A program made the position numbers and the translations under genes. From the NCBI GenBank assembly GCA_024276395.1, contig JAJRXH010000202.1, positions 1 through 23,913 of the forward strand: a stretch of 23,913 bases of DNA, in the 5' to 3' direction. Source of the stretch: an archaeon. Lineage in GTDB: Archaea > Asgardarchaeota > Heimdallarchaeia > Hodarchaeales > S146-22. Of this stretch, positions 1 to 23,913 are shown piece after piece. How positions within the stretch are numbered: position 1 is the stretch's first letter; each line of letters begins with the position of its first letter. The notes under the pieces were generated by a model. That model was not told the DNA's origin. It searched no databases and saw only the letters and a list, made by a program, of their open reading frames with translations.

Positions 1-3000
1 AGCAATACACGCATTCACAGATACACTTGACTTATAACTATACATTTCAAGTAATCACTCCAGCTGGACAGATACTCACCAAAACAATGCTTGTCTTCGT
101 CATTCCACACCAATGGAATCTCTATCTGACTTTAACTACACCACTAGTCGACAGAAATCCAGCTCTGAACATGACCACCATCTATAGAAATACCACCATC
201 CTTAGCTGGAACATAACGTTGATGTTAGATGGAAGCCCATTCTCTGGCAACGTGACTGTAGAACTAGACGGCACGATAATTGCAAGACTGGTCACAGACC
301 AAAACGGCAATGCTTCATTCTCTCACTGGTTTTCAGCCACGGATTCCATAAAAACTTACAATCTTACCATCTATCAAACAGAACGACCGTACGTGAAACA
401 CGTGGAATACATCAAAGTTCTCCAAGATTATAGTTTCAGCATTACTAATGGAAATATCCAAATTAATTCTTCTGTAATCGTGGTCAACGGCACCATTGCC
501 TTGCAAGTACAAATGCTCAGATATGACCCGAATGCTAGTAGTTTCACGAAATCGATAAATGCAACGTATTGGTACTACTACCAAAATGCCACTTTCACGA
601 GCACCAATATCACCATCATTACTAACGCCAATCTCACCTCACCTCTTACTTACTACCTAAACATCAGCACCCCAACCTTTAGCAATGGTACCTATACCTT
701 TTACGTGTTCGCTAACAGCTCAACTGGAATACTTATCGAGGATAATTTCACGGTCACTGTCTTTGCTGAAAACTATACACTTGAACCCAGACCCAGCATC
801 TTATCACCAATCACCATTGATTATGGGGATATTTTTACCCAAACCTTTACCTTAAAATACGAAAACGGCTCGGTTGTCCCTAACAAGATTGTTTTCTTTT
901 TCATCACGAATAAACTCAATTATAACGACATTTTCACGGCAACTACAGACTCACAAGGAAAGTTAACAGTCACGATTCCTACATCCACGCTACCTCAGGG
1001 AGGAAAATATTTCTTTCATCCATTCATCCAAAGATCCTTAAGTCAAGGAACATTTCGAACTTGGAACGGAACGGCACTCGTGTATGAATTACGGATTAGA
1101 CAGATTGTCTTACAGGCATCATTAAGCGATCTCATTACCAATAAAACCTTACCAATGACTCCTTCCCTTCCAGACATCCCACGAAACGTCACGGTTTTCC
1201 AAGTGAATTACCAAGTATCCATTACTAATTTATCATTGAACGAAGCATTTGAGACCCCCATTTTATGGATAAACGATACCACTGACACGAGATTGTCCAT
1301 TGCCATTAATTTAACCAAATCTGGATTGATCAACTCCACGATATTTAACACGTATTTAGATTCGCCATTAGGCAACCATCAACTAACTTTAGGTATCCAA
1401 GGTAGTAACGTAACTACCACCTTGCAATTTAACTTGGTAACTAAATTTAAAATCAAGTCAGCTGCTCTCAATGGAACGGCCAGTGGTTCTTTGACCATCA
1501 TTCAGGGTCAAATTCTCAATGCAACAGTTCGCGTGGTCGCCTTCAATGTAACTGCCGCAAACCAAACATATCTTGCCTCTGGCTCCACGCTAACGTTTAA
1601 TGATCTAATCAATAACAACACGCACTATACCATCACGGTTGAAGCAAATGGCACGGCCAAATTCACCATTGGATCAAATACGTTGAATGTAAGCATATTA
1701 AAAGGATATGGATCAAATAATTGGCTCATTCATCCAAGCTCATTCCCTCATGGAGTTTATAACGTTCTTCGGATGACATTCTCGTTAAAAAACCAGAATG
1801 ATTCCGTCACATCCTTTTTACTCTCATTAACCATTATCATCAAGGAACCCGTGGCGTTAAACATCACGAGCATCCCAAAAATCGTAAAATGGGGAGAATA
1901 TTGGTCCGTTAGTGGTCAAATCCACAATCTCATCACGAATCAGTCCGTTTATGATTCATCTTTCTGGCTCACTCTCCAAAGTTCGGATGGAAAGATCCAA
2001 AGTAGTGGTGTTCCTCAACTAGATGGCTCATTCAACCTAAGCGTGATAATTGACGACAACACGTCCGCCACGCGTAATTTCACCCTCATCCTAAACGTGA
2101 ATCCGACGATCTTTTCTAATCAGACTGCAATGTATCAATTTTCGGTAAATATCACCTTTGGTGCGTTACTACTTCCAGTACCTCAAACCCTCTCCGTGGT
2201 AACTGTAAAAGACACTGACTCGCAAAACATAACTTGGCAGTTACGATATACCCACAACAATTCAGTAATTTCTAACCAACTCATCACGTTACAAATCGTA
2301 CAGTTAAACAAAAATTATACCGCTCACACGGATCAAAATGGAACCGTAACCTTTACCATTCAATGGAATGTTTCTCTTGCTTATCGACAATACACGTTAA
2401 ATGCGATTTATTCTGGAAATGATAGCATTGGAATTCCTACTAGCACCAATAAATCAATAACAACCAGAGTTCAAGGACCCATCTACATCCATGGCGATTA
2501 CGTTGCTGCTTGGAACGGTAATAACTCTGCATATGTCTTGCGAGGACAAAATCTGATGCTGTGGGGTCGAATTCTTTTTGCTAATGGGACCGTCGCTCCA
2601 TTAGGAACCATTGATGTAAACATCAATGTCATATCTAATGCAACAAGTGGTAATGATCTTATTGGAATAGTCAATGGAGCGTTTAATCTTTCAATTCGAC
2701 AGTGGCATTGGACTAACTACTCTTTCCTTGGTAATCTTGTCTTGAATGTTTCCCTACAAAAACTTACAGAGAACACGTTTCCATTCTACATTGCCAACGA
2801 TACGAGACTAAGCATCCTATGCGTGACAAGCATTTCCATTACGAGCGAAATCAATGGAATTACCACCGTTCAAGAAGGAAATATCAATAAAATAGCTAAT
2901 GGAAGTCAAATTAACTTTAGAATCACGATAAGCGAGAACAATCCACGATTAGCGTTACCAATTAACAAGGCAAGCTTGCTTACTGTCAATGCAACGTGGA

Positions 3001-6000
3001 ATGCTAGTACCTTGACCATTTCACGGATCAATTCCACTTGGAACACCCAAAATATGACGGTTTCCAATCAAACAAACATTTATTACGTGCTCCAAGTTAC
3101 CGTGACGTCAACCCTCATGCAAACATGTTACTTAAATGCCACGGTCACATACACGTTCATCACCAAGAATGCACTACAATTGATTCTCCTTAATGTTCCA
3201 GATAAAATTCAACCGGGTAATGCATTATCTTTTCAAGGAGAAATCCGTTATGGGGGTGCTAATGGTGAAATCTATGACCAAAATGCTGCTGTTCGAATTC
3301 AAATCAACGATTCAAGTAATAACATCATTTTTGAAAACACTTACATCATAAGCGGTGCCAATGGACTTTCCGTGTCGGTTTCTATCAGTGCAACTCTAAA
3401 ACCTGGAACCGTTCTAACAATCAAGGGAGAAATTGACCCTAAATCATTACCGTCAAGGTCAAACCTTGCCATCCAACCCACTCCCTTAGAATACGTGACA
3501 GTTGTTCAAAATCCCAATAGCATCACGATGAACATTCTAACAGCTGCCGTAACGACAAACGGTGGCATCAAGTATTATTATGAAAATACAACTCTAAATC
3601 TTAGCTTTTCTGTGACCTTCCCCTATTACACCATCAGCAATTTCAATGAAACCGACTGGGACTTCACTCTCAGCGTGACGGACGTGATGACAAGCATCAA
3701 CTTATATTCATCGACTCCATTTCACAATCTGAGTTTTCTTTACACGCCACCACCAGATAATGGCTACCTGAACATCACGTTAACAGTAAATTTTGCATAT
3801 GGTGCCACATCAACATCCTTCCAAGTCTTCATACTAGTAAAAATCATCACTAGTGCTACATTCGATCTTGTTAGCGTCTTTGATGCAACAGGCATCACGA
3901 AATTAGCAAAACAAGAAAATGCAGTAATCACGCGGAGAGATGCTGGAAATACCATTACCGTAACGCTAAGAACAAGTGATGATTTACTAAATGAATCACT
4001 ATCCACAGTTCCACTCAATTCAACGCCAATGCTTAGCCCAATCACCAACGAACTTACCTTAGGAAGTCTACCAGTTACTACTAACGCGGATGGCACGTTC
4101 TCGTTCAGCATCACGATAAATGCTAATACACCCTTGAACAATTATACCATCACCGTGGCTCTAAGTCATCAAAATTTCACGTTTACCTTTATCTTGGTCA
4201 TTAGGGCCGATATAGAGCTAAATGTCTCCCTCGGGAACAATCATGGTGAATTTTATCTAGATAGAAACAAATTGTACGTGAATATCAGTATCTTAGAACA
4301 ATCATTAGCCGTTGGAAACGTAACCGCTTACCTCGAACAGGGTTCGTGGAACTTGCAGTTAAAATTCTATCTAAATGGTCAAGAGATCATCAAAGACCGA
4401 ACATTAAGATCTAATGGTGATCTCTTTCCAGAATTATACGTGTATGACCTTTCCGTCCTTTCTCCTTCCCAAACAAGCGGCACGCTATCGGTGGAAGTGA
4501 ACCTTCTATGGGATCGTAGTCTGAATCGAAGCCTCAGCATGACACGAGAAATCATCGTCATCAAGGATGTCAACGCAACCTTATTATCCATGTCGCCAAT
4601 CACTAATGCAAAACTGTTAAATGACAATACCATTGCCATTAAACGCGCTGATAATCAGTATCTAATCTTAAATTTCCTAGCTAGCATCGCTGGAGCAACT
4701 CCAACAACTGGATTAAATAACATCAACATCACGATCAAATACCAAAATGTGCCAAAAGTTATTGATTTTAACACTTATCATCGAAATACTGACGTTGATG
4801 GAAAATTTAGCATCTCCATCCTCATGGATCGTACCGTTTCGCTTGGTAACCGATCATTAATCATTTATTGGCAATTAAATGCGACGCAAGCCCTTTTACT
4901 CTTCAACTATACCATCATGGTACAAAGTGATGTCTTCTACCAGTTTACTATCTTGCAAACAACTTTCTTGGAGACACAAATGGATGGCGAAGATTTACCA
5001 TCCACTGAGCTTGCACTCGTTATCCCCTATTCTGGAACGGATTCTTTGAACCTGTCGGAAACCCCATACATCAGATTTTTCTTGAGCACTACAGATGACA
5101 ATGGTTCAATCCTTACCACGAATCAAGGATATGGACGCTATCAGTTCACCATAACCTGGGAATTCACGAATGGAACAGCACCAATTTCCTATGAGATTGG
5201 CACTCTAATCACGGTTACCAACAATGGAGAATACATTCTAAAAATCAACGATCCTTTCCCAAGATCATCCGCAATCATTAAAATTAACGTTACTTTCATC
5301 CCAAGCAACGATTATCTGGGAATTTTATTGCCAAAAACCATTGAAATTACACGAATAACTTATTATGGCCAGTTAAAACTCACTTATCTAGGACGAACCG
5401 CTGCACCATTCGATCCCGCTGATTCTCCGATAAACGATTCAAACATGCAAATTGAGGCATTAGAACCTGTAATTTTCTGGTTCCAAGTGAGTGACCTAGG
5501 ATTTGGTAACCAGTCTCTTCCAGCCGATGTCATCTCTCCAGATTTTTTCCTTAACATCACTATTATAGACGGACAAACTGGACAAATCACGTATCAACGC
5601 CGAATAAAAGATTCATATCTAGATAACTCCATTAATGGGAAATTTTACTTAGATTACAGTGAAAGTGCCAGTGGAACCAGATTTCTGCTAGCGAACGTCA
5701 TTTATAATTTCACTGACAGAGGAAGCATTCATTCAATTTCCTCTACTTTCTTGAACATTAGTTTTACTCTCAAGCCAGCAAGCATTAACATTCTCAACGT
5801 GTTCACGGATGTGCAAACACAACAAGAAATTACCGTGGTCATCATGGGTAATACAGTGAACATCACTGCTTATGTATCACCATTAGATAAGTTCGCACAA
5901 CCCATTTCCTTCCCCATCGTATCTTCACCAGGTTCAGTTATTTTTCAATTTAACAGCACGGTTATTATTAGTAATTCACACGTTACCAGTGCCGCTGCTA

Positions 6001-8069
6001 CATCGATCAAGAAAATCTCCGCCGCCACGTATGCTTTCTCCCTTGTCGTTACCATTGAGAATCAAAGCGCACCTTACACACTAACCATAACCTCGGTCTT
6101 CAAGGTTTCAAAGGAGTTAGCATCCTATGGATTCAAGAACAAGACCAGCGATGCTACTTATTTATCAGTGTACAAGGAGCCAGAAATCAGTATTGGTAGT
6201 TCGTTCATCCTTCAGAAGCTTTCATTCATCTCAACTCAGACTTCAACACGTGGAAATTCTAACACGGTACGAGATACGAAAGATGATAACCTACAATTAC
6301 AAGCATCAGAGACCGTATTAACATCGAAATATGGAGAAGATTACACACTTTCTGGCTTGATTGCTGACAATGGTAATCCATTATCAGGATTTAGAATTGA
6401 AATTACCATTACGAATGCATCTGGACACATCATTCTGAAGAAAGTTACCTATTCAGACAACAACGGCATCTTTCAAGTCGATTTTCTGGTCACCAGAGAT
6501 GCATTCACGACTGAAGGTAATTATACCTTGACAATTAGATTAACTGATTTTGTTAGACCTCCAACGCTTACCGGAATCTTCCAAGTTTTCATTCCTACTT
6601 ACATTGATGTGTATTATACACCTGAATTCGTGACCAATGGTGATGTAGTGACAATTGTAGGGTATCTTAAAGATGACCTAGGAAATAACATCACCTCCTT
6701 GATTCAGCCTGGCGGCATGAGTCTTACAGGCGAGGGTACCATTGACATCAATAACGGACGTTTCATTTACCATTATCATATGCCCACGGAAAGTGCTGAC
6801 AACCAAGTGTTATCTTTCATCTTCAATGGTAACTTGGCTCTTTTCTTGGAGAAAAGCTCACTTGATCTCCCACTTAAAAAACTAACAAATCCAAAAATCG
6901 ATACCGTTTATGGTCCAATATCAATGGTTATCGGACAATCTTCTCAAATAAACGTGCAGATCTCTACTTACGTGCTCGACACCACGACAACTGCATTAAC
7001 TCAGAAAATTTTCTTGAGAAATAGGCCCGTGCAATTACTTCTTGAGAACTATACGCTCTGGCAAGGTCTCCTCAACGGAAGTGAATTCAGCTTGACCATC
7101 ATAATTACCTATCAAGGTGAACATGACTACCTCATAAAAGTCAATGGAGGTAATGTCACCAAATACACGTTGATACCGATAAACGGATCTAAATCTGAAT
7201 TTCAACCAATTGAATTCGTTTTGCGACTGTTAACAACGGAAGGTAATCCCATAAGCAAATTTACCAGAACCATTTCCATTGCACCCATCACTCTGTCAAT
7301 TGACGTCATTCCTTTACCAGCTAATCAACACGACACCTTCCCAACAATTGGTGCCGTGACTTTCACCTCTTTCATTCTGATGGTCCTATCATTCGTCAGT
7401 GCATTGACTTTAACAGTAGAGCCTTGGATTCGTCAACAATTAAAGCTTAGAAGACAGAAGAAACCCGTTTCAGAGCTCAAGAAAGAACTATCTGACCTCT
7501 TAGATAACCTAGTAGTTAGCGATTCAGAGACGGAAGATGAAGAAGGCGCTGATATCACCTCCTTACTTGAATGGGCAATCGAGGAAGAGCAGAAAGAAGC
7601 AACAATGGAAGGAATGGAATCATTAGAAGATTTCTCCTTCGAACTACCACCTATCTTCCAAGAATTACTAGATCTTCTGAAACTCAAGCAATATAAGGAA
7701 TTAGTTGCAAAAATATTAGATGAATCTTTACAATTGATGAGAGAACGTTATAACATCTATCGTCTCTCTGAAACAGAAACCATTCGAGAATGGGAGAAAC
7801 GAGCACTTAACACCCCCATTGGGCAGCAAAAGAGAACTCATGTTGCCCTCTTGTATGATGTTCTTTCCATTGGCAACTATTGGCCGCACCATAAGTGGAA
7901 TCGAACTGATGCAATCGATATTTTCCGAGCCTTTGTTACACTCTACCCAGACCTAGTAGATATACACTCTCTTCCAGAAGAACAAAGACATGGAATTTCC
8001 ATAATTGCCCGCGTAATCTTGAAAATGGGAAAAATTTCACAAAAAGATGAATTTGAGGAATATCTATGA
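1..8069 (+). CDS. Giant cell-surface beta-sandwich-repeat protein (more than 2,680 aa, 5'-partial), sequon-saturated ectodomain, one C-terminal TM helix, 216-aa cytoplasmic tail with DUF4129-like region
   Basis: The frame is open from the window edge: there is no stop between nt 3 and the TTG at 27, so the true N-terminus lies upstream. It ends at TGA 8067-8069. T(D/N)xxGxxxF strand motifs recur (VTDQNGNASF ~nt 291, TTDSQGKLTV ~943, HTDQNGTVTF ~2327, TTNADGTFSF ~4078, NTDVDGKFSI ~4787, YSDNNGIFQV ~6452), as in transthyretin/CarboxypepD_reg-like or Ig-like domains. I hand-counted 19 N-x-S/T sequons in the first ~250 aa versus 1 (NRT) in the last 216 aa. The hydrophobic helix IGAVTFTSFILMVLSFVSALTLTV (nt 7347-7418) is followed by a basic RRQKK stretch. 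The tail has an acidic stretch and RERYNIYRLSETETIREWEKRAL, which resembles the DUF4129 core. Confidence 0.9.
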   Translation, partial: QYTHSQIHLTYNYTFQVITPAGQILTKTMLVFVIPHQWNLYLTLTTPLVDRNPALNMTTIYRNTTILSWNITLMLDGSPFSGNVTVELDGTIIARLVTDQNGNASFSHWFSATDSIKTYNLTIYQTERPYVKHVEYIKVLQDYSFSITNGNIQINSSVIVVNGTIALQVQMLRYDPNASSFTKSINATYWYYYQNATFTSTNITIITNANLTSPLTYYLNISTPTFSNGTYTFYVFANSSTGILIEDNFTVTVFAENYTLEPRPSILSPITIDYGDIFTQTFTLKYENGSVVPNKIVFFFITNKLNYNDIFTATTDSQGKLTVTIPTSTLPQGGKYFFHPFIQRSLSQGTFRTWNGTALVYELRIRQIVLQASLSDLITNKTLPMTPSLPDIPRNVTVFQVNYQVSITNLSLNEAFETPILWINDTTDTRLSIAINLTKSGLINSTIFNTYLDSPLGNHQLTLGIQGSNVTTTLQFNLVTKFKIKSAALNGTASGSLTIIQGQILNATVRVVAFNVTAANQTYLASGSTLTFNDLINNNTHYTITVEANGTAKFTIGSNTLNVSILKGYGSNNWLIHPSSFPHGVYNVLRMTFSLKNQNDSVTSFLLSLTIIIKEPVALNITSIPKIVKWGEYWSVSGQIHNLITNQSVYDSSFWLTLQSSDGKIQSSGVPQLDGSFNLSVIIDDNTSATRNFTLILNVNPTIFSNQTAMYQFSVNITFGALLLPVPQTLSVVTVKDTDSQNITWQLRYTHNNSVISNQLITLQIVQLNKNYTAHTDQNGTVTFTIQWNVSLAYRQYTLNAIYSGNDSIGIPTSTNKSITTRVQGPIYIHGDYVAAWNGNNSAYVLRGQNLMLWGRILFANGTVAPLGTIDVNINVISNATSGNDLIGIVNGAFNLSIRQWHWTNYSFLGNLVLNVSLQKLTENTFPFYIANDTRLSILCVTSISITSEINGITTVQEGNINKIANGSQINFRITISENNPRLALPINKASLLTVNATWNASTLTISRINSTWNTQNMTVSNQTNIYYVLQVTVTSTLMQTCYLNATVTYTFITKNALQLILLNVPDKIQPGNALSFQGEIRYGGANGEIYDQNAAVRIQINDSSNNIIFENTYIISGANGLSVSVSISATLKPGTVLTIKGEIDPKSLPSRSNLAIQPTPLEYVTVVQNPNSITMNILTAAVTTNGGIKYYYENTTLNLSFSVTFPYYTISNFNETDWDFTLSVTDVMTSINLYSSTPFHNLSFLYTPPPDNGYLNITLTVNFAYGATSTSFQVFILVKIITSATFDLVSVFDATGITKLAKQENAVITRRDAGNTITVTLRTSDDLLNESLSTVPLNSTPMLSPITNELTLGSLPVTTNADGTFSFSITINANTPLNNYTITVALSHQNFTFTFILVIRADIELNVSLGNNHGEFYLDRNKLYVNISILEQSLAVGNVTAYLEQGSWNLQLKFYLNGQEIIKDRTLRSNGDLFPELYVYDLSVLSPSQTSGTLSVEVNLLWDRSLNRSLSMTREIIVIKDVNATLLSMSPITNAKLLNDNTIAIKRADNQYLILNFLASIAGATPTTGLNNINITIKYQNVPKVIDFNTYHRNTDVDGKFSISILMDRTVSLGNRSLIIYWQLNATQALLLFNYTIMVQSDVFYQFTILQTTFLETQMDGEDLPSTELALVIPYSGTDSLNLSETPYIRFFLSTTDDNGSILTTNQGYGRYQFTITWEFTNGTAPISYEIGTLITVTNNGEYILKINDPFPRSSAIIKINVTFIPSNDYLGILLPKTIEITRITYYGQLKLTYLGRTAAPFDPADSPINDSNMQIEALEPVIFWFQVSDLGFGNQSLPADVISPDFFLNITIIDGQTGQITYQRRIKDSYLDNSINGKFYLDYSESASGTRFLLANVIYNFTDRGSIHSISSTFLNISFTLKPASINILNVFTDVQTQQEITVVIMGNTVNITAYVSPLDKFAQPISFPIVSSPGSVIFQFNSTVIISNSHVTSAAATSIKKISAATYAFSLVVTIENQSAPYTLTITSVFKVSKELASYGFKNKTSDATYLSVYKEPEISIGSSFILQKLSFISTQTSTRGNSNTVRDTKDDNLQLQASETVLTSKYGEDYTLSGLIADNGNPLSGFRIEITITNASGHIILKKVTYSDNNGIFQVDFLVTRDAFTTEGNYTLTIRLTDFVRPPTLTGIFQVFIPTYIDVYYTPEFVTNGDVVTIVGYLKDDLGNNITSLIQPGGMSLTGEGTIDINNGRFIYHYHMPTESADNQVLSFIFNGNLALFLEKSSLDLPLKKLTNPKIDTVYGPISMVIGQSSQINVQISTYVLDTTTTALTQKIFLRNRPVQLLLENYTLWQGLLNGSEFSLTIIITYQGEHDYLIKVNGGNVTKYTLIPINGSKSEFQPIEFVLRLLTTEGNPISKFTRTISIAPITLSIDVIPLPANQHDTFPTIGAVTFTSFILMVLSFVSALTLTVEPWIRQQLKLRRQKKPVSELKKELSDLLDNLVVSDSETEDEEGADITSLLEWAIEEEQKEATMEGMESLEDFSFELPPIFQELLDLLKLKQYKELVAKILDESLQLMRERYNIYRLSETETIREWEKRALNTPIGQQKRTHVALLYDVLSIGNYWPHHKWNRTDAIDIFRAFVTLYPDLVDIHSLPEEQRHGISIIARVILKMGKISQKDEFEEYL

Positions 8070-9550
8070 GCGTGACACAAGAAAACTTGATCAAAACTGG
8101 CAAGATTGTCCAACATAAATTTCAACAAGTTATCAAAGGGGTTAGTCACTGGTTTGGAGCAAAAAGACTAACTTTAAAGTTCGCAATATTCATTTTACCT
8201 CTCATTTTAGTATTTGCCATCATAATCACGCCTTTTCCCAGTGGATCCACCTTGAATAACGGATGGGATGGCATCAGTCAAGTAGCAAAACACGTAAAAC
8301 AAAATGGTTATGAAATTGCACGGATTTACAATACTCCGATGGAACTGTCAACGTATAAAACTCCTGGAATCCTTATCATTCAACATATTGCGCGTTCATA
8401 TACCACTGACGAAATTCAACATCTCTTTCAATTAGTTCAAAATGGATGGAGCTTATTCATTGCAGAGGAAATCAATAGCGAAATCACTCGGGCCTTTAAC
8501 ATTGGTATTGAAGCATTCATGATTCGAGAAGAAAGTGCATTCGTCGATGACCCGATACAACCGTTACTAATACCTACGACTCAGATGAATCTCTCACAAT
8601 CAGTAAAAATCTTCTTATCTGGAGTTCGTCCCCTAATCTTATCAGATTTTCCGTGGCACTACGAACCAATCATCGCATCTACCGATCAGAGTTGGATTGA
8701 CATTGACCAAAATGGCGAATATGACCCAGAAATAGATGAAAGCGGTCCGTTCAACATTGGAATCCGTTTCAGCATTGGGCAAGGAAGAATCGTGTTTCTA
8801 AGTGACTTTACATGGCTTCAGAATCAAGTATTCTTTCAATTCGATAATGCACTGTTTTTTGATAAACTCATTTCTTGGCTGGGTGAGGCGATAACCAACA
8901 CGCTTGGAACCAAGCCAATCATCTATTTTGACGAATCGCACTTGAGTTGGACTACTCTCAAGCCTCAAACCATTCTCCATGCAATCTCACAGGCACAGTC
9001 ACTCATCCTTCAGAACCCACTCATGATAATAATCTACTTTGTTTTGATTGCACCTCTCATTTTCTATCAGTTCTCAACACTCGTTGATCGTTACATCGAA
9101 TTAAAAGCAAAGTTGCTGAAGGAGGTCAAAGGTGAGTCAACTTTCCATCAAAAAAGAGAAGAACTCAGAATGGCCATTCAGAATCCAGTAACCTTATTCG
9201 AGATAGTTTATTACAAAATTCTACTCAAATGGCTCAGTATGGACCCCTACTTCAATTTTAATTGGCTCCTTAGTGATCCAGCTCTAGAACGAGTGGAAAC
9301 ATTGATGTTTCTCGATCAATATCTAACACGGCTGTATGAGACAAGCAAGGAGGAATTCGAGAAGAATCCTGAGATTACTATTAGAAATCTTCAAGAATTG
9401 AAGAAGAAGACGCATAACCTTTTCAAATTTGCTTATAGACACGAAACAATAGGAAAAAATGCCGCTTCGATATCTGAATATGAAAACTCAAGTAAGTTCT
9501 GTTATCAACTTGCAATATTAGTTAGCAAGGAAAAGACAAACCTTTTATAA
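8066..9550 (+). CDS. DUF4350-like membrane protein (N-terminal TM, globular domain, second TM, helical cytoplasmic tail)
   Basis: The ATG overlaps the upstream stop (ATGA, nt 8066-8069). TM segments are FAIFILPLILVFAIIITPF and LMIIIYFVLIAPLIFYQF. The stretches GILIIQHIARSY...NGWSLFIAEE and GQGRIVFLSDFTWLQNQ resemble the DUF4350/GldG-type fold. A position immediately upstream of MoxR/DUF58 is typical for this family. The family call comes from memory of motifs only. Confidence 0.6.
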   Translation: MSVTQENLIKTGKIVQHKFQQVIKGVSHWFGAKRLTLKFAIFILPLILVFAIIITPFPSGSTLNNGWDGISQVAKHVKQNGYEIARIYNTPMELSTYKTPGILIIQHIARSYTTDEIQHLFQLVQNGWSLFIAEEINSEITRAFNIGIEAFMIREESAFVDDPIQPLLIPTTQMNLSQSVKIFLSGVRPLILSDFPWHYEPIIASTDQSWIDIDQNGEYDPEIDESGPFNIGIRFSIGQGRIVFLSDFTWLQNQVFFQFDNALFFDKLISWLGEAITNTLGTKPIIYFDESHLSWTTLKPQTILHAISQAQSLILQNPLMIIIYFVLIAPLIFYQFSTLVDRYIELKAKLLKEVKGESTFHQKREELRMAIQNPVTLFEIVYYKILLKWLSMDPYFNFNWLLSDPALERVETLMFLDQYLTRLYETSKEEFEKNPEITIRNLQELKKKTHNLFKFAYRHETIGKNAASISEYENSSKFCYQLAILVSKEKTNLL

Positions 9551-9619
9551 AAGGGATGTGGCTTTGCATCCGAAGTATGATCATGACGTGAAAAACAAAT
9601 TGAAAGAAGGTGTAAAAGA

Positions 9620-10633
9620 ATGAAAGAAGACGATCATTCCGTCGAAAATTTTGCACGATATGTCCAGGGGTTTTCTACCGAGATTTTAGGAGAAGTATCC
9701 AAAATCATTGTAGGAAAAAATGACATTCTTGAATTACTATTGGTCGCACTACTGGCTAACGGACACGTGCTTCTCGAAGGAGTACCTGGCGTAGCAAAAA
9801 CATTCATGGCACGGACGTTTGCTGGAGTCATGGGATTAGATTTCAAGCGAGTTCAGTTTACCCCAGATCTTCTTCCTAGCGACATCGTCGGTTCCATGAT
9901 TTATAATCAGAAAGAAGGAAAGTTTCAATTCAATCCCGGACCCATTTTTACAAACATCCTACTTGCTGATGAAATCAACAGAGCCCCTCCAAAGACGCAA
10001 TCTGCCCTCTTAGAAGCCATGGCTGAAAGAAGTGTTTCCGTAGAAGGTATCACGCACAAGCTTGACCGCCCGTTCACTGTATTTGCCACACAAAACCCTG
10101 TTGAACAGGAAGGAACTTACATCCTCCCAGAAGCACAATTAGATCGGTTCTTATTCAAGTTAAATGTCACGTACCCAGAAAAGACCGAAGATATTGAAAT
10201 TCTCAATCGCAAGCTAGGATTAAAGGACATTGATGAAATTAAAGTCGATGTCAAAGCTAATAAGGAACAAATCCGCGAAATACAAGATAACATCATCAAC
10301 ATTTATGTGGATCAAAGCATTCTTGAATACATTGCAGAACTTGTCAACAAGGCACGAAAGCATCCATACGTACAATTCGGTGCCTCACCACGCGCTTCCA
10401 TTGCGTTGATGATAGCAAGCCGTCCCCTCGCAGCAATGAAGGGAAGAGCTTACGTGGAACCCGATGACATCAAGGCTCTCTACAAGCCGATTCTCAATCA
10501 TCGTCTCGCCTTAACTCCAGAAGCTGAACTGGCCGGTTATACCTCAGAACAAATTCTAGATGAAATCATCAAAACTACGGAAGTACCCTATTTCGATCCA
10601 AATGAATTACCGGCATTACAACAAGCAGCCTGA
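9620..10633 (+). CDS. moxR: MoxR-family AAA+ ATPase (AAA_3 type)
   Basis: Walker A is GVPGVAKT (nt 9779-9802) and Walker B is ILLADEINRAPPKTQSALLEAM. Sensor-1 is VFATQNP, the ASPRAS arginine region is present, and the 337-aa length is typical. An AAGGTG Shine-Dalgarno sits about 7 nt upstream of the ATG. Confidence 0.93.
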   Translation: MKEDDHSVENFARYVQGFSTEILGEVSKIIVGKNDILELLLVALLANGHVLLEGVPGVAKTFMARTFAGVMGLDFKRVQFTPDLLPSDIVGSMIYNQKEGKFQFNPGPIFTNILLADEINRAPPKTQSALLEAMAERSVSVEGITHKLDRPFTVFATQNPVEQEGTYILPEAQLDRFLFKLNVTYPEKTEDIEILNRKLGLKDIDEIKVDVKANKEQIREIQDNIINIYVDQSILEYIAELVNKARKHPYVQFGASPRASIALMIASRPLAAMKGRAYVEPDDIKALYKPILNHRLALTPEAELAGYTSEQILDEIIKTTEVPYFDPNELPALQQAA

Positions 10634-10677
10634 ACAAAAACCAATGAGAATACCTGAAAGAGTGATTTCTAACCGAA

Positions 10678-12150
10678 ATGACAACCGGGGAAACATACAT
10701 GTCCTCAATTGACGATTTATTCGAAGAAATAGAAGAAGTCATCTCAATTCCGACAAGGAAAGCAAAAAGAAAAAAAATAATAGAATATAATCCAGAAGAT
10801 TTCATTTCACACCTAAGTCTCACGAGACGAGGAATGCTTATCACCATGGTCATCATCATTGACTTCGGACTCTACCTTTCCACCTCCCTCCCTTTTTTCG
10901 GTATCATCCTCATCATTTTTTCCGTCTTGTTTGCTATTGACTATTACTTATTCGTCAAAAATCCACTAGAAAATCTTCTCATCAAGCGACACATCGATCG
11001 AGCTTTGATGTTCGAAGGAGATTACAGCCTCGTGGAAGTTGAGGTCACCAACACGCATCCTACCAAGCCTATTGGTCTTCTAGAGGTAGAAGAGTATTAT
11101 CAGCCAGAAATCAAAGTCTTAACCACGAAGGAAAAACTAACCAAAAGCATGGCATTAGGACCAAAAGAATCTAATTACTTGAGGTATCTCTTTAAAATTG
11201 AACAAATGGGAAAGTACATCATCGGACCAATCAAGATGACTATAAAGGACTTTCTAGGTCTTTTTTCAGTCAACGTGATCGCACCTATTTTCGATGATGT
11301 CATCATCTTTCCTAGAATCGAAGACGCACAACGAATGTTCCAAGTTGCACAACGAAGAAAGTTAGGAAGATTTTTCGACATATTTCGACAAAAAGAAATC
11401 GGTTCTGGGTTAGACTTCTTTGGATTACGTGAATACGAACGAACTGATGATCATCGTGCTATTGACTGGAAAGCCTCTGCTAAAAGAAACATGGATCCTT
11501 TGATGGTACGGATTTATGAAACAGTCAATCCTTTAAACATTCTCATTGCATTAGACGCTGGAAAAAGCATGCTAGTGAGACTTGATAATGGAAAAACTAA
11601 ATATGAGGCAGTTCTCCCCATAGTAGCTTTTCTCATCCTGCTAGGACTATCCACGCGTGACAACGTGGGACTAGCCATCTTCGATTCAGAGGTAACTGCA
11701 TTCTTGAAACCAGCAAACCAACGAAAGGTCTTCTTTGACGCATTAAGACTGTTTGCAATGAGCAACAAAGGTAACAAGACTAGTTATCGACAATTAGCAA
11801 ATTACATCGTTGCTGGGGTAAGAGAACGAACTCTGGTCATCATCGTGACAGACTTGGAAGGAGATGTGGAAGAATTACATGAATGCATCCGAATTTTGAG
11901 GCTAAAAAAGTTTCCCGTTCTATTATTGTATCTAAAAAATGAAGAACTCGAATTTGATGTGCCCTTATCATCATTTGAGGACAAAATTTTCCTAGAAACC
12001 TATCTCGCTCATCGTGCTGCTGATATCATCCGAGAAGTAAGGAAAAAAGGAGTATCCACGATGACACTGAGACGTGAAGATTTCGAGAAACTGACCTTCC
12101 CGGTTACGCTTGAAAGATGGATTTCGTTGGTATCTCAAGCAAGGAGGTAA
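10678..12150 (+). CDS. DUF58 family protein (two N-terminal TM helices plus vWA-like domain), the usual MoxR partner
   Basis: The diagnostic DUF58 motif DFFGLREYERTDDHRAIDWKASAKRNMDPLMVRIYE is present. It is followed by the vWA-like strand LNILIALDAGKSM, a degenerate MIDAS (DxGxS). The N-terminal hydrophobic hairpin is MLITMVIIIDFGLYL / FFGIILIIFSVLFAIDYYLF. An alternative start is the ATG at 10699. Confidence 0.88.
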   Translation: MTTGETYMSSIDDLFEEIEEVISIPTRKAKRKKIIEYNPEDFISHLSLTRRGMLITMVIIIDFGLYLSTSLPFFGIILIIFSVLFAIDYYLFVKNPLENLLIKRHIDRALMFEGDYSLVEVEVTNTHPTKPIGLLEVEEYYQPEIKVLTTKEKLTKSMALGPKESNYLRYLFKIEQMGKYIIGPIKMTIKDFLGLFSVNVIAPIFDDVIIFPRIEDAQRMFQVAQRRKLGRFFDIFRQKEIGSGLDFFGLREYERTDDHRAIDWKASAKRNMDPLMVRIYETVNPLNILIALDAGKSMLVRLDNGKTKYEAVLPIVAFLILLGLSTRDNVGLAIFDSEVTAFLKPANQRKVFFDALRLFAMSNKGNKTSYRQLANYIVAGVRERTLVIIVTDLEGDVEELHECIRILRLKKFPVLLLYLKNEELEFDVPLSSFEDKIFLETYLAHRAADIIREVRKKGVSTMTLRREDFEKLTFPVTLERWISLVSQARR

Positions 12151-12153
12151 GAA

Positions 12154-13950
12154 ATGTTGATGACTATTAAGAAAACAGCAGGATATCGTCCAGCTAGCCG
12201 CAAATTATCTGAGCTACCCTTGTATTTTGAAAGATTACTACCTTTCACGGGAATTTTGAGAGTTGCTTTCATTGATCTGATGATCCTAAGCATGCTCGGC
12301 ATCTTCATTTTCTTCGATTATGCTTCTTTAATAGTTCGAATCACTCGTGGATTAATTCGTCGTGATCTCATTCTTAGGTATTTTTCGTTGAAGGATCAGG
12401 AAATCTTATTAATTCTACTTCTAGTAATTCTATACAATATTAGTAACATTTTTTGGATATTGAAGCCTAAAAAGATTCCGTTTGGTGAAACTTACATTCT
12501 TTTTTCGTTTATTTTCATCATTCTATTCAATGATGGCATCTTGGTACTTCTCAATGCGGACCAATTCCTCCATTACACCCTAGAACACGCACCAATAGAT
12601 TGGATACTATTAAGTTTTCTCATAGGTCTTACTTTTTTCACGATCTGGTTCGAACGTTACGTTAGGAAAAACAGACCGAAGAATATTTTTGATCTTGATC
12701 CGAATAGCATCGTCGAAACACTCAATTTCTTGATTTTTCTTCTCTTTACCTTGTTTCCCTTATTCATATTGCTCTTTCATCCTTTTTACAATCCAAAAGG
12801 TACCATTGTTTTGATAGATATGACCATGAACCTTTTGATTTCTCTTGATCCTTTAGATATCATGGGCACTCTAGATCAATGGTTCTACATTCTTCTAGAT
12901 GGATGGAAAGTTCTCCTCCTACTGGGTACTTACATCATTACCTTTTATCTAATGTTTCGTGCTACTAAGCAGCACGTGCTATCCAAGTTGGGTATGACCA
13001 TTCAAAAAAAGAAAAAAGTTCTTTCAACACGCCAATTCATTCGCGATCAGAAATACAAGCTAGTGGGGCTTGCACTCGTGACGGGATCTCACACGATAAA
13101 AGATCCTTATAGTAGTATTTTATGGATTTCACTTCCTCTCATTTCATTGTTCCTCATTTACAAGGATGAACTAAATCGTTTTCAACTATTTGTACTCACG
13201 ACCATCTTAGCTAGTATCTTTGTAAGTCGATGGATTCTTACCACCAACCTAGATACTGGTTACTATAATTTCTCAATTTTTAGCGTTTCCCTGTTTATTT
13301 CAATAATTGGGCTATTCATCACGTTAGTCTTCATCAGAAGTGGATATTTTGTTAGTATTGGCCTATTTGCAATTGCCATCCTCATTACCTATACCTTTTG
13401 GGACACCTATGAATATCTTTTCATTGCAGCCTTGCTTATCATTTTAGGAATTTTTTGGCTCCAACAACTTCAAAACATCGTCATTCCCTCACAAAAACTT
13501 TGTAACTCAGGAAAAGAGGCAAGAAGTCTTCTAGAGAATGAAGAAATCTTTTGGAGTGGAATACAAGAACGATTTTCATTGTCAGATGACTTGATGAATA
13601 GAATTCAATCCTATGTTTACTCTACACTCCAAAATGATCAAGAAAAAGTTCTCGAAATCATTTATGAGCCAGAAAAACCCTATAATGCAGTCATTTTCAC
13701 GGAACAAACCTTTTATAAGGCATTCCAGCTTGCAATTTCCATTTTAGCACCTCTTTTCGTATTGCCTTTAATCTTAATTTACATTCCCATTCCCTTCTTG
13801 GGACTTTATCATTCATCATCAGCCGGAAATTTCGCCGTTATAGTAATTTTATCGCTATACTTACTATCATTTGTTTTGATTTGGCTTCCTCCCATCCCCA
13901 TTCCCAAGTTTAAGGAAATGGAACTAGAATACAGGAGGTTTAAGCAATAG
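12154..13950 (+). CDS. Polytopic integral membrane protein (598 aa, 10 or more predicted TM helices, one soluble insert near residues 450-530), unknown family
   Basis: A strong AGGAGGT Shine-Dalgarno lies inside the end of the DUF58 gene, 6 nt before the ATG, with a 3-nt intergenic gap. The protein has long runs of hydrophobic segments. It occupies the slot where bacterial MoxR/DUF58 operons often carry a transglutaminase-like membrane protein, but I see no GxC...H...D transglutaminase core and the protein has only one Cys. Confidence 0.8.
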   Translation: MLMTIKKTAGYRPASRKLSELPLYFERLLPFTGILRVAFIDLMILSMLGIFIFFDYASLIVRITRGLIRRDLILRYFSLKDQEILLILLLVILYNISNIFWILKPKKIPFGETYILFSFIFIILFNDGILVLLNADQFLHYTLEHAPIDWILLSFLIGLTFFTIWFERYVRKNRPKNIFDLDPNSIVETLNFLIFLLFTLFPLFILLFHPFYNPKGTIVLIDMTMNLLISLDPLDIMGTLDQWFYILLDGWKVLLLLGTYIITFYLMFRATKQHVLSKLGMTIQKKKKVLSTRQFIRDQKYKLVGLALVTGSHTIKDPYSSILWISLPLISLFLIYKDELNRFQLFVLTTILASIFVSRWILTTNLDTGYYNFSIFSVSLFISIIGLFITLVFIRSGYFVSIGLFAIAILITYTFWDTYEYLFIAALLIILGIFWLQQLQNIVIPSQKLCNSGKEARSLLENEEIFWSGIQERFSLSDDLMNRIQSYVYSTLQNDQEKVLEIIYEPEKPYNAVIFTEQTFYKAFQLAISILAPLFVLPLILIYIPIPFLGLYHSSSAGNFAVIVILSLYLLSFVLIWLPPIPIPKFKEMELEYRRFKQ

Positions 13951-14102
13951 CATACCAGCCATTTGCGAATATCAGGGATGTTGTCTTTATCATCAGTACT
14001 CTAATTTCCTTAAGCTTCATAATACTCTTCATTTCTTTCAAATGGCGGACTGAGTCCAAGAAGTTAGAAGCAATCTACGACTTAACACCAATATACGAAA
14101 AA

Positions 14103-16691
14103 ATGGTCAAAGAACGGACAGATAATCAACAAAAAATCATCAAAACGGAAAATGATGAGTTTTCCATCCAAATTACAGTAGGTAAAACGTTTAGGGATCC
14201 TAATACAGGCTTAAATATCGTACTCTGTCCCAAGTGTTTTAACAAGATGTCGTTGTTCCTATGGCAAGGAACAAAAAGATGCTTGAGTTGTGGTCAAGGA
14301 ATTGGAAAAATTGAAGAACTAGAAATTAACTACACGCAACCACAAGTAGGTACCATAATTGAAAATGAATTGCTACGTTCCCAATGGGTAGAGTGCCCGG
14401 TCTGTGGATATAATAACACGCTAACTGCCATTGAAACAAATAAGATATGTTCTTCGTGCTCTGTCATCATTGGAAGCCTTCTCAACCCATCTACTGGTGA
14501 ACTCATCACGCTTGACATCGAAGAGATACTCATTGAGTACGAAAATAAATTTCAGGATGAGGAGAAAACCAGTAATTTACCGTTGCTCCAAATCAGTAAT
14601 GACGAAAAAATACTCCAAGATAGTTTGGCAGAAGGACTATTAGGGTTCTGGGAGGAAAGATGGCAAGTTAAATGCCTGTATTGTGGGTACATGAATGATG
14701 CGTCTTTGGTTAACAATTTCACTAATTTCAAGTGTGAACATTGCTTGCAACCAATTAAATCCCTCAAGTTCGACGAGAAGAGCCCAATCATGAACATTGA
14801 ATTAACTCCCATTGAATGTCCTCAATGCTCATTGGTGTATGAAAATAAAGAGAAATTACTAGAACTCATCGAACAAGAACTCACTTGCCAATGTGAATTC
14901 TCATTATTTGAGTATCTGCGTGATCCCGTCAAGGAAAAGGAATTTTATTCGAGAATGGTAGAATTACAAGTTAAATCCATGGAAGAAATTGAGTCAGATA
15001 GCTCAGAGAGAAAAGATGAAGAAAAATCAAACAAGCGCTTGTGTCCTTCGTGTTTCTCTCTCTATGATCTTGATGTCTTCGAATGCCCCACCTGTGATCT
15101 TTATTTAGATCCTGAAATGGCCAAGGCAGAAGAGCTAGATCCTTACGCCAAAGATTGGGCTTATCCATATACCGTTGATGAATTAGAAAAACTCATTGAA
15201 ATCCCGCCGTATGTGGCACGGAAGATTTATTGCGCAACTTGTGACGCTTACCATGAAAAATACAAGCTTCTCGCGGATAACGTGTTTTCATGTCCCCTTG
15301 ATCTTACTGATCTCACAAAACACAAGAGTTATTGTCAAAATTGCTCAATACAGTATCCCACTAATTACAATTTCTGCATGGAATGCGGGAAACAACTTGA
15401 AATCTTAGAAGTCGAAGTGTACATACCGCCACGGCTAAAAGAAACCACAGCTCCACCCACACCAGAACACGAGCCCAGTCCAATGACGATAAGAATTTTT
15501 TGTCTTGATTGCCAAGAAGAACACGAATATGACCTTGTACCACGATATTGCAAGAAATGTGGAGGGAAAATCGAGAAGAGTATGCATTTTTGTCCCCAAT
15601 GTCAAGTTTATTATCCGGTAACCTACAAGTTCTGTCGAATATGTGGCAAAGAACTAACAGAAAAAGTTCTTCCACAAGCAGATCGAATTACCATTACCGA
15701 AAAAGCCGCGATTTATTGTCATCACTGTCGAAAAAGTCAAACCTATACTTTTGTCCCAGCCGCTTGTTACAATTGTTTCATGCCGTTAGAAGTGAATGAA
15801 CTAAGATATTGTCAAAAATGCAAGATTAATTACCCACGTTTCTATAAATACTGCCAAGAATGTGGAAAACCACTCTCCTTCTCTAGAATTTCCCTACCAA
15901 AGCCATCAAAGTTAAAGAGCGTCCCCATTTATTGTAGTCCATGCCAAGAAACATATTTCTATCAGCATCCAGCAAAATATTGCAAGAAATGTGGACAATA
16001 CAACCGATTACAACCGTTGAGACGATGCCCACAATGTTTAGCCATTCAATCTCCTAATTTTAAATATTGCAAGAATTGTAAAGCGACGACAATAACTTGG
16101 ATTCCAAACCCCTTTGAAGTCAACCCGTCTCTATTAGAGGCATTCACTAAAATTGAACTGGAGAGTACACAACAAACTTCAATGGAAGAACTACAAACAA
16201 TAGAGCATCAAATTCCTCCAACCACCTCTCAACAAATAGAAGTTCCACGACTTACTCCTAGTAGTAGCTCATCTGCTTCAGCAATTCCAATCACTCAAGT
16301 TGACAAAAACCAATCTAAAAAACAAAAGATCGAAGCACTCCCAAGGGATGTTAAGAGTGATGACCAAAAAATCACTGAAAAAGGATTGATTGAAGAACAA
16401 GTAAAGCAATTTTTGGTAGATTATTTGAGAAAAAACAAATGGAAGTTAATCGATCCCGCCAAAATAGGCTTCAAAGTTGATATCATTGCTTCCAAAAGGA
16501 AAAAATTAATCGGCATTCAAGTCTCTAGCAATCCTACTACGGCGATGATGGATGAGCTGCTTTTCACGGGTTTTCCGGGAAAGTGGGCAATCTTTGTATT
16601 AAATAATGATGATGGGCAAGATCTTGGAAGAAATACCTTCCACGTGAAAACGTTGGACGCCTTGAGAAAGATCATCGATTCACTCGTGTAA
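14103..16691 (+). CDS. Multi-zinc-ribbon protein (about 13 CxxC...CxxC units) with Ser/Pro-rich linker and a C-terminal ~100-aa restriction-endonuclease-fold-like domain
   Basis: Cys pairs run from C42 (nt 14226) to C659 (nt 16079). Eleven are complete Cys4 units and two are degenerate (CPQC...CQC and CATC...C). Units such as FCPQCQVYYPVTYKFCRICGKEL, YCQNCSIQYPTNYNFCMECGKQL and YCQKCKINYPRFYKYCQECGKPL match the zinc_ribbon_2/DZR pattern. The start is uncertain: there is no Shine-Dalgarno before ATG 14103, and the frame stays open upstream to nt 13944 (see findings). Confidence 0.85.
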   Translation: MVKERTDNQQKIIKTENDEFSIQITVGKTFRDPNTGLNIVLCPKCFNKMSLFLWQGTKRCLSCGQGIGKIEELEINYTQPQVGTIIENELLRSQWVECPVCGYNNTLTAIETNKICSSCSVIIGSLLNPSTGELITLDIEEILIEYENKFQDEEKTSNLPLLQISNDEKILQDSLAEGLLGFWEERWQVKCLYCGYMNDASLVNNFTNFKCEHCLQPIKSLKFDEKSPIMNIELTPIECPQCSLVYENKEKLLELIEQELTCQCEFSLFEYLRDPVKEKEFYSRMVELQVKSMEEIESDSSERKDEEKSNKRLCPSCFSLYDLDVFECPTCDLYLDPEMAKAEELDPYAKDWAYPYTVDELEKLIEIPPYVARKIYCATCDAYHEKYKLLADNVFSCPLDLTDLTKHKSYCQNCSIQYPTNYNFCMECGKQLEILEVEVYIPPRLKETTAPPTPEHEPSPMTIRIFCLDCQEEHEYDLVPRYCKKCGGKIEKSMHFCPQCQVYYPVTYKFCRICGKELTEKVLPQADRITITEKAAIYCHHCRKSQTYTFVPAACYNCFMPLEVNELRYCQKCKINYPRFYKYCQECGKPLSFSRISLPKPSKLKSVPIYCSPCQETYFYQHPAKYCKKCGQYNRLQPLRRCPQCLAIQSPNFKYCKNCKATTITWIPNPFEVNPSLLEAFTKIELESTQQTSMEELQTIEHQIPPTTSQQIEVPRLTPSSSSSASAIPITQVDKNQSKKQKIEALPRDVKSDDQKITEKGLIEEQVKQFLVDYLRKNKWKLIDPAKIGFKVDIIASKRKKLIGIQVSSNPTTAMMDELLFTGFPGKWAIFVLNNDDGQDLGRNTFHVKTLDALRKIIDSLV
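15231..16079 (+). repeat. Protein-level tandem array: four units, each pairing a type-A zinc ribbon (I(Y/F)CxxC...YCKKCG) with a type-B zinc ribbon ((Y/F)CxxCxxxYPxx(Y/F)K(Y/F)CxxCGKxL)
   Basis: First Cys positions of the A units are residues 377, 467, 539 and 611. First Cys positions of the B units are 411, 497, 570 and 642. Units 2-4 are spaced 72-73 residues apart (about 216 nt). The DNA copies are diverged, so this is not a recent duplication. Confidence 0.75.
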
Positions 16692-16704
16692 CTGGTGAGA
16701 AGAT

Positions 16705-18381
16705 ATGGACGAACGTAAAAAGATGAAAATATGGATATTCATCATCTTGATATGCTCTAGTTCAATCATGCTAACCCATTTTTCTATAATGATGTCAACA
16801 CAGAATCGATACTTGCTTAATTTCAAGCAAAATGAAATGATAACAAGTCACTCTCATAAAAAAGATTATAGTCATTTAGTATCTCAAAAAACTCCCTTTC
16901 ATCAAAAAACGCCATTCATTAAGCAAGTTCAGGAGATCGGTACACTCTCTGTACATCCTTATCATCTCGAGGCCATTAATGATAGCCTACAAATTGAATC
17001 GAATTTTATCTTTAATGCGACATTAGATCGAACAATCTATGGAAGTGGTAGTATCATTCACATTAAAGGGTATCTAGGTTACGCTAACAATACGCCCATT
17101 GCCGGTAATGAAGTCAACATCACCTTTCTTGATGCAGTTAACAACAAGTTGACTAGCACCACGGAAAACACGCGTTTGGACGGAAGTTGGAACGTGGATT
17201 ATCAACTTTCTTCCTCAACTCCCACTGGAGGCTATCACGTAGAAGTTTGGACGAAAGTAAATGAATCGATCTTGTCCCTATCATTAACCTATACTGTTGT
17301 CGCACGCAGTTCAATTACTTTCATCTCGAATTCAACTCTTCCTAATCCACCCATTCACTATTTCCCCTTTTCAATCATCGTCAAGTTGAGTTCTCAAGAA
17401 ATAAGCGATGCTAAAATTATATTCACGACTGACGAAGGTATTACATGGAAACAAGCAACTCTAGTAAGTTCCACAGAAGACCCAGCAACATTCACCGCAT
17501 TGCTAGGACCTTTTAACAAGAGCATAAATAAATTACAATGGTTTGCTGTCATCATTGATAGTGATGGAAAAATAAAGGAATCTCAAATACAGGTAATCTC
17601 TTTTCGTCCGTTTAACGCTTCCATCACGATAGATATCACCTCAACTCCCTACACGCACGTGACTCACGTTTGGAATGTAACAATCAATACTAATTTACCA
17701 GAAGATTACTACTACATAAAAGTGAAAGCAGCCTTTCTTGGTAATGAGCAAGAGTTTTACTTGCCTACTTGGAAAGTAAGAGCTGGTTTTTATCAGTTCT
17801 CTTTCAACACGACAATGACTGGAACATGGACTTTTACTGCGGAATTACGATCGACATTCAATAATTCAATTTTAAAACAACAATCAGAAACCACCTATCT
17901 GTCCTTAATGGACATTCATCCACCTCGAATCCAAAATGTCGAGTATGATAAAAGTAGCATCTTCAATGATTTGCCAGTTGTTGTTACCATCATCATCGAA
18001 GAAAATCATACTTACCATGATTTACTAGTTTTCGTGAAATACCGTCAAGGTACCATTGAAGAAGGTCCTACTACCCAATGGTCAGTCAAAACCCTATTAT
18101 CGCCTGGACAGAATAGCCAAGATACCGTGAAAATTCAATGGGAAATCCCAGTTACATTAAAAGAGGGAGATTTATTTCAATTTCAAGTGATAGCAATTGA
18201 TGGATTCAATAACACTGCATCTTCAAGACTTTATACCATTTCTTATCCCTTAACAAGGGAAGAATCCACTAATTTTCCCTTCTACATGTTCTTAATCACA
18301 TTGATGATGTTTTTTTTCAATAAGTTCAAAAGAACTCGAATGCTGAAAAATGAGAAGATTCTTAATCAAGGAGATGTATGA
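16705..18381 (+). CDS. Type-I membrane surface protein with Ig-like/beta-sandwich domains, N-terminal signal/anchor and C-terminal TM helix
   Basis: A GGTGAG Shine-Dalgarno precedes the ATG. The N-terminal hydrophobic segment is IWIFIILICSSSIMLTHF and the C-terminal TM is FPFYMFLITLMMFFF, followed by the basic tail NKFKRTRMLK. The ectodomain has more than 10 N-x-S/T sequons and a GNEVNITF...RLDGSWNVDYQL motif of the same type as in the giant protein. Confidence 0.85.
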   Translation: MDERKKMKIWIFIILICSSSIMLTHFSIMMSTQNRYLLNFKQNEMITSHSHKKDYSHLVSQKTPFHQKTPFIKQVQEIGTLSVHPYHLEAINDSLQIESNFIFNATLDRTIYGSGSIIHIKGYLGYANNTPIAGNEVNITFLDAVNNKLTSTTENTRLDGSWNVDYQLSSSTPTGGYHVEVWTKVNESILSLSLTYTVVARSSITFISNSTLPNPPIHYFPFSIIVKLSSQEISDAKIIFTTDEGITWKQATLVSSTEDPATFTALLGPFNKSINKLQWFAVIIDSDGKIKESQIQVISFRPFNASITIDITSTPYTHVTHVWNVTINTNLPEDYYYIKVKAAFLGNEQEFYLPTWKVRAGFYQFSFNTTMTGTWTFTAELRSTFNNSILKQQSETTYLSLMDIHPPRIQNVEYDKSSIFNDLPVVVTIIIEENHTYHDLLVFVKYRQGTIEEGPTTQWSVKTLLSPGQNSQDTVKIQWEIPVTLKEGDLFQFQVIAIDGFNNTASSRLYTISYPLTREESTNFPFYMFLITLMMFFFNKFKRTRMLKNEKILNQGDV

Positions 18382-18821
18382 CCATGGGAAACGTGATAAA
18401 TTTAAATTTGCATTCCTACTTTCAAGATGTCTCTAATAAATGGCTGGAACTACTTAACACGTTGAGCTTGCAAGTACCTAACCACCCACAACTAAATCAC
18501 CTGATGACTCTTTATGAAGATCTCGAACAAATTAAGTTCGAGGTTCAGTATCTTCCATCACCCTCATCATCACTCCTAAAAAGACAAAAAAATATGTATG
18601 AAGTCCTCATGCTATTAAGTGCCGTGTTATGTCAAAAAATCCTTAGGATCATCGTGAACTTACATGACCAAGTAAGTCTTCATCAAAAATACCTAGAAGT
18701 GGAAGAAATTGAAGAAGTTACAAGACTCATAAGACAGGTAGAGCAAGTAAATCGAATGCTCCTAAGACTCCTCCAAGGTGAAGATCTCAACACAACCCTC
18801 ATCAAGAAAATGGAACAATAA
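18378..18821 (+). CDS. Small all-helical/coiled-coil cytoplasmic protein (147 aa), unknown family, possibly an ESCRT-associated adaptor
   Basis: The ATG overlaps the upstream stop (ATGA at 18378-18381) and is preceded by AGGAGAT. Heptad-like Leu/Glu/Gln-rich sequence is present (EVEEIEEVTRLIRQVEQVNRMLLRLLQ). The TAA at 18819-18821 is in the same frame as the next gene. No family was recognised by eye. Confidence 0.65.
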   Translation: MTMGNVINLNLHSYFQDVSNKWLELLNTLSLQVPNHPQLNHLMTLYEDLEQIKFEVQYLPSPSSSLLKRQKNMYEVLMLLSAVLCQKILRIIVNLHDQVSLHQKYLEVEEIEEVTRLIRQVEQVNRMLLRLLQGEDLNTTLIKKMEQ

Positions 18822-18833
18822 CATGCTAAAGCA

Positions 18834-19388
18834 TTGGAACAATTAAAGACAAAGCTGCTAGGAATTGAAGAAGATGTCGAGGAAATACGGATTCTCGAAC
18901 AGCAACAAAAAATACATAAGGGAAGATTTCTCGGAAAGAAGAAATTCATCAAGCAATTAGGCGACATCATTCTTCAGGAATCTGATGAACTCTCAAAGAA
19001 AAGTGGCGGTATTGTTGAATTACAGAGGTTGTATCGCCACTTAAAAAGAAAATATGACATTGATATGGATGTTACAGATGTACTCGATGCTTGCGAATTT
19101 CTGTTAGCAAAAAACGTCATCGATGCCATCATCGAATTACCAGGTTCAGTTATGAAAATCATCTCTTTTTCTCCGATGGCACTTGATGCTGAAATACGAC
19201 AATTACTATTTTTAGCAAGTTCCCACGGCGGCGTGCTAACTAGAGAAGAAATCACGCTAAGCACGGACTGGGATCAAGCTCGGATAGATCGTCTCATGGA
19301 TCTGATGGAACGAAGAGGTTTTGCCATACGAGAAAAATCCTTCGAGGGAGAAAAGTGGTACTTCCCAGCATTCTATGAAAATAAGTAA
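18834..19388 (+). CDS. vps22: ESCRT-II Vps22/Vps36-like protein (EAP30 domain, tandem winged helices)
   Basis: KKSGGIVELQRLYRHLKRK...DVTDVLDACEFLLAKNVIDAIIELPGSVMKIISFSP forms the first winged helix. SHGGVLTREEITLSTDWDQARIDRLMDLMERRGFAIREKSFEGEKWYFPAFY forms the second. Both follow the pattern I recall for eukaryotic Vps22/SNF8: GG(I/L)xxLxxL, V(S/T)xxD(L/V)xxA, VTxxE(I)...W...RA...L, and aromatic-aromatic-x-P-A-(L/F) at the C-terminus. The only usable start is TTG 18834. There is no in-frame ATG until codon ~77 and no Shine-Dalgarno. Confidence 0.78.
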   Translation: MEQLKTKLLGIEEDVEEIRILEQQQKIHKGRFLGKKKFIKQLGDIILQESDELSKKSGGIVELQRLYRHLKRKYDIDMDVTDVLDACEFLLAKNVIDAIIELPGSVMKIISFSPMALDAEIRQLLFLASSHGGVLTREEITLSTDWDQARIDRLMDLMERRGFAIREKSFEGEKWYFPAFYENK

Positions 19389-19433
19389 CCAATGAAATTA
19401 AGCAAAAATAAATAAGGATTAAGGTGTCTGTTA

Positions 19434-20084
19434 ATGTCAAAGCAATTAGAACTAAAGGATGTTATCAAGCCTATCAGTGGAGCAGCAAGCAAAAAATCTC
19501 TGTTTCGGAAAAAAAAGGTCATCTCATCACAACGAATCCGAGTAGGTGAAGAATCAATCATCACGCGCATCACATTTCAAAATGACAAAAATGCCCCAGA
19601 TTTCTTTCTCGTGACGCCTCATGAACACGCTGTCATTATTATGGATGGTGTACCATTCGAAATAAAACAAGAAGGAGCATTCGAAATCATCAAAAAGAAG
19701 AAATGGCTTCAAATCGAGATTATATGGCTAAAAAAGAATGAAATAAACATAAAATGGGGCTCTGGAGCCTTCATTACAAGCGACAGAAAAGAATTCGGAT
19801 GTTATGGCATTGCAAGAGTTCAAATTCTCCAACCTAGGCATTTCATGCTGAGAATTTTAGGTGGTGGAACTTTCTCATTTACTGACGAAGATCTTCGAAA
19901 CTTCATCCGAGCGGATCTCCTCAACACCCTTCGTAACAGTTTTTCAAGGTTTTCCATCGCCCAAATTCGGGCACAGAATAAATTACTTCAAATTCAAGTT
20001 AAGGCCAACCTCTCCCCAACCCTACGACGTTGGGGACTTGAATTGCTGGATTTTCAAATAATAGGGTTTAAATTCCAAGAATAA
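19434..20084 (+). CDS. SPFH-superfamily protein of the YdjI/Band_7_1 (COG4260-like) type, lacking the usual C-terminal zinc ribbon
   Basis: An AAGGTG Shine-Dalgarno lies about 8 nt upstream. The following match my recollection of the Band_7_1 profile: VTPHEHAVIIMDGVPFEIKQEGAFEI, IEIIWLKKNEINIKWGSGAFITSD, GCYGIARVQILQPRHFMLRILGGGTFSFTDEDLRNFIRADLLNTL and WGLELLDFQIIGFKF. That profile reads (E)xxAV..dG...pG.y.l; vyFv..re..n.kWGT; lrafG.y...v.dP..F; GiEl..f.i..i. Confidence 0.62.
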   Translation: MSKQLELKDVIKPISGAASKKSLFRKKKVISSQRIRVGEESIITRITFQNDKNAPDFFLVTPHEHAVIIMDGVPFEIKQEGAFEIIKKKKWLQIEIIWLKKNEINIKWGSGAFITSDRKEFGCYGIARVQILQPRHFMLRILGGGTFSFTDEDLRNFIRADLLNTLRNSFSRFSIAQIRAQNKLLQIQVKANLSPTLRRWGLELLDFQIIGFKFQE

Positions 20085-20141
20085 TAAAACAGATCCTCAT
20101 GATGAATGATAAATCAATAGATTTACTAGGTGACTTGAGCA

Positions 20142-21197
20142 ATGGCCGAACATAATCAAGACATTGATGAAAAAATCATGTTAAACGATGATCTACTAGA
20201 AATTAAAAGACTCCTTAAAAAAATACCAAGGTCACTTTTCTTGTTGTTAGAGAACGTGATCATCTTCATTAGCGTGTTGTTCTTACCTTTATTTCAAATG
20301 ATATATAACATCCAAGGTACAATTATTCTTGTTTCACTGTCAGGTAAAATTCTCGGGGGATTTCCCTATATCATTGCAATCATCTCTACCTACTTGATCT
20401 TCTTGTGTAGTATATATGAAATCAAGCGAAGAAAACTCAAGAATGTCAGACAAGACCGTAAACGACGTCACTTGATTGTCAACTCCTTGGATTCTCTTGC
20501 AAGCTATTCGCTGGTAATGACAATTAGCCACGTTTTACTTCTCATCTTCCTCATTCTCTTCTATCATTCCTACCTAATTAATTATGATAAAACAATAGCT
20601 AACGACCCATTGAGATTCATTCCACCACAAGTGTTATATCATAATTTACCAGATCCAACGCCATCCAGTTATTCTTGGTTCTTGAAGATATATATTGGTA
20701 GCTACATCTTAATTTCAGCTGCCTTGTTATCTTTTTTCCACGAAATTATAGTTTTTTTCCGGATTCGGAAAATAAAGAAGAAAATCTTGCCAACCATTGA
20801 TTCACTGCTGGATTTGGAGAAAAAAGCAACACCAACCGCTGAACACGAAGAAAAATCTGACATGGAATCAATTACTTATGAGCTAGAGGACGACATGGAA
20901 AAAATATCAATAGATTCTATCATTTCTACAGAAAAACAAGAACCATTACTGACATCATCAGATTCCGAGATGAGCACCACGATAGAGGCATCTTCAACAA
21001 TGGAACAATCTCAAGAAGCTATGACAGCAGCTGCATCACCATTCAGAGCAATAAAATCTTCTATTGAACCTCCAATCCGTTCAACCGGATATCTTAGGAA
21101 TTTTAAACCTCCAAAATTGAGACCGTGCAGTAATTGTAACACTAAAATTCCAATGTCTGCGAAATTTTGCTACGAATGCGGTATCCCTGCATCTTAA
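20142..21197 (+). CDS. Multi-pass membrane protein with acidic/Ser-rich linker and C-terminal zinc ribbon
   Basis: An AGGTGA Shine-Dalgarno lies 8 nt upstream. There are about 5-6 hydrophobic helices (e.g. LFLLLENVIIFISVLFLPLF, YIIAIISTYLIFLCSIY, VMTISHVLLLIFLILFY, YILISAALLSFFHEIIVFF). The C-terminal CSNCNTKIPMSAKFCYECGIP is the same zinc_ribbon_2 pattern as in the 862-aa protein. Confidence 0.82.
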   Translation: MAEHNQDIDEKIMLNDDLLEIKRLLKKIPRSLFLLLENVIIFISVLFLPLFQMIYNIQGTIILVSLSGKILGGFPYIIAIISTYLIFLCSIYEIKRRKLKNVRQDRKRRHLIVNSLDSLASYSLVMTISHVLLLIFLILFYHSYLINYDKTIANDPLRFIPPQVLYHNLPDPTPSSYSWFLKIYIGSYILISAALLSFFHEIIVFFRIRKIKKKILPTIDSLLDLEKKATPTAEHEEKSDMESITYELEDDMEKISIDSIISTEKQEPLLTSSDSEMSTTIEASSTMEQSQEAMTAAASPFRAIKSSIEPPIRSTGYLRNFKPPKLRPCSNCNTKIPMSAKFCYECGIPAS

Positions 21198-21203
21198 TGA
21201 ATA

Positions 21204-21218
21204 TCTTTCTCTTTTCTT
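21204..21218 (+). terminator. Pyrimidine/T-rich tract downstream of the last + strand gene, a possible archaeal-type terminator
   Basis: TCTTTCTCTTTTCTT begins 7 nt after the TAA at 21195-21197, in the 63-nt convergent gap. Archaeal termination commonly uses oligo-T tracts. There is no supporting hairpin, so this call is weak. Confidence 0.25.
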
Positions 21219-21260
21219 GACATGAATCCAAAGAACCACATCACATCTAAGAGTTTTTCA

Positions 21261-22409
21261 TTATTTTTCCATCAATTTTACATGATTTCCTTCGATTAAT
21301 AGAGCAATAAGCTCATTGGAAAGGCCGTGCAAGAGATGTTCTAATACCACGAATTGATCAACTTGTAACGTGACCGTCGCATCGCAGTAAAAACCTTGCA
21401 AGAGGGGAAGATTAGCCAAGGGGCTTACATCAATGACCTTTAGGCGATTTTCGCCTAACGTCAAGTATTCTAAAGACAGGCAATGCTCAATTGGGCTCAT
21501 GTCTATCTGTTCCAACTCATTTCGTGCCAATTTCAGAACTCGTAAGCGATGACACTCGGCCAGGGGAGAAAGATCTATCCGAGAAAGTCGATTGAAAGAA
21601 AGATCCAATTCTTTTAATCGCCTACAAGAAGCCAATGGAAGCAGATCAACTTGTTGAAGCTCATTCTCTTGTAATCCTAGATACGTGAGATTTGAGCAAT
21701 GACGAAGCGGTGAAAGATCCACGAATTCCAAATGATTCTGATACAAGCCAAGACTGCTTAAATGAATACAACGAGACAAGGGTGTCAAGTCCATTTCAGA
21801 GACGGCAATATCATGTAATCCCAGGACCGCCAAGCTTGGAAAGAGCTTGAAAGAAGAAAGATCCAGTTCACCCAATGGATTTTCCGAAAGATGCAAGAAG
21901 GCCATGTTCTCCTTGTGGCCAAGAACTTCAAGATTTACCTCAGAGAGACCATTTTTACGCAAGCTCAAGTATTCTAATAGATGACATGAACGTAATGGCG
22001 AAAGATCAATATGTTCCAATTGATTTTCGGAAAGATAAAGTTGTCGAACCTCTTTTAGATTCGATAAAGAACTCAAATCAACTTCGACTAGCTGGTTTTT
22101 CCACAATTTCAAGCTCTTGAGACGGGGACAATGACGGAGCGATGCAAGGTCAACATCTTCAAGCATGTTTTCGGAAAGATCAAGCTCAATGAGGTTCGAA
22201 CAATGGCGGAGGGGAGATAAATCGATCGATCGCAGTCCAACCTTCCATAACTTGAGATGTTGCACCCGTGGACAATGCTGCAGGAATGAAAGATCTATTT
22301 CACTTAAATTCGTTCCATAAAATGAAAGATAAGTCACGTCACGAGCAACTTTTCTTACCTGTCGCGTGCCATCCCAATTTTTCCCCATTACCAATACTTT
22401 CTCCATCAT
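21261..22409 (-). CDS. Leucine-rich-repeat protein (about 13 tandem 24-residue LRRs)
   Basis: The repeating unit is DLSPLxxCxxLxxLxLxxNxLxx(V/I), e.g. DLSPLRHCSNLIELDLSENMLEDV and DLSPLRHCSNLTYLGLQENELQQV. An in-frame TAG lies immediately upstream of the ATGATG start. The gene is convergent with the + strand block. Confidence 0.92.
   Translation of the reverse strand: MMEKVLVMGKNWDGTRQVRKVARDVTYLSFYGTNLSEIDLSFLQHCPRVQHLKLWKVGLRSIDLSPLRHCSNLIELDLSENMLEDVDLASLRHCPRLKSLKLWKNQLVEVDLSSLSNLKEVRQLYLSENQLEHIDLSPLRSCHLLEYLSLRKNGLSEVNLEVLGHKENMAFLHLSENPLGELDLSSFKLFPSLAVLGLHDIAVSEMDLTPLSRCIHLSSLGLYQNHLEFVDLSPLRHCSNLTYLGLQENELQQVDLLPLASCRRLKELDLSFNRLSRIDLSPLAECHRLRVLKLARNELEQIDMSPIEHCLSLEYLTLGENRLKVIDVSPLANLPLLQGFYCDATVTLQVDQFVVLEHLLHGLSNELIALLIEGNHVKLMEK
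21375..22334 (-). repeat. 72-nt periodic coding repeat (LRR array)
   Basis: About 13 consecutive 24-codon units are read directly from the translation. Cys is conserved at repeat position 8 in 10 of the 13 full units. Confidence 0.8.
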
Positions 22410-22465
22410 CTAGCACGACCACTTTACCAGCAACCGCGGAACATGAGGAAACGAACGATCGTACA

Positions 22466-23233
22466 CTACTCATCCTTGAGGGCAAGAACCAAGAGAGAAT
22501 CACTTGTTTCGGGATCAAAAGCCGAACCGTCATGGTCTGAATAAGATTCTACTTGCTGGAATCCCACGTCACGTAGAATTTCCTCCAATTCAGTTCGTGT
22601 TTTCATTTTCAAGAGATTAGAGTCCCATTCAACCGTCCAATTGTCAGATCCCTTGCCATTTTCAGTAACATCCCGAGACAGAAAAACAAAATCTGCCAAG
22701 ATCCCGGTTGGACGAGGTTCAAAACGCTTGAGAAGGAGAACCTCCTTACCGTCAACCTTTAGGCTTCTTGAAGCCATGTACCCATTTCGAGGATTCTCTG
22801 GATTTAATTGTTGTGCAAAAAAGAAGCCACCGGGATTAATCGTCTCATGTACCTTCTTGAAAAACGTCATGGCTTCAGTATCCGTCAGAATGATTCCCAA
22901 GGCATTTCCGAGGCAGATCATTGCATCTACTCGAACGTCACTGGATACTTGAAAGATATCCCCATGAATGAGTTGAATCTGGTCTTGAAGTCCAGCTTTC
23001 TCCACGTTGTCTCTTGCCACTGCCAGCATATCCTCGTCAACATCGACTCCAATCACTGAAATGCCAAGATCCTTTGCCAGGGCAATGGCATGCACTCCCG
23101 GGCCACACCCAAGATCTAACAGAGTTTCCACGTCGTGCTGCCGACAAAGTCGTTCAAGAAATGGTAACTCGTGATTTAACCTTTTTTGCCAGTTCACTTG
23201 AAGGTAATATAGTTTAGCCTTGCTGAGGGACAT
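22466..23233 (-). CDS. Class I SAM-dependent methyltransferase
   Basis: Motif I is LLDLGCGPGVHAIALAK, the post-I acidic residue is in VIGVDVDEDM, and LIHGDIF and MICLGNALG follow. I place the start at ATG 23233 (MSLSKAKLYY...) because GAGGTGG lies 5 nt upstream. The track start at 23272 is a TTG with no Shine-Dalgarno. Confidence 0.88.
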   Translation of the reverse strand: MSLSKAKLYYLQVNWQKRLNHELPFLERLCRQHDVETLLDLGCGPGVHAIALAKDLGISVIGVDVDEDMLAVARDNVEKAGLQDQIQLIHGDIFQVSSDVRVDAMICLGNALGIILTDTEAMTFFKKVHETINPGGFFFAQQLNPENPRNGYMASRSLKVDGKEVLLLKRFEPRPTGILADFVFLSRDVTENGKGSDNWTVEWDSNLLKMKTRTELEEILRDVGFQQVESYSDHDGSAFDPETSDSLLVLALKDE

Positions 23234-23613
23234 TTTTCCACCTCTTAAGATTCTCTCAAAATGAACGATCAAAATCTAAAGTTTGCTTGACGTGTAGAAC
23301 CAAGGATTGAATCTATCTTGTTAACACTGATGCTGAATCATTCATCTTATTGTACCATTATTTCTTGGACTTTATATGACTTGTGACGAAGACGATCCAC
23401 GCGCAAGCTTGCCTGCTTGTTAGATGGGAAATTGAATGGCCATGGCAATCGACCTTCCTTCTATAACGAGTAAAAGGCAATAATGGAAAGGTAAAAATAA
23501 ACTCGTGATCTAGTAAATTTTCACGGCTTTTTCTCACGACTGAAAGTCATGCAAAAGAAGTAAAGTCTCACGTGCAATGGAATGATTGAGAGGACGTTCA
23601 ATCACTCAAGGTG
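23234..23613. promoter_or_regulatory. Divergent intergenic region between the methyltransferase (-) and the partial membrane gene (+), with candidate operator-like motifs
   Basis: At 380 nt this is the longest non-coding stretch in the window. TCTCACG occurs twice (23532-23538 and 23566-23572), TCACG once more at 23521-23525, and inverted CGTGA at 23504-23508. There is a CACGTG palindrome at 23569-23574 and a 7-bp inverted repeat TGATTGA(N8)TCAATCA at 23583-23604. A/T-rich TATA-like stretches include CTTTATATGA ~23369-23378 and AAAAATAAA ~23493-23501. I cannot place a transcription start. Confidence 0.3.
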
Positions 23614-23913
23614 ATGAAAAAAATGGATGACGAAATCATCTTGATCGTTCAACTGTTCAACGTGCTCGCTTGTCTAGCTGGTTTCTTTCTATTCGTGAAA
23701 AGTTGGACCTATGCCAGAAAGATCCAAAAATTGCTGGAAGAAACACGCATCGTCAAGAAATGGAGACTGGCCACCTATTTAGTTGGCATGTTTTCCTTGG
23801 GATACCTAATAAACATTCCACTCGTATTTTTCTATACCTTGGAGGCCTTGTTAATAATTGAAGGCGCCATCTTTCTTTTTGGTGCCATTTTCGTGCTCAT
23901 CGTATTTAATTTA
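23614..23913 (+). CDS. 3'-partial membrane protein (at least 100 aa, 3 or more TM helices), absent from the supplied ORF track
   Basis: My manual translation of frame 1 from ATG 23614 (or ATG 23623) gives MKKMDDEIILIVQLFNVLACLAGFFLFVKSWTYARKIQKLLEETRIVKKWRLATYLVGMFSLGYLINIPLVFFYTLEALLIIEGAIFLFGAIFVLIVFNL with no stop up to the window end. AGGTGA lies at 23608-23613. Hydrophobic helices alternate with basic loops. Confidence 0.6.
   Translation, partial: MKKMDDEIILIVQLFNVLACLAGFFLFVKSWTYARKIQKLLEETRIVKKWRLATYLVGMFSLGYLINIPLVFFYTLEALLIIEGAIFLFGAIFVLIVFNL

Follow-up and report, generated by a model that had tools for sequence, protein, structure and literature searches.

Our analysis of a 23,913-nt contig from an Asgard archaeon (the window) points, with moderate confidence, to a lineage-specific composite operon at nt 3-21197. 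Genes A to E, and probably F and G, would constitute a member of the known archaeal DUF4350-MoxR-DUF58/vWA envelope module, with the giant Ig-like glycoproteins and polytopic membrane proteins customary for it; at its 3' end a duplicated pair of genes, one Vps22-like and one SPFH, has been joined together with gene K, which encodes a lineage-specific TM zinc-ribbon protein. The host lineage appears to be related to Heimdallarchaeia, because synteny is shared with genomes labelled Heimdallarchaeota or Hodarchaeota. The block is made up as follows:

3..8069, + strand: gene A, a giant surface protein, 5'-truncated (ORF; at least 2688 aa here)
3-7355, + strand: ectodomain of A, a sequon-rich beta-sandwich region with weak MG2 and MG4 matches
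7356-7412, + strand: single TM helix of A, from a hydropathy scan
7413-8066, + strand: cytoplasmic tail of A, 218 aa, acidic and helical
8066..9550, + strand: gene B, a DUF4350 protein of the arCOG01314 type (Pfam DUF4350, E 3.3e-11, 44.2 bits, cutoff 30.4)
9620..10633, + strand: gene C, a MoxR-type AAA+ ATPase (AAA_3, E 1.2e-64, 216 bits; AAA_lid_2, E 2e-22, 79 bits)
10678..12150, + strand: gene D, a DUF58 protein, the vWA-like partner of MoxR (DUF58, E 4e-17, 62.6 bits; VWA_2 weak)
12154..13950, + strand: gene E, a polytopic membrane protein with ~11 TM helices (11 hydrophobic segments)
13947..16691, + strand: gene F, re-annotated, a TM-anchored zinc-ribbon protein (matches to DZR, 71 bits, DZR_2 and Zn_ribbon_15)
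16705..18381, + strand: gene G, a type-I surface glycoprotein with an MG2 (Ig-like) domain (MG2, E 4.3e-11, 43.5 bits, cutoff 32.8)
18378..19388, + strand: gene H+I, Vps22/SNF8-like (ESCRT-II) (EAP30, E 3.9e-9, 37 bits, cutoff 26.8)
19434..20084, + strand: gene J, a soluble SPFH/Band-7 protein (Band_7, E 8.8e-10, 39.3 bits, cutoff 23.6)
20142..21197, + strand: gene K, a 4-TM membrane protein (Zn_Ribbon_1, E 3.4e-5, at aa 329-348)

ORF calling placed all large ORFs at 3-21197 on the + strand. The original prediction had described eleven co-directional genes; the shared direction holds, and the number becomes ten, since two of the ORFs (147 aa and 184 aa) are one gene. Its claim of tight, operon-like packing is borne out by the measured gaps (in order, -4, 69, 44, 3, 152, 13, -4, 12, 45 and 57 nt), and both of the ATGA stop/start overlaps that it had reported are present, at 8066 (A/B) and 18378 (G/H). 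Shine-Dalgarno-like motifs lie upstream of B, C, E, G, H, J and K, and those of B, E and H fall within the preceding gene, as had also been predicted. Close packing and start/stop overlaps are found throughout the junctions of the block, and they extend across the proposed boundary between its left and right halves: the stop of E and the probable start of F overlap (ATAG), F and G are separated by 13 nt, and G and H share an ATGA. Pfam matches above gathering thresholds were obtained for DUF4350, AAA_3/AAA_lid_2, DUF58, DZR, MG2, EAP30, Band_7 and Band_7_1. Beside the block lies an LRR gene. The junction of the left and right halves was found solely in the window contig and in one diverged related assembly, GCA_054014235.1 (L001/L030; hereafter the relative).

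In gene B, an N-terminal signal anchor is followed by an ectodomain, a C-terminal TM helix and a cytoplasmic tail of ~155 aa (TM helices at aa 39-57 and 319-337). The products of C and D are 89% and 81% identical to their orthologs, and D carries an N-terminal TM hairpin, with helices within aa 53-93. Gene E, for which neither Pfam nor NCBIfam gave a family match, is 52% identical to its ortholog, with 60-77% in the C-terminal third.

The contig end truncates gene A, whose ortholog in the relative measures 3718 aa. The ectodomain contains 103 NxS/T sequons, compared with 45.5 +/- 5.6 in shuffled sequences. Its cytoplasmic tail is 75% identical to that of the ortholog, against ~45% overall for the ectodomain (blocks of 24-62%), and pN is 0.167 in the tail and 0.377 in the ectodomain. 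This conservation lends support to the earlier idea that conserved machinery engages a surface protein by its cytoplasmic tail. The likeness to DUF4129 that had been proposed for this tail was not recovered: the Pfam DUF4129 model gave no match to the tails of A and B, in the window or in the relative, even at E<=10, a search in which HMMER filters may hide very weak matches. Profile searches found no recognisable domain in the tail of A, and its AF2 model, with a pLDDT of 42, is too poor for use.

The 152-nt gap upstream of the annotated start of F had been suspected of being coding, and this proved correct. The frame of F opens at 13944; its 52 further upstream codons encode a TM helix followed by KWRTESKK, are conserved in the relative, and show a pN of 0.25 and a pS of 0.86 against it. 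Judging from the sequence, translation of F probably starts at a near-cognate ATA at 13947 that overlaps the TAG stop of E. A conserved AGGAGG is located 8 nt upstream of this ATA; the annotated ATG at 14103, an internal codon, has no SD-like motif before it. We counted 24 CxxC knuckles in F, that is ~12-13 ribbons, where 13 had been predicted; they are predicted to be cytoplasmic and are followed by a C-terminal domain of ~110 aa. Among 5.8 billion (5.8e9) protein clusters searched, the F protein was confined to two contigs.

Sequons are also in excess in gene G (13 observed, 6.9 +/- 2.3 in shuffles), and a hydropathy scan of its product flagged the N-terminal segment (signal anchor) alone. 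By eye, the translation of G also reads as having a C-terminal hydrophobic stretch (…FPFYMFLITLMMFFFNKFKRTRM…), then a short basic tail. Gene K encodes four TM helices, a long linker of low complexity and, at the C-terminus, a zinc ribbon, and it is the fastest-evolving gene of the block (ortholog identity 33%, pN 0.457).

Lineage-restricted, fast-evolving genes such as F, G and K, with an LRR gene as neighbour, resemble variable islands, and the MoxR protein has a secondary match to bpMoxR (E 6e-13). Both observations would fit a MoxR-vWA system acting in conflict or against viruses, its membrane proteins serving as effectors and sensors. We consider such a system highly improbable here: AAA_3 is by far the best ATPase model for the MoxR protein, and ten proteins (B-G, the intact H+I of the relative (P0002), J, K and the LRR protein) gave no significant match in PADLOC, where the sole entry, IetA at E 0.002 for the MoxR protein, was marginal and came without a matched stretch. 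Profile searches found no beta-propeller, nuclease, protease or other effector domain, and a search for relatives on viral contigs returned none.

The ORFs H (18378-18821) and I (18834-19388) are in the same frame and are parted solely by a TAA at 18819-18821. The relative has AAA (Lys) at this site and thus a single uninterrupted ORF, and no SD-like motif precedes the TTG at 18834 (I). The protein comprises an N-terminal three-helix domain, then a helix and two winged-helix domains. An AF2 model of the intact ortholog (pLDDT 86, pTM 0.79) had human and yeast Vps22 as its best Foldseek matches (3cuq_A, 2zme_A and 1u5t_A; E 1.9e-7 to 5e-6; TM-score 0.60-0.62, target-normalised). Searched against PDB sequences, the family profile matched SNF8 (1.6e-24) and yeast Vps22 (2.2e-10) more closely than Vps36 (6e-6). 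The Vps22-like call of the original prediction therefore survives profile, PDB-sequence and fold tests. Pfam searches of the 24-kb window detected no Vps25, Vps36, ESCRT-I, ESCRT-III or Vps4 domains, and the window contains no ubiquitin-like gene.

The SPFH call for gene J likewise survives profile and PDB-sequence tests, with an additional match to Band_7_1 (E 4.5e-7, 30.1 bits, cutoff 24) and a match of the family profile to the SPFH domain of flotillin-2 (3.2e-6). No hydrophobic segment that could form a TM helix or membrane anchor was found in J. In the alignment, J lacks a C-terminal coiled-coil tail of ~75 aa that is present in its orthologs, a loss common to both genomes that carry the block.

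The in-frame TAA, with a downstream part that has neither an SD-like motif nor a conserved start, is what would be seen if the right-hand pair were a decaying duplicate, non-functional or being lost in this genome; the absent C-terminal ~75 aa of J and the identity of just 33% for the K ortholog could be read in the same way. Decay is nevertheless quite unlikely. Long-term purifying selection acts on every gene of the block, and it is strong on H, I and J (pN 0.17-0.19, pS 0.71-0.95; in H and I, pS is 0.79-0.95), whose identity to their orthologs is 62-72%, compared with 65% for the flanking methyltransferase. The Vps22-like gene is uninterrupted in the relative, and the tail of J is missing in both genomes, so that its loss is old and tolerated. 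The TAA itself is a single A-to-T change, which may have arisen recently by mutation, may vary between strains or may be a consensus error of the assembly.

The pair is not peculiar to the block. The Vps22-like gene is directly 5' of the SPFH gene in 19 genome loci (L002-L020), and the same order occurs in five metagenome loci found from the SPFH side (L031-L035; a sixth, L036, is cut upstream and was left out of the adjacency count) and in L029 and L040, which belong to the window's own lineage. The two genes are adjacent in ~26 of the ~26 other loci recovered, mostly from Asgard genomes labelled Hod or Heimdall. Eight loci with a canonical Vps22 of 219-250 aa (L021-L028) are without an SPFH neighbour. 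None of the ~26 loci with the pair (L002-L020, L029, L031-L035, L040) has MoxR, DUF58, DUF4350, F, G or K as neighbours, according to a direct search for L002-L020 and L031-L035, and to precomputed Pfam annotation of the called genes for L029 and L040. The ancestral-type pair is usually followed by a PCI/zinc-ribbon gene, and it lies beside E1, E2 and ubiquitin-like genes. The relative carries both the block and an ancestral-type locus (L029), the latter orthologous to the Hod loci across E1, Ubl, GINS, eIF2alpha, GNAT, PCI and a small zinc-ribbon gene. Block and ancestral-type copies share 28-34% identity for both genes. By sequence comparison, the window pair is a duplicated, divergent paralog, with the ancestral copy elsewhere in the sister genome.

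All ten genes are found in the same order in the relative despite saturated synonymous sites (pS 0.71-0.95), and synteny stops one gene past the block. The opposite-strand methyltransferase (65% identity) is also syntenic; part of the conserved gene order may therefore be residual synteny. The original prediction had named adjacency of the halves in this genome alone as grounds against it, and a junction confined to two related genomes largely answers to that. The two halves could be independent systems lying side by side, perhaps on one transcript, without functional interaction. Such an arrangement would account for the pair never adjoining a MoxR module outside this narrow lineage, for the quite different context of the ancestral pair (E1, E2, Ubl), for the published arCOG01314 neighbourhoods that list no ESCRT or SPFH component, and for the gaps at G/HI, HI/J and J/K, which widen to ~60-105 nt in the relative. 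We think it rather unlikely, given that the stop/start overlaps and the 13-nt gap of the window cross the proposed boundary, and that the order has been kept over saturated synonymous divergence, with synteny ending just past the block. Moreover, F and K are exclusive to this block, which leaves the right half without any separate occurrence elsewhere. Within a composite operon, functional coupling of the halves is plausible from the translational-coupling signals and the strongly conserved cytoplasmic tail of A.

A mechanism can be proposed for the composite operon, although as a whole we regard it as doubtful. MoxR and DUF58, together with B and E, would serve the assembly or upkeep of A and G, the giant surface glycoproteins. 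J, the soluble SPFH protein, would be kept at the membrane by K and/or F, as YdjI is by YdjG and YdjH. With its membrane partners, J may then form a platform where the Vps22-like adaptor engages A by its cytoplasmic tail, and through this adaptor the surface proteins would be linked to clustering, to turnover or to membrane remodelling of the ESCRT-III type. The surface-protein assembly or turnover machine suggested in the original prediction is likewise hypothetical. Against coupling stand the observations that J is without the coiled coil that SPFH cages need, that H+I is interrupted by a stop in the window, that K evolves fast, and that ESCRT-III, Vps25, Vps4 and ubiquitin-like genes are absent from the window. 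In a broader and less probable version, the pair would be a two-component membrane-sorting unit of the Hod/Heimdall-labelled Asgard archaea and their relatives, in which SPFH recruits an ESCRT-II-like adaptor; its ancestral cargo would be Ubl-tagged, and the duplicate would have been rewired to the tail of A, a protein matured by MoxR-DUF58-DUF4350. If true, this would be a prokaryotic case of cargo-specific ESCRT-II sorting tied to an AAA+ assembly system.

Among the signature complexes of eukaryotes is ESCRT-II, whose Asgard partners are still poorly defined. The SPFH-ESCRT link had previously been noted only for the bacterial PspA-YdjI and the methanogen 'adaptin' systems; its extension to Asgard ESCRT-II would provide a concrete candidate interaction, of Vps22 with SPFH. 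The window shows that the pair can be duplicated and attached to another membrane system, the MoxR surface-protein module. Should this attachment be functional, an archaeal ESCRT-II-like adaptor would gain a candidate cargo in the tail of A; otherwise the block simply places two modules of known kinds next to each other in one lineage.

The bifidobacterial PFNA cluster consists of an FN3 surface protein, a MoxR-type AAA ATPase, DUF58, a transglutaminase/DUF4129 protein and a kinase. The block resembles it (PMC8430577) in having a large repetitive surface protein with MoxR and DUF58; unlike the block, PFNA is bacterial, includes the kinase and the transglutaminase/DUF4129 protein, and is without ESCRT or SPFH genes.

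The original prediction did not recognise the combination as a described system. For the left half this does not stand, since it matches the neighbourhood of arCOG01314 (DUF4350), MoxR and vWA, which includes Ig-like surface proteins as well as multi-TM proteins and for which a role in secretion or membrane remodelling was predicted (Makarova et al., 2015; PMC5898192). For the Vps22-like/SPFH pairing, no description turned up in the searchable ESCRT literature. Shared with the arCOG01314 module are a DUF4350 protein (B) bearing a signal anchor and, C-terminally, a TM helix, an adjacent MoxR ATPase and vWA-class partner (here DUF58), and Ig-like surface proteins (A, G) with a multi-TM protein (E) in a predicted operon. 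Unlike in that module, A is of exceptional size (~3700 aa), with a cytoplasmic tail that is long and conserved, and the block extends into a multi-zinc-ribbon TM protein and the trio of Vps22-like, SPFH and zinc-ribbon-TM proteins, which are unlisted in PMC5898192.

In asCOG cog.002769 of Asgard archaea, Vps22 carries a fused helical steadiness box (Hatano 2022, PMC9192718; Makarova 2024, PMC10936438). Pfam, PDB profile and fold all identify H+I as a homolog of Vps22/SNF8, and it has an extra helical domain at its N-terminus. As in the Asgard ubiquitin-ESCRT clusters, the ancestral copy of H+I adjoins E1, E2 and Ubl genes; the window copy, in contrast, has no ubiquitin, ESCRT-I, Vps25, ESCRT-III or Vps4 neighbour. 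The 'Meth_adaptin' archaeal ESCRT systems, which contain an SPFH-coiled-coil-zinc-ribbon protein (Makarova 2024, PMC10936438), share with the block a contextual tie of SPFH, zinc ribbons and ESCRT-related winged-helix proteins; however, these methanogen systems centre on Vps4, ESCRT-III and adaptin-appendage proteins, all absent here.

Finally, in the B. subtilis membrane-stress module PspA-YdjG/H/I (SamGHI), YdjG and YdjH hold YdjI at the membrane (PMC8581546; bioRxiv 10.64898/2026.02.06.704340). The partner here is ESCRT-II-like and not ESCRT-III/PspA; Pfam detected no PspA/Snf7 domain in the window, and K and F matched generic zinc ribbons only. The resemblance is an analogy of architecture, not membership. 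What the two have in common is an anchorless soluble SPFH protein encoded beside the genes of integral membrane proteins, with a zinc-binding motif in the module. Together with the systems of PMC10936438, SamGHI offers a precedent for membrane proteins recruiting a soluble SPFH protein that is linked to ESCRT-III, and for SPFH being functionally tied to the ESCRT superfamily.

The Vps22-like and SPFH genes of the window lie in a block of ten large + strand ORFs that occupies nt 3-21197, with H and I counted as one gene. The eleven genes of the original prediction are thus ten, all co-directional as it had stated, since H and I are a single gene in a diverged relative of the block (L001/L030, GCA_054014235.1). 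The tight packing noted there is real: successive ORFs are spaced by -4, 69, 44, 3, 152, 13, -4, 12, 45 and 57 nt, start and stop overlap as ATGA at 8066 and 18378, and B, C, E, G, H, J and K each have a GGAGG- or GGTGA-like motif ahead of the start, located for B, E and H within the preceding gene. The window spans practically one entire contig from a metagenome-assembled genome. No Rfam family and no tRNA were detected in it, and its repeats amount to one trivial tandem repeat.

Features of the window (A to K, genes of the block in order)
A, + strand: giant surface protein, at least 2688 aa here and 3718 aa in the relative, weak MG2/MG4-type beta-sandwich matches
7413-8066, + strand: 218-aa cytoplasmic tail of A, preceded by a single C-terminal TM helix
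B, + strand: DUF4350 protein with N-terminal anchor and C-terminal TM helix
C, + strand: MoxR (AAA_3, E 1e-64)
D, + strand: DUF58 protein with TM hairpin
E, + strand: polytopic membrane protein, ~11 TM helices, no family
F, + strand: multi-zinc-ribbon protein
G, + strand: surface protein with MG2 domain
18378-18821, + strand: H, 147-aa ORF
18834-19388, + strand: I, 184-aa ORF, same frame as H
H+I, + strand: single Vps22-like gene (EAP30), split by TAA
J, + strand: SPFH protein, no TM helix
K, + strand: membrane protein with 4 TM helices and C-terminal zinc ribbon
21261-22409, - strand: LRR protein, 382 aa, between K and the methyltransferase
22466-23272, - strand: SAM methyltransferase, beyond the LRR gene
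23623-23913, + strand: small hydrophobic membrane protein, partial ORF running off the contig end

The order of all ten genes is kept in the relative, where the block lies on contig 52, and synonymous sites between the two are saturated. Amino-acid identities are 49% (A), 62% (B), 89% (C), 81% (D), 52% (E), 44% (F), 45% (G), 62% (H), 72% (I), 67% (J) and 33% (K). In the window, start and stop overlap at the E/F and G/H boundaries; across the right half (Vps22-like, SPFH and zinc-ribbon genes) the relative has wider gaps of about 60-105 nt. Synteny stops one gene past the block: the opposite-strand methyltransferase is still syntenic, and subsequent genes differ. The relative lacks the LRR gene in the syntenic region, so this gene is taken as a local insertion. 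The ORF at 23623-23913 is not homologous to the L030 gene at the equivalent position, and marks the end of synteny.

Only a TAA at 18819-18821 parts H from I. The relative has one uninterrupted ORF with AAA (Lys) at this codon, and the putative TTG start of I, which lacks an SD-like motif, aligns to an ordinary Leu codon. Since H and I are both under strong purifying selection (pN 0.17-0.19, pS 0.79-0.95, nonsynonymous and synonymous differences between window and relative), the stop may have arisen by a recent nonsense mutation, be a polymorphism or strain variant, or reflect an assembly error. Its position coincides exactly with the hinge that separates the N-terminal helical domain from the Vps22 core. 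The predicted Vps22 identity of the joined gene is solid, and the original call stands, with EAP30, fold and profile matches all pointing to Vps22/SNF8. For the intact ortholog, modelled with AF2 (pLDDT 86, pTM 0.79), the best PDB fold matches are human VPS22/SNF8 and yeast Vps22 (E 1.9e-7 to 5e-6), followed by VPS36 and then Vps25; the family profile searched against PDB sequences gives E-values of 1.6e-24 for SNF8, 2e-10 for yeast Vps22 and 6e-6 for VPS36. The N-terminal ~110 residues, three long helices, had no PDB sequence match. Asgard Vps22 proteins fused to a helical steadiness box have been described (Makarova 2024, PMC10936438), and the N-terminal helical architecture of H+I is consistent with such a fusion.

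The SPFH assignment of J was likewise borne out, by Band_7 and Band_7_1 matches. J is without the ~75-aa C-terminal coiled-coil tail present in all orthologs, and so is its counterpart in L030. The ancestral-type orthologous SPFH proteins (e.g. L015:10908-11795) end in a coiled coil and a tail, …FLNGKISEEKYKEL…, that looks SHOCT-like by eye.

With I as query, a word-indexed search across 5.8e9 protein clusters returned only its own contig and one 72%-identical protein, the intact H+I protein of the relative (P0002). An HMM search run exhaustively over 1.84e9 representatives gave 96 EAP30 relatives, only ~10 of which also cover the N-terminal helical domain. Scanning genomes we obtained 27 loci. 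Nineteen of them (L002-L020) have the full ~330-aa architecture, and in all 19 an SPFH gene follows the Vps22-like gene within a few nt (phmmer E about 1e-33 against J); these genomes are labelled Heimdallarchaeota, Hodarchaeota, Promethearchaeota or Hermodarchaeota. The other eight (L021-L028), from Jordarchaeia, Freyarchaeota, Wukongarchaeum, Thermoproteota, Hodarchaeota and uncultured-archaeon records, carry an ordinary Vps22 of 219-250 aa in UEV-Vps28-Vps22 clusters, with no SPFH gene. A reverse metagenome scan from the SPFH side found six loci of the same type, with a Vps22-like gene in 5/5 of those having upstream sequence.

The ancestral locus (L002-L020, L029, L031-L036 and L040; e.g. 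L015:7308-17626) reads GINS51, eIF2alpha, (Nop10), GNAT, Vps22-like, SPFH, PCI/winged-helix, small zinc-ribbon, E1 (ThiF-type), ubiquitin-like, an unassigned 262-aa protein and E2. The PCI/winged-helix protein has 582-589 aa and C-terminal zinc ribbons, with a weak E3_UFM1_ligase match (E 0.0085). This order is kept between genomes with eIF2alpha only 42% identical, and a third genome of the window's lineage (L040, GCA_027018025.1) has the same operon with the three central genes overlapping and an Arf-like GTPase next. We found no paper describing a Vps22-like/SPFH linkage: in Makarova 2024 (PMC10936438) SPFH is connected to ESCRT only via methanogen "adaptin" systems and bacterial PspA-YdjI, and Hatano 2022 (PMC9192718) makes no mention of SPFH. 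The linkage of the Vps22-like and SPFH genes (and the PCI/zinc-ribbon gene) beside ubiquitin-like conjugation genes is therefore a more general result, located outside the window, that is apparently unreported; the strict linkage applies to Hod/Heimdall-labelled Asgard genomes and the window's lineage.

A second pair is present in the relative, on contig 164 (L029), where an EAP30 protein of 339 aa and a Band_7_1 protein of 279 aa are followed by a PCI protein in an eIF2alpha-Nop10-GNAT context, with E1 and Ubl nearby. This locus is orthologous, gene by gene, to the Hod-type locus. H+I and J of the window are 28-34% identical both to the ancestral-type copies of the lineage and to the Hod copies. 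On these comparisons the window's pair is a paralog of the ancestral pair, both genes having been duplicated together and having stayed adjacent. Joint duplication with retained adjacency is the strongest argument that the Vps22-like and SPFH proteins would function as a unit.

F has 24 CxxC knuckles, that is ~12-13 zinc ribbons, where the first count was 13. The suspicion that the 152-nt gap before it is coding was confirmed: F has an open frame from 13944 onward, and the 52 codons upstream of the annotated start, which encode a hydrophobic helix and then KWRTESKK, show protein-level conservation in the relative (pS 0.86, pN 0.25). None of the start codons ATG, GTG and TTG occurs in this stretch. 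An ATA at 13947, overlapping the TAG stop of E, follows a conserved AGGAGG at a distance of 8 nt, and no SD-like motif precedes the annotated start, ATG 14103. The motif AGGAGGTTTAA(G/A)CAATAG, a strong SD followed by the ATA overlapping the E stop, is found at window 13933-13950 and L030 ~9831-9848. This arrangement suggests a near-cognate start or termination-reinitiation at the head of the extension. E and F could instead be one gene read through a -1 frameshift; we rejected this, as a TAA stands in the F frame directly before 13944, the E frame has no slippery heptamer, and the C-terminus and stop of E are conserved. A near-cognate ATA start after the conserved AGGAGG is more economical. 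Given the conserved TM-helix codons, the AGGAGG with its ATA and the lack of an SD at 14103, F is most likely a membrane-anchored protein translationally coupled to E. The C-terminal ~110 aa of F (window ~16360-16691) form a compact domain after a long Ser/Gln-rich linker; it has no Pfam match, and its motif ...FKVDIIASKRKKLIGIQVSS... resembles by eye a degenerate PD-(D/E)xK/Mrr-like core. Family HMMs of the PCI/zinc-ribbon (c3) and small zinc-ribbon (c7) partners of the ancestral pair gave nothing better than E 0.1 with F or K, and homology to either was rejected.

The ectodomain of A contains 103 NxS/T sequons, vs 45.5 +/- 5.6 in shuffles. Its cytoplasmic tail is 75% identical to that of the ortholog, vs ~45% for the ectodomain overall (blocks 24-62%), with pN of 0.167 and 0.377, respectively. 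As the tail is far more conserved than the ectodomain, a conserved cytoplasmic partner is likely. No recognisable domain was found in the tail by hmmscan (E<=10) or a PDB profile search, and its single-sequence AF2 model reached pLDDT 42. The DUF4129-like tail originally proposed was not detected in the A or B tails of the window or the ortholog, even at E<=10. A VPS28 C-terminal match was attractive because Vps28-C binds ESCRT-II; it was not significant (E 0.12), concerned the relative's tail only and was not reproduced, and we therefore do not count it as evidence.

The left half, the MoxR/DUF58/DUF4350 surface module, is a known kind of archaeal envelope module, although the original prediction had not recognised the combination as a described system. 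Archaeal operons around arCOG01314 (DUF4350, with signal peptide and C-terminal TM helix) hold a COG0714 MoxR ATPase, a vWA protein, Ig-like/S-layer-like surface proteins and assorted multi-TM proteins, and the complex they encode was proposed to act in secretion or membrane remodelling (Makarova, Galperin & Koonin 2015, PMC5898192). A-E match this description feature by feature, and G, another Ig-like surface protein, also fits. PADLOC defence-system models gave no significant match for B-G, the intact H+I protein of the relative, J, K and the LRR protein, and we rejected a defence-system reading accordingly.

The junction of the two halves occurs in the window and L030 only. No F was found outside these two in 5.8e9 clusters, no further member of the paralog clade among 1.84e9 representatives (exhaustive HMM search), and nothing further in a metagenome scan with D or in viral scans. 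No homologs of MoxR, DUF58, DUF4350, F, G or K were found at the other pair loci by searches or by Pfam annotation of called genes. This goes most of the way toward the outcome that the original prediction had named as refuting it. In favour of a meaningful junction are the gene order retained by two such distant genomes, the end of synteny one gene past the block, the E/F and G/H overlaps and the conserved tail of A; the syntenic methyltransferase and the wider gaps of the relative temper this. The original interpretation is upheld in part: the observation is real but needed correction, and its left half is of a known kind. We are highly confident that a known envelope module and a duplicated Vps22-like/SPFH pair make up the block, as a composite specific to this lineage; that the halves are functionally coupled seems rather unlikely.

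In the most likely mechanism, MoxR-DUF58 with B and E would assemble or maintain A and G, the giant glycoproteins, in line with the proposal for arCOG01314 systems, and the Vps22-like adaptor would connect an SPFH platform to the tails of cargo proteins and perhaps also to an ESCRT-III encoded at another locus. An analogy for this platform is B. subtilis YdjI, a soluble SPFH protein like J, which depends on the membrane proteins YdjG/H to reach the membrane, where it recruits PspA, an ESCRT-III homolog (PMC8581546, bioRxiv 10.64898/2026.02.06.704340). K and/or the TM-anchored zinc-ribbon protein F may tether J in the way that YdjG/H hold YdjI.

Follow-up and report, generated by a model that had tools for sequence, protein, structure and literature searches.

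TgpA has a periplasmic transglutaminase (TGase) domain and belongs to the operon PA2875-2872 (PMC3507681), and an operon joining MoxR, vWA and transglutaminase-like (TGL) genes has been described (PMC3495828). Archaeal DUF4350 (arCOG01314)-MoxR-vWA operons occur together with Ig-like surface proteins anchored in the membrane (Makarova et al. 2015, PMC5898192). A TGase domain, a transmembrane (TM) segment and DUF4129 are found within one protein, beside MoxR and DUF58, in Ralstonia, in Halorubrum and in many proteins with the PF11992+PF01841+PF13559 combination. An earlier note on the DNA studied here had singled out the fusion of a DUF4129-like segment to an extracellular protein, but DUF4129 joined through a TM helix to an extracytoplasmic domain is the usual TgpA layout, and the view that such a fusion is unprecedented was rejected. 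The note had described DUF4129 as a separate small membrane protein; haloarchaeal proteins of this kind do exist, but the fused form is common.

The window, that is, the whole 23,913-nucleotide stretch of archaeal DNA analysed, contains a five-gene operon whose first gene encodes a giant protein. With slightly better than even confidence, we interpret the giant protein as an enlarged TgpA-type subunit of a MoxR-vWA(DUF58)-transglutaminase-like system, composed of a glycosylated surface stalk, a TM helix and a DUF4129-like tail, and residing in one complex with the operon products. The features are as follows.

3-8069, plus strand: open reading frame of the giant protein, frame 3, stop-free, at least 2,688 aa, with the 5' end open at the window edge
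3-7346, plus strand: ectodomain of the giant protein, 2,448 aa before the helix, with the N-terminus beyond the window
6285-6593, plus strand: MG2-like all-beta sandwich, aa 2095-2197, the one ectodomain module confidently modelled
7347-7418, plus strand: single TM helix IGAVTFTSFILMVLSFVSALTLTV, from the hydropathy scan and flanking charge
7419-8066, plus strand: predicted cytoplasmic tail of the giant protein, 216 aa, with a basic juxtamembrane stretch, an acidic linker and a conserved helical domain
7704-7937, plus strand: DUF4129-like core of the tail (VAKILDES...ETETIREWEKRAL...NYWPHHKWNRTDAIDIFRAFV), from the tail-family profile alignment
8066-8069, plus strand: ATGA stop/start overlap of the giant gene with the DUF4350 gene, read from the sequence
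8066-9550, plus strand: DUF4350 (GldG-like) protein, 494 aa (Pfam DUF4350, 3.3e-11)
9620-10633, plus strand: MoxR-family AAA+ ATPase, 337 aa, without TM segment (Pfam AAA_3, 1.2e-64; AAA_lid_2, 2e-22)
10678-12150, plus strand: DUF58 (vWA-like) protein, 490 aa (Pfam DUF58, 4e-17; VWA_2 weak)
12154-13950, plus strand: polytopic membrane protein, 598 aa, fifth gene of the operon, about 10 hydrophobic segments (TM scan)

A Vps22-like gene is also present in the window and suggests that the DNA comes from an Asgard archaeon.

The 20 residues preceding the helix of the giant protein contain no Lys or Arg, whereas the 20 residues following it contain six (EPWIRQQLKLRRQKKPVSEL), and this asymmetry places the C-terminus in the cytoplasm. 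Both the position of the helix and the length of the tail agree with the earlier note. Its outside/inside topology is likewise borne out, with the sequon enrichment confined to the ectodomain and the Lys/Arg residues near the helix all on the side of the tail. The ectodomain is rich in Asn, Ser, Thr and Ile and contains two Cys residues.

N-x-S/T sequons are strongly enriched in the ectodomain. Over its first 2,445 residues, on which the sequon statistics were computed, 103 sequons were observed, compared with 46.1±5.8 after full shuffling (z≈10), and shuffling in blocks of 20-100 residues left the excess at z≈10; the shuffling check proposed in the earlier note thus leaves the excess in place. 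Control patterns occur far less often ([ST]-x-N, 45; N-[ST], 28; N-x-x-[ST], 35), and 46% of the Asn residues lie in sequons, compared with 21% of Gln or Asp residues in the same pattern. Full and block shuffles together with the offset and reversed motifs rule out an effect of composition, and the ectodomain is under selection for N-glycosylation sequons. The density averages one sequon per 23.7 residues and declines from the distal end towards the membrane, with 18, 11, 15, 16, 9, 8, 9, 8, 5 and 4 sequons in successive 250-residue segments. The previously reported density of one per 13-14 residues therefore holds for the distal 250 residues or so but not for the ectodomain overall, while the reported counts of 19 sequons near the start (within the first 257 residues of the reading frame) and one in the tail were reproduced. 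The giant protein as a whole has 3.9 sequons per 100 residues; among the 12 other window proteins, a second surface protein (16705-18381) reaches 2.3, and the remaining eleven have 0-0.7 with z about 0. Enrichment confined to the extracellular part, the pattern used to recognise archaeal N-glycoproteins, is found in the giant protein. No AglB oligosaccharyltransferase is encoded within the window. The giant protein is probably a membrane-anchored, heavily N-glycosylated cell-surface protein, the glycosylation itself being predicted from the sequons.

Matches of the ectodomain to Ig/MG-type Pfam families are few and weak, including MG2 (7.8e-7, aa 2120-2178), MG4 (1.1e-5, aa 751-788), Big_1 and others, and among them MG4 (26.0 bits) is the only one above its curated cut-off. 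In an AF2 model of aa 2085-2445, pLDDT reaches 70-86 over aa 2095-2197 only, giving one confident domain. This stretch is colinear with aa 1899-1999 of the related protein P0003 (E 7e-5), and a Foldseek search of the modelled sandwich against the PDB returned the MG arrays of complement C3/alpha-2-macroglobulin and tandem Ig repeats of adhesins as the best matches. A PDB sequence search with the whole giant protein gave no match. Self-BLAST, Tandem Repeats Finder and iterative HMM searches detected no internal repeats, so the number of domains is not countable from sequence. The "beta-sandwich repeats" of the earlier note therefore stand as one modelled all-beta domain and a few weak Ig/MG matches, but not as sequence repeats. 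The model and these matches suggest, if weakly, that the stalk is built of divergent Ig/MG-like beta-sandwich domains.

The giant gene is tied to the downstream genes by its position. The ATGA coupling noticed earlier is present, and the neighbouring gene is a DUF4350 gene by its Pfam match. When the TM helix and the tail were searched by phmmer against 1.84 billion representatives, three proteins came up, of which P0002 (823 aa) and P0003 (2,385 aa) align over the entire tail and the third matches a short motif only. Word-index searches for homologues, starting from the tail or from the alignment of three tails, returned no relatives, and NCBIfam gave nothing useful. Exact-match look-ups of four window proteins, and a scan of genome contigs with the DUF4350 protein, located no source contig from which the 5' end of the giant gene might be read. 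Relatives of the tail occur at only six archaeal or metagenomic loci, all of them in the same operon. The giant, DUF4350, MoxR, DUF58 and polytopic genes are all present at L002-L004, and the sequences of L001, L005 and L016 are cut short, with the gene order agreeing as far as they reach. The giant gene lies directly ahead of the DUF4350 gene at all six loci, five of which continue into MoxR, and the giant/DUF4350 junctions overlap by 8-26 nt. The DUF4350, MoxR and DUF58 genes of the window are orthologous to their L004 counterparts (29% identity with E 2e-29, 58% and 37% identity, respectively). The fifth gene of the relatives encodes a 488-aa polytopic protein at the same position; no similarity to the window's fifth gene is detectable, and the product of the latter has no match in Pfam or NCBIfam. 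The operon, with its overlapping first giant gene, is conserved across the related loci.

This conserved synteny and gene overlap would also be expected if the DUF4350-MoxR-DUF58 genes encoded a dedicated, secretion-like export or assembly machine, with the giant Ig-like glycoprotein as its cargo and the tail as a sorting or retention signal instead of a regulatory docking domain. For archaeal operons that combine DUF4350, MoxR and vWA genes with those of Ig-like membrane or S-layer-like proteins, Makarova et al. predicted a novel secretion system, and DUF4350 is GldG-like (PMC5898192). However, secretion is a prediction for the DUF4350-MoxR-DUF58 module, and MoxR and the DUF58 domain lack a predicted channel partner except for the unconserved polytopic protein. 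Moreover, conservation of the giant protein within the family is highest in the tail, and this suggests a role beyond that of a signal. We regard the export reading as unlikely, though worth keeping in view.

The tail also bears on whether the giant protein belongs to the TgpA type. Alignments with the relatives show that its conserved helical domain starts at an invariant ELPPIF motif (nt 7641-7658), and by BLASTP the window tail matches those of P0003 (E 1e-9) and L004 (E 1.5e-16). The window sequence by itself has no significant match to DUF4129: Pfam gives none even at E<=10, a custom DUF4129 HMM gives E 0.062 and hhalign of the window tail alone gives P 0.29. The earlier note, which proposed a DUF4129-like tail, had named such a lack of a significant profile match as refuting the proposal, and for the window sequence taken literally this is the outcome. 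The relatives' tails and the family profile do show a resemblance, however. Five of five relatives' tails scanned have DUF4129 as their top Pfam family, weakly (best E 3e-5), and they reach 1e-5 to 1.5e-3 with the custom HMM; where bit scores are given, the relatives fall below the PF13559 gathering cut-off of 24.8 bits (P0002, 20.9; P0003, 12.5; L004, 14.9). Aligned by hhalign with a 50-sequence DUF4129 profile, the tail family gives P 2.5e-4 and a probability of 43% over 73 columns that cover the whole core, in the same register as the Pfam matches, and P remains 7.7e-4 when the window sequence is left out. The score of 30.6 compares with at most 12.7 (P>=0.22) for the reversed and 30 column-shuffled controls, which excludes a compositional artefact. 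With the family used as profile, the segment singled out earlier (nt ~7716-7975) aligns with the DUF4129 core. In the window tail the canonical RYG motif of DUF4129 reads NYW, and the AF2 model of the tail from the three-sequence alignment is all-helical at low confidence (pLDDT 54). The position agrees with that of DUF4129, at the C-terminus directly after a TM helix and on the cytoplasmic side, as in the haloarchaeal proteins L008, L011 and L012 and the Ralstonia TgpA-type protein L013, and MoxR ATPase and DUF58 genes, the typical DUF4129 neighbours, lie nearby in the window. These homologues, more than the window sequence, point weakly to the last ~75 conserved tail residues being a divergent DUF4129 domain.

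Were the resemblance to DUF4129 fortuitous, the giant protein could be an adhesin or cell-coat glycoprotein independent of the downstream genes, with co-transcription reflecting shared envelope expression and with a lineage-specific helical tail. The lack of a DUF4129 match for the window tail itself would fit this, as would the giant bacterial adhesin repeats (6xi3, 5irb) among the best fold matches of the modelled sandwich and the high sequon load, which is typical of archaeal surface proteins (PMC11284389). Such independence is nevertheless difficult to reconcile with the fixed place of the giant gene, overlapping stop to start, ahead of DUF4350 and MoxR, or with the same-register DUF4129 matches of the relatives and the hhalign controls. 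In addition, the relatives carry the TGase core expected of a TgpA-type protein. We consider this explanation quite improbable.

The TGase core is located at the N-terminus of the full-length relatives (Transglut_core, P0003 1.5e-11 and L004 5e-12), which also match DUF4129 weakly and contain Ig-like domains and a TM helix. It favours reading the giant protein as an expanded TgpA-like protein over the view, implied by the earlier note, of a surface protein that has taken over a module of the operon. The relatives' TGL domain keeps the Asp of the catalytic triad but has Leu and Tyr at the positions of the Cys and His; an active peptidase or transglutaminase head was rejected on this basis. PF11992 (TgpA_N/DUF3488) has no match in P0003 or L004, which have a single N-terminal hydrophobic helix instead. 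Neither Pfam nor comparison with P0003 detected a transglutaminase domain in the 2,688 residues of the window, beyond which the N-terminus lies. For MoxR-vWA-TGL (YebA/TgpA) operons, Zhang and Aravind proposed ATP-dependent degradation close to the membrane, with the transglutaminase-like domain as a peptidase for substrates unfolded by MoxR (PMC3495828). Such a system is highly implausible here, because in the relatives the TGL domain caps the outer tip of a ~2,000-aa stalk, distant from MoxR, and is not predicted to be active, and no TGL domain is present in the window itself.

As an enlarged TgpA-type subunit, the giant protein would consist of a very long extracellular stalk of divergent Ig/MG-like domains, headed by an apparently inactive transglutaminase-like domain as in the full-length relatives, followed by one TM helix and a helical cytoplasmic tail. 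The TM scan predicts that the DUF4350 protein has a TM segment, an outside domain of ~250 aa, a second TM segment and a cytoplasmic C-terminus of ~150 aa, and that the DUF58 protein has an N-terminal hydrophobic hairpin (aa 53-94) and a cytoplasmic DUF58 domain. [quoted passage not shown] The operon products may come together in a single membrane complex whose ATPase/vWA pair would assemble, position or remodel the giant surface protein via its tail. The literature searched yielded no experiments tying DUF4129 to MoxR or DUF58 in any organism. We infer the contact of the tail with MoxR/DUF58 and its direction, with the giant protein as client, anchor or regulator; the "client or anchor" of a chaperone system, as the earlier note put it, is a reading from sequence of the same kind. 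A bolder variant, which we hold to be very doubtful, is a fibre controlled from the inside: the MoxR AAA+/vWA pair would grasp a ~100 nm glycoprotein stalk by its DUF4129-like tail and control the insertion, spacing, tension or shedding of the stalk, and the stalks would form a non-crystalline Asgard coat. If true, this would be a prokaryotic analogue of adhesion receptors regulated through their cytoplasmic tails.

A TgpA-type subunit enlarged to a surface glycoprotein of 300 kDa or more would make the likely output of the system visible, and this giant variant appears to point to assembly or maintenance of surface proteins over cytoplasmic proteolysis. Asgard archaea reportedly have no S-layer, and with the window probably of Asgard origin, the giant protein is a candidate for the cell-surface material of these archaea.

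Compared with known systems, the giant protein most resembles TgpA (PA2873) of Pseudomonas aeruginosa and the DUF3488+DUF4129 transglutaminase family, sharing an ectodomain, a TM segment and a cytoplasmic DUF4129(-like) domain in one polypeptide, an operon with a MoxR ATPase and DUF58, and, in the window's relatives, a Transglut_core. TgpA has ~680 aa, a five-helix N-terminal TgpA_N and an active Cys-His-Asp triad, whereas the window protein exceeds 2,688 aa, and its relatives show a single N-terminal helix and lack the catalytic Cys and His in their TGL head. The giant family adds an Ig-like stalk of ~2,000 aa and an extreme sequon load, and its operon gains the DUF4350 gene and the polytopic protein.

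The arCOG01314 neighbourhoods (PMC5898192) share the DUF4350, MoxR and vWA/DUF58 core beside membrane-anchored extracellular Ig-like proteins, and the window operon shows the same association, with DUF4350, MoxR and a vWA-type gene beside a putatively Ig-like membrane protein. In those neighbourhoods the Ig-like partners are small, with 2-4 TM helices (pfam07760 type), and the description includes neither a giant single-pass protein nor a transglutaminase head nor a DUF4129 tail (PMC5898192). The stand-alone DUF4129 proteins of haloarchaea (Haloferax mediterranei WP_004056480, Halomarina, Halomontanus) likewise have a C-terminal DUF4129 after a TM segment and lie beside DUF58 and MoxR, but are of 248-323 aa, match Pfam strongly (35-55 bits) and lack a large ectodomain.

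In the Bifidobacterium PFNA cluster (Pkb2 kinase, FN3 protein, MoxR ATPase, DUF58, transglutaminase), a surface protein of Ig-like (FN3) type is also found with a transglutaminase, MoxR and DUF58 (PMC12067865, PMC8430577), but this cluster is bacterial, its FN3 protein and transglutaminase are separate and modest-sized, and it has no DUF4350 or N-glycosylation signature. Archaeal S-layer proteins with heavy N-glycosylation, such as Sulfolobus SlaA, and giant Ig-repeat adhesins of bacteria (BAP, MpIBP) are comparable as sequon-dense or Ig-array extracellular proteins. The sequon density of the giant protein is higher (one per 24 residues overall and one per 14 distally), its domains are not sequence repeats, and it is anchored by a C-terminal TM helix whose conserved cytoplasmic domain is linked by the operon to an AAA+ ATPase. 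The fusion itself is already known; what is new is the size of the protein, its inferred array of Ig-like domains, its sequon load and its pairing with DUF4350.

The giant ORF is open in frame 3 from nt 3 to its TGA stop codon (8067-8069), with the N-terminus outside the window, and the visible part encodes 2,688 residues (about 300 kDa). The protein contains one hydrophobic helix (nt 7347-7418). None of the 20 residues preceding this helix is K or R, whereas six of the 20 residues following it are (EPWIRQQLKLRRQKKPVSEL); by the positive-inside rule, the 216-aa tail should therefore be cytoplasmic. Sequons, defined as N-x-S/T with x not P, show the same asymmetry, with 103 in the 2,445-aa ectodomain and one in the tail. 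Both features agree with the outside/inside topology proposed in the earlier note. The ATGA coupling described there is also present, as the stop codon of the giant ORF overlaps the ATG of the DUF4350 gene at 8066-8069. The genes following the giant ORF are:

8066-9550, + strand: DUF4350 gene, first after the giant ORF (Pfam, 3.3e-11)
second after the giant ORF: MoxR ATPase gene (AAA_3, 1.2e-64)
third after the giant ORF: DUF58/vWA-like protein gene (Pfam, 4e-17)
12154-13950, + strand: polytopic membrane protein of 598 aa, fourth after the giant ORF and fifth gene of the operon

The gaps between these four genes are 69, 44 and 3 nt. The polytopic protein matches no family in Pfam or NCBIfam. 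In the hydropathy scan MoxR lacks a TM helix, while the DUF58 protein carries a hydrophobic hairpin at its N-terminus, which would put its DUF58 domain in the cytoplasm. For the DUF4350 protein, the prediction is an outside domain of ~250 aa flanked by two helices, and a cytoplasmic end of ~150 aa.

The tail had been described as DUF4129-like. By itself it has no match to DUF4129 (PF13559) in Pfam, even at E<=10, and it misses the formal family threshold. A phmmer search of the TM helix and tail against 1.84 billion representative proteins gave three matches, two of which align over the whole tail, namely P0003 (2,385 aa) and P0002, which at 823 aa appears to be a fragment. The top-scoring match, P0001 (178 aa), is a threefold tandem repeat of a ~56-aa unit with FWPHRKWRKTDIFDI, which resembles YWPHHKWNRTDAIDIF of the window (nt 7872-7919). 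Four further related loci came from scans of genome and metagenome contigs; one related locus belongs to an 'uncultured archaeon' MAG. The window tail is pairwise homologous to the tails of P0003 (E 1e-9) and of the giant protein at locus L004 (E 1.5e-16), and it has in common with the relatives the invariant motifs ELP-x-IF, K-x-Y and ET-[IV]-RE-[FW]. DUF4129 is the top Pfam family in all five relatives' tails scanned (best E 3e-5), always covering the entire 69-position model and, in every case with a reported bit score, staying under the gathering threshold. Against a profile of 50 DUF4129 sequences, comprising annotated haloarchaeal and Ralstonia records plus homologues, the relatives' tails reach E 1e-5 to 1.5e-3 and the window tail E 0.062, aligned at the right place. 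Moreover, hhalign aligns 73 columns of the tail family (nt 7704-7937 of the window) with this profile at P 2.5e-4; with the window sequence left out, P is 7.7e-4. By comparison, P is >=0.22 in one reversed and 30 column-shuffled controls, and 0.29 for the window tail alone. The earlier assignment is thus supported through the relatives and not by the window tail taken alone, and this transitive evidence makes the tail quite probably a divergent DUF4129 domain.

The five-gene order of giant, DUF4350, MoxR, DUF58 and polytopic protein is complete at three related loci (L002-L004). The other three (L001, L005 and L016) are cut short and keep the same order as far as the sequence reaches, and the giant/DUF4350 gene overlap is present at all of them. 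The operon proteins of L004 share 29% (DUF4350), 58% (MoxR) and 37% (DUF58) identity with those of the window. The fifth gene of the relatives is located at:

L004, 14622-16088: polytopic protein, 488 aa
L002, 11514-12980: polytopic protein, 488 aa

Similarity between these products and the 598-aa protein of the window is undetectable, and they likewise match no Pfam or NCBIfam family; the fifth-gene products may be either analogues that share only their position or extremely diverged homologues. P0003 (L002, 435-7592) and the full-length L004 protein (3524-10696) share one order of domains: an N-terminal helix, Transglut_core (E 1.5e-11 and 5e-12, respectively), an Ig-like stretch of about 1,800 aa (Big_3_5, CarboxypepD_reg, MG2), a TM helix and the DUF4129-like tail. 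In their transglutaminase-like head (aa 257-358 of P0003), Leu and Tyr replace the catalytic Cys and His, and Asp alone is kept of the TgpA-type catalytic residues. With these substitutions, the head has probably lost its activity and serves as a binding domain. No transglutaminase domain is present in the visible 2,688 aa of the window protein, whose N-terminus is missing.

Pfam matches on the ectodomain are weak and of Ig/MG type, including MG2 (7.8e-7, aa 2120-2178), MG4 (1.1e-5, aa 751-788), Big_1 and PITM1-3; only MG4 (26.0 bits) lies above its curated cut-off. In the AF2 model of aa 2085-2445, a single all-beta stretch (aa ~2095-2197) is predicted with confidence (pLDDT 70-86). The top Foldseek matches in the PDB are the MG arrays of complement C3/alpha-2-macroglobulin and the Ig repeats of giant adhesins. 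A PDB sequence search with the giant found no relative. It is plausible that the ectodomain forms an array of divergent beta-sandwich domains, only one of which is seen directly in the model. The beta-sandwich character claimed earlier is consistent with this domain, but the repeats do not appear in the sequence: self-BLAST detected no internal repeats, an iterative HMM search did not spread, and no DNA tandem repeats were found in the gene.

Further genes of the window are:

14103-16691, + strand: zinc-ribbon-rich soluble protein, 862 aa (DZR 8.5e-20, 7 stretches; DZR_2, 8 stretches), flanked by the MoxR operon and the gene for the second surface protein
16705-18381, + strand: second surface protein, 558 aa, which carries an MG2 domain (4.3e-11), an N-terminal signal/anchor helix and, at the C-terminus, a hydrophobic segment; the 3' end of the gene, stop codon included, overlaps the following ORF (ATG at 18378) by 4 nt
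18378-18821, + strand: 147-aa ORF preceding the Vps22-like gene
18834-19388, + strand: Vps22/SNF8-like ESCRT-II protein, 184 aa (Pfam EAP30 3.9e-9; phmmer against human SNF8 3cuq_A 2e-6), whose surroundings are not a canonical ESCRT gene cluster; its presence suggests an Asgard archaeon as the source of the window
19434-20084: Band7/SPFH protein, after the Vps22-like gene
21261-22409, - strand: leucine-rich-repeat protein, 382 aa, almost all LRR (LRR_8 9e-32)
22466-23272, - strand: class I SAM methyltransferase; like the LRR gene, downstream and on the opposite strand

Whole-sequence shuffling of the ectodomain predicts 46.1±5.8 sequons against the 103 observed, and shuffling within blocks of 20-100 aa leads to the same outcome (z about 10). 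The excess is sequon-specific, as the control patterns [ST]-x-N (45), N-[ST] (28) and N-x-x-[ST] (35) occur far less often; 46% of Asn sit in sequons, while the equivalent share of Gln or Asp is 21%. A merely compositional origin is thereby ruled out, and the enrichment claimed earlier withstands shuffling. The giant carries 3.9 sequons per 100 aa, 11 of the 12 other window proteins 0-0.7 (z about 0), and the second surface protein 2.3 (13 in all, z 2.6). The 494-aa DUF4350 protein has just 2 sequons (z -0.6) despite its predicted outside domain, hence the load is specific to the giant and the MG2 protein rather than to every exposed domain. P0003 and the L004 giant are sequon-rich to the same extent (z 14). 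Counted in steps of 250 aa from the distal end inwards to the membrane (nt 3-7337), the sequons number 18, 11, 15, 16, 9, 8, 9, 8, 5 and 4, and the share of Asn in sequons drops from 0.61 to 0.36; P0003 displays a similar drop near the membrane. The earlier count of 19 for the first ~250 aa was correct, with exactly 19 falling within 257 aa, whereas the density of one per 13-14 aa applies to the distal end and not elsewhere, the overall value being one per 23.7, with 4-5 per 250 aa near the membrane. This is still denser than the one per 30-40 residues of thermoacidophile S-layer proteins (PMC11284389). Selection on N-glycosylation sites of the outside domain is well supported, and from its sequence the giant protein would be glycosylated.

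The tail of the giant would lie on the same membrane side as MoxR, the DUF58 domain and the C-terminal end of the DUF4350 protein. In the simplest model, the operon products would form one membrane complex, in which the MoxR ATPase/vWA pair may act on the giant surface protein via its conserved tail, with contacts to the giant on both membrane sides possibly made by the DUF4350 protein. Such action could serve assembly, spacing, remodelling or turnover; the literature searched on the function of the DUF4350/MoxR/vWA module offers predictions only. In archaea, DUF4350-MoxR-vWA operons with Ig-like membrane-anchored surface proteins were reported by Makarova et al., who predicted that the module forms a secretion machine (PMC5898192); this is a live alternative to a complex acting on the giant. 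The degradation model of Zhang and Aravind, who described the MoxR-vWA-TGL operon as strictly conserved in bacteria and archaea (PMC3495828), fits poorly, because the head, as seen in the relatives, is distant from the membrane and lacks catalytic residues.

DUF4129 had been taken for a separate small protein. Small stand-alone DUF4129 proteins do exist, but fusion behind an extracytoplasmic domain is the common form. In an annotated Ralstonia record, the genes for MoxR, DUF58 and a 'DUF3488 and DUF4129 domain-containing transglutaminase family protein' are consecutive; a Halorubrum transglutaminase protein adjoining DUF58 has DUF4129 at its C-terminus, and many database proteins combine PF11992, PF01841 and PF13559. 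TgpA of P. aeruginosa (operon PA2875-2872) has a periplasmic transglutaminase domain (PMC3507681). We therefore reject the fusion as a novelty, since TgpA-type proteins already have it. The giant family shares with them the outside transglutaminase domain (in relatives), the TM helix, a probable cytoplasmic DUF4129 domain and the adjoining MoxR and DUF58 genes. The giant is better reframed as a rare, hypertrophied and probably glycosylated TgpA-type subunit of a known system. What is unusual here, compared with TgpA-type proteins, is the Ig-like stalk insert of roughly 2,000 or more residues, the extreme sequon load, a single N-terminal helix replacing TgpA_N and a transglutaminase-like head without catalytic Cys and His (both in relatives), and the combination with DUF4350.

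Follow-up and report, generated by a model that had tools for sequence, protein, structure and literature searches.

A putatively membrane-anchored Asgard archaeal protein with thirteen zinc ribbons and a predicted, degenerate nuclease-fold domain

Results

A poly-zinc-ribbon gene lies within a gene cluster shared by two genomes

The window, by which we mean the whole stretch of DNA that was analysed, spans positions 1 to 23,913 of the forward strand of contig JAJRXH010000202.1 (assembly GCA_024276395.1) from the Hodarchaeales S146-22 archaeon (Asgardarchaeota; Heimdallarchaeia). All of the features described below are on the plus strand. An annotated ORF of 862 codons (P0002; 14103-16691) encodes an 862-aa product, or about 914 aa with the N-terminal extension described below, which we refer to as the poly-zinc-ribbon protein. 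Its gene belongs to an 11-gene cluster that keeps the same gene order in L002, the one other genome known to carry it: giant surface protein, DUF4350, MoxR, DUF58, polytopic membrane protein, zinc-ribbon gene, MG2 glycoprotein, Vps22-like, SPFH and membrane zinc-ribbon protein. The cluster genes are co-directional and either overlap or are separated by short gaps, and no terminator-like site was found around the poly-zinc-ribbon gene. Since protein identities across the cluster run from 89% (MoxR) down to 33%, the two genomes are well diverged; gene order shared by two genomes only may still in part reflect common descent and not selection.

Two of the neighbours were followed beyond this cluster. 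The Vps22-like gene, a 184-aa ORF (EAP30, 37 bits), is three genes downstream of the zinc-ribbon gene in both genomes. In 21 of 22 genomes of a sister genus, the Vps22-like/SPFH pair occurs without the poly-zinc-ribbon protein, and a second copy of the pair in the S146-22 genome itself (contig C356) has as its zinc-rich neighbour an unrelated UFL1/PCI-like protein. Among the best 80 MoxR loci of other organisms, including Thorarchaeota, a few CxxC-rich ORFs were present. As none of these looked like a comparable protein, the poly-zinc-ribbon protein is, judging by these loci, no general MoxR partner, and its link to MoxR is found only in its two genomes.

The protein is a string of thirteen conserved zinc ribbons

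The first and last cysteines of the 862-aa product, C42 and C659, correspond exactly to positions 14226-16079. All 51 of its cysteines (5.9% of residues) lie within residues 42-659, and 48 of these are taken up by 24 CxxC motifs, which pair into 11 canonical CxxC-x(10-17)-CxxC (Cys4) ribbons and two variants, C239xxC...C262xC264 and C377xxC...C397xxD400 (or H384). This count bears out the estimate of about 13 zinc ribbons in one polypeptide made in an earlier, sequence-only reading of this DNA. A single homologue was found, the 897-aa protein P0003 of L002, which is 44% identical over its full length (44–48% overall). Rather than being scattered in other contexts with a variable ribbon number, this only homologue has the same 13 units and an identical MoxR/Vps22-like/SPFH context. 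Since all 51 cysteines are invariant between the two proteins at 44–48% identity, and the runner-up among the 7058 ORFs of at least 80 aa in the S146-22 genome has only nine CxxC motifs, the ribbon pattern is, as judged from these comparisons, more than chance. The protein was absent from 400 genomes of the phylum, and its architecture was found in one other genome only. From its sequence, we regard it as a genuine, very rare and lineage-specific archaeal protein, with two genomes known.

The ribbons are of the generic prokaryotic DZR / Zn_Ribbon_1 type, in keeping with the earlier description of the protein as essentially a string of such units, and they are predicted to bind zinc. Against Pfam, the whole protein matched DZR (PF12773; 71.1 bits versus a cut-off of 27.3, E = 8.5e-20), DZR_2 (PF18912; 42.5 bits versus a cut-off of 27, E = 5.9e-11) and Zn_ribbon_15 (E = 4.1e-07). 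The 351-aa membrane protein encoded at 20142-21197 had been said to carry the same ribbon type, which is correct only in the generic sense, its Zn_Ribbon_1 score of 23.9 bits falling just below the cut-off. For a string of this kind, a role in multivalent binding is the natural reading.

In the N-terminal half, the most conserved block comprises residues 22-75 (14166..14327), where beta strands and ribbon 1 (C42/C45/C60/C63) are about 90% identical to the homologue; identity in sliding 30-aa segments reaches 93% and 90% here, versus 44–48% overall. Four further ribbons follow (14394..15095, by CxxC positions), with all of their cysteines invariant: ribbon 2 (14394-14459), ribbon 3 (14673-14744), ribbon 4, which is the CxxC...CxC variant (14817-14894), and ribbon 5 (15042-15095). 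The linkers between them are acidic and partly helical, with helices predicted at residues 139-149, 171-184 and 275-297 in a low-confidence AF2 model; the full-length model is poor (pLDDT 38.9). Residues 1-376 have a net charge of -28, compared with -27 in the homologue. The acidic helical linkers proposed earlier are thus a property of this half only, whereas the C-terminal array has short linkers that are rich in Pro and range from neutral to basic.

The remaining eight ribbons are arranged as four double zinc ribbons of A/B composition (DZR; 15231..16079), which were delimited by Pfam hits and unit alignment: AB1 (15231-15386), AB2 (15501-15644), AB3 (15717-15863) and AB4 (15933-16079), with DZR scores of 23.8, 30.8, 27.7 and 27.3 bits, respectively. 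The knuckles start at residues 377/467/539/611 in the A ribbons and 411/497/570/642 in the B ribbons, which confirms the 72-73-residue register noticed earlier for units 2-4 and is matched by the homologue (465/538/610 and 496/569/641). Unit 1, whose A ribbon is the CxxC...CxxD variant, is off register, by 90/86. Alignment of the units gave the consensus I(Y/F)CxxC...CxxC...CxxC..YPxxYKxCxxCG, and when the four units of each homologue are aligned, every cysteine is invariant across the eight copies except in the A1 variant. The motif YPxx(Y/F)K(Y/F)CxxCGKxL, previously ascribed to the B ribbons in general, is complete in B2 and B3 and nearly so in B1, but does not extend to B4. As paralogous units are less alike (17–31% identity) than orthologous ones (36–55%), and no DNA tandem repeat was found in the array, the array is an old duplication at the level of the protein. 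Its charge is +14 in the window protein versus +1 in the homologue. Since the basic character is not conserved, any surface character ascribed to the array is tentative.

A conserved upstream extension probably provides a membrane anchor

Upstream of the annotated start we identified 53 in-frame codons that are conserved as protein between the two genomes and probably encode an N-terminal extension (13947..14102). At its head, a conserved ATA (13947-13949) overlaps, as ATAG, the stop (TAG, 13948-13950) of the 598-aa membrane gene upstream. A short stub is followed by 19-20 residues of hydrophobic helix (13980-14039), then by a flank of basic character, KW(R/S)TESKK, and finally by a conserved stretch leading to M1. 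The last codons of the upstream gene (AGG AGG) contain the Shine-Dalgarno sequence GGAGGT (13934..13939), 7 nt ahead of the ATA, and the arrangement GGAGGT-N7-ATA is identical in the window and L002. SD-like GGTG/GGAGG sequences also occur 5-8 nt before the start of most other cluster genes. Since the extension is conserved, encodes a transmembrane helix and has a perfect SD before a conserved ATA, the protein is probably membrane-anchored, with a predicted topology that places the ribbons on the cytoplasmic side. ATA initiation is rare, and we infer ATA 13947 as the start codon and treat translation of the anchor as putative.

The alternative is that the protein is soluble and cytoplasmic, made from ATG 14103, and that the upstream stretch is a leader, a regulatory element or the remnant of a former start. 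That ATG and the residues following it (MVK.RT.N) are conserved in both genomes, gene callers picked its equivalent in L002, and no ATG, GTG or TTG common to both genomes is present in the upstream stretch, which leaves the extension with no canonical start. Yet no SD was found ahead of ATG 14103, and the upstream stretch has the marks of coding sequence. In both genomes, which are independent assemblies, no stop interrupts its frame between TAA 13941-13943 and ATG 14103, while the other two frames contain stops. The two versions share 57% amino-acid identity; their differences are distributed as 23/6/31 over the three codon positions, with 15 codons synonymously different, an uneven pattern when set against an even spread (hand-computed chi-square about 16, 2 df). 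The hydrophobic helix is also preserved through conservative replacements, with a Kyte-Doolittle 19-residue maximum of 2.7 in both genomes. We therefore consider a soluble protein unlikely.

The C-terminal domain models as a PD-(D/E)xK fold without the catalytic lysine

Residues 666-760 (16098..16382) form a low-complexity tether rich in Pro, Ser, Thr and Gln and of variable length, which is 20% identical to the homologue, has large indels there and contains, in the AF2 prediction, a single short helix (residues 675-682) and otherwise no structure. It is followed by an alpha/beta domain (16383..16688). AF2 modelling of residues 755-862 gave a pLDDT of 82.4 and a pTM of 0.74, with only two of the five models confident. 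When this model was compared with the PDB using Foldseek, the top matches were Bax1, Hjc, the R2 endonuclease domain, Cdn1/Can2 and BglII; in BFVD they were RecB-family proteins, VRR-NUC, restriction endonucleases and Holliday junction resolvases. PD-(D/E)xK (restriction-endonuclease-like) proteins were consistently on top in both libraries, at probabilities of 0.9-0.99, TM-scores of 0.4-0.6 and E-values of 4e-3 to 0.1, none of which was below 1e-3. The candidate motif is E764 ... D793 (E in the homologue) ... Q806-V-S808, with residue equivalences taken from secondary structure and not from superposition. It departs from the catalytic D...(D/E)-x-K motif, as the signature lysine is Ser in both homologues. 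The last ~100 residues thus model as a member of the PD-(D/E)xK fold class without the catalytic lysine. Their core (residues 796-825; 80% identity to the homologue) is, with the ribbon 1 region, one of two conservation peaks, between which the beads and tether are less conserved.

Searches of Pfam (nothing above noise), NCBIfam and PDB sequences with this domain gave no match, and no true homologue was found among 1.84 billion representatives. A six-frame search of the S146-22 genome with PF01870 (Hjc) also gave no match, the poly-zinc-ribbon gene included. As modelled, the domain shares with Hjc, Bax1 and VRR-NUC the alpha-beta-beta-beta-alpha-beta order of elements, but differs from them in lacking sequence-level membership and in being tethered to a putatively membrane-anchored ribbon string instead of forming a free dimeric enzyme.

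This fold raises the question of whether the protein is directed at nucleic acids, with the PD-(D/E)xK domain binding or cutting DNA or RNA and the ribbons adding contacts, as in a membrane-tethered nuclease or DNA anchor (e.g. for defence, DNA uptake or chromosome tethering). The structural matches are to nucleases, but at the modest E-values given above and with no nuclease family match in Pfam or NCBIfam. The two homologues agree at E764, at Q806 and in having an acidic residue at 793, and variant motifs do exist in some restriction-fold enzymes such as BglII and BamHI; the loss of the signature lysine from both homologues argues against catalysis all the same. Nucleic acids are often bound by zinc ribbons, and the A/B array and C-terminal domain of the window protein are basic (pI 8.7 and 9.5), but the positive charge of the array is not kept in the homologue and half of the protein is strongly acidic. 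The neighbours are all membrane or envelope proteins with no DNA-handling genes among them, and PADLOC did not match the protein, its only match among the neighbours being a faint, sub-threshold one to MoxR. Together, these data make a nucleic-acid-directed role rather improbable.

The ribbons do not resemble ubiquitin-binding NZF fingers

NZF fingers have the spacing C-x2-C-x10-C-x2-C and the signature W-x-C-x2-C-x3-N-x6-C-x2-C together with a ubiquitin-binding Thr-Phe, and tandem fingers of the NZF/RanBP2 type bind ubiquitin, Vps28 or Ran. The sequence-only reading had raised, as pure speculation, an analogy with Vps36 of ESCRT-II and a ligand-binding role beside the Vps22-like gene. Spelled out, such an adaptor would use its zinc fingers to hold ESCRT-type partners or a ubiquitin-like modifier and would pass cargo on to the Vps22-like/SPFH pair. 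The B ribbons share the NZF spacing, and like the arrays of Vps36 and of Nup153/Nup358 they are small Cys4 fingers. The Vps22-like and SPFH genes are nearby in both genomes, and the UFL1/PCI-like zinc protein beside the widespread paralogous pair ties ubiquitin-like tagging to that pair. Zinc ribbons are also often fused to Asgard ESCRT-I/II-like proteins, and the fingers of yeast Vps36 are tandem protein-binding beads (PMC10936438). However, zf-RanBP/NZF (PF00641) matched none of nine segments at E<=10, although HMMER filters may conceal very weak matches; inspection of the unit alignment revealed none of the NZF Trp, Asn and Thr-Phe positions; yeast Vps36 reached an E-value of 0.12 against the A/B profile, a level that RING fingers and ribosomal zinc proteins equalled or surpassed; and P0002 has neither an EAP30 (PF04157) nor a GLUE domain. 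The protein is also missing from the 21 sister-genus genomes with the pair and from the 400 genomes of the phylum, and through the ATAG overlap its gene is physically, and by our reading translationally, coupled to the MoxR-side membrane gene instead of the Vps22-like one. We found no support for the ESCRT/ubiquitin reading and no specific tie, and we regard it as very unlikely.

Discussion

The earlier reading missed two features, a putative membrane anchor at the N-terminus and a C-terminal domain of predicted nuclease fold, and both alter the kind of protein under consideration. We tentatively favour, at somewhat short of even odds, a lineage-specific, membrane-tethered, multivalent cytoplasmic scaffold of a MoxR-linked envelope module. 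In this model, translation would begin at the conserved ATA 13947 or near it, served by GGAGGT and coupled via ATAG to termination of the upstream polytopic membrane gene. A start at the ATA would yield a short outside stub and one TM helix, whose positive-inside flank would put everything downstream in the cytoplasm. In order from the membrane would come the conserved ribbon 1, four ribbons on acidic linkers, four DZRs, the flexible tether of ~95 residues and the degenerate PD-(D/E)xK head. Each Cys4 knuckle would hold one zinc ion and act as a small, rigid protein-binding bead, such that a row of thirteen beads could act as a platform for multivalent binding on the cytoplasmic face of the membrane. 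This platform may gather or order the proteins that the rest of the co-directional array encodes. Its presumed partners would fall into two sets: first, the polytopic membrane protein and the tails that the giant surface glycoprotein and the MG2 glycoprotein extend into the cytoplasm; second, and on the opposite side, MoxR/DUF58, the ribbon-tailed membrane protein and the Vps22-like/SPFH pair. All of these binding partners are inferred. The nuclease-fold head would probably serve as a dimerisation or ligand-binding module and not as an enzyme.

The scaffold model is consistent with what is known of DZR proteins. Like prokaryotic members of PF12773, PF18912 and Zn_Ribbon_1 (PF13240), the poly-zinc-ribbon protein has CxxC-x10-17-CxxC pairs with a G after the second knuckle and, as in most of them, its predicted cytoplasmic ribbons accompany a membrane-spanning segment, the arrangement seen in the majority of the weak hits to other DZR proteins. 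Typical members are polytopic or bitopic and have one to five ribbons (4-10 CxxC in the weak hits) at their N-terminus, whereas here 13 ribbons, including a regular four-unit array, follow a single putative N-terminal anchor and lead to a predicted nuclease-fold C-terminus. A functional model is offered by two bitopic bacterial proteins, ZitP of Caulobacter, whose cytoplasmic zinc finger recruits PopZ to the membrane (PMC5182065, PMC5182063), and GltJ of Myxococcus, whose cytoplasmic zinc finger recruits MglA-GTP (PMC11135422). We claim no sequence relationship to either; each has one finger, N-terminal to its membrane helix, while the 13 ribbons here would be C-terminal to theirs.

Among solved structures, the best sequence match to the A/B unit profile was DZANK1 (E = 2e-05, four matched stretches), likewise a multi-DZR protein, with an adaptor function between proteins. 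Together with NINL and dynein it takes part in vesicle transport (PMC4617706), and it has been assigned as a microtubule-associated dimer located at the ciliary transition zone (bioRxiv 10.64898/2026.06.11.731632). The similarity is limited to the generic ribbon pattern, as DZANK1 is eukaryotic and soluble, has ankyrin repeats and shares neither the membrane anchor, the nuclease-fold domain nor the gene context.

A considerably bolder proposal, which we put forward as a distinctly improbable one, is that the protein is the cytoplasmic organiser of an Asgard envelope structure of a kind not described before. It would link the giant and MG2 glycoproteins outside, via a 13-bead tether, to a MoxR/DUF58 remodelling ATPase and a duplicated, membrane-shaping Vps22-like/SPFH pair inside. 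Its synthesis would depend on ribosomes that re-initiate at the non-AUG (ATA) codon on finishing the preceding membrane gene, a coupling that would hold the amounts of the two products at a fixed ratio.

With two known family members, generic ribbons and no support for an ESCRT/ubiquitin link, the stakes are modest. Of the unstudied modules that prokaryotic membrane proteins carry on their cytoplasmic side, DZR-type ribbons are nevertheless among the commonest, and 13 in one chain is an extreme case, in a conserved cluster where giant surface glycoproteins are joined with a MoxR chaperone system and a paralogous copy of the Asgard Vps22-like/SPFH pair. Should the scaffold model be correct, the protein would offer a tractable handle on what DZR beads bind and on how an Asgard lineage wires surface proteins to eukaryotic-type membrane-shaping proteins. 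The locus also bears on annotation, as a conserved non-canonical start of this kind would lead gene callers to omit the membrane anchor and make the protein seem soluble.

A single protein of 13 zinc ribbons with a fixed tandem array

The interval 14226-16079, described in the sequence-only reading as a string of about 13 zinc ribbons, is the cysteine-bearing portion of a single 862-aa ORF (14103-16691, + strand), the zinc-ribbon protein, whose residues we number from ATG 14103 as M1. All 51 of its cysteines lie within residues 42–659, with 48 of them in 24 CxxC motifs; across the assembly of this organism, which spans 3.76 Mb and is 86% complete, the runner-up ORF has nine such motifs. The ribbon count was confirmed: 11 canonical Cys4 ribbons (42/60, 98/116, 191/211, 314/328, 411/425, 467/483, 497/511, 539/555, 570/584, 611/627 and 642/656) are accompanied by two variants, C239xxC...C262xC264 and C377xxC...C397xxD400, the second with H384 as an alternative ligand. 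Every cysteine, together with H384 and D400, is invariant in the homologue P0003 (overall identity 44-48%). The acidic helical linkers proposed alongside the ribbons were found in the N-terminal half (residues 1-376, net charge -28) and not in the rest of the protein.

As had been claimed, the final eight ribbons are arranged in four A/B units. In units 2–4 the A knuckles fall at 467/539/611 and the B knuckles at 497/570/642, a 72-73-residue register that P0003 keeps, while unit 1 is offset and has a variant A ribbon. The eight-copy consensus is I(Y/F)CxxC...Y...CxxC...CxxC...YPxxYKxCxxCGxxL; the B-ribbon motif put forward earlier, YPxx(Y/F)K(Y/F)CxxCGKxL, fails in B4, the last of these ribbons. 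Pfam models matching the protein were DZR (8.5e-20, 71.1 bits), DZR_2 and Zn_ribbon_15, and when searched per segment each of units 2–4 alone attains the DZR cut-off. The ribbon type itself is known and common, and multi-DZR proteins already exist. Since identity is 17-31% between paralogous units versus 36-55% between orthologous ones, and a search for a DNA tandem repeat found none, the array is old and fixed at four units, and a recent DNA-level repeat expansion was ruled out. The array's positive charge was considered as a conserved sign of nucleic-acid or lipid binding and set aside, as it is not kept in P0003.

A conserved upstream stretch predicts a membrane anchor

Between TAA 13941-13943 and ATG 14103 there are 53 codons in frame with the zinc-ribbon gene, forming a conserved in-frame coding stretch without a canonical start (window 13941-14102; positions 9842-10000 of L002, the P0003 locus). 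At both loci a single reading frame, the gene's own, is open over this stretch, which has 57% protein identity, differences of 23/6/31 by codon position and 15 synonymously different codons. Its coding nature is well supported. In order, the encoded features are a hydrophobic helix of 19-20 residues (Kyte-Doolittle 2.7 at both loci), a basic flank and a conserved segment up to M1. No ATG, GTG or TTG is common to the two upstream stretches; in both genomes GGAGGT is followed after 7 bases by ATA, which overlaps the TAG of the upstream gene as ATAG. A Shine-Dalgarno (SD)-like element precedes most other genes of both clusters, and ATG 14103 lacks one. Because of the conserved open frame, the encoded helix, the GGAGGT-N7-ATA/ATAG arrangement and this missing element, we think that the real product is about 914 aa long; from the same features we infer a coupled start and a single N-out anchor that would leave all ribbons cytoplasmic. 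Translation of the protein would then begin by re-initiation at ATA, a near-cognate codon, coupled to termination of the upstream gene. A soluble protein starting at ATG 14103, an alternative that concerns the anchor only, is unlikely. A programmed frameshift or readthrough fusing the upstream 598-aa gene to the zinc-ribbon gene was rejected: a TAA at 13941-13943 interrupts the zinc-ribbon frame, so that a -1 slip could take place only at the single CAA codon ahead of the TAG, the junction has no slippery sequence, and the post-TAG reading in the frame of the 598-aa gene is unconserved and runs into stops. Gene callers pick the later ATG in both genomes, and the transmembrane helix is thereby lost.

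A spacer leads to a C-terminal domain with a probable degenerate nuclease-like fold

The array is followed by a Pro/Ser/Thr/Gln tether (residues 666-760, window 16098-16382) that is poorly conserved, with 20% identity to P0003 and several large indels; the total lengths of the two proteins differ by 35 residues. Such indels are what one would expect of a disordered spacer that need not have a precise length. Beyond it lies a domain of ~100 residues with a core 80% identical to P0003. Its sequence had no match in Pfam, NCBIfam or the PDB, and an HMMER search of 1.84 billion representative proteins turned up no genuine relative. The one further match, to P0004 (E 3e-4), falls on a GKW..V.N.DG string in an Ig-repeat surface protein and was judged spurious.

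Modelled alone, the domain reached a pLDDT of 82.4 and a pTM of 0.74, with 2/5 models confident. The full-length AlphaFold2 model, built from a two-sequence alignment (pLDDT 38.9), was used solely for rough secondary structure and left out of the fold search. Its Foldseek matches in the PDB were Bax1, Hjc resolvases, the R2 endonuclease domain, Cdn1/Can2 and BglII, and in BFVD they were models of RecB-family, VRR-NUC, restriction endonuclease and resolvase proteins; E-values were weak (4e-3 to 0.1) and the class consistent. With moderate confidence, these models suggest a PD-(D/E)xK-like fold. The position of the nuclease D...(D/E)xK motif reads D793 (E in P0003)...Q806-V-S808, and since the lysine is missing in both proteins the domain is probably not an enzyme. 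A nucleic-acid-directed role for it, to which this fold class would lend itself, is rather improbable; on the other side stands the zinc-ribbon protein's lack of any match to PADLOC defence models. A defence-system reading was dropped on that same result, with MoxR alone among the neighbours giving a faint sub-threshold match (IetA, E 0.002). A six-frame search of the own genome with the Hjc family PF01870 gave no match while controls responded, which in an assembly 86% complete does not imply absence.

The protein belongs to a gene cluster found in two genomes

A word-indexed search of 5.8 billion proteins, pattern scans of genome and metagenome contigs, six-frame searches of other genomes and the HMMER search with the C-terminal domain yielded, between them, one true homologue: P0003, an 897-aa protein encoded on an NCBI contig of 90 kb. 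The family has two known members. Six-frame searches found no orthologue in 40 relatives or in 400 phylum genomes (85 genera), nor did the pattern scans of either kind of contig. The flanking lineage-specific genes, encoding the 598-aa membrane protein and an MG2 protein, are equally restricted, neither being found in the 40 relatives. An eleven-gene order is common to the window and the P0003 locus: giant surface protein, DUF4350, MoxR, DUF58, polytopic membrane protein, zinc-ribbon protein, MG2-domain protein, EAP30 (Vps22-like), Band_7 (SPFH), membrane protein with a C-terminal ribbon and, on the opposite strand, methyltransferase. Protein identities between the loci range from 89% (MoxR) through 44% (zinc-ribbon protein) down to 33%. 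The best archaeal matches of MoxR are in Thorarchaeota and Promethearchaeota MAGs (51-53% identity). Among the best 80 MoxR loci of other organisms, where few CxxC-rich ORFs are present, none was plausibly comparable, and a general MoxR partner was thereby ruled out. New here are the architecture (predicted anchor, 13 ribbons, tether and degenerate nuclease fold), the proposed non-canonical coupled start and the place in a two-genome cluster. A 382-aa leucine-rich-repeat gene (window 21261-22409, - strand) separates the ribbon-tailed membrane gene from the methyltransferase gene; L002 has no such gene at that place, and the conserved cluster has its right-hand edge here.

A membrane-tethered scaffold is tentatively favoured

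The reading that we favour, with a confidence a little short of even, sees the zinc-ribbon protein as a multivalent scaffold, tethered to the membrane, for the cluster's gene products. Since conservation peaks twice, at ribbon 1 beside the membrane and at the nuclease-fold head of the C-terminus, these may be two specific contact modules, and the other ribbons would serve as binding beads or spacers. The earlier idea of multivalent binding stands. Weak DZR matches elsewhere have five ribbons at most and are mostly fusions with membrane-spanning regions, which fits a membrane-proximal role and makes the zinc-ribbon protein an extreme case. Experiments on ZitP (PMC5182065, PMC5182063) and GltJ (PMC11135422), bitopic membrane proteins in which a cytoplasmic zinc finger recruits a partner, offer a precedent. 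Relatives encode other proteins in which 3-5 zinc ribbons at the N-terminus precede several membrane-spanning segments (1663-3042 of L005 in G001, of the same family, and 1489-3099 of L007 in G019); this is the ordinary DZR form in the group.

The neighbouring Vps22-like/SPFH pair is an extra copy

An ESCRT or ubiquitin adaptor, raised in the sequence-only reading by analogy with Vps36, is distinctly improbable. Asgard ESCRT-like proteins fused to zinc ribbons have been described (PMC10936438). The B ribbons resemble NZF fingers in their x10 spacing and lack the NZF signature residues. No segment matched zf-RanBP/NZF at E<=10, no EAP30 or GLUE domain was found in the protein, and the A/B profile reached yeast Vps36 at E 0.12, amid RING fingers and ribosomal zinc proteins, its best solved-structure match being DZANK1 (2e-05). 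Coupling signals associate the zinc-ribbon gene with the cluster's MoxR side, and proximity is the one positive point left to the adaptor.

An SPFH paralogue is present on contig C356 of the own genome and in 21/22 genomes of a sister genus. C356 carries a second, apparently canonical cluster (L101, 2967-8136) encoding a long Vps22-like protein (EAP30, 338 aa), SPFH (Band_7 / Band_7_1), a 588-aa protein of PCI/UFL1-like type (PCI and faint E3_UFM1_ligase matches, RING-like zinc sites, 9 CxxC), a 99-aa zinc-ribbon protein, an Arf/Rag-like small GTPase and a roadblock/LC7 protein. The presence of EAP30, Arf-like GTPase, roadblock and UFL1/PCI-like genes in the own genome, together with the MoxR matches given above, points to an Asgard origin. 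The first three genes of this second cluster are adjacent in 3/3 sister-genus genomes examined (L102-L104), and the 588-aa protein is unrelated to the zinc-ribbon protein of the window. Since the paralogous pair occurs on C356 and in the sister genus, the Vps22-like/SPFH pair is the widespread unit, and the window's pair is a diverged extra copy joined to a lineage-specific MoxR cluster. Its Vps22-like gene is split, as the 147-aa and 184-aa (Vps22-like) ORFs at window 18378-19388 match one 306-aa EAP30 protein at L002 14609-15529 (62% and 72% identity).

Follow-up and report, generated by a model that had tools for sequence, protein, structure and literature searches.

The two open reading frames at positions 18378-19388 of the window (here the whole analyzed stretch of 23,913 nucleotides of contig JAJRXH010000202.1) are the halves of one ancestral gene of approximately 336 codons. 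This gene has probably been cut by a recent point mutation. The copy would then be a pseudogene or truncation allele of very recent origin that may still segregate in the population, and not a case of programmed recoding. ATG 18378 opens a frame of 147 codons that ends at the TAA at 18819-18821, and the same frame continues for 188 codons to the TAA at 19386-19388. The first-pass annotation had read the junction as AAA ATG GAA CAA TAA CAT GCT AAA GCA TTG GAA CAA (KMEQ*HAKALEQ) and had placed the ORFs 18378-18821 and 18834-19388 in one common frame with TAA 18819-18821 as the only stop between them; both readings were reproduced. Apart from this TAA, no stops or frameshifts occurred in the 1005 nt of the joined gene. 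An alternative start of the 5' part is ATG 18384, and public gene calls place a protein of 145 aa (P0004) from 18384 and one of 184 aa (P0003) from TTG 18834. The features of the locus are as follows:

16705..18381, plus strand: upstream gene for an MG2-domain membrane protein, the TGA of which overlaps ATG 18378 (ATGA)
18370..18373, plus strand: GGAG Shine-Dalgarno motif serving ATG 18378/18384
18378..18818, plus strand: 5' part of the broken gene; its 147 codons specify the N-terminal bundle of helices plus the first half of the helix preceding the linker
18819..18821, plus strand: in-frame TAA replacing a conserved Lys/Arg codon, from the homologue alignment
18822..19388, plus strand: 3' part of the broken gene, comprising the remainder of that helix, the disordered linker and both winged helices, and ending with the stop TAA 19386-19388
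18834..18836, plus strand: TTG, 12 nt past the stop and the sole canonical start in its vicinity; possible reinitiation site
19434..20084, plus strand: downstream SPFH/Band-7 gene, conserved partner of the long Vps22-like gene

Sharing a frame is by itself unremarkable in this genome, which contains 121 places at which a single stop divides two open frames, each 120 codons or longer. The DUF58/598-aa pair at 12148 in the window is another of these same-frame pairs. Sorting the 121 pairs into neighbouring and split genes by Shine-Dalgarno motifs proved too unspecific, as 51 of them lacked a motif. Only the colinearity of the joined product with homologues that lack the interruption sets the pair studied here apart from a chance arrangement.

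All 22 homologues examined have an uninterrupted single frame, which measures 329-359 codons from stop to stop and can be aligned colinearly with the joined product; they comprised two syntenic-type orthologues (L024 and L025), the intact paralogue of the same genome, and 19 Hodarchaeales genomes. L024 and L025 were the closest relatives found, with 68-69% identity, and protein searches of metagenome and genome collections returned none closer. The first-pass annotation had suggested comparing orthologous loci for fused versus split genes and for the codon at the stop position. The gene was fused in all 22, and none had two genes. The TAA column was occupied by Lys or Arg throughout, with 18 K and 2 R in one alignment of 20 sequences. 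At the codon level, CAA TAA CAT in the window aligned with CGG AAG TAT and CGA AAA TAC in the two closest orthologues, and AAA and TAA are separated by a single base change. The codons on either side of the stop were changed in this genome only, from R to Q and from an otherwise invariant Y to H, with a chance of approximately 5% for both flanking changes. A search of metagenome contigs with a 34-nt pattern, in which the stop codon was left free, yielded no other alleles of the site.

Synonymous sites were saturated (pS 0.79-0.95), and pN versus pS and relative-rate tests were therefore used instead of dN/dS. Both halves are under purifying selection, with pN of 0.17-0.19 compared to the pS given above. 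Identity to L025 was 64% for the N-terminal part and 72% for the C-terminal part, in the range of the intact SPFH and MG2 neighbours (67 and 45%, respectively). Tajima relative-rate tests detected no acceleration on the window lineage (e.g., 12 vs 13-14 unique changes). With both halves constrained and no acceleration in rate, the stop should therefore be young; if the gene is dead, it would be younger than approximately 0.02-0.03 neutral substitutions per site. The absent relaxation of constraint is compatible only with an event of very recent date, with an artefact, or with function having been retained. The window gene resembles ordinary nonsense-interrupted prokaryotic genes in its one disabling substitution relative to intact orthologues, in the intact paralogue of the same genome, and in having several similar cases in the same assembly. 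In contrast to ordinary young pseudogenes, the window gene lacks detectable relaxed constraint, is broken near a module boundary, and has a start-like TTG 12 nt downstream.

In the AF2 model of the joined protein, a flexible linker connects a bundle of helices to a pair of winged helices. Predicted helices of the 5' half span residues 11-32, 39-57, 64-102, 108-132, and 139-148. Helices extend up to residue 175, and a low-confidence linker (163-185) precedes the first (187-263) and second (271-328) winged helix. The TAA cuts the predicted helix 139-160, approximately 15 residues ahead of the flexible linker that joins the two independently folding modules. Residues 32-167 of the 184-aa ORF matched Pfam EAP30 (PF04157) with 37.0 bits against a cut-off of 26.8 (E 3.9e-9), while the N-terminal module matched nothing significant in Pfam. 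In a PDB profile search, human SNF8 (residues 78-242) was matched with an E-value of 7.5e-19, compared to only 9e-4 for Vps36. The best Foldseek matches were Vps22 chains (E 4e-6, TM 0.58 on target, rmsd 2.8 Å over 151 columns). The alignment of yeast Vps22 covers profile positions 133-310 and includes the helical region directly upstream of the first winged helix, which is the region cut by the TAA. The joined product had earlier been likened to longer Vps36-type proteins with a helical N-domain plus EAP30 domain. The helical N-domain followed by an EAP30 tandem winged helix was recovered, but the Vps36-type likeness was imprecise, as the joined protein is closest to Vps22/SNF8 and contains no GLUE/PH domain.

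Vps22/SNF8/EAP30 of eukaryotic ESCRT-II (PDB 3cuq_A, 2zme_A, 1u5t_A) shares with the window protein a tandem winged-helix core that follows a helical region. In contrast to eukaryotic Vps22, the window protein has a much longer N-terminal helical bundle of approximately 160 residues and a disordered linker to the winged-helix pair, and its gene is interrupted by TAA. The gene also differs from ESCRT-II genes in adjoining an SPFH gene in a MoxR-DUF58 operon and not an ESCRT cluster. No Vps25, ESCRT-III, or Vps4 genes were found in the window, where the neighbours encode MoxR, DUF58, an MG2 protein, SPFH, and a zinc-ribbon membrane protein. A separate canonical EAP30 protein of 241 aa is encoded on contig C116 of the same genome. 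According to Makarova et al. 2024 (PMC10936438), the Asgard-specific “Vps22#” (asCOG cog.002769) is a fusion with a steadiness-box helical hairpin. By this description it resembles the window family in carrying a helical N-module and two winged helices in one Asgard polypeptide, an arrangement that the joined window product has in common with all 22 uninterrupted homologues examined. The window copy differs from cog.002769 as a diverged duplicate on a long stem branch that is broken. For annotation, the 145/147-aa “hypothetical” and 184-aa “EAP30” ORFs are best recorded as a single gene of the long Asgard Vps22-like family that has been interrupted, and neither as two genes nor as a truncated ESCRT-II subunit with a TTG start.

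The ancestral gene would have encoded a “long” Vps22-like protein of approximately 336 aa, with an N-terminal helical bundle, a flexible linker, and a tandem winged helix of the ESCRT-II type. In this genome, its Lys codon AAA would then have changed to TAA. If the TAA is decoded as an ordinary stop, the 147-aa helical fragment would be made, and the winged-helix module would be produced at best at a reduced level by reinitiation at the TTG 12 nt downstream. The function could be covered by the intact paralogue on contig C356.

The start codons available to the 3' part were as the first-pass annotation had described them. The first in-frame ATG lies at 19065, 77 codons past TTG 18834, and corresponds to residue 230 of the joined protein, inside the first winged helix, which a start at this ATG would destroy. 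A product started at TTG 18834 is predicted from the model to retain both winged helices. TTG 18834 lacks a Shine-Dalgarno motif, whereas 7 of the 10 plus-strand window genes examined have GGAG, GGTG, or GAGG 4-11 nt upstream. Orthologues carry CTC or CTT (Leu) at this position. The gap between the end of the TAA (18821) and TTG 18834 is 12 nt, within the range of approximately 14 nt for coupling. In Haloferax volcanii, spacers of 13-14 nt gave 40-60% of native reinitiation, while spacers of 22-23 nt gave almost none (PMC10666635). Archaeal termination-reinitiation pairs resemble the window halves in their short spacer and single mRNA. However, native coupled archaeal pairs have a 4- or 1-nt overlap, and their upstream gene typically contains a Shine-Dalgarno motif (Huber et al. 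2019 and 2023, PMC6728339, PMC10666635), whereas the window spacer lies at the edge of the working range, with no motif and a TTG start.

A real recent mutation is ranked ahead of a sequencing or assembly error, although an artefact, or a minor population variant in the consensus, was also considered; the organism would then really carry AAA (Lys) and an intact 336-aa gene. This is consistent with the one base that separates TAA from the AAA of the orthologues and with the gene being free of other signs of decay. The source MAG is fragmented into 759 contigs of median length 3.8 kb, with 5.9% contamination and 86% completeness, and frameshifted junk tails occur in members of the same protein family in other public assemblies (P0007, P0008, P0060). 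Several more lone in-frame stops are present in the same assembly as well: Pfam scans of 20 candidates from the 121 same-frame pairs identified at least five other genes with such a stop inside a single Pfam domain or the AAA_11/AAA_12 helicase domain pair, and both of the two that were compared with relatives were uninterrupted there. However, an error leaves the two flanking non-synonymous changes unexplained, substitution errors are rare in the consensus where an assembly is short-read, and prokaryotic genomes normally contain a few real nonsense alleles. An artefact is considered unlikely, and the T at 18819 would be genuine. The flanking changes R to Q and Y to H could also mean an older tolerated break or an unreliable local sequence, and the cut near the linker with a TTG 12 nt on makes a working two-piece protein conceivable. 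In such a functional split, the helical and winged-helix modules would be made as two polypeptides, the second via TTG 18834, and would reassemble or act separately. The 12-nt spacer is near the range that still supports reinitiation in H. volcanii (PMC10666635), both halves are still wholly open and conserved, the cut lies near the low-confidence linker between separately folded modules, residues at the break are altered in this genome only, and the window has TTG where orthologues have CTC/CTT. The last point is unremarkable, as Leu has six codons, TTG among them, and synonymous sites are saturated. Moreover, the second half is without a motif or an ATG, the cut falls inside a predicted helix and not in the linker, and the two-gene arrangement is not conserved, with a single gene in all relatives examined and no stand-alone homologue of the 147-aa half among 5.8 billion proteins. 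A functional split is accordingly judged still less probable than an artefact.

The first-pass annotation had further proposed a read-through or recoding product. Programmed or tolerated UAA read-through would yield the 147-aa fragment mixed with full-length protein of 336 aa, and the perfectly kept frame past the stop agrees with it. In eukaryotes, termination is leaky in contexts with A at -1/-2 and with C at +4. The context CAA-UAA-C resembles these, and the flanking changes from CGA to CAA and from TAC to CAT both lead towards it. C at +4 is also slightly under-used in this genome, as TAA followed by C accounts for 15% of TAA stops compared to a base frequency of 20%; as a test of a leaky tetranucleotide context, this mild under-representation was rejected as uninformative. 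The proposal was nevertheless not upheld, as the stop is conserved in 0 of the 22 homologues examined and TAA is the second most common stop, ending 602 of 1601 long frames in the genome. No suppressor tRNA with a UUA anticodon was found among the 28 tRNAs of the 86% complete genome, and an alternative code or suppressor tRNA was rejected on these grounds. No stimulatory RNA structure was found past the stop, where the fold of 18810-18930 reached -14.5 kcal/mol (z -1.13). The other interrupted genes of the assembly carry both TAA and TAG in unrelated contexts, and Pyl decoding as the cause of the TAG-interrupted genes was rejected, with no PylS or PylD found in this genome. A review of archaeal recoding gives Sec (UGA) and Pyl (UAG) as the sole cases of stop read-through, with no mention of UAA (PMC8211752). 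Read-through is therefore regarded as highly improbable. The same very low probability is given to its specific form, in which CAA-UAA-C, in an archaeon with an aRF1 homologous to eRF1, would provide a free 147-aa module alongside the full-length protein, and in which, once the nonsense mutation had arisen, selection for weaker termination would have favoured the flanking changes. If true, the leaky UAA would be the first archaeal case of UAA read-through by a standard tRNA, and only then would the locus have a wider bearing, on archaeal translation termination.

The gene preferred here as one recently interrupted by a nonsense mutation is a lineage-specific duplicate of the Vps22-like and SPFH pair, located at the end of the MoxR-DUF58 operon. 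The pair also occurs in L025, in the own-genome paralogue locus L023, and in the Hodarchaeales locus L002. The intact paralogue on C356 resides in the ancestral GNAT-Vps22long-SPFH context, while L025 is syntenic with the window (MoxR-DUF58-...-MG2-EAP30-SPFH-Zn-ribbon). In this Hodarchaeales lineage, the pair thus underwent a duplication, and the MoxR-DUF58 membrane operon recruited one of the copies, which is of modest interest for the diversification of ESCRT-II-like modules among the archaea most closely related to eukaryotes. The ATGA overlap may couple translation of the N-terminal fragment to that of the upstream MG2 gene. In L025, the MG2 gene and the Vps22-like gene are separated by a 58-nt spacer, in contrast to this overlap in the window.

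The helical ORF and the EAP30 winged-helix ORF are almost certainly one gene, interrupted by a single TAA. Reading the sequence bore out the coordinates of the first-pass annotation: 147 codons run from the ATG at 18378 to the TAA at 18819-18821, beyond which the same frame is open for 188 codons up to the TAA at 19386-19388. The first canonical start past the stop is indeed the TTG at 18834, 12 nt downstream, and the first in-frame ATG lies at 19065. A GGAG, GGTG or GAGG motif was found 4-11 nt before the start in seven of the ten examined + strand genes of the window, including the SPFH gene at 19434. In the same screen, no comparable motif was found upstream of the TTG at 18834, in agreement with the earlier statement. 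The motif of the 5' ORF is as follows:

18370-18373, + strand, GGAG motif preceding the ATG at 18378

Public gene callers place two genes here, one of 145 aa and one of 184 aa with the TTG start, picking the ATG at 18384 for the former rather than that at 18378. The ATG at 18378 is overlapped by the TGA of the MG2-domain membrane protein gene (ATGA, 18378-18381), an overlap that is not conserved, as 58 nt lie between these genes in the syntenic orthologue L025.

Related genomes (40) were searched in six frames with the joined product, i.e., both ORFs read across the TAA. Nearly every sister-family genome yielded a single long match covering query residues ~5-334 in one frame that stays open for 329-359 codons, free of internal stops. 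The alignment of 20 homologues has no gap at the junction, and the TAA occupies the K/R column of the conserved motif L-Q-K-[K/R]-Y. Relatives bear names such as Candidatus Hodarchaeota, Hodarchaeum mangrovi, and Heimdallarchaeota, which places the window in an Asgard archaeon of the order Hodarchaeales. Two much closer relatives, with 68-69% identity, occurred in the protein database: L024, which encodes 337 aa and comes from a short metagenome contig, and L025, on a 90-kb contig with the gene order of the window (DUF4350, MoxR, DUF58, a 594-aa protein, a zinc-ribbon protein, an MG2 protein, the EAP30 gene, SPFH, and a zinc-ribbon membrane protein). The frame of L025 is open upstream of its annotated 306-aa ATG gene call, where a TTG behind a GGTGA motif gives 333 aa; judged from the sequence, the public call is probably too short.

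9920-10921 of JBPMHF010000052.1 (GCA_054014235.1), L025 orthologue, whose 333-aa product lines up with the window protein from residue 5 of the latter onwards

At the break, the window reads CAA TAA CAT, compared with CGG AAG TAT in L024 and CGA AAA TAC in L025, so that a single A-to-T change turns AAA into the stop. The comparison of orthologous loci proposed in the first-pass annotation thus gave one fused gene without a stop at the break codon in every relative examined. Among 5.8 billion clustered proteins, the 147-aa ORF had no stand-alone homologue, its sole match being the window's own product. When 1.84 billion representatives were searched with a profile, the long single-chain form recurred and short N-terminal pieces were confined to sequences with obviously frameshifted tails. 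Three proteins of this family from other metagenome assemblies (P0007, P0008, and P0060) combine a conserved N-terminal part with unrelated junk tails that look like frameshifts or chimeric contigs; broken copies of the long Vps22-like family are therefore not rare in public data.

The 3' ORF exceeds the Pfam EAP30 threshold, and the family profile matched residues 78-242 of human SNF8/Vps22 with an E value of 7.5e-19, compared with only 9e-4 for Vps36. The joined product was modelled with AlphaFold2 on 21 aligned sequences; the model reached a mean pLDDT of 80 and predicted the following elements:

residues 11-132, helical bundle
residues 139-160, additional helix, kinked at residue 149
residues 163-185, low-confidence linker
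residues 187-263, winged helix 1
residues 271-328, winged helix 2

In Foldseek searches against the PDB, Vps22 chains ranked first (3cuq_A, E 4e-6), followed by Vps36. The stop, at residue 148, would fall within the predicted 139-160 helix, about 15 residues ahead of the linker. According to the model, a product started at the TTG (from residue 153) would retain both winged helices, whereas one started at ATG 19065 (from residue 230) would not. The architecture agrees with the published description of a Vps22 version that is specific to Asgard archaea and carries a fused helical "steadiness box" (Makarova et al. 2024, PMC10936438).

The genome also encodes a canonical 241-aa EAP30 protein on contig C116 and, found by the six-frame search, a paralogue of the window gene with 34% identity on contig C356:

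C356, 2982-3977 (locus L023, 1072-2088), intact paralogue of 338 aa

The interrupted gene therefore has a close intact paralogue in the same genome. Upstream of this paralogue lies a GNAT acetyltransferase gene, and downstream are SPFH (288 aa) and a UFL1-like gene with a weak E3_UFM1_ligase match; the order GNAT, long Vps22-like gene, SPFH is shared with the Hodarchaeales locus L002. In the maximum-likelihood tree, the window gene, L024, and L025 group together (support 100/100) and join the C356 copy (99/98), with the sister-family sequences outside that clade. Tree and neighbourhoods together indicate that the Vps22-like and SPFH pair was duplicated in the window's family. The window pair is a derived duplicate of the C356-type cluster that, with SPFH shortened to 216 aa, ended up behind the MoxR-DUF58 operon.

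Between the window and L024 or L025, synonymous sites are saturated (pS 0.79-0.95), while non-synonymous differences amount to 0.17-0.19 in both halves, which indicates that both evolved under purifying selection during almost the whole divergence. The 5' part is 64% and the 3' part 72% identical to L025; the intact neighbours SPFH, MG2, and the zinc-ribbon membrane protein have 67, 45, and 33%, respectively. With either the paralogue or the sister-family consensus serving as outgroup, Tajima relative-rate tests detected no excess change in the window lineage in either half (e.g., 12 against 13-14 unique changes; all chi-square <3). The gene contains no further stops or frameshifts. About 5.4% of single-base changes in it create a stop, and, with plausible indel rates included, a non-functional copy would take another hit within ~0.02-0.03 neutral substitutions per site with 95% probability; a stop in a dead gene would therefore have to be very young. 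Three adjacent codons (18816-18824) differ from both close orthologues, and the changes flanking the stop, R to Q and Y to H, are confined to the window. None of the 22 other sequences departs from the Tyr after the stop, and the window differs at only 2 of 31 such invariant positions. As the chance of window-specific changes at both neighbours of a given column is ~5%, this clustering is suggestive, not significant; it could reflect a mutation of several bases at once, constraint relaxed locally once the gene was broken, or unreliable sequence at this spot.

The TAA is probably genuine, a nonsense mutation that struck a redundant duplicate recently, and this reading was ranked ahead of an artefact, a functional split, and read-through, in that order. 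An assembly, base-call or minor-variant artefact is an unlikely source of the stop. A tolerated split with reinitiation is more doubtful still. It would be mechanistically possible, as the TTG lies 12 nt past the stop and, in Haloferax volcanii, spacers of 13-14 nt keep 40-60% of coupling and those of 22-23 nt almost none (PMC10666635); against it stand the missing Shine-Dalgarno motif, the TTG as start, and the lack of a split in any relative. The read-through or recoding product proposed in the first-pass annotation found no support and is very improbable. TAA is an ordinary stop here, terminating 602 of 1601 long open frames in the genome, with TAA-C making up 15% of TAA stops against a 20% base frequency of C. 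No UUA or CUA anticodon occurred among the 28 tRNAs found by Aragorn, PylS and PylD were not found in the genome, the 121 nt that surround and follow the stop have no more stable fold than shuffled sequences (z -1.13), and no relative examined has a stop at this position. A review of archaeal recoding describes stop-codon read-through for selenocysteine and pyrrolysine only, leaving UAA unmentioned (PMC8211752).

Frame sharing alone is not special, since the assembly has 121 places where a single stop parts two open frames that are each 120 codons or longer. Pfam was run on the joined products of 20 such pairs without a nearby start codon, and in five of them the stop is spanned by a single domain or by two paired domains of the same protein:

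C103, 4175, Aminotran_5 across a TAA
C516, minus strand, SF1 helicase domain pair AAA_11/AAA_12 across a TAA
C256, 7028, Peptidase_M20 across a TAG
C265, minus strand, ANF_receptor across a TAG
C316, minus strand, PhzF across a TAG
C66, 5335, MetRS then tRNA_bind in one frame with a single TAA between, an ambiguous sixth case

The frames of the aminotransferase and PhzF run uninterrupted across the position in nearly all matching related genomes, the exception being a single TAA somewhere in the match in genome G008. Several genes of this MAG are thus interrupted by nonsense codons, the Vps22-like gene among them. Their stops differ in kind and their contexts are unrelated, a pattern more in keeping with routine gene decay or with noise in the assembly than with a device specific to one gene. 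In the ambiguous case, ATG, GTG, and TTG are absent from the 25 codons past the TAA, and the locus is a MetRS gene that has split or else an independent Trbp111-like gene whose start is unusual. Within the window, one frame likewise holds the DUF58 gene and the 598-aa gene after it, with a single TAA between them (12148-12156); the latter carries an AGGAGG motif and an ATG of its own, by which the two are ordinary neighbours and serve as a negative control.

Follow-up and report, generated by a model that had tools for sequence, protein, structure and literature searches.

Asgard archaea have so far been viewed as carrying a single Vps22/36-like gene per genome, the product of which homodimerises (PMC9192718). 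Hatano et al. reported no Vps36 in Asgard archaea and proposed an 'as-yet undiscovered' partner for the Odin Vps22 (PMC9192718), and the N-terminus of Asgard Vps22 has been described as a short helical or steadiness-box region (PMC11188069). Contextual links between SPFH proteins and the ESCRT machinery have been described in Methanobacteriales, for YdjI-PspA in Bacillus and for mammalian flotillins and ESCRT-0/I (PMC11188069). In the Bacillus case, YdjI anchors the ESCRT-III-like PspA and serves as a membrane platform for a protein of the ESCRT superfamily (PMC11188069). The 'Meth_adaptin' loci of Methanobacteriales (Makarova et al. 2024) are built on Vps4 and ESCRT-III, which adaptin-appendage and GOLD domains accompany, and are non-Asgard. 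Here we analyze a 23913-nt stretch of Hodarchaeales DNA (the window), which is essentially the entire deposited contig (23914 nt), and compare its ESCRT-II-like gene with these systems.

An interrupted long-form Vps22 gene

An earlier note on this DNA had placed an ESCRT-II (EAP30) gene at 18834-19388 and called for a check against the EAP30 profile. The match is significant: the open reading frame (ORF) scores 37 bits against Pfam EAP30 (PF04157), above the gathering cut-off of 26.8, over profile positions 82-218 of 219 and ORF residues 32-167, and its relatives score 32.6-66 bits on the same profile. An NCBIfam search returned nothing useful. The best PDB sequence matches of the ORF are human SNF8/Vps22 (3cuq_A and 2zme_A, E of about 2e-6). 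The gene is therefore real, but its boundaries had been misplaced, as 18834-19388 is the back half of a longer gene. The features of the region are as follows.

16705-18381, forward strand: MG2-domain surface protein with an N-terminal hydrophobic segment (Pfam MG2, 43.5 bits)
18378-19388, forward strand: whole long-form Vps22-like gene (EAP30 family), 336 codons, interrupted in frame by TAA at codon 148
18378-18818, forward strand (18378-18821 including the stop): N-terminal half, ORF of 147 aa, helical bundle
18819-18821, forward strand: in-frame TAA splitting the gene, aligned against L001 DNA
18834-19388, forward strand: C-terminal half with the EAP30 core, ORF of 184 aa (Pfam EAP30)
19434-20084, forward strand: SPFH/Band_7 partner of 216 aa without a transmembrane segment (Pfam Band_7)
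20142-21197, forward strand: membrane protein, about four transmembrane segments and, at the C-terminus, a zinc ribbon (Zn_Ribbon_1/DZR at residues 327-348)

The ORFs 18378-18821 and 18834-19388 share one reading frame and are parted by a single TAA. The second starts with a TTG that has no Shine-Dalgarno-like motif, and EAP30 profile positions 1-81 are missing from it. Motifs resembling GGAGG or GGTG precede the ATG starts at 9620, 12154, 18378, 19434 and 20142; the start at 18378, whose ATG shares bases with the stop codon of the MG2-domain gene before it (ATGA), is preceded by AAGGAGATGT. Two relatives, P0002 (72% identical; from assembly GCA_054014235.1, annotated with 306 aa, its ORF coding for 333 aa) and P0108 (69% identical; 337 aa), are continuous proteins colinear with both window ORFs. 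At the stop site the DNA of P0002 reads AAA (Lys) where the window reads TAA, the aligned codons being GAA CAA TAA CAT in the window versus GAA CGA AAA TAC in the close relative L001, and the position is occupied by lysine in six of seven aligned homologues and by glycine in P0007. The TTG without a Shine-Dalgarno motif, the truncated profile match, the common frame and the uninterrupted relatives therefore identify one 336-codon gene with an in-frame stop: 18378-19388 is a single long-form ESCRT-II gene of the Vps22/EAP30 family whose coding sequence is broken by one TAA at 18819-18821. This shows that the two CDSs in the NCBI annotation, of 145 aa (P0123, the N-terminal ORF) and 184 aa, are pieces of one gene; likewise, the 'helical adaptor' previously listed as a separate neighbour is the N-terminal half of the Vps22-like gene, in the same frame. 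Recoding of the stop codon was rejected because TAA ends seven of the 12 other large ORFs listed.

Predicted fold of the protein

The intact protein is predicted to comprise an N-terminal four-helix bundle of about 150 aa, a flexible or disordered linker, a helix and two winged helices. The C-terminal half of the window gene holds the remainder of a helix, the disordered linker, the long helix and the two winged-helix domains. In the AF2 model of P0108 (pLDDT 83), which represents the 69%-identical relative and not the split product of the window, helix 188-210 is followed by two tandem winged helices, and the stop site maps to a helical segment (helices 140-149 and 151-161) that precedes the disordered linker. 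A profile of the long form searched against the PDB gave SNF8/Vps22 as the top match (E 4e-22), followed by yeast Vps22 (2e-10) and Vps36 (2.5e-5), with the next unrelated entry at E >0.05. Using Foldseek, the P0108 model matched human Vps22 (3cuq_A) with E 7.6e-7 and human Vps36 (2zme_B) with 3e-5, and superposed on yeast Vps22 (1u5t_A) with an rmsd of 2.4 A over 149 columns.

Foldseek also lists MarR/Fur-type winged helices at E 0.2-0.6, the second winged helix has a weak match to MarR_2 (E 8e-4, 19.9 bits, below the cut-off of 27), and one homologue carries the source annotation 'predicted transcriptional regulator'. These observations would fit a MarR-like protein whose tandem winged helices bind DNA and regulate the SPFH gene, rather than an ESCRT-like adaptor. 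However, the Vps22 matches are better by orders of magnitude in both sequence and structure and span the helix together with both winged helices. Moreover, the winged helices of ESCRT-II bind protein, and a regulator is not expected to stay translationally coupled to its target over such deep divergence. We consider a DNA-binding regulator very unlikely and retain the assignment to Vps22.

The N-terminal half is predicted to form four long helices (residues 11-32, 39-57, 64-100 and 108-132) and a short one (139-146), with a pLDDT of 88.5 and a pTM of 0.83 for the AF2 model of this ORF. Comparison of the bundle with PDB folds gave no significant match (best E 0.15); all entries retrieved were generic helical bundles, apolipoprotein E and designed proteins among them. 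No Vps28 or steadiness-box match was found in Pfam, and a weak Pfam match to VHS (E 0.039) was unsupported and rejected. In an iterative HMM search the N-terminal ORF proved homologous to the N-termini of seven other proteins (P0003, P0004, P0005, P0109, P0110, P0028 and P0075), and its identity to long-form N-termini is 25-35%; the same type of search detected no N-terminal homology to the window protein in P0007 and P0009.

Gene context of long and short forms

A search of all large ORFs with Pfam found no Vps25, Snf7, Vps4 or ubiquitin-system gene in the window, and phmmer with Hodarchaeota Vps25/Vps4/Snf7 seeds gave no match among window ORFs of at least 50 aa, in agreement with the claim that canonical ESCRT genes are missing from this stretch. 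In the syntenic relative L001, on a 90.8-kb contig, the 10 kb to each side are free of ESCRT genes, and the other long-form loci have no Vps25, Vps4 or Snf7 within about 10 kb. Neither Snf7 nor PspA was matched in the window or in any long-form locus. As a positive control, the same methods detected Vps25, Vps4 and two Snf7 genes at the short Vps22 loci L011 and L012, and L041, another short Vps22 locus, has Vps25 and Vps4 as well as a partial Snf7 ORF where the contig ends; Vps22 thus sits with Vps25, Vps4 and Snf7 in two Hodarchaeota short-form lineages. The window protein has 182 residues before the winged-helix core versus about 90 in the canonical short forms of about 240 aa, and resembles these forms neither in size nor in clustering with Vps25, Snf7, Vps4, Vps28 or Vps23.

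As the window is the entire 23.9-kb contig and the gene lies about 4.5 kb from its right end, it could in principle be an ordinary Vps22 at the edge of a canonical cluster, with Vps25, ESCRT-III and Vps4 just past the contig end. This would leave unexplained why ESCRT genes are absent around L001 and the other long-form loci when the same methods find them beside short Vps22, and why the architecture differs, with about 180 aa rather than about 90 aa before the winged helices. We regard such an edge as highly improbable; the non-canonical neighbourhood is shared by L001 and every long-form locus examined and is not an effect of where the contig ends.

The other genes around the long form are less constant. 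An SPFH protein and a zinc-ribbon membrane protein do follow the gene, as had been reported, with Band_7 at 19434-20084 and the transmembrane/zinc-ribbon protein at 20142-21197, and a check of flanking-gene conservation separated the two. The protein at 20142-21197 has an orthologue only in L001 (35% identity). The MG2-domain gene, the 'glycoprotein' of the earlier note, has an L001 orthologue at 41% identity and is absent upstream of the long EAP30 genes of all other lineages. Since the MG2-domain, zinc-ribbon and MoxR/DUF58 genes are conserved only in this close relative, they are lineage-specific neighbours and not partners.

Genes of the ubiquitin system lie near the long form in other lineages. 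In loci of the P0004 type, a block of E1, Ub-like, E2 and JAB genes is found 3-7 kb downstream (16 complete GTDB loci, and L007/L008), and the L042 locus carries UFC1-like E2, JAB and ThiF genes; E1, E2, ubiquitin and JAB genes accompany the long form in genomes labelled Hodarchaeota or Heimdallarchaeota. The long form and its SPFH partner are therefore not necessarily divorced from the ubiquitin/ESCRT theme.

The SPFH partner

The protein encoded directly downstream of the window gene matches Band_7 (39.3 bits, cut-off 23.6) and Band_7_1 (30.1 bits, cut-off 24) and contains no hydrophobic segment. To place this pair, relatives were gathered by exhaustive HMMER search, and GTDB genomes were scanned with a four-sequence alignment (A7), the nine-sequence alignment A3 being too divergent for pattern design; P0003 was left out of the gene-context survey. 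A GTDB genome scan with the single protein P0002 as query gave no match, and among GTDB species genomes the best match to the window protein is 28-29% identical. The long form measures 328-386 aa across loci. A Band_7/SPFH gene without transmembrane segments lies directly downstream of it in 19 of 19 GTDB reference-genome loci, from species genomes labelled Hodarchaeota, Heimdallarchaeota, Hermodarchaeota or Promethearchaeota, and in eight further lineages. The pair was seen in the window and in the L001, P0005/P0109/P0110, P0004, P0007, P0024, P0048 and P0044 loci; the P0007 locus, from a Promethearchaeota MAG, has a zinc ribbon fused to its SPFH protein, and at the P0048 locus the long form occurs in two tandem copies. 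The complete chromosomes CP070760.1, CP070695.1 and CP070665.1 likewise encode the long form together with SPFH. By contrast, no SPFH neighbour was present at 11 short-form loci (L011, L012 and nine GTDB loci of 243-250 aa). The spacing between the EAP30 and SPFH genes ranges from a 7-nt overlap to a 58-nt gap, which suggests co-transcription and often translational coupling.

The window SPFH protein is 67% identical to its counterpart in L001, 33% to that in L007 and 31% to that in L002, and the SPFH proteins diverge in step with their EAP30 partners. Those of the window (216 aa) and L001 (220 aa) stop right after the SPFH domain without a C-terminal coiled coil, whereas those of other lineages reach 251-523 aa with longer C-terminal extensions, a long charged helical tail being evident at sizes of at least 295 aa. 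Among PDB sequences, flotillin-2 is the best, albeit weak, match of the full-length L007 partner (E 3e-4). The window copy thus lacks the extended coiled coil that, together with the SPFH domain, would mark a flotillin-like protein capable of cage or basket assembly.

The earlier proposal that this gene is a divergent paralogue, or that it has unrecognised partners, can now be narrowed. On locus-by-locus comparison, the long form is a distinct set of Asgard Vps22 paralogues, paired with SPFH without exception in the loci examined; a single clade is not claimed. A neighbour-joining tree of the winged-helix region, built as the clade test, placed the SPFH-linked forms together in only 13 of 200 bootstraps, and a second tree gave no resolution. 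The long forms may therefore represent several lineages, or the winged-helix domain may be too short to resolve them. As to partners, the idea holds for the SPFH gene, which follows directly in all lineages, and fails for the other neighbours.

Status of the stop codon

We then considered what the TAA could mean for the module in this genome. It may have been disabled by a recent nonsense mutation, it could yield two polypeptides through termination and reinitiation at the TTG four codons downstream, or the gene may in reality be intact and the TAA a base-call or consensus error. For a real nonsense mutation, a conserved lysine codon is replaced by TAA, the only start of the downstream ORF is a TTG lacking a Shine-Dalgarno-like motif, and the SPFH partner is also reduced in the window lineage. 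At most the 147-aa bundle would then be made, and the locus would have no ESCRT-II-like function. However, this is the only lesion in 1 kb, translation could mechanistically resume 12 nt further on, an error in the consensus or in base calling could account for the stop, and the reduced SPFH protein occurs also in L001, where the EAP30 gene is intact. In addition, the two halves, at 64% and 72% amino-acid identity with pN of 0.19 and 0.17 (pS >0.78, synonymous sites saturated), are better conserved than most neighbouring genes, that is, as much as intact neighbours or more. We therefore treat a pseudogene as a tentative possibility.

An artefact of assembly or sequencing, in which the true codon is AAA (Lys) and the gene is intact, appears to us no more and no less tentative. 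The window differs from the codon of its relative by one base, colinearity and conservation are otherwise perfect, and the sequence is a MAG consensus. On the other hand, substitution errors are rare in short-read consensus assemblies, the NCBI annotation keeps two CDSs, and no independent copy of the strain was found for comparison: neither relatives of this lineage nor the exact sequence flanking the stop, in either version of the base, turned up when metagenomes were scanned. With its SPFH coiled-coil tail lost and a stop in its EAP30 gene, the module may be decaying in the window lineage.

Discussion

The gene and family described here, taken together with a mechanism in which the long form docks on its SPFH partner, form the explanation that we favour as fairly probable. 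The SPFH protein would oligomerise into a scaffold of the flotillin or stomatin kind on the cytoplasmic side of the membrane, and the long Vps22-like protein would dock on it, probably through its extra N-terminal bundle. The winged-helix pair may then offer an ESCRT-II-like adaptor surface for Vps25/ESCRT-III or for cargo carrying ubiquitin-like modifications, giving a module for sorting or repair at membrane microdomains that would run alongside the canonical ESCRT pathway. The roles of both the bundle and the winged helices are inferred from gene order and eukaryotic ESCRT-II.

With canonical Asgard and eukaryotic Vps22 (SNF8/EAP30), the long form shares the helix and two winged helices as well as its best sequence and structure matches, to which it adds about 90 N-terminal residues as a helical bundle. 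Canonical Vps22 lies beside Vps25/Vps4/Snf7, whereas the long form is never found there and always beside SPFH, and its window copy carries a stop. Vps36 and the long form have in common that each is a second paralogue in the Vps22 family and has gained a module at the N-terminus, and the tandem long pair of L042 recalls a heterodimeric stalk. It is tempting to speculate that the long form is a Vps36-like second counterpart in the ESCRT-II stalk, forming a heterodimer with short Vps22 or with a tandem long copy (L042), and tethers ESCRT-II to SPFH microdomains of the flotillin type close to the ubiquitin machinery. If true, this would amount to a flotillin/ESCRT route of sorting that predates eukaryotes and is conserved in Hodarchaeales, the Asgard group placed nearest to eukaryotes by the cited literature. 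We judge this extension of the SPFH-docked module unlikely. The added module of Vps36 is a GLUE/PH domain, in contrast to the all-helical N-terminus of the long form, which does not identify as Vps36, and Vps36 is matched far less well than Vps22 (2.5e-5 versus 4e-22 by profile, 3e-5 versus 7.6e-7 by Foldseek).

Among the SPFH-linked systems, the 'Meth_adaptin' loci share with the long-form module the coupling of an ESCRT-family component to an SPFH protein with a coiled coil and sometimes a zinc ribbon; unlike them, the long-form module has a Vps22 paralogue as its sole ESCRT-family member and is Asgard-wide. In the Bacillus subtilis YdjG/H/I-PspA system, the Band_7_1-type SPFH protein YdjI occurs with small zinc-ribbon/membrane proteins, which is reminiscent, in arrangement at least, of the window, where SPFH is followed by a membrane/zinc-ribbon protein. 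The long-form loci have neither PspA nor ESCRT-III, the SPFH partner being ESCRT-II-like instead. Like mammalian flotillins, the partner SPFH proteins have no transmembrane segments and, in most lineages, an SPFH domain with a long coiled coil, and flotillin-2 is the best PDB match of the L007 partner. This similarity is weak (E 3e-4), however, the window copy has no coiled coil, and flotillins are linked to ESCRT-0/I, not ESCRT-II.

Recent imaging of a cultured Heimdallarchaeion has revealed basket-like structures of SPFH type on the inner side of its membrane (bioRxiv 10.1101/2025.11.06.686947), and the SPFH partner may thus have a visible cellular correlate. A widely conserved and architecturally distinct putative second paralogue challenges the view of a single Vps22/36-like protein in Asgard archaea, and it does not follow from an 'EAP30 domain' alone that a protein belongs to the canonical ESCRT pathway. 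Together, the long form and its SPFH protein are a testable candidate for an ESCRT-II-type adaptor link to membrane scaffolds before eukaryotes.

An ESCRT-II-family gene split by one stop codon

The open reading frame (ORF) at 18834-19388 (protein P0001) carries an ESCRT-II-family domain. It matches PF04157 (EAP30/Vps36) with 37 bits against a Pfam gathering cut-off of 26.8, covering profile positions 82-218 of 219, and its closest solved structures are those of human SNF8/Vps22 (3cuq_A, 2zme_A; E ~2e-6), which bears out the EAP30 assignment of the earlier note. That note had also seen no canonical ESCRT or ubiquitin genes nearby, and this stands: Pfam identified no Vps25, Snf7, Vps4 or ubiquitin-system gene among the large ORFs of the window, and phmmer with Hodarchaeota Vps25, Vps4 and Snf7 seeds found no match among all window ORFs of at least 50 aa. 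The deposited contig with P0001 is 23914 nt long and the window is all of it.

Gene content of the window
In 27-13950, plus strand: giant surface protein, >2680 aa, running into the contig start, with many N-glycosylation sequons and weak MG2/MG4 matches
In 27-13950, plus strand, after the giant surface protein: DUF4350, MoxR AAA+ ATPase, DUF58, 598-aa polytopic membrane protein
14103-16691, plus strand: 862-aa protein with many zinc ribbons (double zinc ribbons, DZR 71 bits)
16705-18381, plus strand: MG2-domain surface protein
18378-18821, plus strand: upstream 147-aa ORF, EAP30-related
18834-19388, plus strand: EAP30 ORF, 184 aa, TTG start, PF04157
19434-20084, plus strand: Band_7/SPFH protein
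20142-21197, plus strand: membrane protein with C-terminal zinc ribbon
21261-22409, minus strand: LRR protein, 382 aa, between the membrane/zinc-ribbon and methyltransferase genes
Minus strand: methyltransferase

The boundaries 18834-19388 proved to be wrong. The upstream ORF at 18378-18821 is in frame with the EAP30 ORF, from whose TTG it is parted by one TAA (18819-18821) and three sense codons; both ORFs are spanned by the single protein P0002 (306 aa annotated, 333 aa as an ORF), the closest relative, which is 72% identical to the window over the C-terminal part. At the junction, MEQ*HAKALEQL in the window aligns with MERKYAKSLEQL in P0002, and the DNA alignment places TAA against AAA. A further relative, P0108 (337 aa, 69% identity), is likewise uninterrupted, and the stop-site residue in remoter full-length homologues (22-35% identity) is K in six of seven and G in P0007. 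Compared with L001, the locus of P0002, the two halves show 64% and 72% amino acid identity and pN values of 0.19 and 0.17 with synonymous sites saturated, a conservation exceeding that of most neighbouring genes. No Shine-Dalgarno-like motif lies upstream of the TTG at 18834; GGAGG/GGTG-like motifs precede the ATG starts at 9620, 12154, 18378, 19434 and 20142. Stop-codon recoding was ruled out: TAA is an ordinary terminator in the window, ending 7 of the 12 other large ORFs listed with start sites. We therefore regard 18378-19388 as a single gene of 336 codons carrying one lesion; NCBI annotates it as two CDSs (P0123, 145 aa, and P0001, 184 aa). What had been taken for a separate "helical adaptor" is the N-terminal half of the same gene.

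A recent nonsense mutation, reinitiation across a tolerated split, or an assembly error could each account for the lesion; a search of the JGI metagenome collection turned up no further copy of the strain. The module in this genome may be inactive owing to the stop codon. At the 5' end, the MG2-protein stop and the Vps22-like start share bases (ATGA, 18378-18381), which suggests translational coupling of the two genes; this is not conserved, L001 having a 58-139 nt gap instead.

Long forms add an N-terminal bundle to a Vps22-type fold

An exhaustive HMMER search with P0002 over 1.84 billion representatives returned 106 relatives in three architectural classes, set by the length ahead of the winged helices.

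Architectural classes of the relatives
Class 1: ~90 aa before the winged helices; ~240 aa in total
Class 2: ~150-260 aa before the winged helices; ~300-410 aa in total
Class 3: ~600-650 aa before the winged helices; ~770 aa in total

The source names of the relatives are Asgard (Heimdall-, Hod-, Loki/Prometh-, Hel-, Odin-, Baldr-, Sif- and Njordarchaeia, among others). One long-form record, RLI44292.1 of the P0043 cluster, bears the name 'Candidatus Bathyarchaeota archaeon', which could mean an Asgard contig binned wrongly, the conclusion of Hatano et al. (PMC9192718) on comparable records, or a true occurrence outside Asgard. The window lineage is absent from the GTDB r232 species set and the JGI metagenome collection, its EAP30 protein reaching at best 28-29% identity to any GTDB genome, and its sole close relatives are P0002 (GCA_054014235.1) and P0108/P0111.

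We modelled P0108 with AlphaFold2 (19-sequence alignment, mean pLDDT 83). The model has helices at 12-33, 40-58, 65-103, 109-133 and 140-161, followed by a disordered linker (165-186), a long helix (188-210) and two winged-helix domains. In Foldseek searches against the PDB the best match was human Vps22 (3cuq_A, E 7.6e-7), followed by human Vps36 (2zme_B, 3e-5, with further Vps36 chains to 1e-2) and yeast Vps22 (1u5t_A, 3.5e-5, rmsd 2.4 Å over 149 columns); Vps25 reached an E of only 0.23. A profile built from nine long-form sequences matched SNF8 (4e-22), yeast Vps22 (2e-10) and Vps36 (2.5e-5). The N-terminal ORF of the window is predicted to form a bundle of four long helices and a short one (pLDDT 88.5, pTM 0.83), for which Foldseek returned no informative structural relative (generic bundles, best E 0.15), and the stop codon falls in a helical segment just past this bundle, ahead of the linker. 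In predicted architecture, the long forms join an extra N-terminal bundle to a Vps22-type fold. Homologues of the window's N-terminal domain form the N-termini of the long forms P0003, P0004, P0028, P0075, P0005, P0109 and P0110; no homology to it was detectable in the N-termini of P0007 and P0009.

Every long form examined is paired with an SPFH gene

Genomic context was inspected for every locatable long-form type. The long-form gene adjoins an SPFH gene without exception in the loci examined, often overlapping it or lying a few nt away, and Vps25, ESCRT-III and Vps4 are absent near the pairs.

Gene order at long-form loci
P0002 (72% to window), L001: DUF4350, MoxR, DUF58, membrane protein, zinc-ribbon protein, MG2, EAP30, Band_7 (220 aa), membrane/zinc-ribbon protein, methyltransferase; fully syntenic with the window
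P0109, P0005, P0110 ('Hodarchaeales', 'Odinarchaeota' MAGs), L002, L003, L005/L006: Ras/Arf-type GTPase (345-374 aa), EAP30 (345-348 aa), Band_7 (~301 aa)
P0004, L007/L008: EAP30 (333 aa), Band_7 (295 aa)
P0007 (Promethearchaeota MAG): EAP30 (386 aa), zinc-ribbon-Band_7 fusion (523 aa)
P0024, L009/L010: EAP30 (344 aa), Band_7 (251 aa)
P0048, L042 (590-4359): two tandem long EAP30 genes (348 and 346 aa), Band_7 (483 aa)
P0044, L043: EAP30 (378 aa), Band_7 (437 aa)

A GTDB scan with one genome per species returned 29 loci. All 19 long-form loci, three of them on complete chromosomes (CP070760.1, CP070695.1, CP070665.1), have a long EAP30 ORF (328-350 aa) followed by an SPFH ORF (294-300 aa) at a spacing of -7 to +11 nt. 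No SPFH gene was found within the flanks analysed for the nine short-form loci (243-250 aa), nor at the remaining locus, L040, where a 605-aa form is encoded along with an incomplete EAP30 ORF. The positive control was P0148, a short form of 239 aa ('Hodarchaeota archaeon') that adjoins Vps25 (PF05871), Vps4 (MIT, AAA, Vps4_C) and two Snf7 genes; the short form in L041 has Vps25 and Vps4 close by, together with an incomplete Snf7 ORF where the contig ends.

The SPFH partners are homologous to one another, and their divergence parallels that of the adjacent EAP30 proteins, as expected from joint inheritance as a pair: SPFH and EAP30 identities to the window are 67% and 72% for L001, 33% and 32% for L007, and 31% and ~23-26% for L002. 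None contains a hydrophobic segment, and among solved structures a full-length partner matches flotillin-2 best by sequence (E 3e-4), then stomatin and HflK. Partners outside the window lineage (251-523 aa) are extended at the C-terminus, and in those of 295 aa or more a long charged helical tail can be seen; the window and L001 copies (216-220 aa; 19434-20084 and L001 11027-11689) end right after the SPFH domain. A separate membrane/zinc-ribbon protein follows the short SPFH gene in the window lineage, and at the P0007 locus zinc ribbon and SPFH form one fusion protein.

Other neighbours vary between lineages

The earlier note had placed the gene between a surface glycoprotein and an SPFH/zinc-ribbon membrane pair. 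The MG2 protein, zinc-ribbon proteins and MoxR/DUF58 operon are common to the window and L001 only. The operon-like giant-surface-protein/DUF4350/MoxR/DUF58 block (27-13950) is kept in L001, and a GIFT/DUF4350 domain also occurs in L009, in a 1260-aa divergent neighbour of the pair, where the domain is fused to UFL1/DDRGK-like winged helices. The 862-aa zinc-ribbon protein (14103-16691) has a ~120-aa C-terminal region without a Pfam match, and its L001 orthologue is 48% identical. In L001 the methyltransferase gene directly follows the membrane/zinc-ribbon gene; the missing LRR gene thus reflects an insertion or loss specific to one lineage.

Ubiquitin-like conjugation genes neighbour the module in several lineages, as they often do canonical Asgard ESCRT genes, but not in the window lineage. 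The P0004-type block reads eIF2-alpha, Nop10 and GNAT; long EAP30 and SPFH; PCI/winged-helix protein, ThiF-type E1, ubiquitin-like protein and unknown ORF; UQ_con E2, JAB and unknown ORF; then two Arf-like GTPases. Sixteen of the 19 GTDB loci have the whole block, contig ends cutting the other three, as do L007/L008, and the block is seen in L007 and L013-L031 (e.g. L016 8090-20132) in genomes labelled Hodarchaeota or Heimdallarchaeota. In L042 a UFC1-like E2, JAB and ThiF adjoin the pair, and its tandem long EAP30 genes could encode a heterodimeric stalk analogous to Vps22/Vps36. Directly upstream of the pair, L002 (6800-7912), L003 (4218-5342) and L005 (4236-5273) encode a Ras/Arf/Roc-type GTPase (345-374 aa) that has a long C-terminal extension; in L002 a LAGLIDADG endonuclease ORF is inserted between GTPase and pair.

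Paralogue status and proposed mechanism

In a neighbour-joining tree of the ~150-residue winged-helix region, the window groups with P0108, P0002 and P0003 in 178 of 200 bootstraps and this group with P0004 in 117; a union of all SPFH-linked forms was not supported (13/200), and adding GTDB sequences left the deep branches without resolution. It is therefore predicted architecture, N-terminal homology (four of seven long-form types) and the invariant SPFH pairing, not the tree, that argue for a distinct paralogue. Long and short forms are each found among MAGs labelled Hodarchaeota or Hodarchaeales. The earlier proposal of a paralogue or unrecognised partners is partly supported: the long form is a paralogue of its own whose conserved partner, SPFH, is not a canonical one, and most neighbours are incidental.

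That ESCRT-II paralogues vary in number has been noted (Makarova et al. 2024, PMC11188069), and the neighbourhood table of the same study includes two EAP30 genes, one solitary, in Heimdall AB_125; SPFH is discussed there only for a non-Asgard system. Hatano et al. (PMC9192718) found no Vps36 and suggested an undiscovered partner for Odin Vps22. A cultured Heimdallarchaeion has SPFH-like baskets on the inner membrane face and two coiled-coil SPFH proteins (bioRxiv 10.1101/2025.11.06.686947), a 2025 preprint that draws no link to ESCRT-II. We found no description of the long-form/SPFH pair in the full-text literature searched, the coverage of which is incomplete, so that an earlier description is possible.

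The long-form/SPFH pair very probably constitutes a functional unit. For its mechanism we tentatively suggest, at distinctly lower confidence, that flotillin- or stomatin-like oligomers of SPFH might form a scaffold at the cytoplasmic side of the membrane and be bound by the long Vps22-like protein, plausibly via the N-terminal bundle because this is the feature that sets the SPFH-linked forms apart, and that the winged helices would then offer an ESCRT-II-like docking surface to downstream factors or ubiquitin-like-modified cargo. Precedents include SPFH proteins in Methanobacteriales ESCRT loci, the anchoring of PspA by B. subtilis YdjI and flotillin-1 at the ESCRT-0/I step (all PMC11188069). 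The weight of the result is tempered by the broken gene copy of the window, by a mechanism that we infer and by paralogues already being in the literature; it is the family-level association of long-form Vps22-like proteins with SPFH partners that carries it.

Follow-up and report, generated by a model that had tools for sequence, protein, structure and literature searches.

The window, a 23,913-nucleotide stretch of contig JAJRXH010000202.1 (assembly GCA_024276395.1) from an archaeon of the Hodarchaeales (Asgardarchaeota; Heimdallarchaeia), carries on its forward strand a run of genes that includes a Vps22/EAP30-like gene, an SPFH gene and a gene for a membrane protein:

14103..18381, + strand: an 862-aa protein with multiple double zinc ribbons (DZR, 71 bits) and a 558-aa surface protein with an MG2 domain (43.5 bits)
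18378..19388, + strand: Vps22/EAP30-like gene, encoding an N-terminal helical region and tandem winged helices (Pfam EAP30, family profile)
18819..18821, + strand: in-frame TAA inside the EAP30-like gene (orthologue comparison)
19434..20084, + strand: soluble, core-only SPFH protein of 216 aa (Pfam, AF2, Foldseek, orthologue alignment)
20142..21197, + strand: lineage-specific polytopic membrane protein of 351 aa (hydropathy, AF2, orthologues)
21126..21182, + strand: zinc ribbon CSNCNTKIPMSAKFCYECG, C-terminal in the 351-aa protein (Pfam, conserved in orthologous locus L001)

The open reading frame positions given in an earlier note on this DNA were verified in the window sequence. Two orthologous loci, L001 and L003, share the upstream gene order of the window; at another locus, L010, the order is DZR protein, 786-aa protein, EAP-like gene, SPFH gene and methyltransferase, without the transmembrane (TM) zinc-ribbon gene. 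The window proteins have no match in NCBIfam or PADLOC, and an alignment of the window clade used as query recovered no related loci from genome or metagenome contigs.

The 216-aa protein comprises an SPFH1+SPFH2 core with a basic N-terminal segment (KKSLFRKKK). Its AF2 model (pLDDT 86) retrieves stomatin, prohibitin, HflK/C and flotillin in Foldseek at E values of 1e-11 to 1e-7 over 162-167 columns, the best match quoted being human stomatin (E 2.7e-11). Hydropathy gives no TM segment, there being no hydrophobic 19-mer over threshold, and the coiled coil, SHOCT-like helix and zinc ribbon are all absent. The protein lacks a CxxC motif and ends two residues past the last SPFH2 strand, just as the earlier note had claimed in saying that it stops directly after the core. 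Both orthologues (67-74% identity among the window, L001 and L003) stop at the same place, so that the short form is genuine rather than an artefact of truncation. An AAGGTG motif lies 7-12 nt upstream of the SPFH start codon, and the 45-nt gap from the EAP30-like gene is without a T-run. The profile searches proposed in the earlier note produced matches to both Band_7 (PF01145; 39.3 bits, GA 23.6) and Band_7_1 (PF13421; 30.1 bits, above the cut-off of GA 24). The description of the protein as YdjI-type but without a zinc ribbon therefore holds in part: Band_7_1 is matched above its cut-off, the protein is soluble like YdjI and the ribbon is lacking, but assignment to the Band_7_1/COG4260 (YdjI-type) subtype is ambiguous because PF01145 outscores PF13421 in the window protein, as it does in nine of ten paired relatives.

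SPFH tails among the relatives are of three kinds: a coiled coil with a SHOCT-like helix, a coiled coil with a zinc ribbon, or none. Most relatives of the window protein have the coiled coil; in the nearest it is followed by a SHOCT-like helix (‘GKISEExY’) and there is no zinc ribbon, while a more distant sub-clade of paired SPFH proteins (including P0029) combines it with a zinc ribbon of the ‘AKFCxxCG’ type. The claim that this SPFH family typically ends in a zinc ribbon thus fits that sub-clade and not the nearest relatives. Among 102 remote homologues, Band_7_1 is matched by 98, a hydrophobic segment is absent in 97 and a zinc-ribbon end is present in 19. A second core-only protein (204 aa, at L016) has no TM zinc-ribbon neighbour. 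When a 24-sequence SPFH alignment was used as query, coiled-coil words dominated the search and only five proteins were returned.

The downstream membrane protein has four long TM helices by hydropathy and AF2, at approximately residues 30-61, 69-97, 118-143 and 180-207, rather than the five or six previously suggested; residues 230-320 form a disordered, acidic and serine-rich linker. The AF2 model, made from a single sequence (pLDDT 56), was used only for counting helices and locating the zinc ribbon, where pLDDT is 74-82. The protein does end in a zinc ribbon, as the note had proposed: CSNCNTKIPMSAKFCYECG scores 23.9 bits against Zn_Ribbon_1 (just below GA 25) and 22 bits against DZR, and the motif is kept in the L001 orthologue. 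It corresponds to the generic Zn_Ribbon_1/DZR consensus, many copies of which occur in the 862-aa protein of the same window. Since the positive-inside rule places both termini inside, the tail after the last helix (residues 208-351), and with it the ribbon, is predicted to be cytoplasmic. Judged by the identity of its orthologues (34-36%, against 67-74% for SPFH), this is a fast-evolving protein. Its gene is confined to the window, L001 and L003, which are three close genomes; protein homology search found no other homologues, and none is present in any other locus with an SPFH/EAP-like pair. In the 57 nt between the SPFH and membrane-protein genes there is a GGTGA resembling an RBS and no T-run; the sequence just after the stop codon of the latter is T-rich. 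A Pfam scan at E <=1 returns only zinc-ribbon models at the C-terminus, and the comparison with YdjG and YdjH that the note had suggested gave a match to neither, there being no TPM domain, N-terminal double zinc ribbon or NTF2-like feature. Membrane proteins with zinc-ribbon tails account for 12 of 360 genes in the pair loci; being heterogeneous in architecture and not mutually homologous, they are unproven as a conserved third partner.

The EAP30-like reading frame spans 337 codons and is split by the TAA at 18819-18821 into ORFs of 147 and 184 aa. Its orthologues are unsplit, single ORFs of 306 and 337 aa, in which a lysine codon (AAG or AAA) occupies the position of the stop (MERKYAK in L003 and L001, MEQ*HAK in the window). 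The stop may have arisen recently by nonsense mutation, or it may be an error of assembly; in view of it, the pair may be undergoing decay in the window. The C-terminal ORF matches Pfam EAP30 (PF04157) at 37.0 bits against GA 26.8, and a profile built from 24 EAP-like partners retrieves human VPS22/SNF8 (4e-15), yeast Vps22 (5e-5) and Vps36 (7e-4). Because that profile matches only Vps22 and Vps36, a winged-helix protein of the UFL1/DDRGK1 type was ruled out. Family profiles thus recognise the ESCRT-II-like neighbour of the earlier note as EAP30-like, albeit with a frame that is interrupted in the window. The Asgard proteins share with eukaryotic Vps22/SNF8/EAP30 the tandem winged-helix core, a Pfam EAP30 match above cut-off and the similarity to human VPS22; they differ in having a longer N-terminal region, which in forms of ~460 aa includes an extra winged helix, and in having an SPFH protein as obligate neighbour.

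We collected 40 non-redundant loci through SPFH similarity, and every locus with a named organism belongs to an Asgard MAG; L038 lies in the complete Asgard genome CP070831.1. A Vps22/EAP30-like gene accompanies the SPFH gene in 37 of them, directly upstream in 36; the exception, L005, has it one gene downstream. The pair was present in 21 of 23 assessable loci from an SPFH-only genome scan, in 7/7 loci recovered when metagenomes were scanned for the sub-clade with zinc-ribbon tails and in all nine non-redundant loci obtained by direct look-up. Over 7 kb to each side, no further ORF is matched by the EAP-like profile. The pair occurs in Promethearchaeota, Hermodarchaeota and Hodarchaeota MAGs, in which SPFH identity is only 20-35%. 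Between SPFH distances and EAP-like distances the correlation is r = 0.94, a value reached in 0/5000 Mantel permutations and due in part simply to shared phylogeny. Divergence runs in parallel in the two genes, which have also been duplicated together; for both genes the nearest pair outside the window clade is L014, which comes from the same MAG as the orthologous locus L003. The conserved feature is the upstream Vps22-like/SPFH pairing and not the arrangement of SPFH with a TM zinc-ribbon protein, and the linkage of an ESCRT-II-type gene to SPFH is far stronger than one window could show.

Other ESCRT components are not enriched near the pair. The first 34 pair loci contain no ORF with a Vps4-like GxxGxGK[ST] Walker A motif, and no Snf7, PspA or Vps family is among the 25 most frequent families listed for their 144 neighbours; Snf7 and PspA are also absent from the window and from L001 (20 kb). 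No Vps25, Vps36, ESCRT-I or ESCRT-III context was seen near the pair, and among the neighbour families listed there is no sign of the canonical Asgard vps22 setting, beside vps23, vps28 or vps25. The co-occurrence that the earlier note had wished to see examined is thus real for the ESCRT-II-like gene (37/40), with no enrichment of Vps4, Snf7 or PspA.

In 16 of the 40 loci (~40%) the pair abuts a mobile UFM1-like cassette, which may be upstream, downstream or divergent. Its genes encode a 360-aa zinc-ribbon protein, a UBA5-like E1, a JAB protease, an 88-aa ubiquitin-like protein (Ubl) ending in VG and a UFC1-like E2. The E1 matches UBA5 at 5e-49, against 3e-24 for MoeB, and the E2 matches only UFC1, weakly (6e-5; Pfam UFC1 25.5 bits, GA 25). 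A conserved Cys in a ‘MICHEH’ motif of the cassette is the candidate site for a thioester. In the PDB, the Ubl profile has no sequence match to UFM1 and that of the 360-aa protein no meaningful sequence match. Neighbours in L007 and L014 show weak matches to E3_UFM1_ligase and DDRGK, and PCI is clear in L014. Neither the window nor its orthologues nor the zinc-ribbon sub-clade has the cassette within the available flanks. The likeness to eukaryotic UFMylation (UBA5, UFC1, UFM1), clear for the E1 and weak for the E2, lies in the E1, the E2 and the VG terminus of the Ubl, and the differences in a JAB protease in place of UFSP, a Ubl without a sequence match to UFM1 and the lack of a cassette in the window. 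Ufm1 homologues have recently been reported in Asgard archaea.

Several known systems invite comparison. SPFH genes are typically paired with a dedicated membrane partner. The window protein has the SPFH1+SPFH2 fold of cage-forming SPFH proteins (HflK/C-FtsH, QmcA-YbbJ/NfeD, stomatin, prohibitin, flotillin); unlike them, it has no N-terminal TM segment or hairpin, coiled-coil wall or cap, and no NfeD or FtsH partner. Because wall, cap and N-terminal membrane anchor are missing, it probably cannot build a closed cage alone. The earlier note's account of ydjGHI in Bacillus subtilis is accurate (Scholz 2021; Ravi 2024): YdjI reaches the membrane only with its partners YdjG and YdjH (Scholz 2021), of which YdjG combines a pair of N-terminal zinc ribbons with an NTF2-like domain and a TM segment, and YdjH a TPM domain with a membrane segment (Ravi 2024). 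The pspA-ydjGHI locus likewise sets a soluble SPFH protein without TM segment beside membrane proteins and zinc-ribbon proteins. It differs in that YdjI has its own zinc ribbon, YdjG and YdjH are not similar to the 4-TM zinc-ribbon protein, and the partner is PspA, of the ESCRT-III superfamily, whereas the window has a Vps22-like protein of the ESCRT-II family and no PspA or Snf7 nearby. The general idea of an ancient SPFH-ESCRT link, which the note had suggested, has been published before, together with the comparison to YdjI-PspA (Makarova 2024, mBio); our loci add an ESCRT-II-type link in 37/40 cases, while Vps4, Snf7 and PspA are not enriched. The Meth_adaptin loci of that study similarly link an archaeal SPFH, coiled-coil, zinc-ribbon protein to ESCRT components, but these are euryarchaeal and contain Vps4, ESCRT-III and adaptin-appendage proteins, whereas the Asgard pair has the Vps22-like protein only. 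The Asgard section of Makarova 2024 does not mention a Vps22-like + SPFH pair, and we found no published description of one.

The reading we prefer, to which we give a probability of about 0.55, is that a Vps22-like protein and a soluble SPFH protein form an Asgard-specific two-gene unit, and that the window holds a derived paralogue with a TM zinc-ribbon tether. From the domain families, the Vps22-like subunit would act as a winged-helix adaptor of the SPFH scaffold, and gene order suggests that in many lineages it may connect the scaffold with UFM1-like conjugation or with neighbours that have winged-helix tails. In the window, a derived pair would have lost the oligomerising tail of its SPFH protein and gained, directly downstream and probably co-transcribed, the fast-evolving 4-TM protein with its cytoplasmic zinc ribbon. 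The weakest step is the last, that this protein most likely serves as membrane tether for the soluble SPFH protein; as a tether it would then correspond to YdjG/YdjH or NfeD by analogy and not by homology. Consistent with tethering are the lack of a TM segment in the SPFH protein, the cytoplasmic ribbon, the 57-nt gap without a T-run and the T-rich stretch after the membrane gene, and there is precedent in the need of soluble YdjI for YdjG and YdjH. Against the preferred reading, the TM zinc-ribbon gene occurs in three close genomes, where conserved order at 67-74% identity proves little; the core-only SPFH protein at L016 has no such neighbour; zinc-ribbon membrane proteins are common (12/360); and the window has a premature stop in its EAP30-like gene and no UFM1-like cassette.

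Some of these observations would also suit an incidental, lineage-specific insertion of the TM zinc-ribbon gene, with the tail-less SPFH protein working with the Vps22-like protein alone or the pair degenerating. This possibility, which we hold tentatively and at odds well short of even, accounts for the restriction of the gene to the window, L001 and L003, for its 34-36% identity beside SPFH proteins at 67-74%, for the gene order of L010 and for the premature stop; yet the gene is on the same strand, starts 57 nt after the SPFH gene with a GGTGA resembling an RBS and no T-run in between, precedes a T-rich stretch and has been kept in all three genomes of the clade, its gain coinciding with loss of the SPFH tail. 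The earlier note had favoured an archaeal equivalent of ydjGHI, in which the zinc ribbon of a YdjI-type protein has moved to the neighbouring membrane protein and PspA/ESCRT-III-like repair is recruited through the ESCRT-II-like neighbour. The Band_7_1 match and solubility of the 216-aa protein, the 98/102 and 19/102 figures for remote homologues, the sub-clade in which SPFH, coiled coil and the same ‘AKFCxxCG’ ribbon are united and the conserved ESCRT-II-like neighbour all speak for it. We nevertheless consider it improbable, and the analogy is not supported as stated: the nearest relatives have SHOCT-like tails, the zinc-ribbon motif is generic and repeated in the 862-aa protein, and the membrane protein, restricted to three close genomes, has none of the TPM, N-terminal double zinc-ribbon or NTF2-like features and is unrelated to YdjG/YdjH; moreover, the survey of neighbours described above revealed no Vps4-like Walker A motif and no Snf7 or PspA family, and neither of the latter is near the window pair or in L001.

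Two further readings concern the cassette. The ER membrane is the site of eukaryotic UFMylation (UFL1-DDRGK1). Gene order would allow the pair to serve an Asgard pathway of UFM1-like conjugation as its membrane-receptor arm, a prokaryotic forerunner, with the window paralogue a rewired version anchored by the TM zinc-ribbon protein in place of the SPFH tail. We regard this as unlikely; if true, the forerunner would unite UFMylation with an SPFH microdomain scaffold and a winged-helix adaptor of the ESCRT-II type. Bacterial E1/E2/JAB/Ubl defence systems also exist, and pair and cassette might instead constitute a signalling or antiviral module rather than a device for trafficking or membrane remodelling. 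Fusions to TIR are found (SPFH-TIR in P0013; TIR with the 360-aa zinc-ribbon protein in L026, TIR_2 53.9 bits), the cassette changes its position and orientation between loci, and LRR and Roc/Arf GTPase neighbours recur. But PADLOC has no specific match to any pair protein and registers only generic E1 similarity, our scan found no relatives in viral contigs, and the similarity of the E1 and E2 is specifically to UBA5 and UFC1, so such a module seems very improbable.

SPFH scaffolds, ESCRT-II and UFMylation belong to the endomembrane biology of eukaryotes, and where they come from among prokaryotes is debated; in an Asgard archaeon, basket-like SPFH structures were recently observed on the membrane. 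The SPFH + TM zinc-ribbon arrangement is in itself of much narrower interest than the Vps22-like + SPFH pair. UFC1 has been stated to be exclusive to eukaryotes, and the UFC1-like E2 in the pair loci qualifies that claim. The pair suggests that ESCRT-II-type adaptors were used outside the ESCRT-III/Vps4 pathway before eukaryotes arose, and a Vps22 paralogue coupled to SPFH, often with UBA5-like and UFC1-like enzymes, gives testable hypotheses.

The window has a low GC content of about 39% (base composition of the whole contig), and ORF calling placed one long same-strand gene array across bases 27-21197, followed by two genes on the opposite strand.

Genes of the window in order (position, strand, description, basis)
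From base 27, start of array, +, 2680-aa surface protein, then a 494-aa protein (Pfam, annotations of orthologous contigs)
After the 494-aa protein, +, MoxR, DUF58 and a 598-aa polytopic membrane protein (Pfam, orthologous-contig annotations)
14103-16691, +, 862-aa protein with many double zinc ribbons (Pfam, orthologous-contig annotations)
Between the 862-aa and EAP30-like genes, +, 558-aa MG2-domain surface protein (Pfam, orthologous-contig annotations)
18378-19388, +, EAP30-like gene (Pfam)
19434-20084, +, SPFH gene, 216 aa (Pfam Band_7, Band_7_1)
20142-21197, +, membrane protein with zinc ribbon, 351 aa (Pfam, sequence)
21261-22409, -, LRR protein, 382 aa (Pfam)
22466-23272, -, class I SAM methyltransferase (Pfam)

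The EAP30-like, SPFH and membrane-protein genes are separated by gaps of 45 and 57 nt; both contain an RBS-like motif (AAGGTG, GGTGA) and lack a T-run. T-rich sequence follows the last gene of the array (20142-21197). This arrangement fits co-transcription of the three without proving it. At the other end (27-13950), the giant surface protein, rich in Asn-x-Ser/Thr sites, precedes the MoxR/DUF58/polytopic-membrane operon; all are co-directional with the pair, and their order is repeated in the orthologous locus L001. At least six double zinc ribbons are present in the 862-aa protein, whose C-terminal region (FKVDIIAS...IGIQVS) shows, by eye, a candidate PD-(D/E)xK nuclease motif.

An ESCRT-II-like gene had been noted beside the SPFH gene; an EAP30-like frame is indeed present, as a single frame of 337 codons broken by a TAA at 18819-18821 into ORFs of 147 and 184 aa. 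Both orthologues encode Lys (AAG or AAA) at this codon, and the stop reflects a recent nonsense mutation or else an error of assembly. The 216-aa SPFH protein scores above the cut-off of both Pfam models (Band_7 39.3 bits, Band_7_1 30.1 bits), and sequence hydropathy found no hydrophobic segment in it. Its AF2 model (pLDDT 86, alignment of 24 homologues) opens with about 40 N-terminal residues, runs on through SPFH1 and SPFH2 and closes with a strand at 202-214, and its Foldseek neighbours are stomatin, prohibitin, HflK/C and flotillin (E 2.7e-11 and weaker, about 165 columns). Since the two orthologues (74% and 67% identical) terminate at the same position, the core-only form is genuine. The description in the earlier note of an SPFH ORF ending after its core beside a ribbon-bearing membrane gene holds with small corrections, namely the helix count of the membrane protein and the stop inside the ESCRT-II-like frame.

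A word-indexed search with this protein recovered only the two orthologues and one fragment; when 1.84 billion representatives were searched exhaustively with a profile, just 100 proteins reached E <=1e-3. The best matches (E 1e-30 to 1e-10, 250-590 aa) share the N-terminal segment and SPFH core, continuing into a coiled coil and a terminal helix, 'L..GKISEE.Y...', that resembles the SHOCT-like elements proposed to anchor domains to the inner leaflet (Ravi et al.). Zinc-ribbon tails occur in 19 of 102 relatives, from E ~1e-9 onward only. The label 'YdjI-type' is defensible but not clean, because the generic Band_7 outscores Band_7_1 in nine of ten relatives, yet 98 of 102 match Band_7_1 at E <=0.001 and the window protein shares the soluble architecture of YdjI. 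Among further members of the family is an SPFH-TIR fusion of 430 aa (P0013).

The EAP30-like gene accompanies these SPFH genes far beyond the window. It adjoins SPFH in seven loci of remote relatives at 24-33% identity (L004, L014, L007, L010, L012, L013, L016), lies one gene away in L005, and is also upstream of P0029, a zinc-ribbon-tailed relative. Two scans were made with SPFH sequences only, so that loci were chosen without reference to the partner. The genome scan (one genome per GTDB species, SPFH-only alignment) returned 24 loci, all from MAGs, of which 21 carry a Promethearchaeota/Promethearchaeia, Hermodarchaeota or Hodarchaeota label and three the name 'uncultured archaeon'. The HMM made with ten EAP30-like partners already known matched one ORF per locus, directly upstream and on the same strand, in 21 of the 24; of the others, L019 begins at a contig edge, and L032 and L033 are without a partner. 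The partner is also present in all seven loci of a metagenome scan for the P0029 sub-clade. The proposed link from SPFH to ESCRT-II proves real and broad, the pair being present in 37 of 40 non-redundant loci. We call the partner family truly Vps22-like on the evidence of its profile, which matches human VPS22/SNF8 (4e-15), yeast Vps22 (5e-5) and Vps36 (7e-4) and nothing else.

The two genes also diverge together: the correlation between SPFH distances and those of the partner is r = 0.94, a value reached by none of 5000 Mantel permutations. L014 is the nearest outside pair to the window clade for both genes, and lies in the same MAG (GCA_027018025.1) as the orthologous locus L003, so the pair was duplicated as a unit. 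After duplication, the window copy shed its SPFH tail and acquired the membrane zinc-ribbon gene. A second MAG, isolate 33X4, likewise carries two diverged copies (L020 and L036). Downstream of the L014 pair come a zinc-ribbon-rich PCI/UFL1-like protein of 589 aa and then an Arf-like GTPase.

Clustering of pair neighbours and family HMMs revealed a five-gene UFM1-like cassette beside the pair, upstream, downstream or divergent, in 16 of the 40 loci (L005, L016, L018, L020, L021, L023-L026, L028, L031, L035-L037, L039, L040).

Members of the cassette
360-aa protein whose C-terminal end carries a zinc ribbon and '...IPKxLRY'
ThiF-type E1, specifically UBA5-like (5e-49, against 3e-24 for MoeB)
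JAB protease
88-aa Ubl ending 'IIDRGIVG'
E2 whose PDB matches are UFC1 only and which just reaches the Pfam UFC1 cut-off

Ubl and E2 form a single ORF of about 270 aa in four loci (L018, L031, L035, L037), and neighbours in L007 and L014 match E3_UFM1_ligase and DDRGK weakly, with a clear PCI in L014. Within the available flanks, no cassette was found in the window, its orthologues or the zinc-ribbon sub-clade. In L026, a gene at 3247-4857 joins TIR (TIR_2 53.9 bits) to the 360-aa zinc-ribbon protein; TIR fusions to pair or cassette components, seen in some lineages, hint at a signalling or defence aspect, and PADLOC gave no specific system match. Diverse neighbours, comprising TM proteins, LRR proteins, Roc/Arf GTPases and beta-propellers (families 6, 7, 8 and 10; L019, L020, L024, L028, L031, L036, L041), share a C-terminal module of a PCI-like winged helix and '...FIDxLDKxFxxWEK...KKK', which might act, for the pair or for the Ubl system, as a tag for docking or cargo.

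The expected co-occurrence with PspA or ESCRT-III did not emerge. Among the Pfam matches listed for 144 neighbours of the first 34 pairs, recurrent families are LRR, PCI, Ras/Roc/Arf, TPR and methyltransferase, with Snf7, Vps4 and PspA missing from that list; a Vps4-like Walker A motif was found in no ORF of these loci. Genes of ESCRT-III type are not recurrent neighbours. LRR is the most frequent family (8/144), which may be background, Asgard genomes being rich in LRR proteins; in the window, the LRR gene and the gene for the membrane protein converge. A class I SAM methyltransferase adjoins the pair in the window clade (also L001:11981-12742) and in two distant lineages (L010:7191-7919; L012:7096-7899, Hodarchaeales).

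As for the membrane protein, it has four long hydrophobic helices rather than five or six, then a disordered linker rich in acidic residues and Ser, and a ribbon of the form CxxC...CxxC at its C-terminus. From the Lys/Arg clusters at residues 1-30, 95-117 and 208-216, the positive-inside rule predicts that both termini, hence the ribbon, are cytoplasmic. The gene is limited to the window, L001 and L003 (context look-ups, neighbour clustering), its product is 34-36% identical across these genomes against 67-74% for SPFH, and no homologue was detected in the protein database or other pair loci. L010, with the order DZR protein, large protein, EAP-like, SPFH, methyltransferase, is without it. Other ribbon-bearing membrane proteins near some pairs, surveyed within the pair loci, are heterogeneous; a roughly 195-aa tail-anchored protein (two zinc ribbons, coiled coil, C-terminal Gly-rich TM) recurs beside some pairs and cassettes (L013:6834-7430, L018:990-1577, L035:7734-8048).

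The ydjGHI arrangement that the earlier note describes is documented (Scholz et al., Ravi et al.). Homology fails, in that neither the YdjG features (two zinc ribbons, NTF2-like domain, TM segment) nor the YdjH TPM domain was found in the membrane protein, leaving functional likeness at best. That a zinc ribbon moved from SPFH to its neighbour is unproven. The ribbon follows a generic 'AKFCxxCG' consensus that recurs at the ends of zinc-ribbon-tailed SPFH proteins and in many copies in the window 862-aa protein, so the likeness to SPFH tails carries no specific signal. Overall, the earlier interpretation is partly supported.

An ancient SPFH-ESCRT connection is not a new claim, YdjI-PspA having been cited in its favour by Makarova et al., whose Asgard section mentions neither SPFH nor the pair. 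Our full-text literature search found no description of the pair, which supplementary asCOG tables could contain. UFM1 and UFC1 have been considered exclusive to eukaryotes, with UFL1 and DDRGK1 arising in Asgard archaea (Picchianti et al.; for UFC1, PMC10183829); Ufm1 homologues from nine Asgard clades are reported in a structural survey of 2026, which is silent on UFC1, ESCRT-II and gene context. The Asgard-wide pair, often coupled to a UBA5-like/UFC1-like cassette, appears to be new.

What the data show is a conserved pair, made up of a Vps22-like and an SPFH protein, whose genes diverge together and which was duplicated whole, with the cassette recurring alongside. We consider it very probable (about 0.9) that the two form a functional unit. 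In the window lineage, the membrane zinc-ribbon protein might replace the lost SPFH tail as anchor, a proposed functional counterpart of YdjG/YdjH for YdjI, although we regard this tether role as doubtful, and an ESCRT-III-like remodelling role for the pair as less likely still. The SPFH protein would work at the cytoplasmic membrane face, with its basic N-terminal segment as the attachment, joined in most lineages by the coiled coil and a tail of SHOCT-like or zinc-ribbon type. Its winged-helix adaptor would be the Vps22-like protein, and in many lineages the pair may serve or receive a UFM1-like conjugation system.
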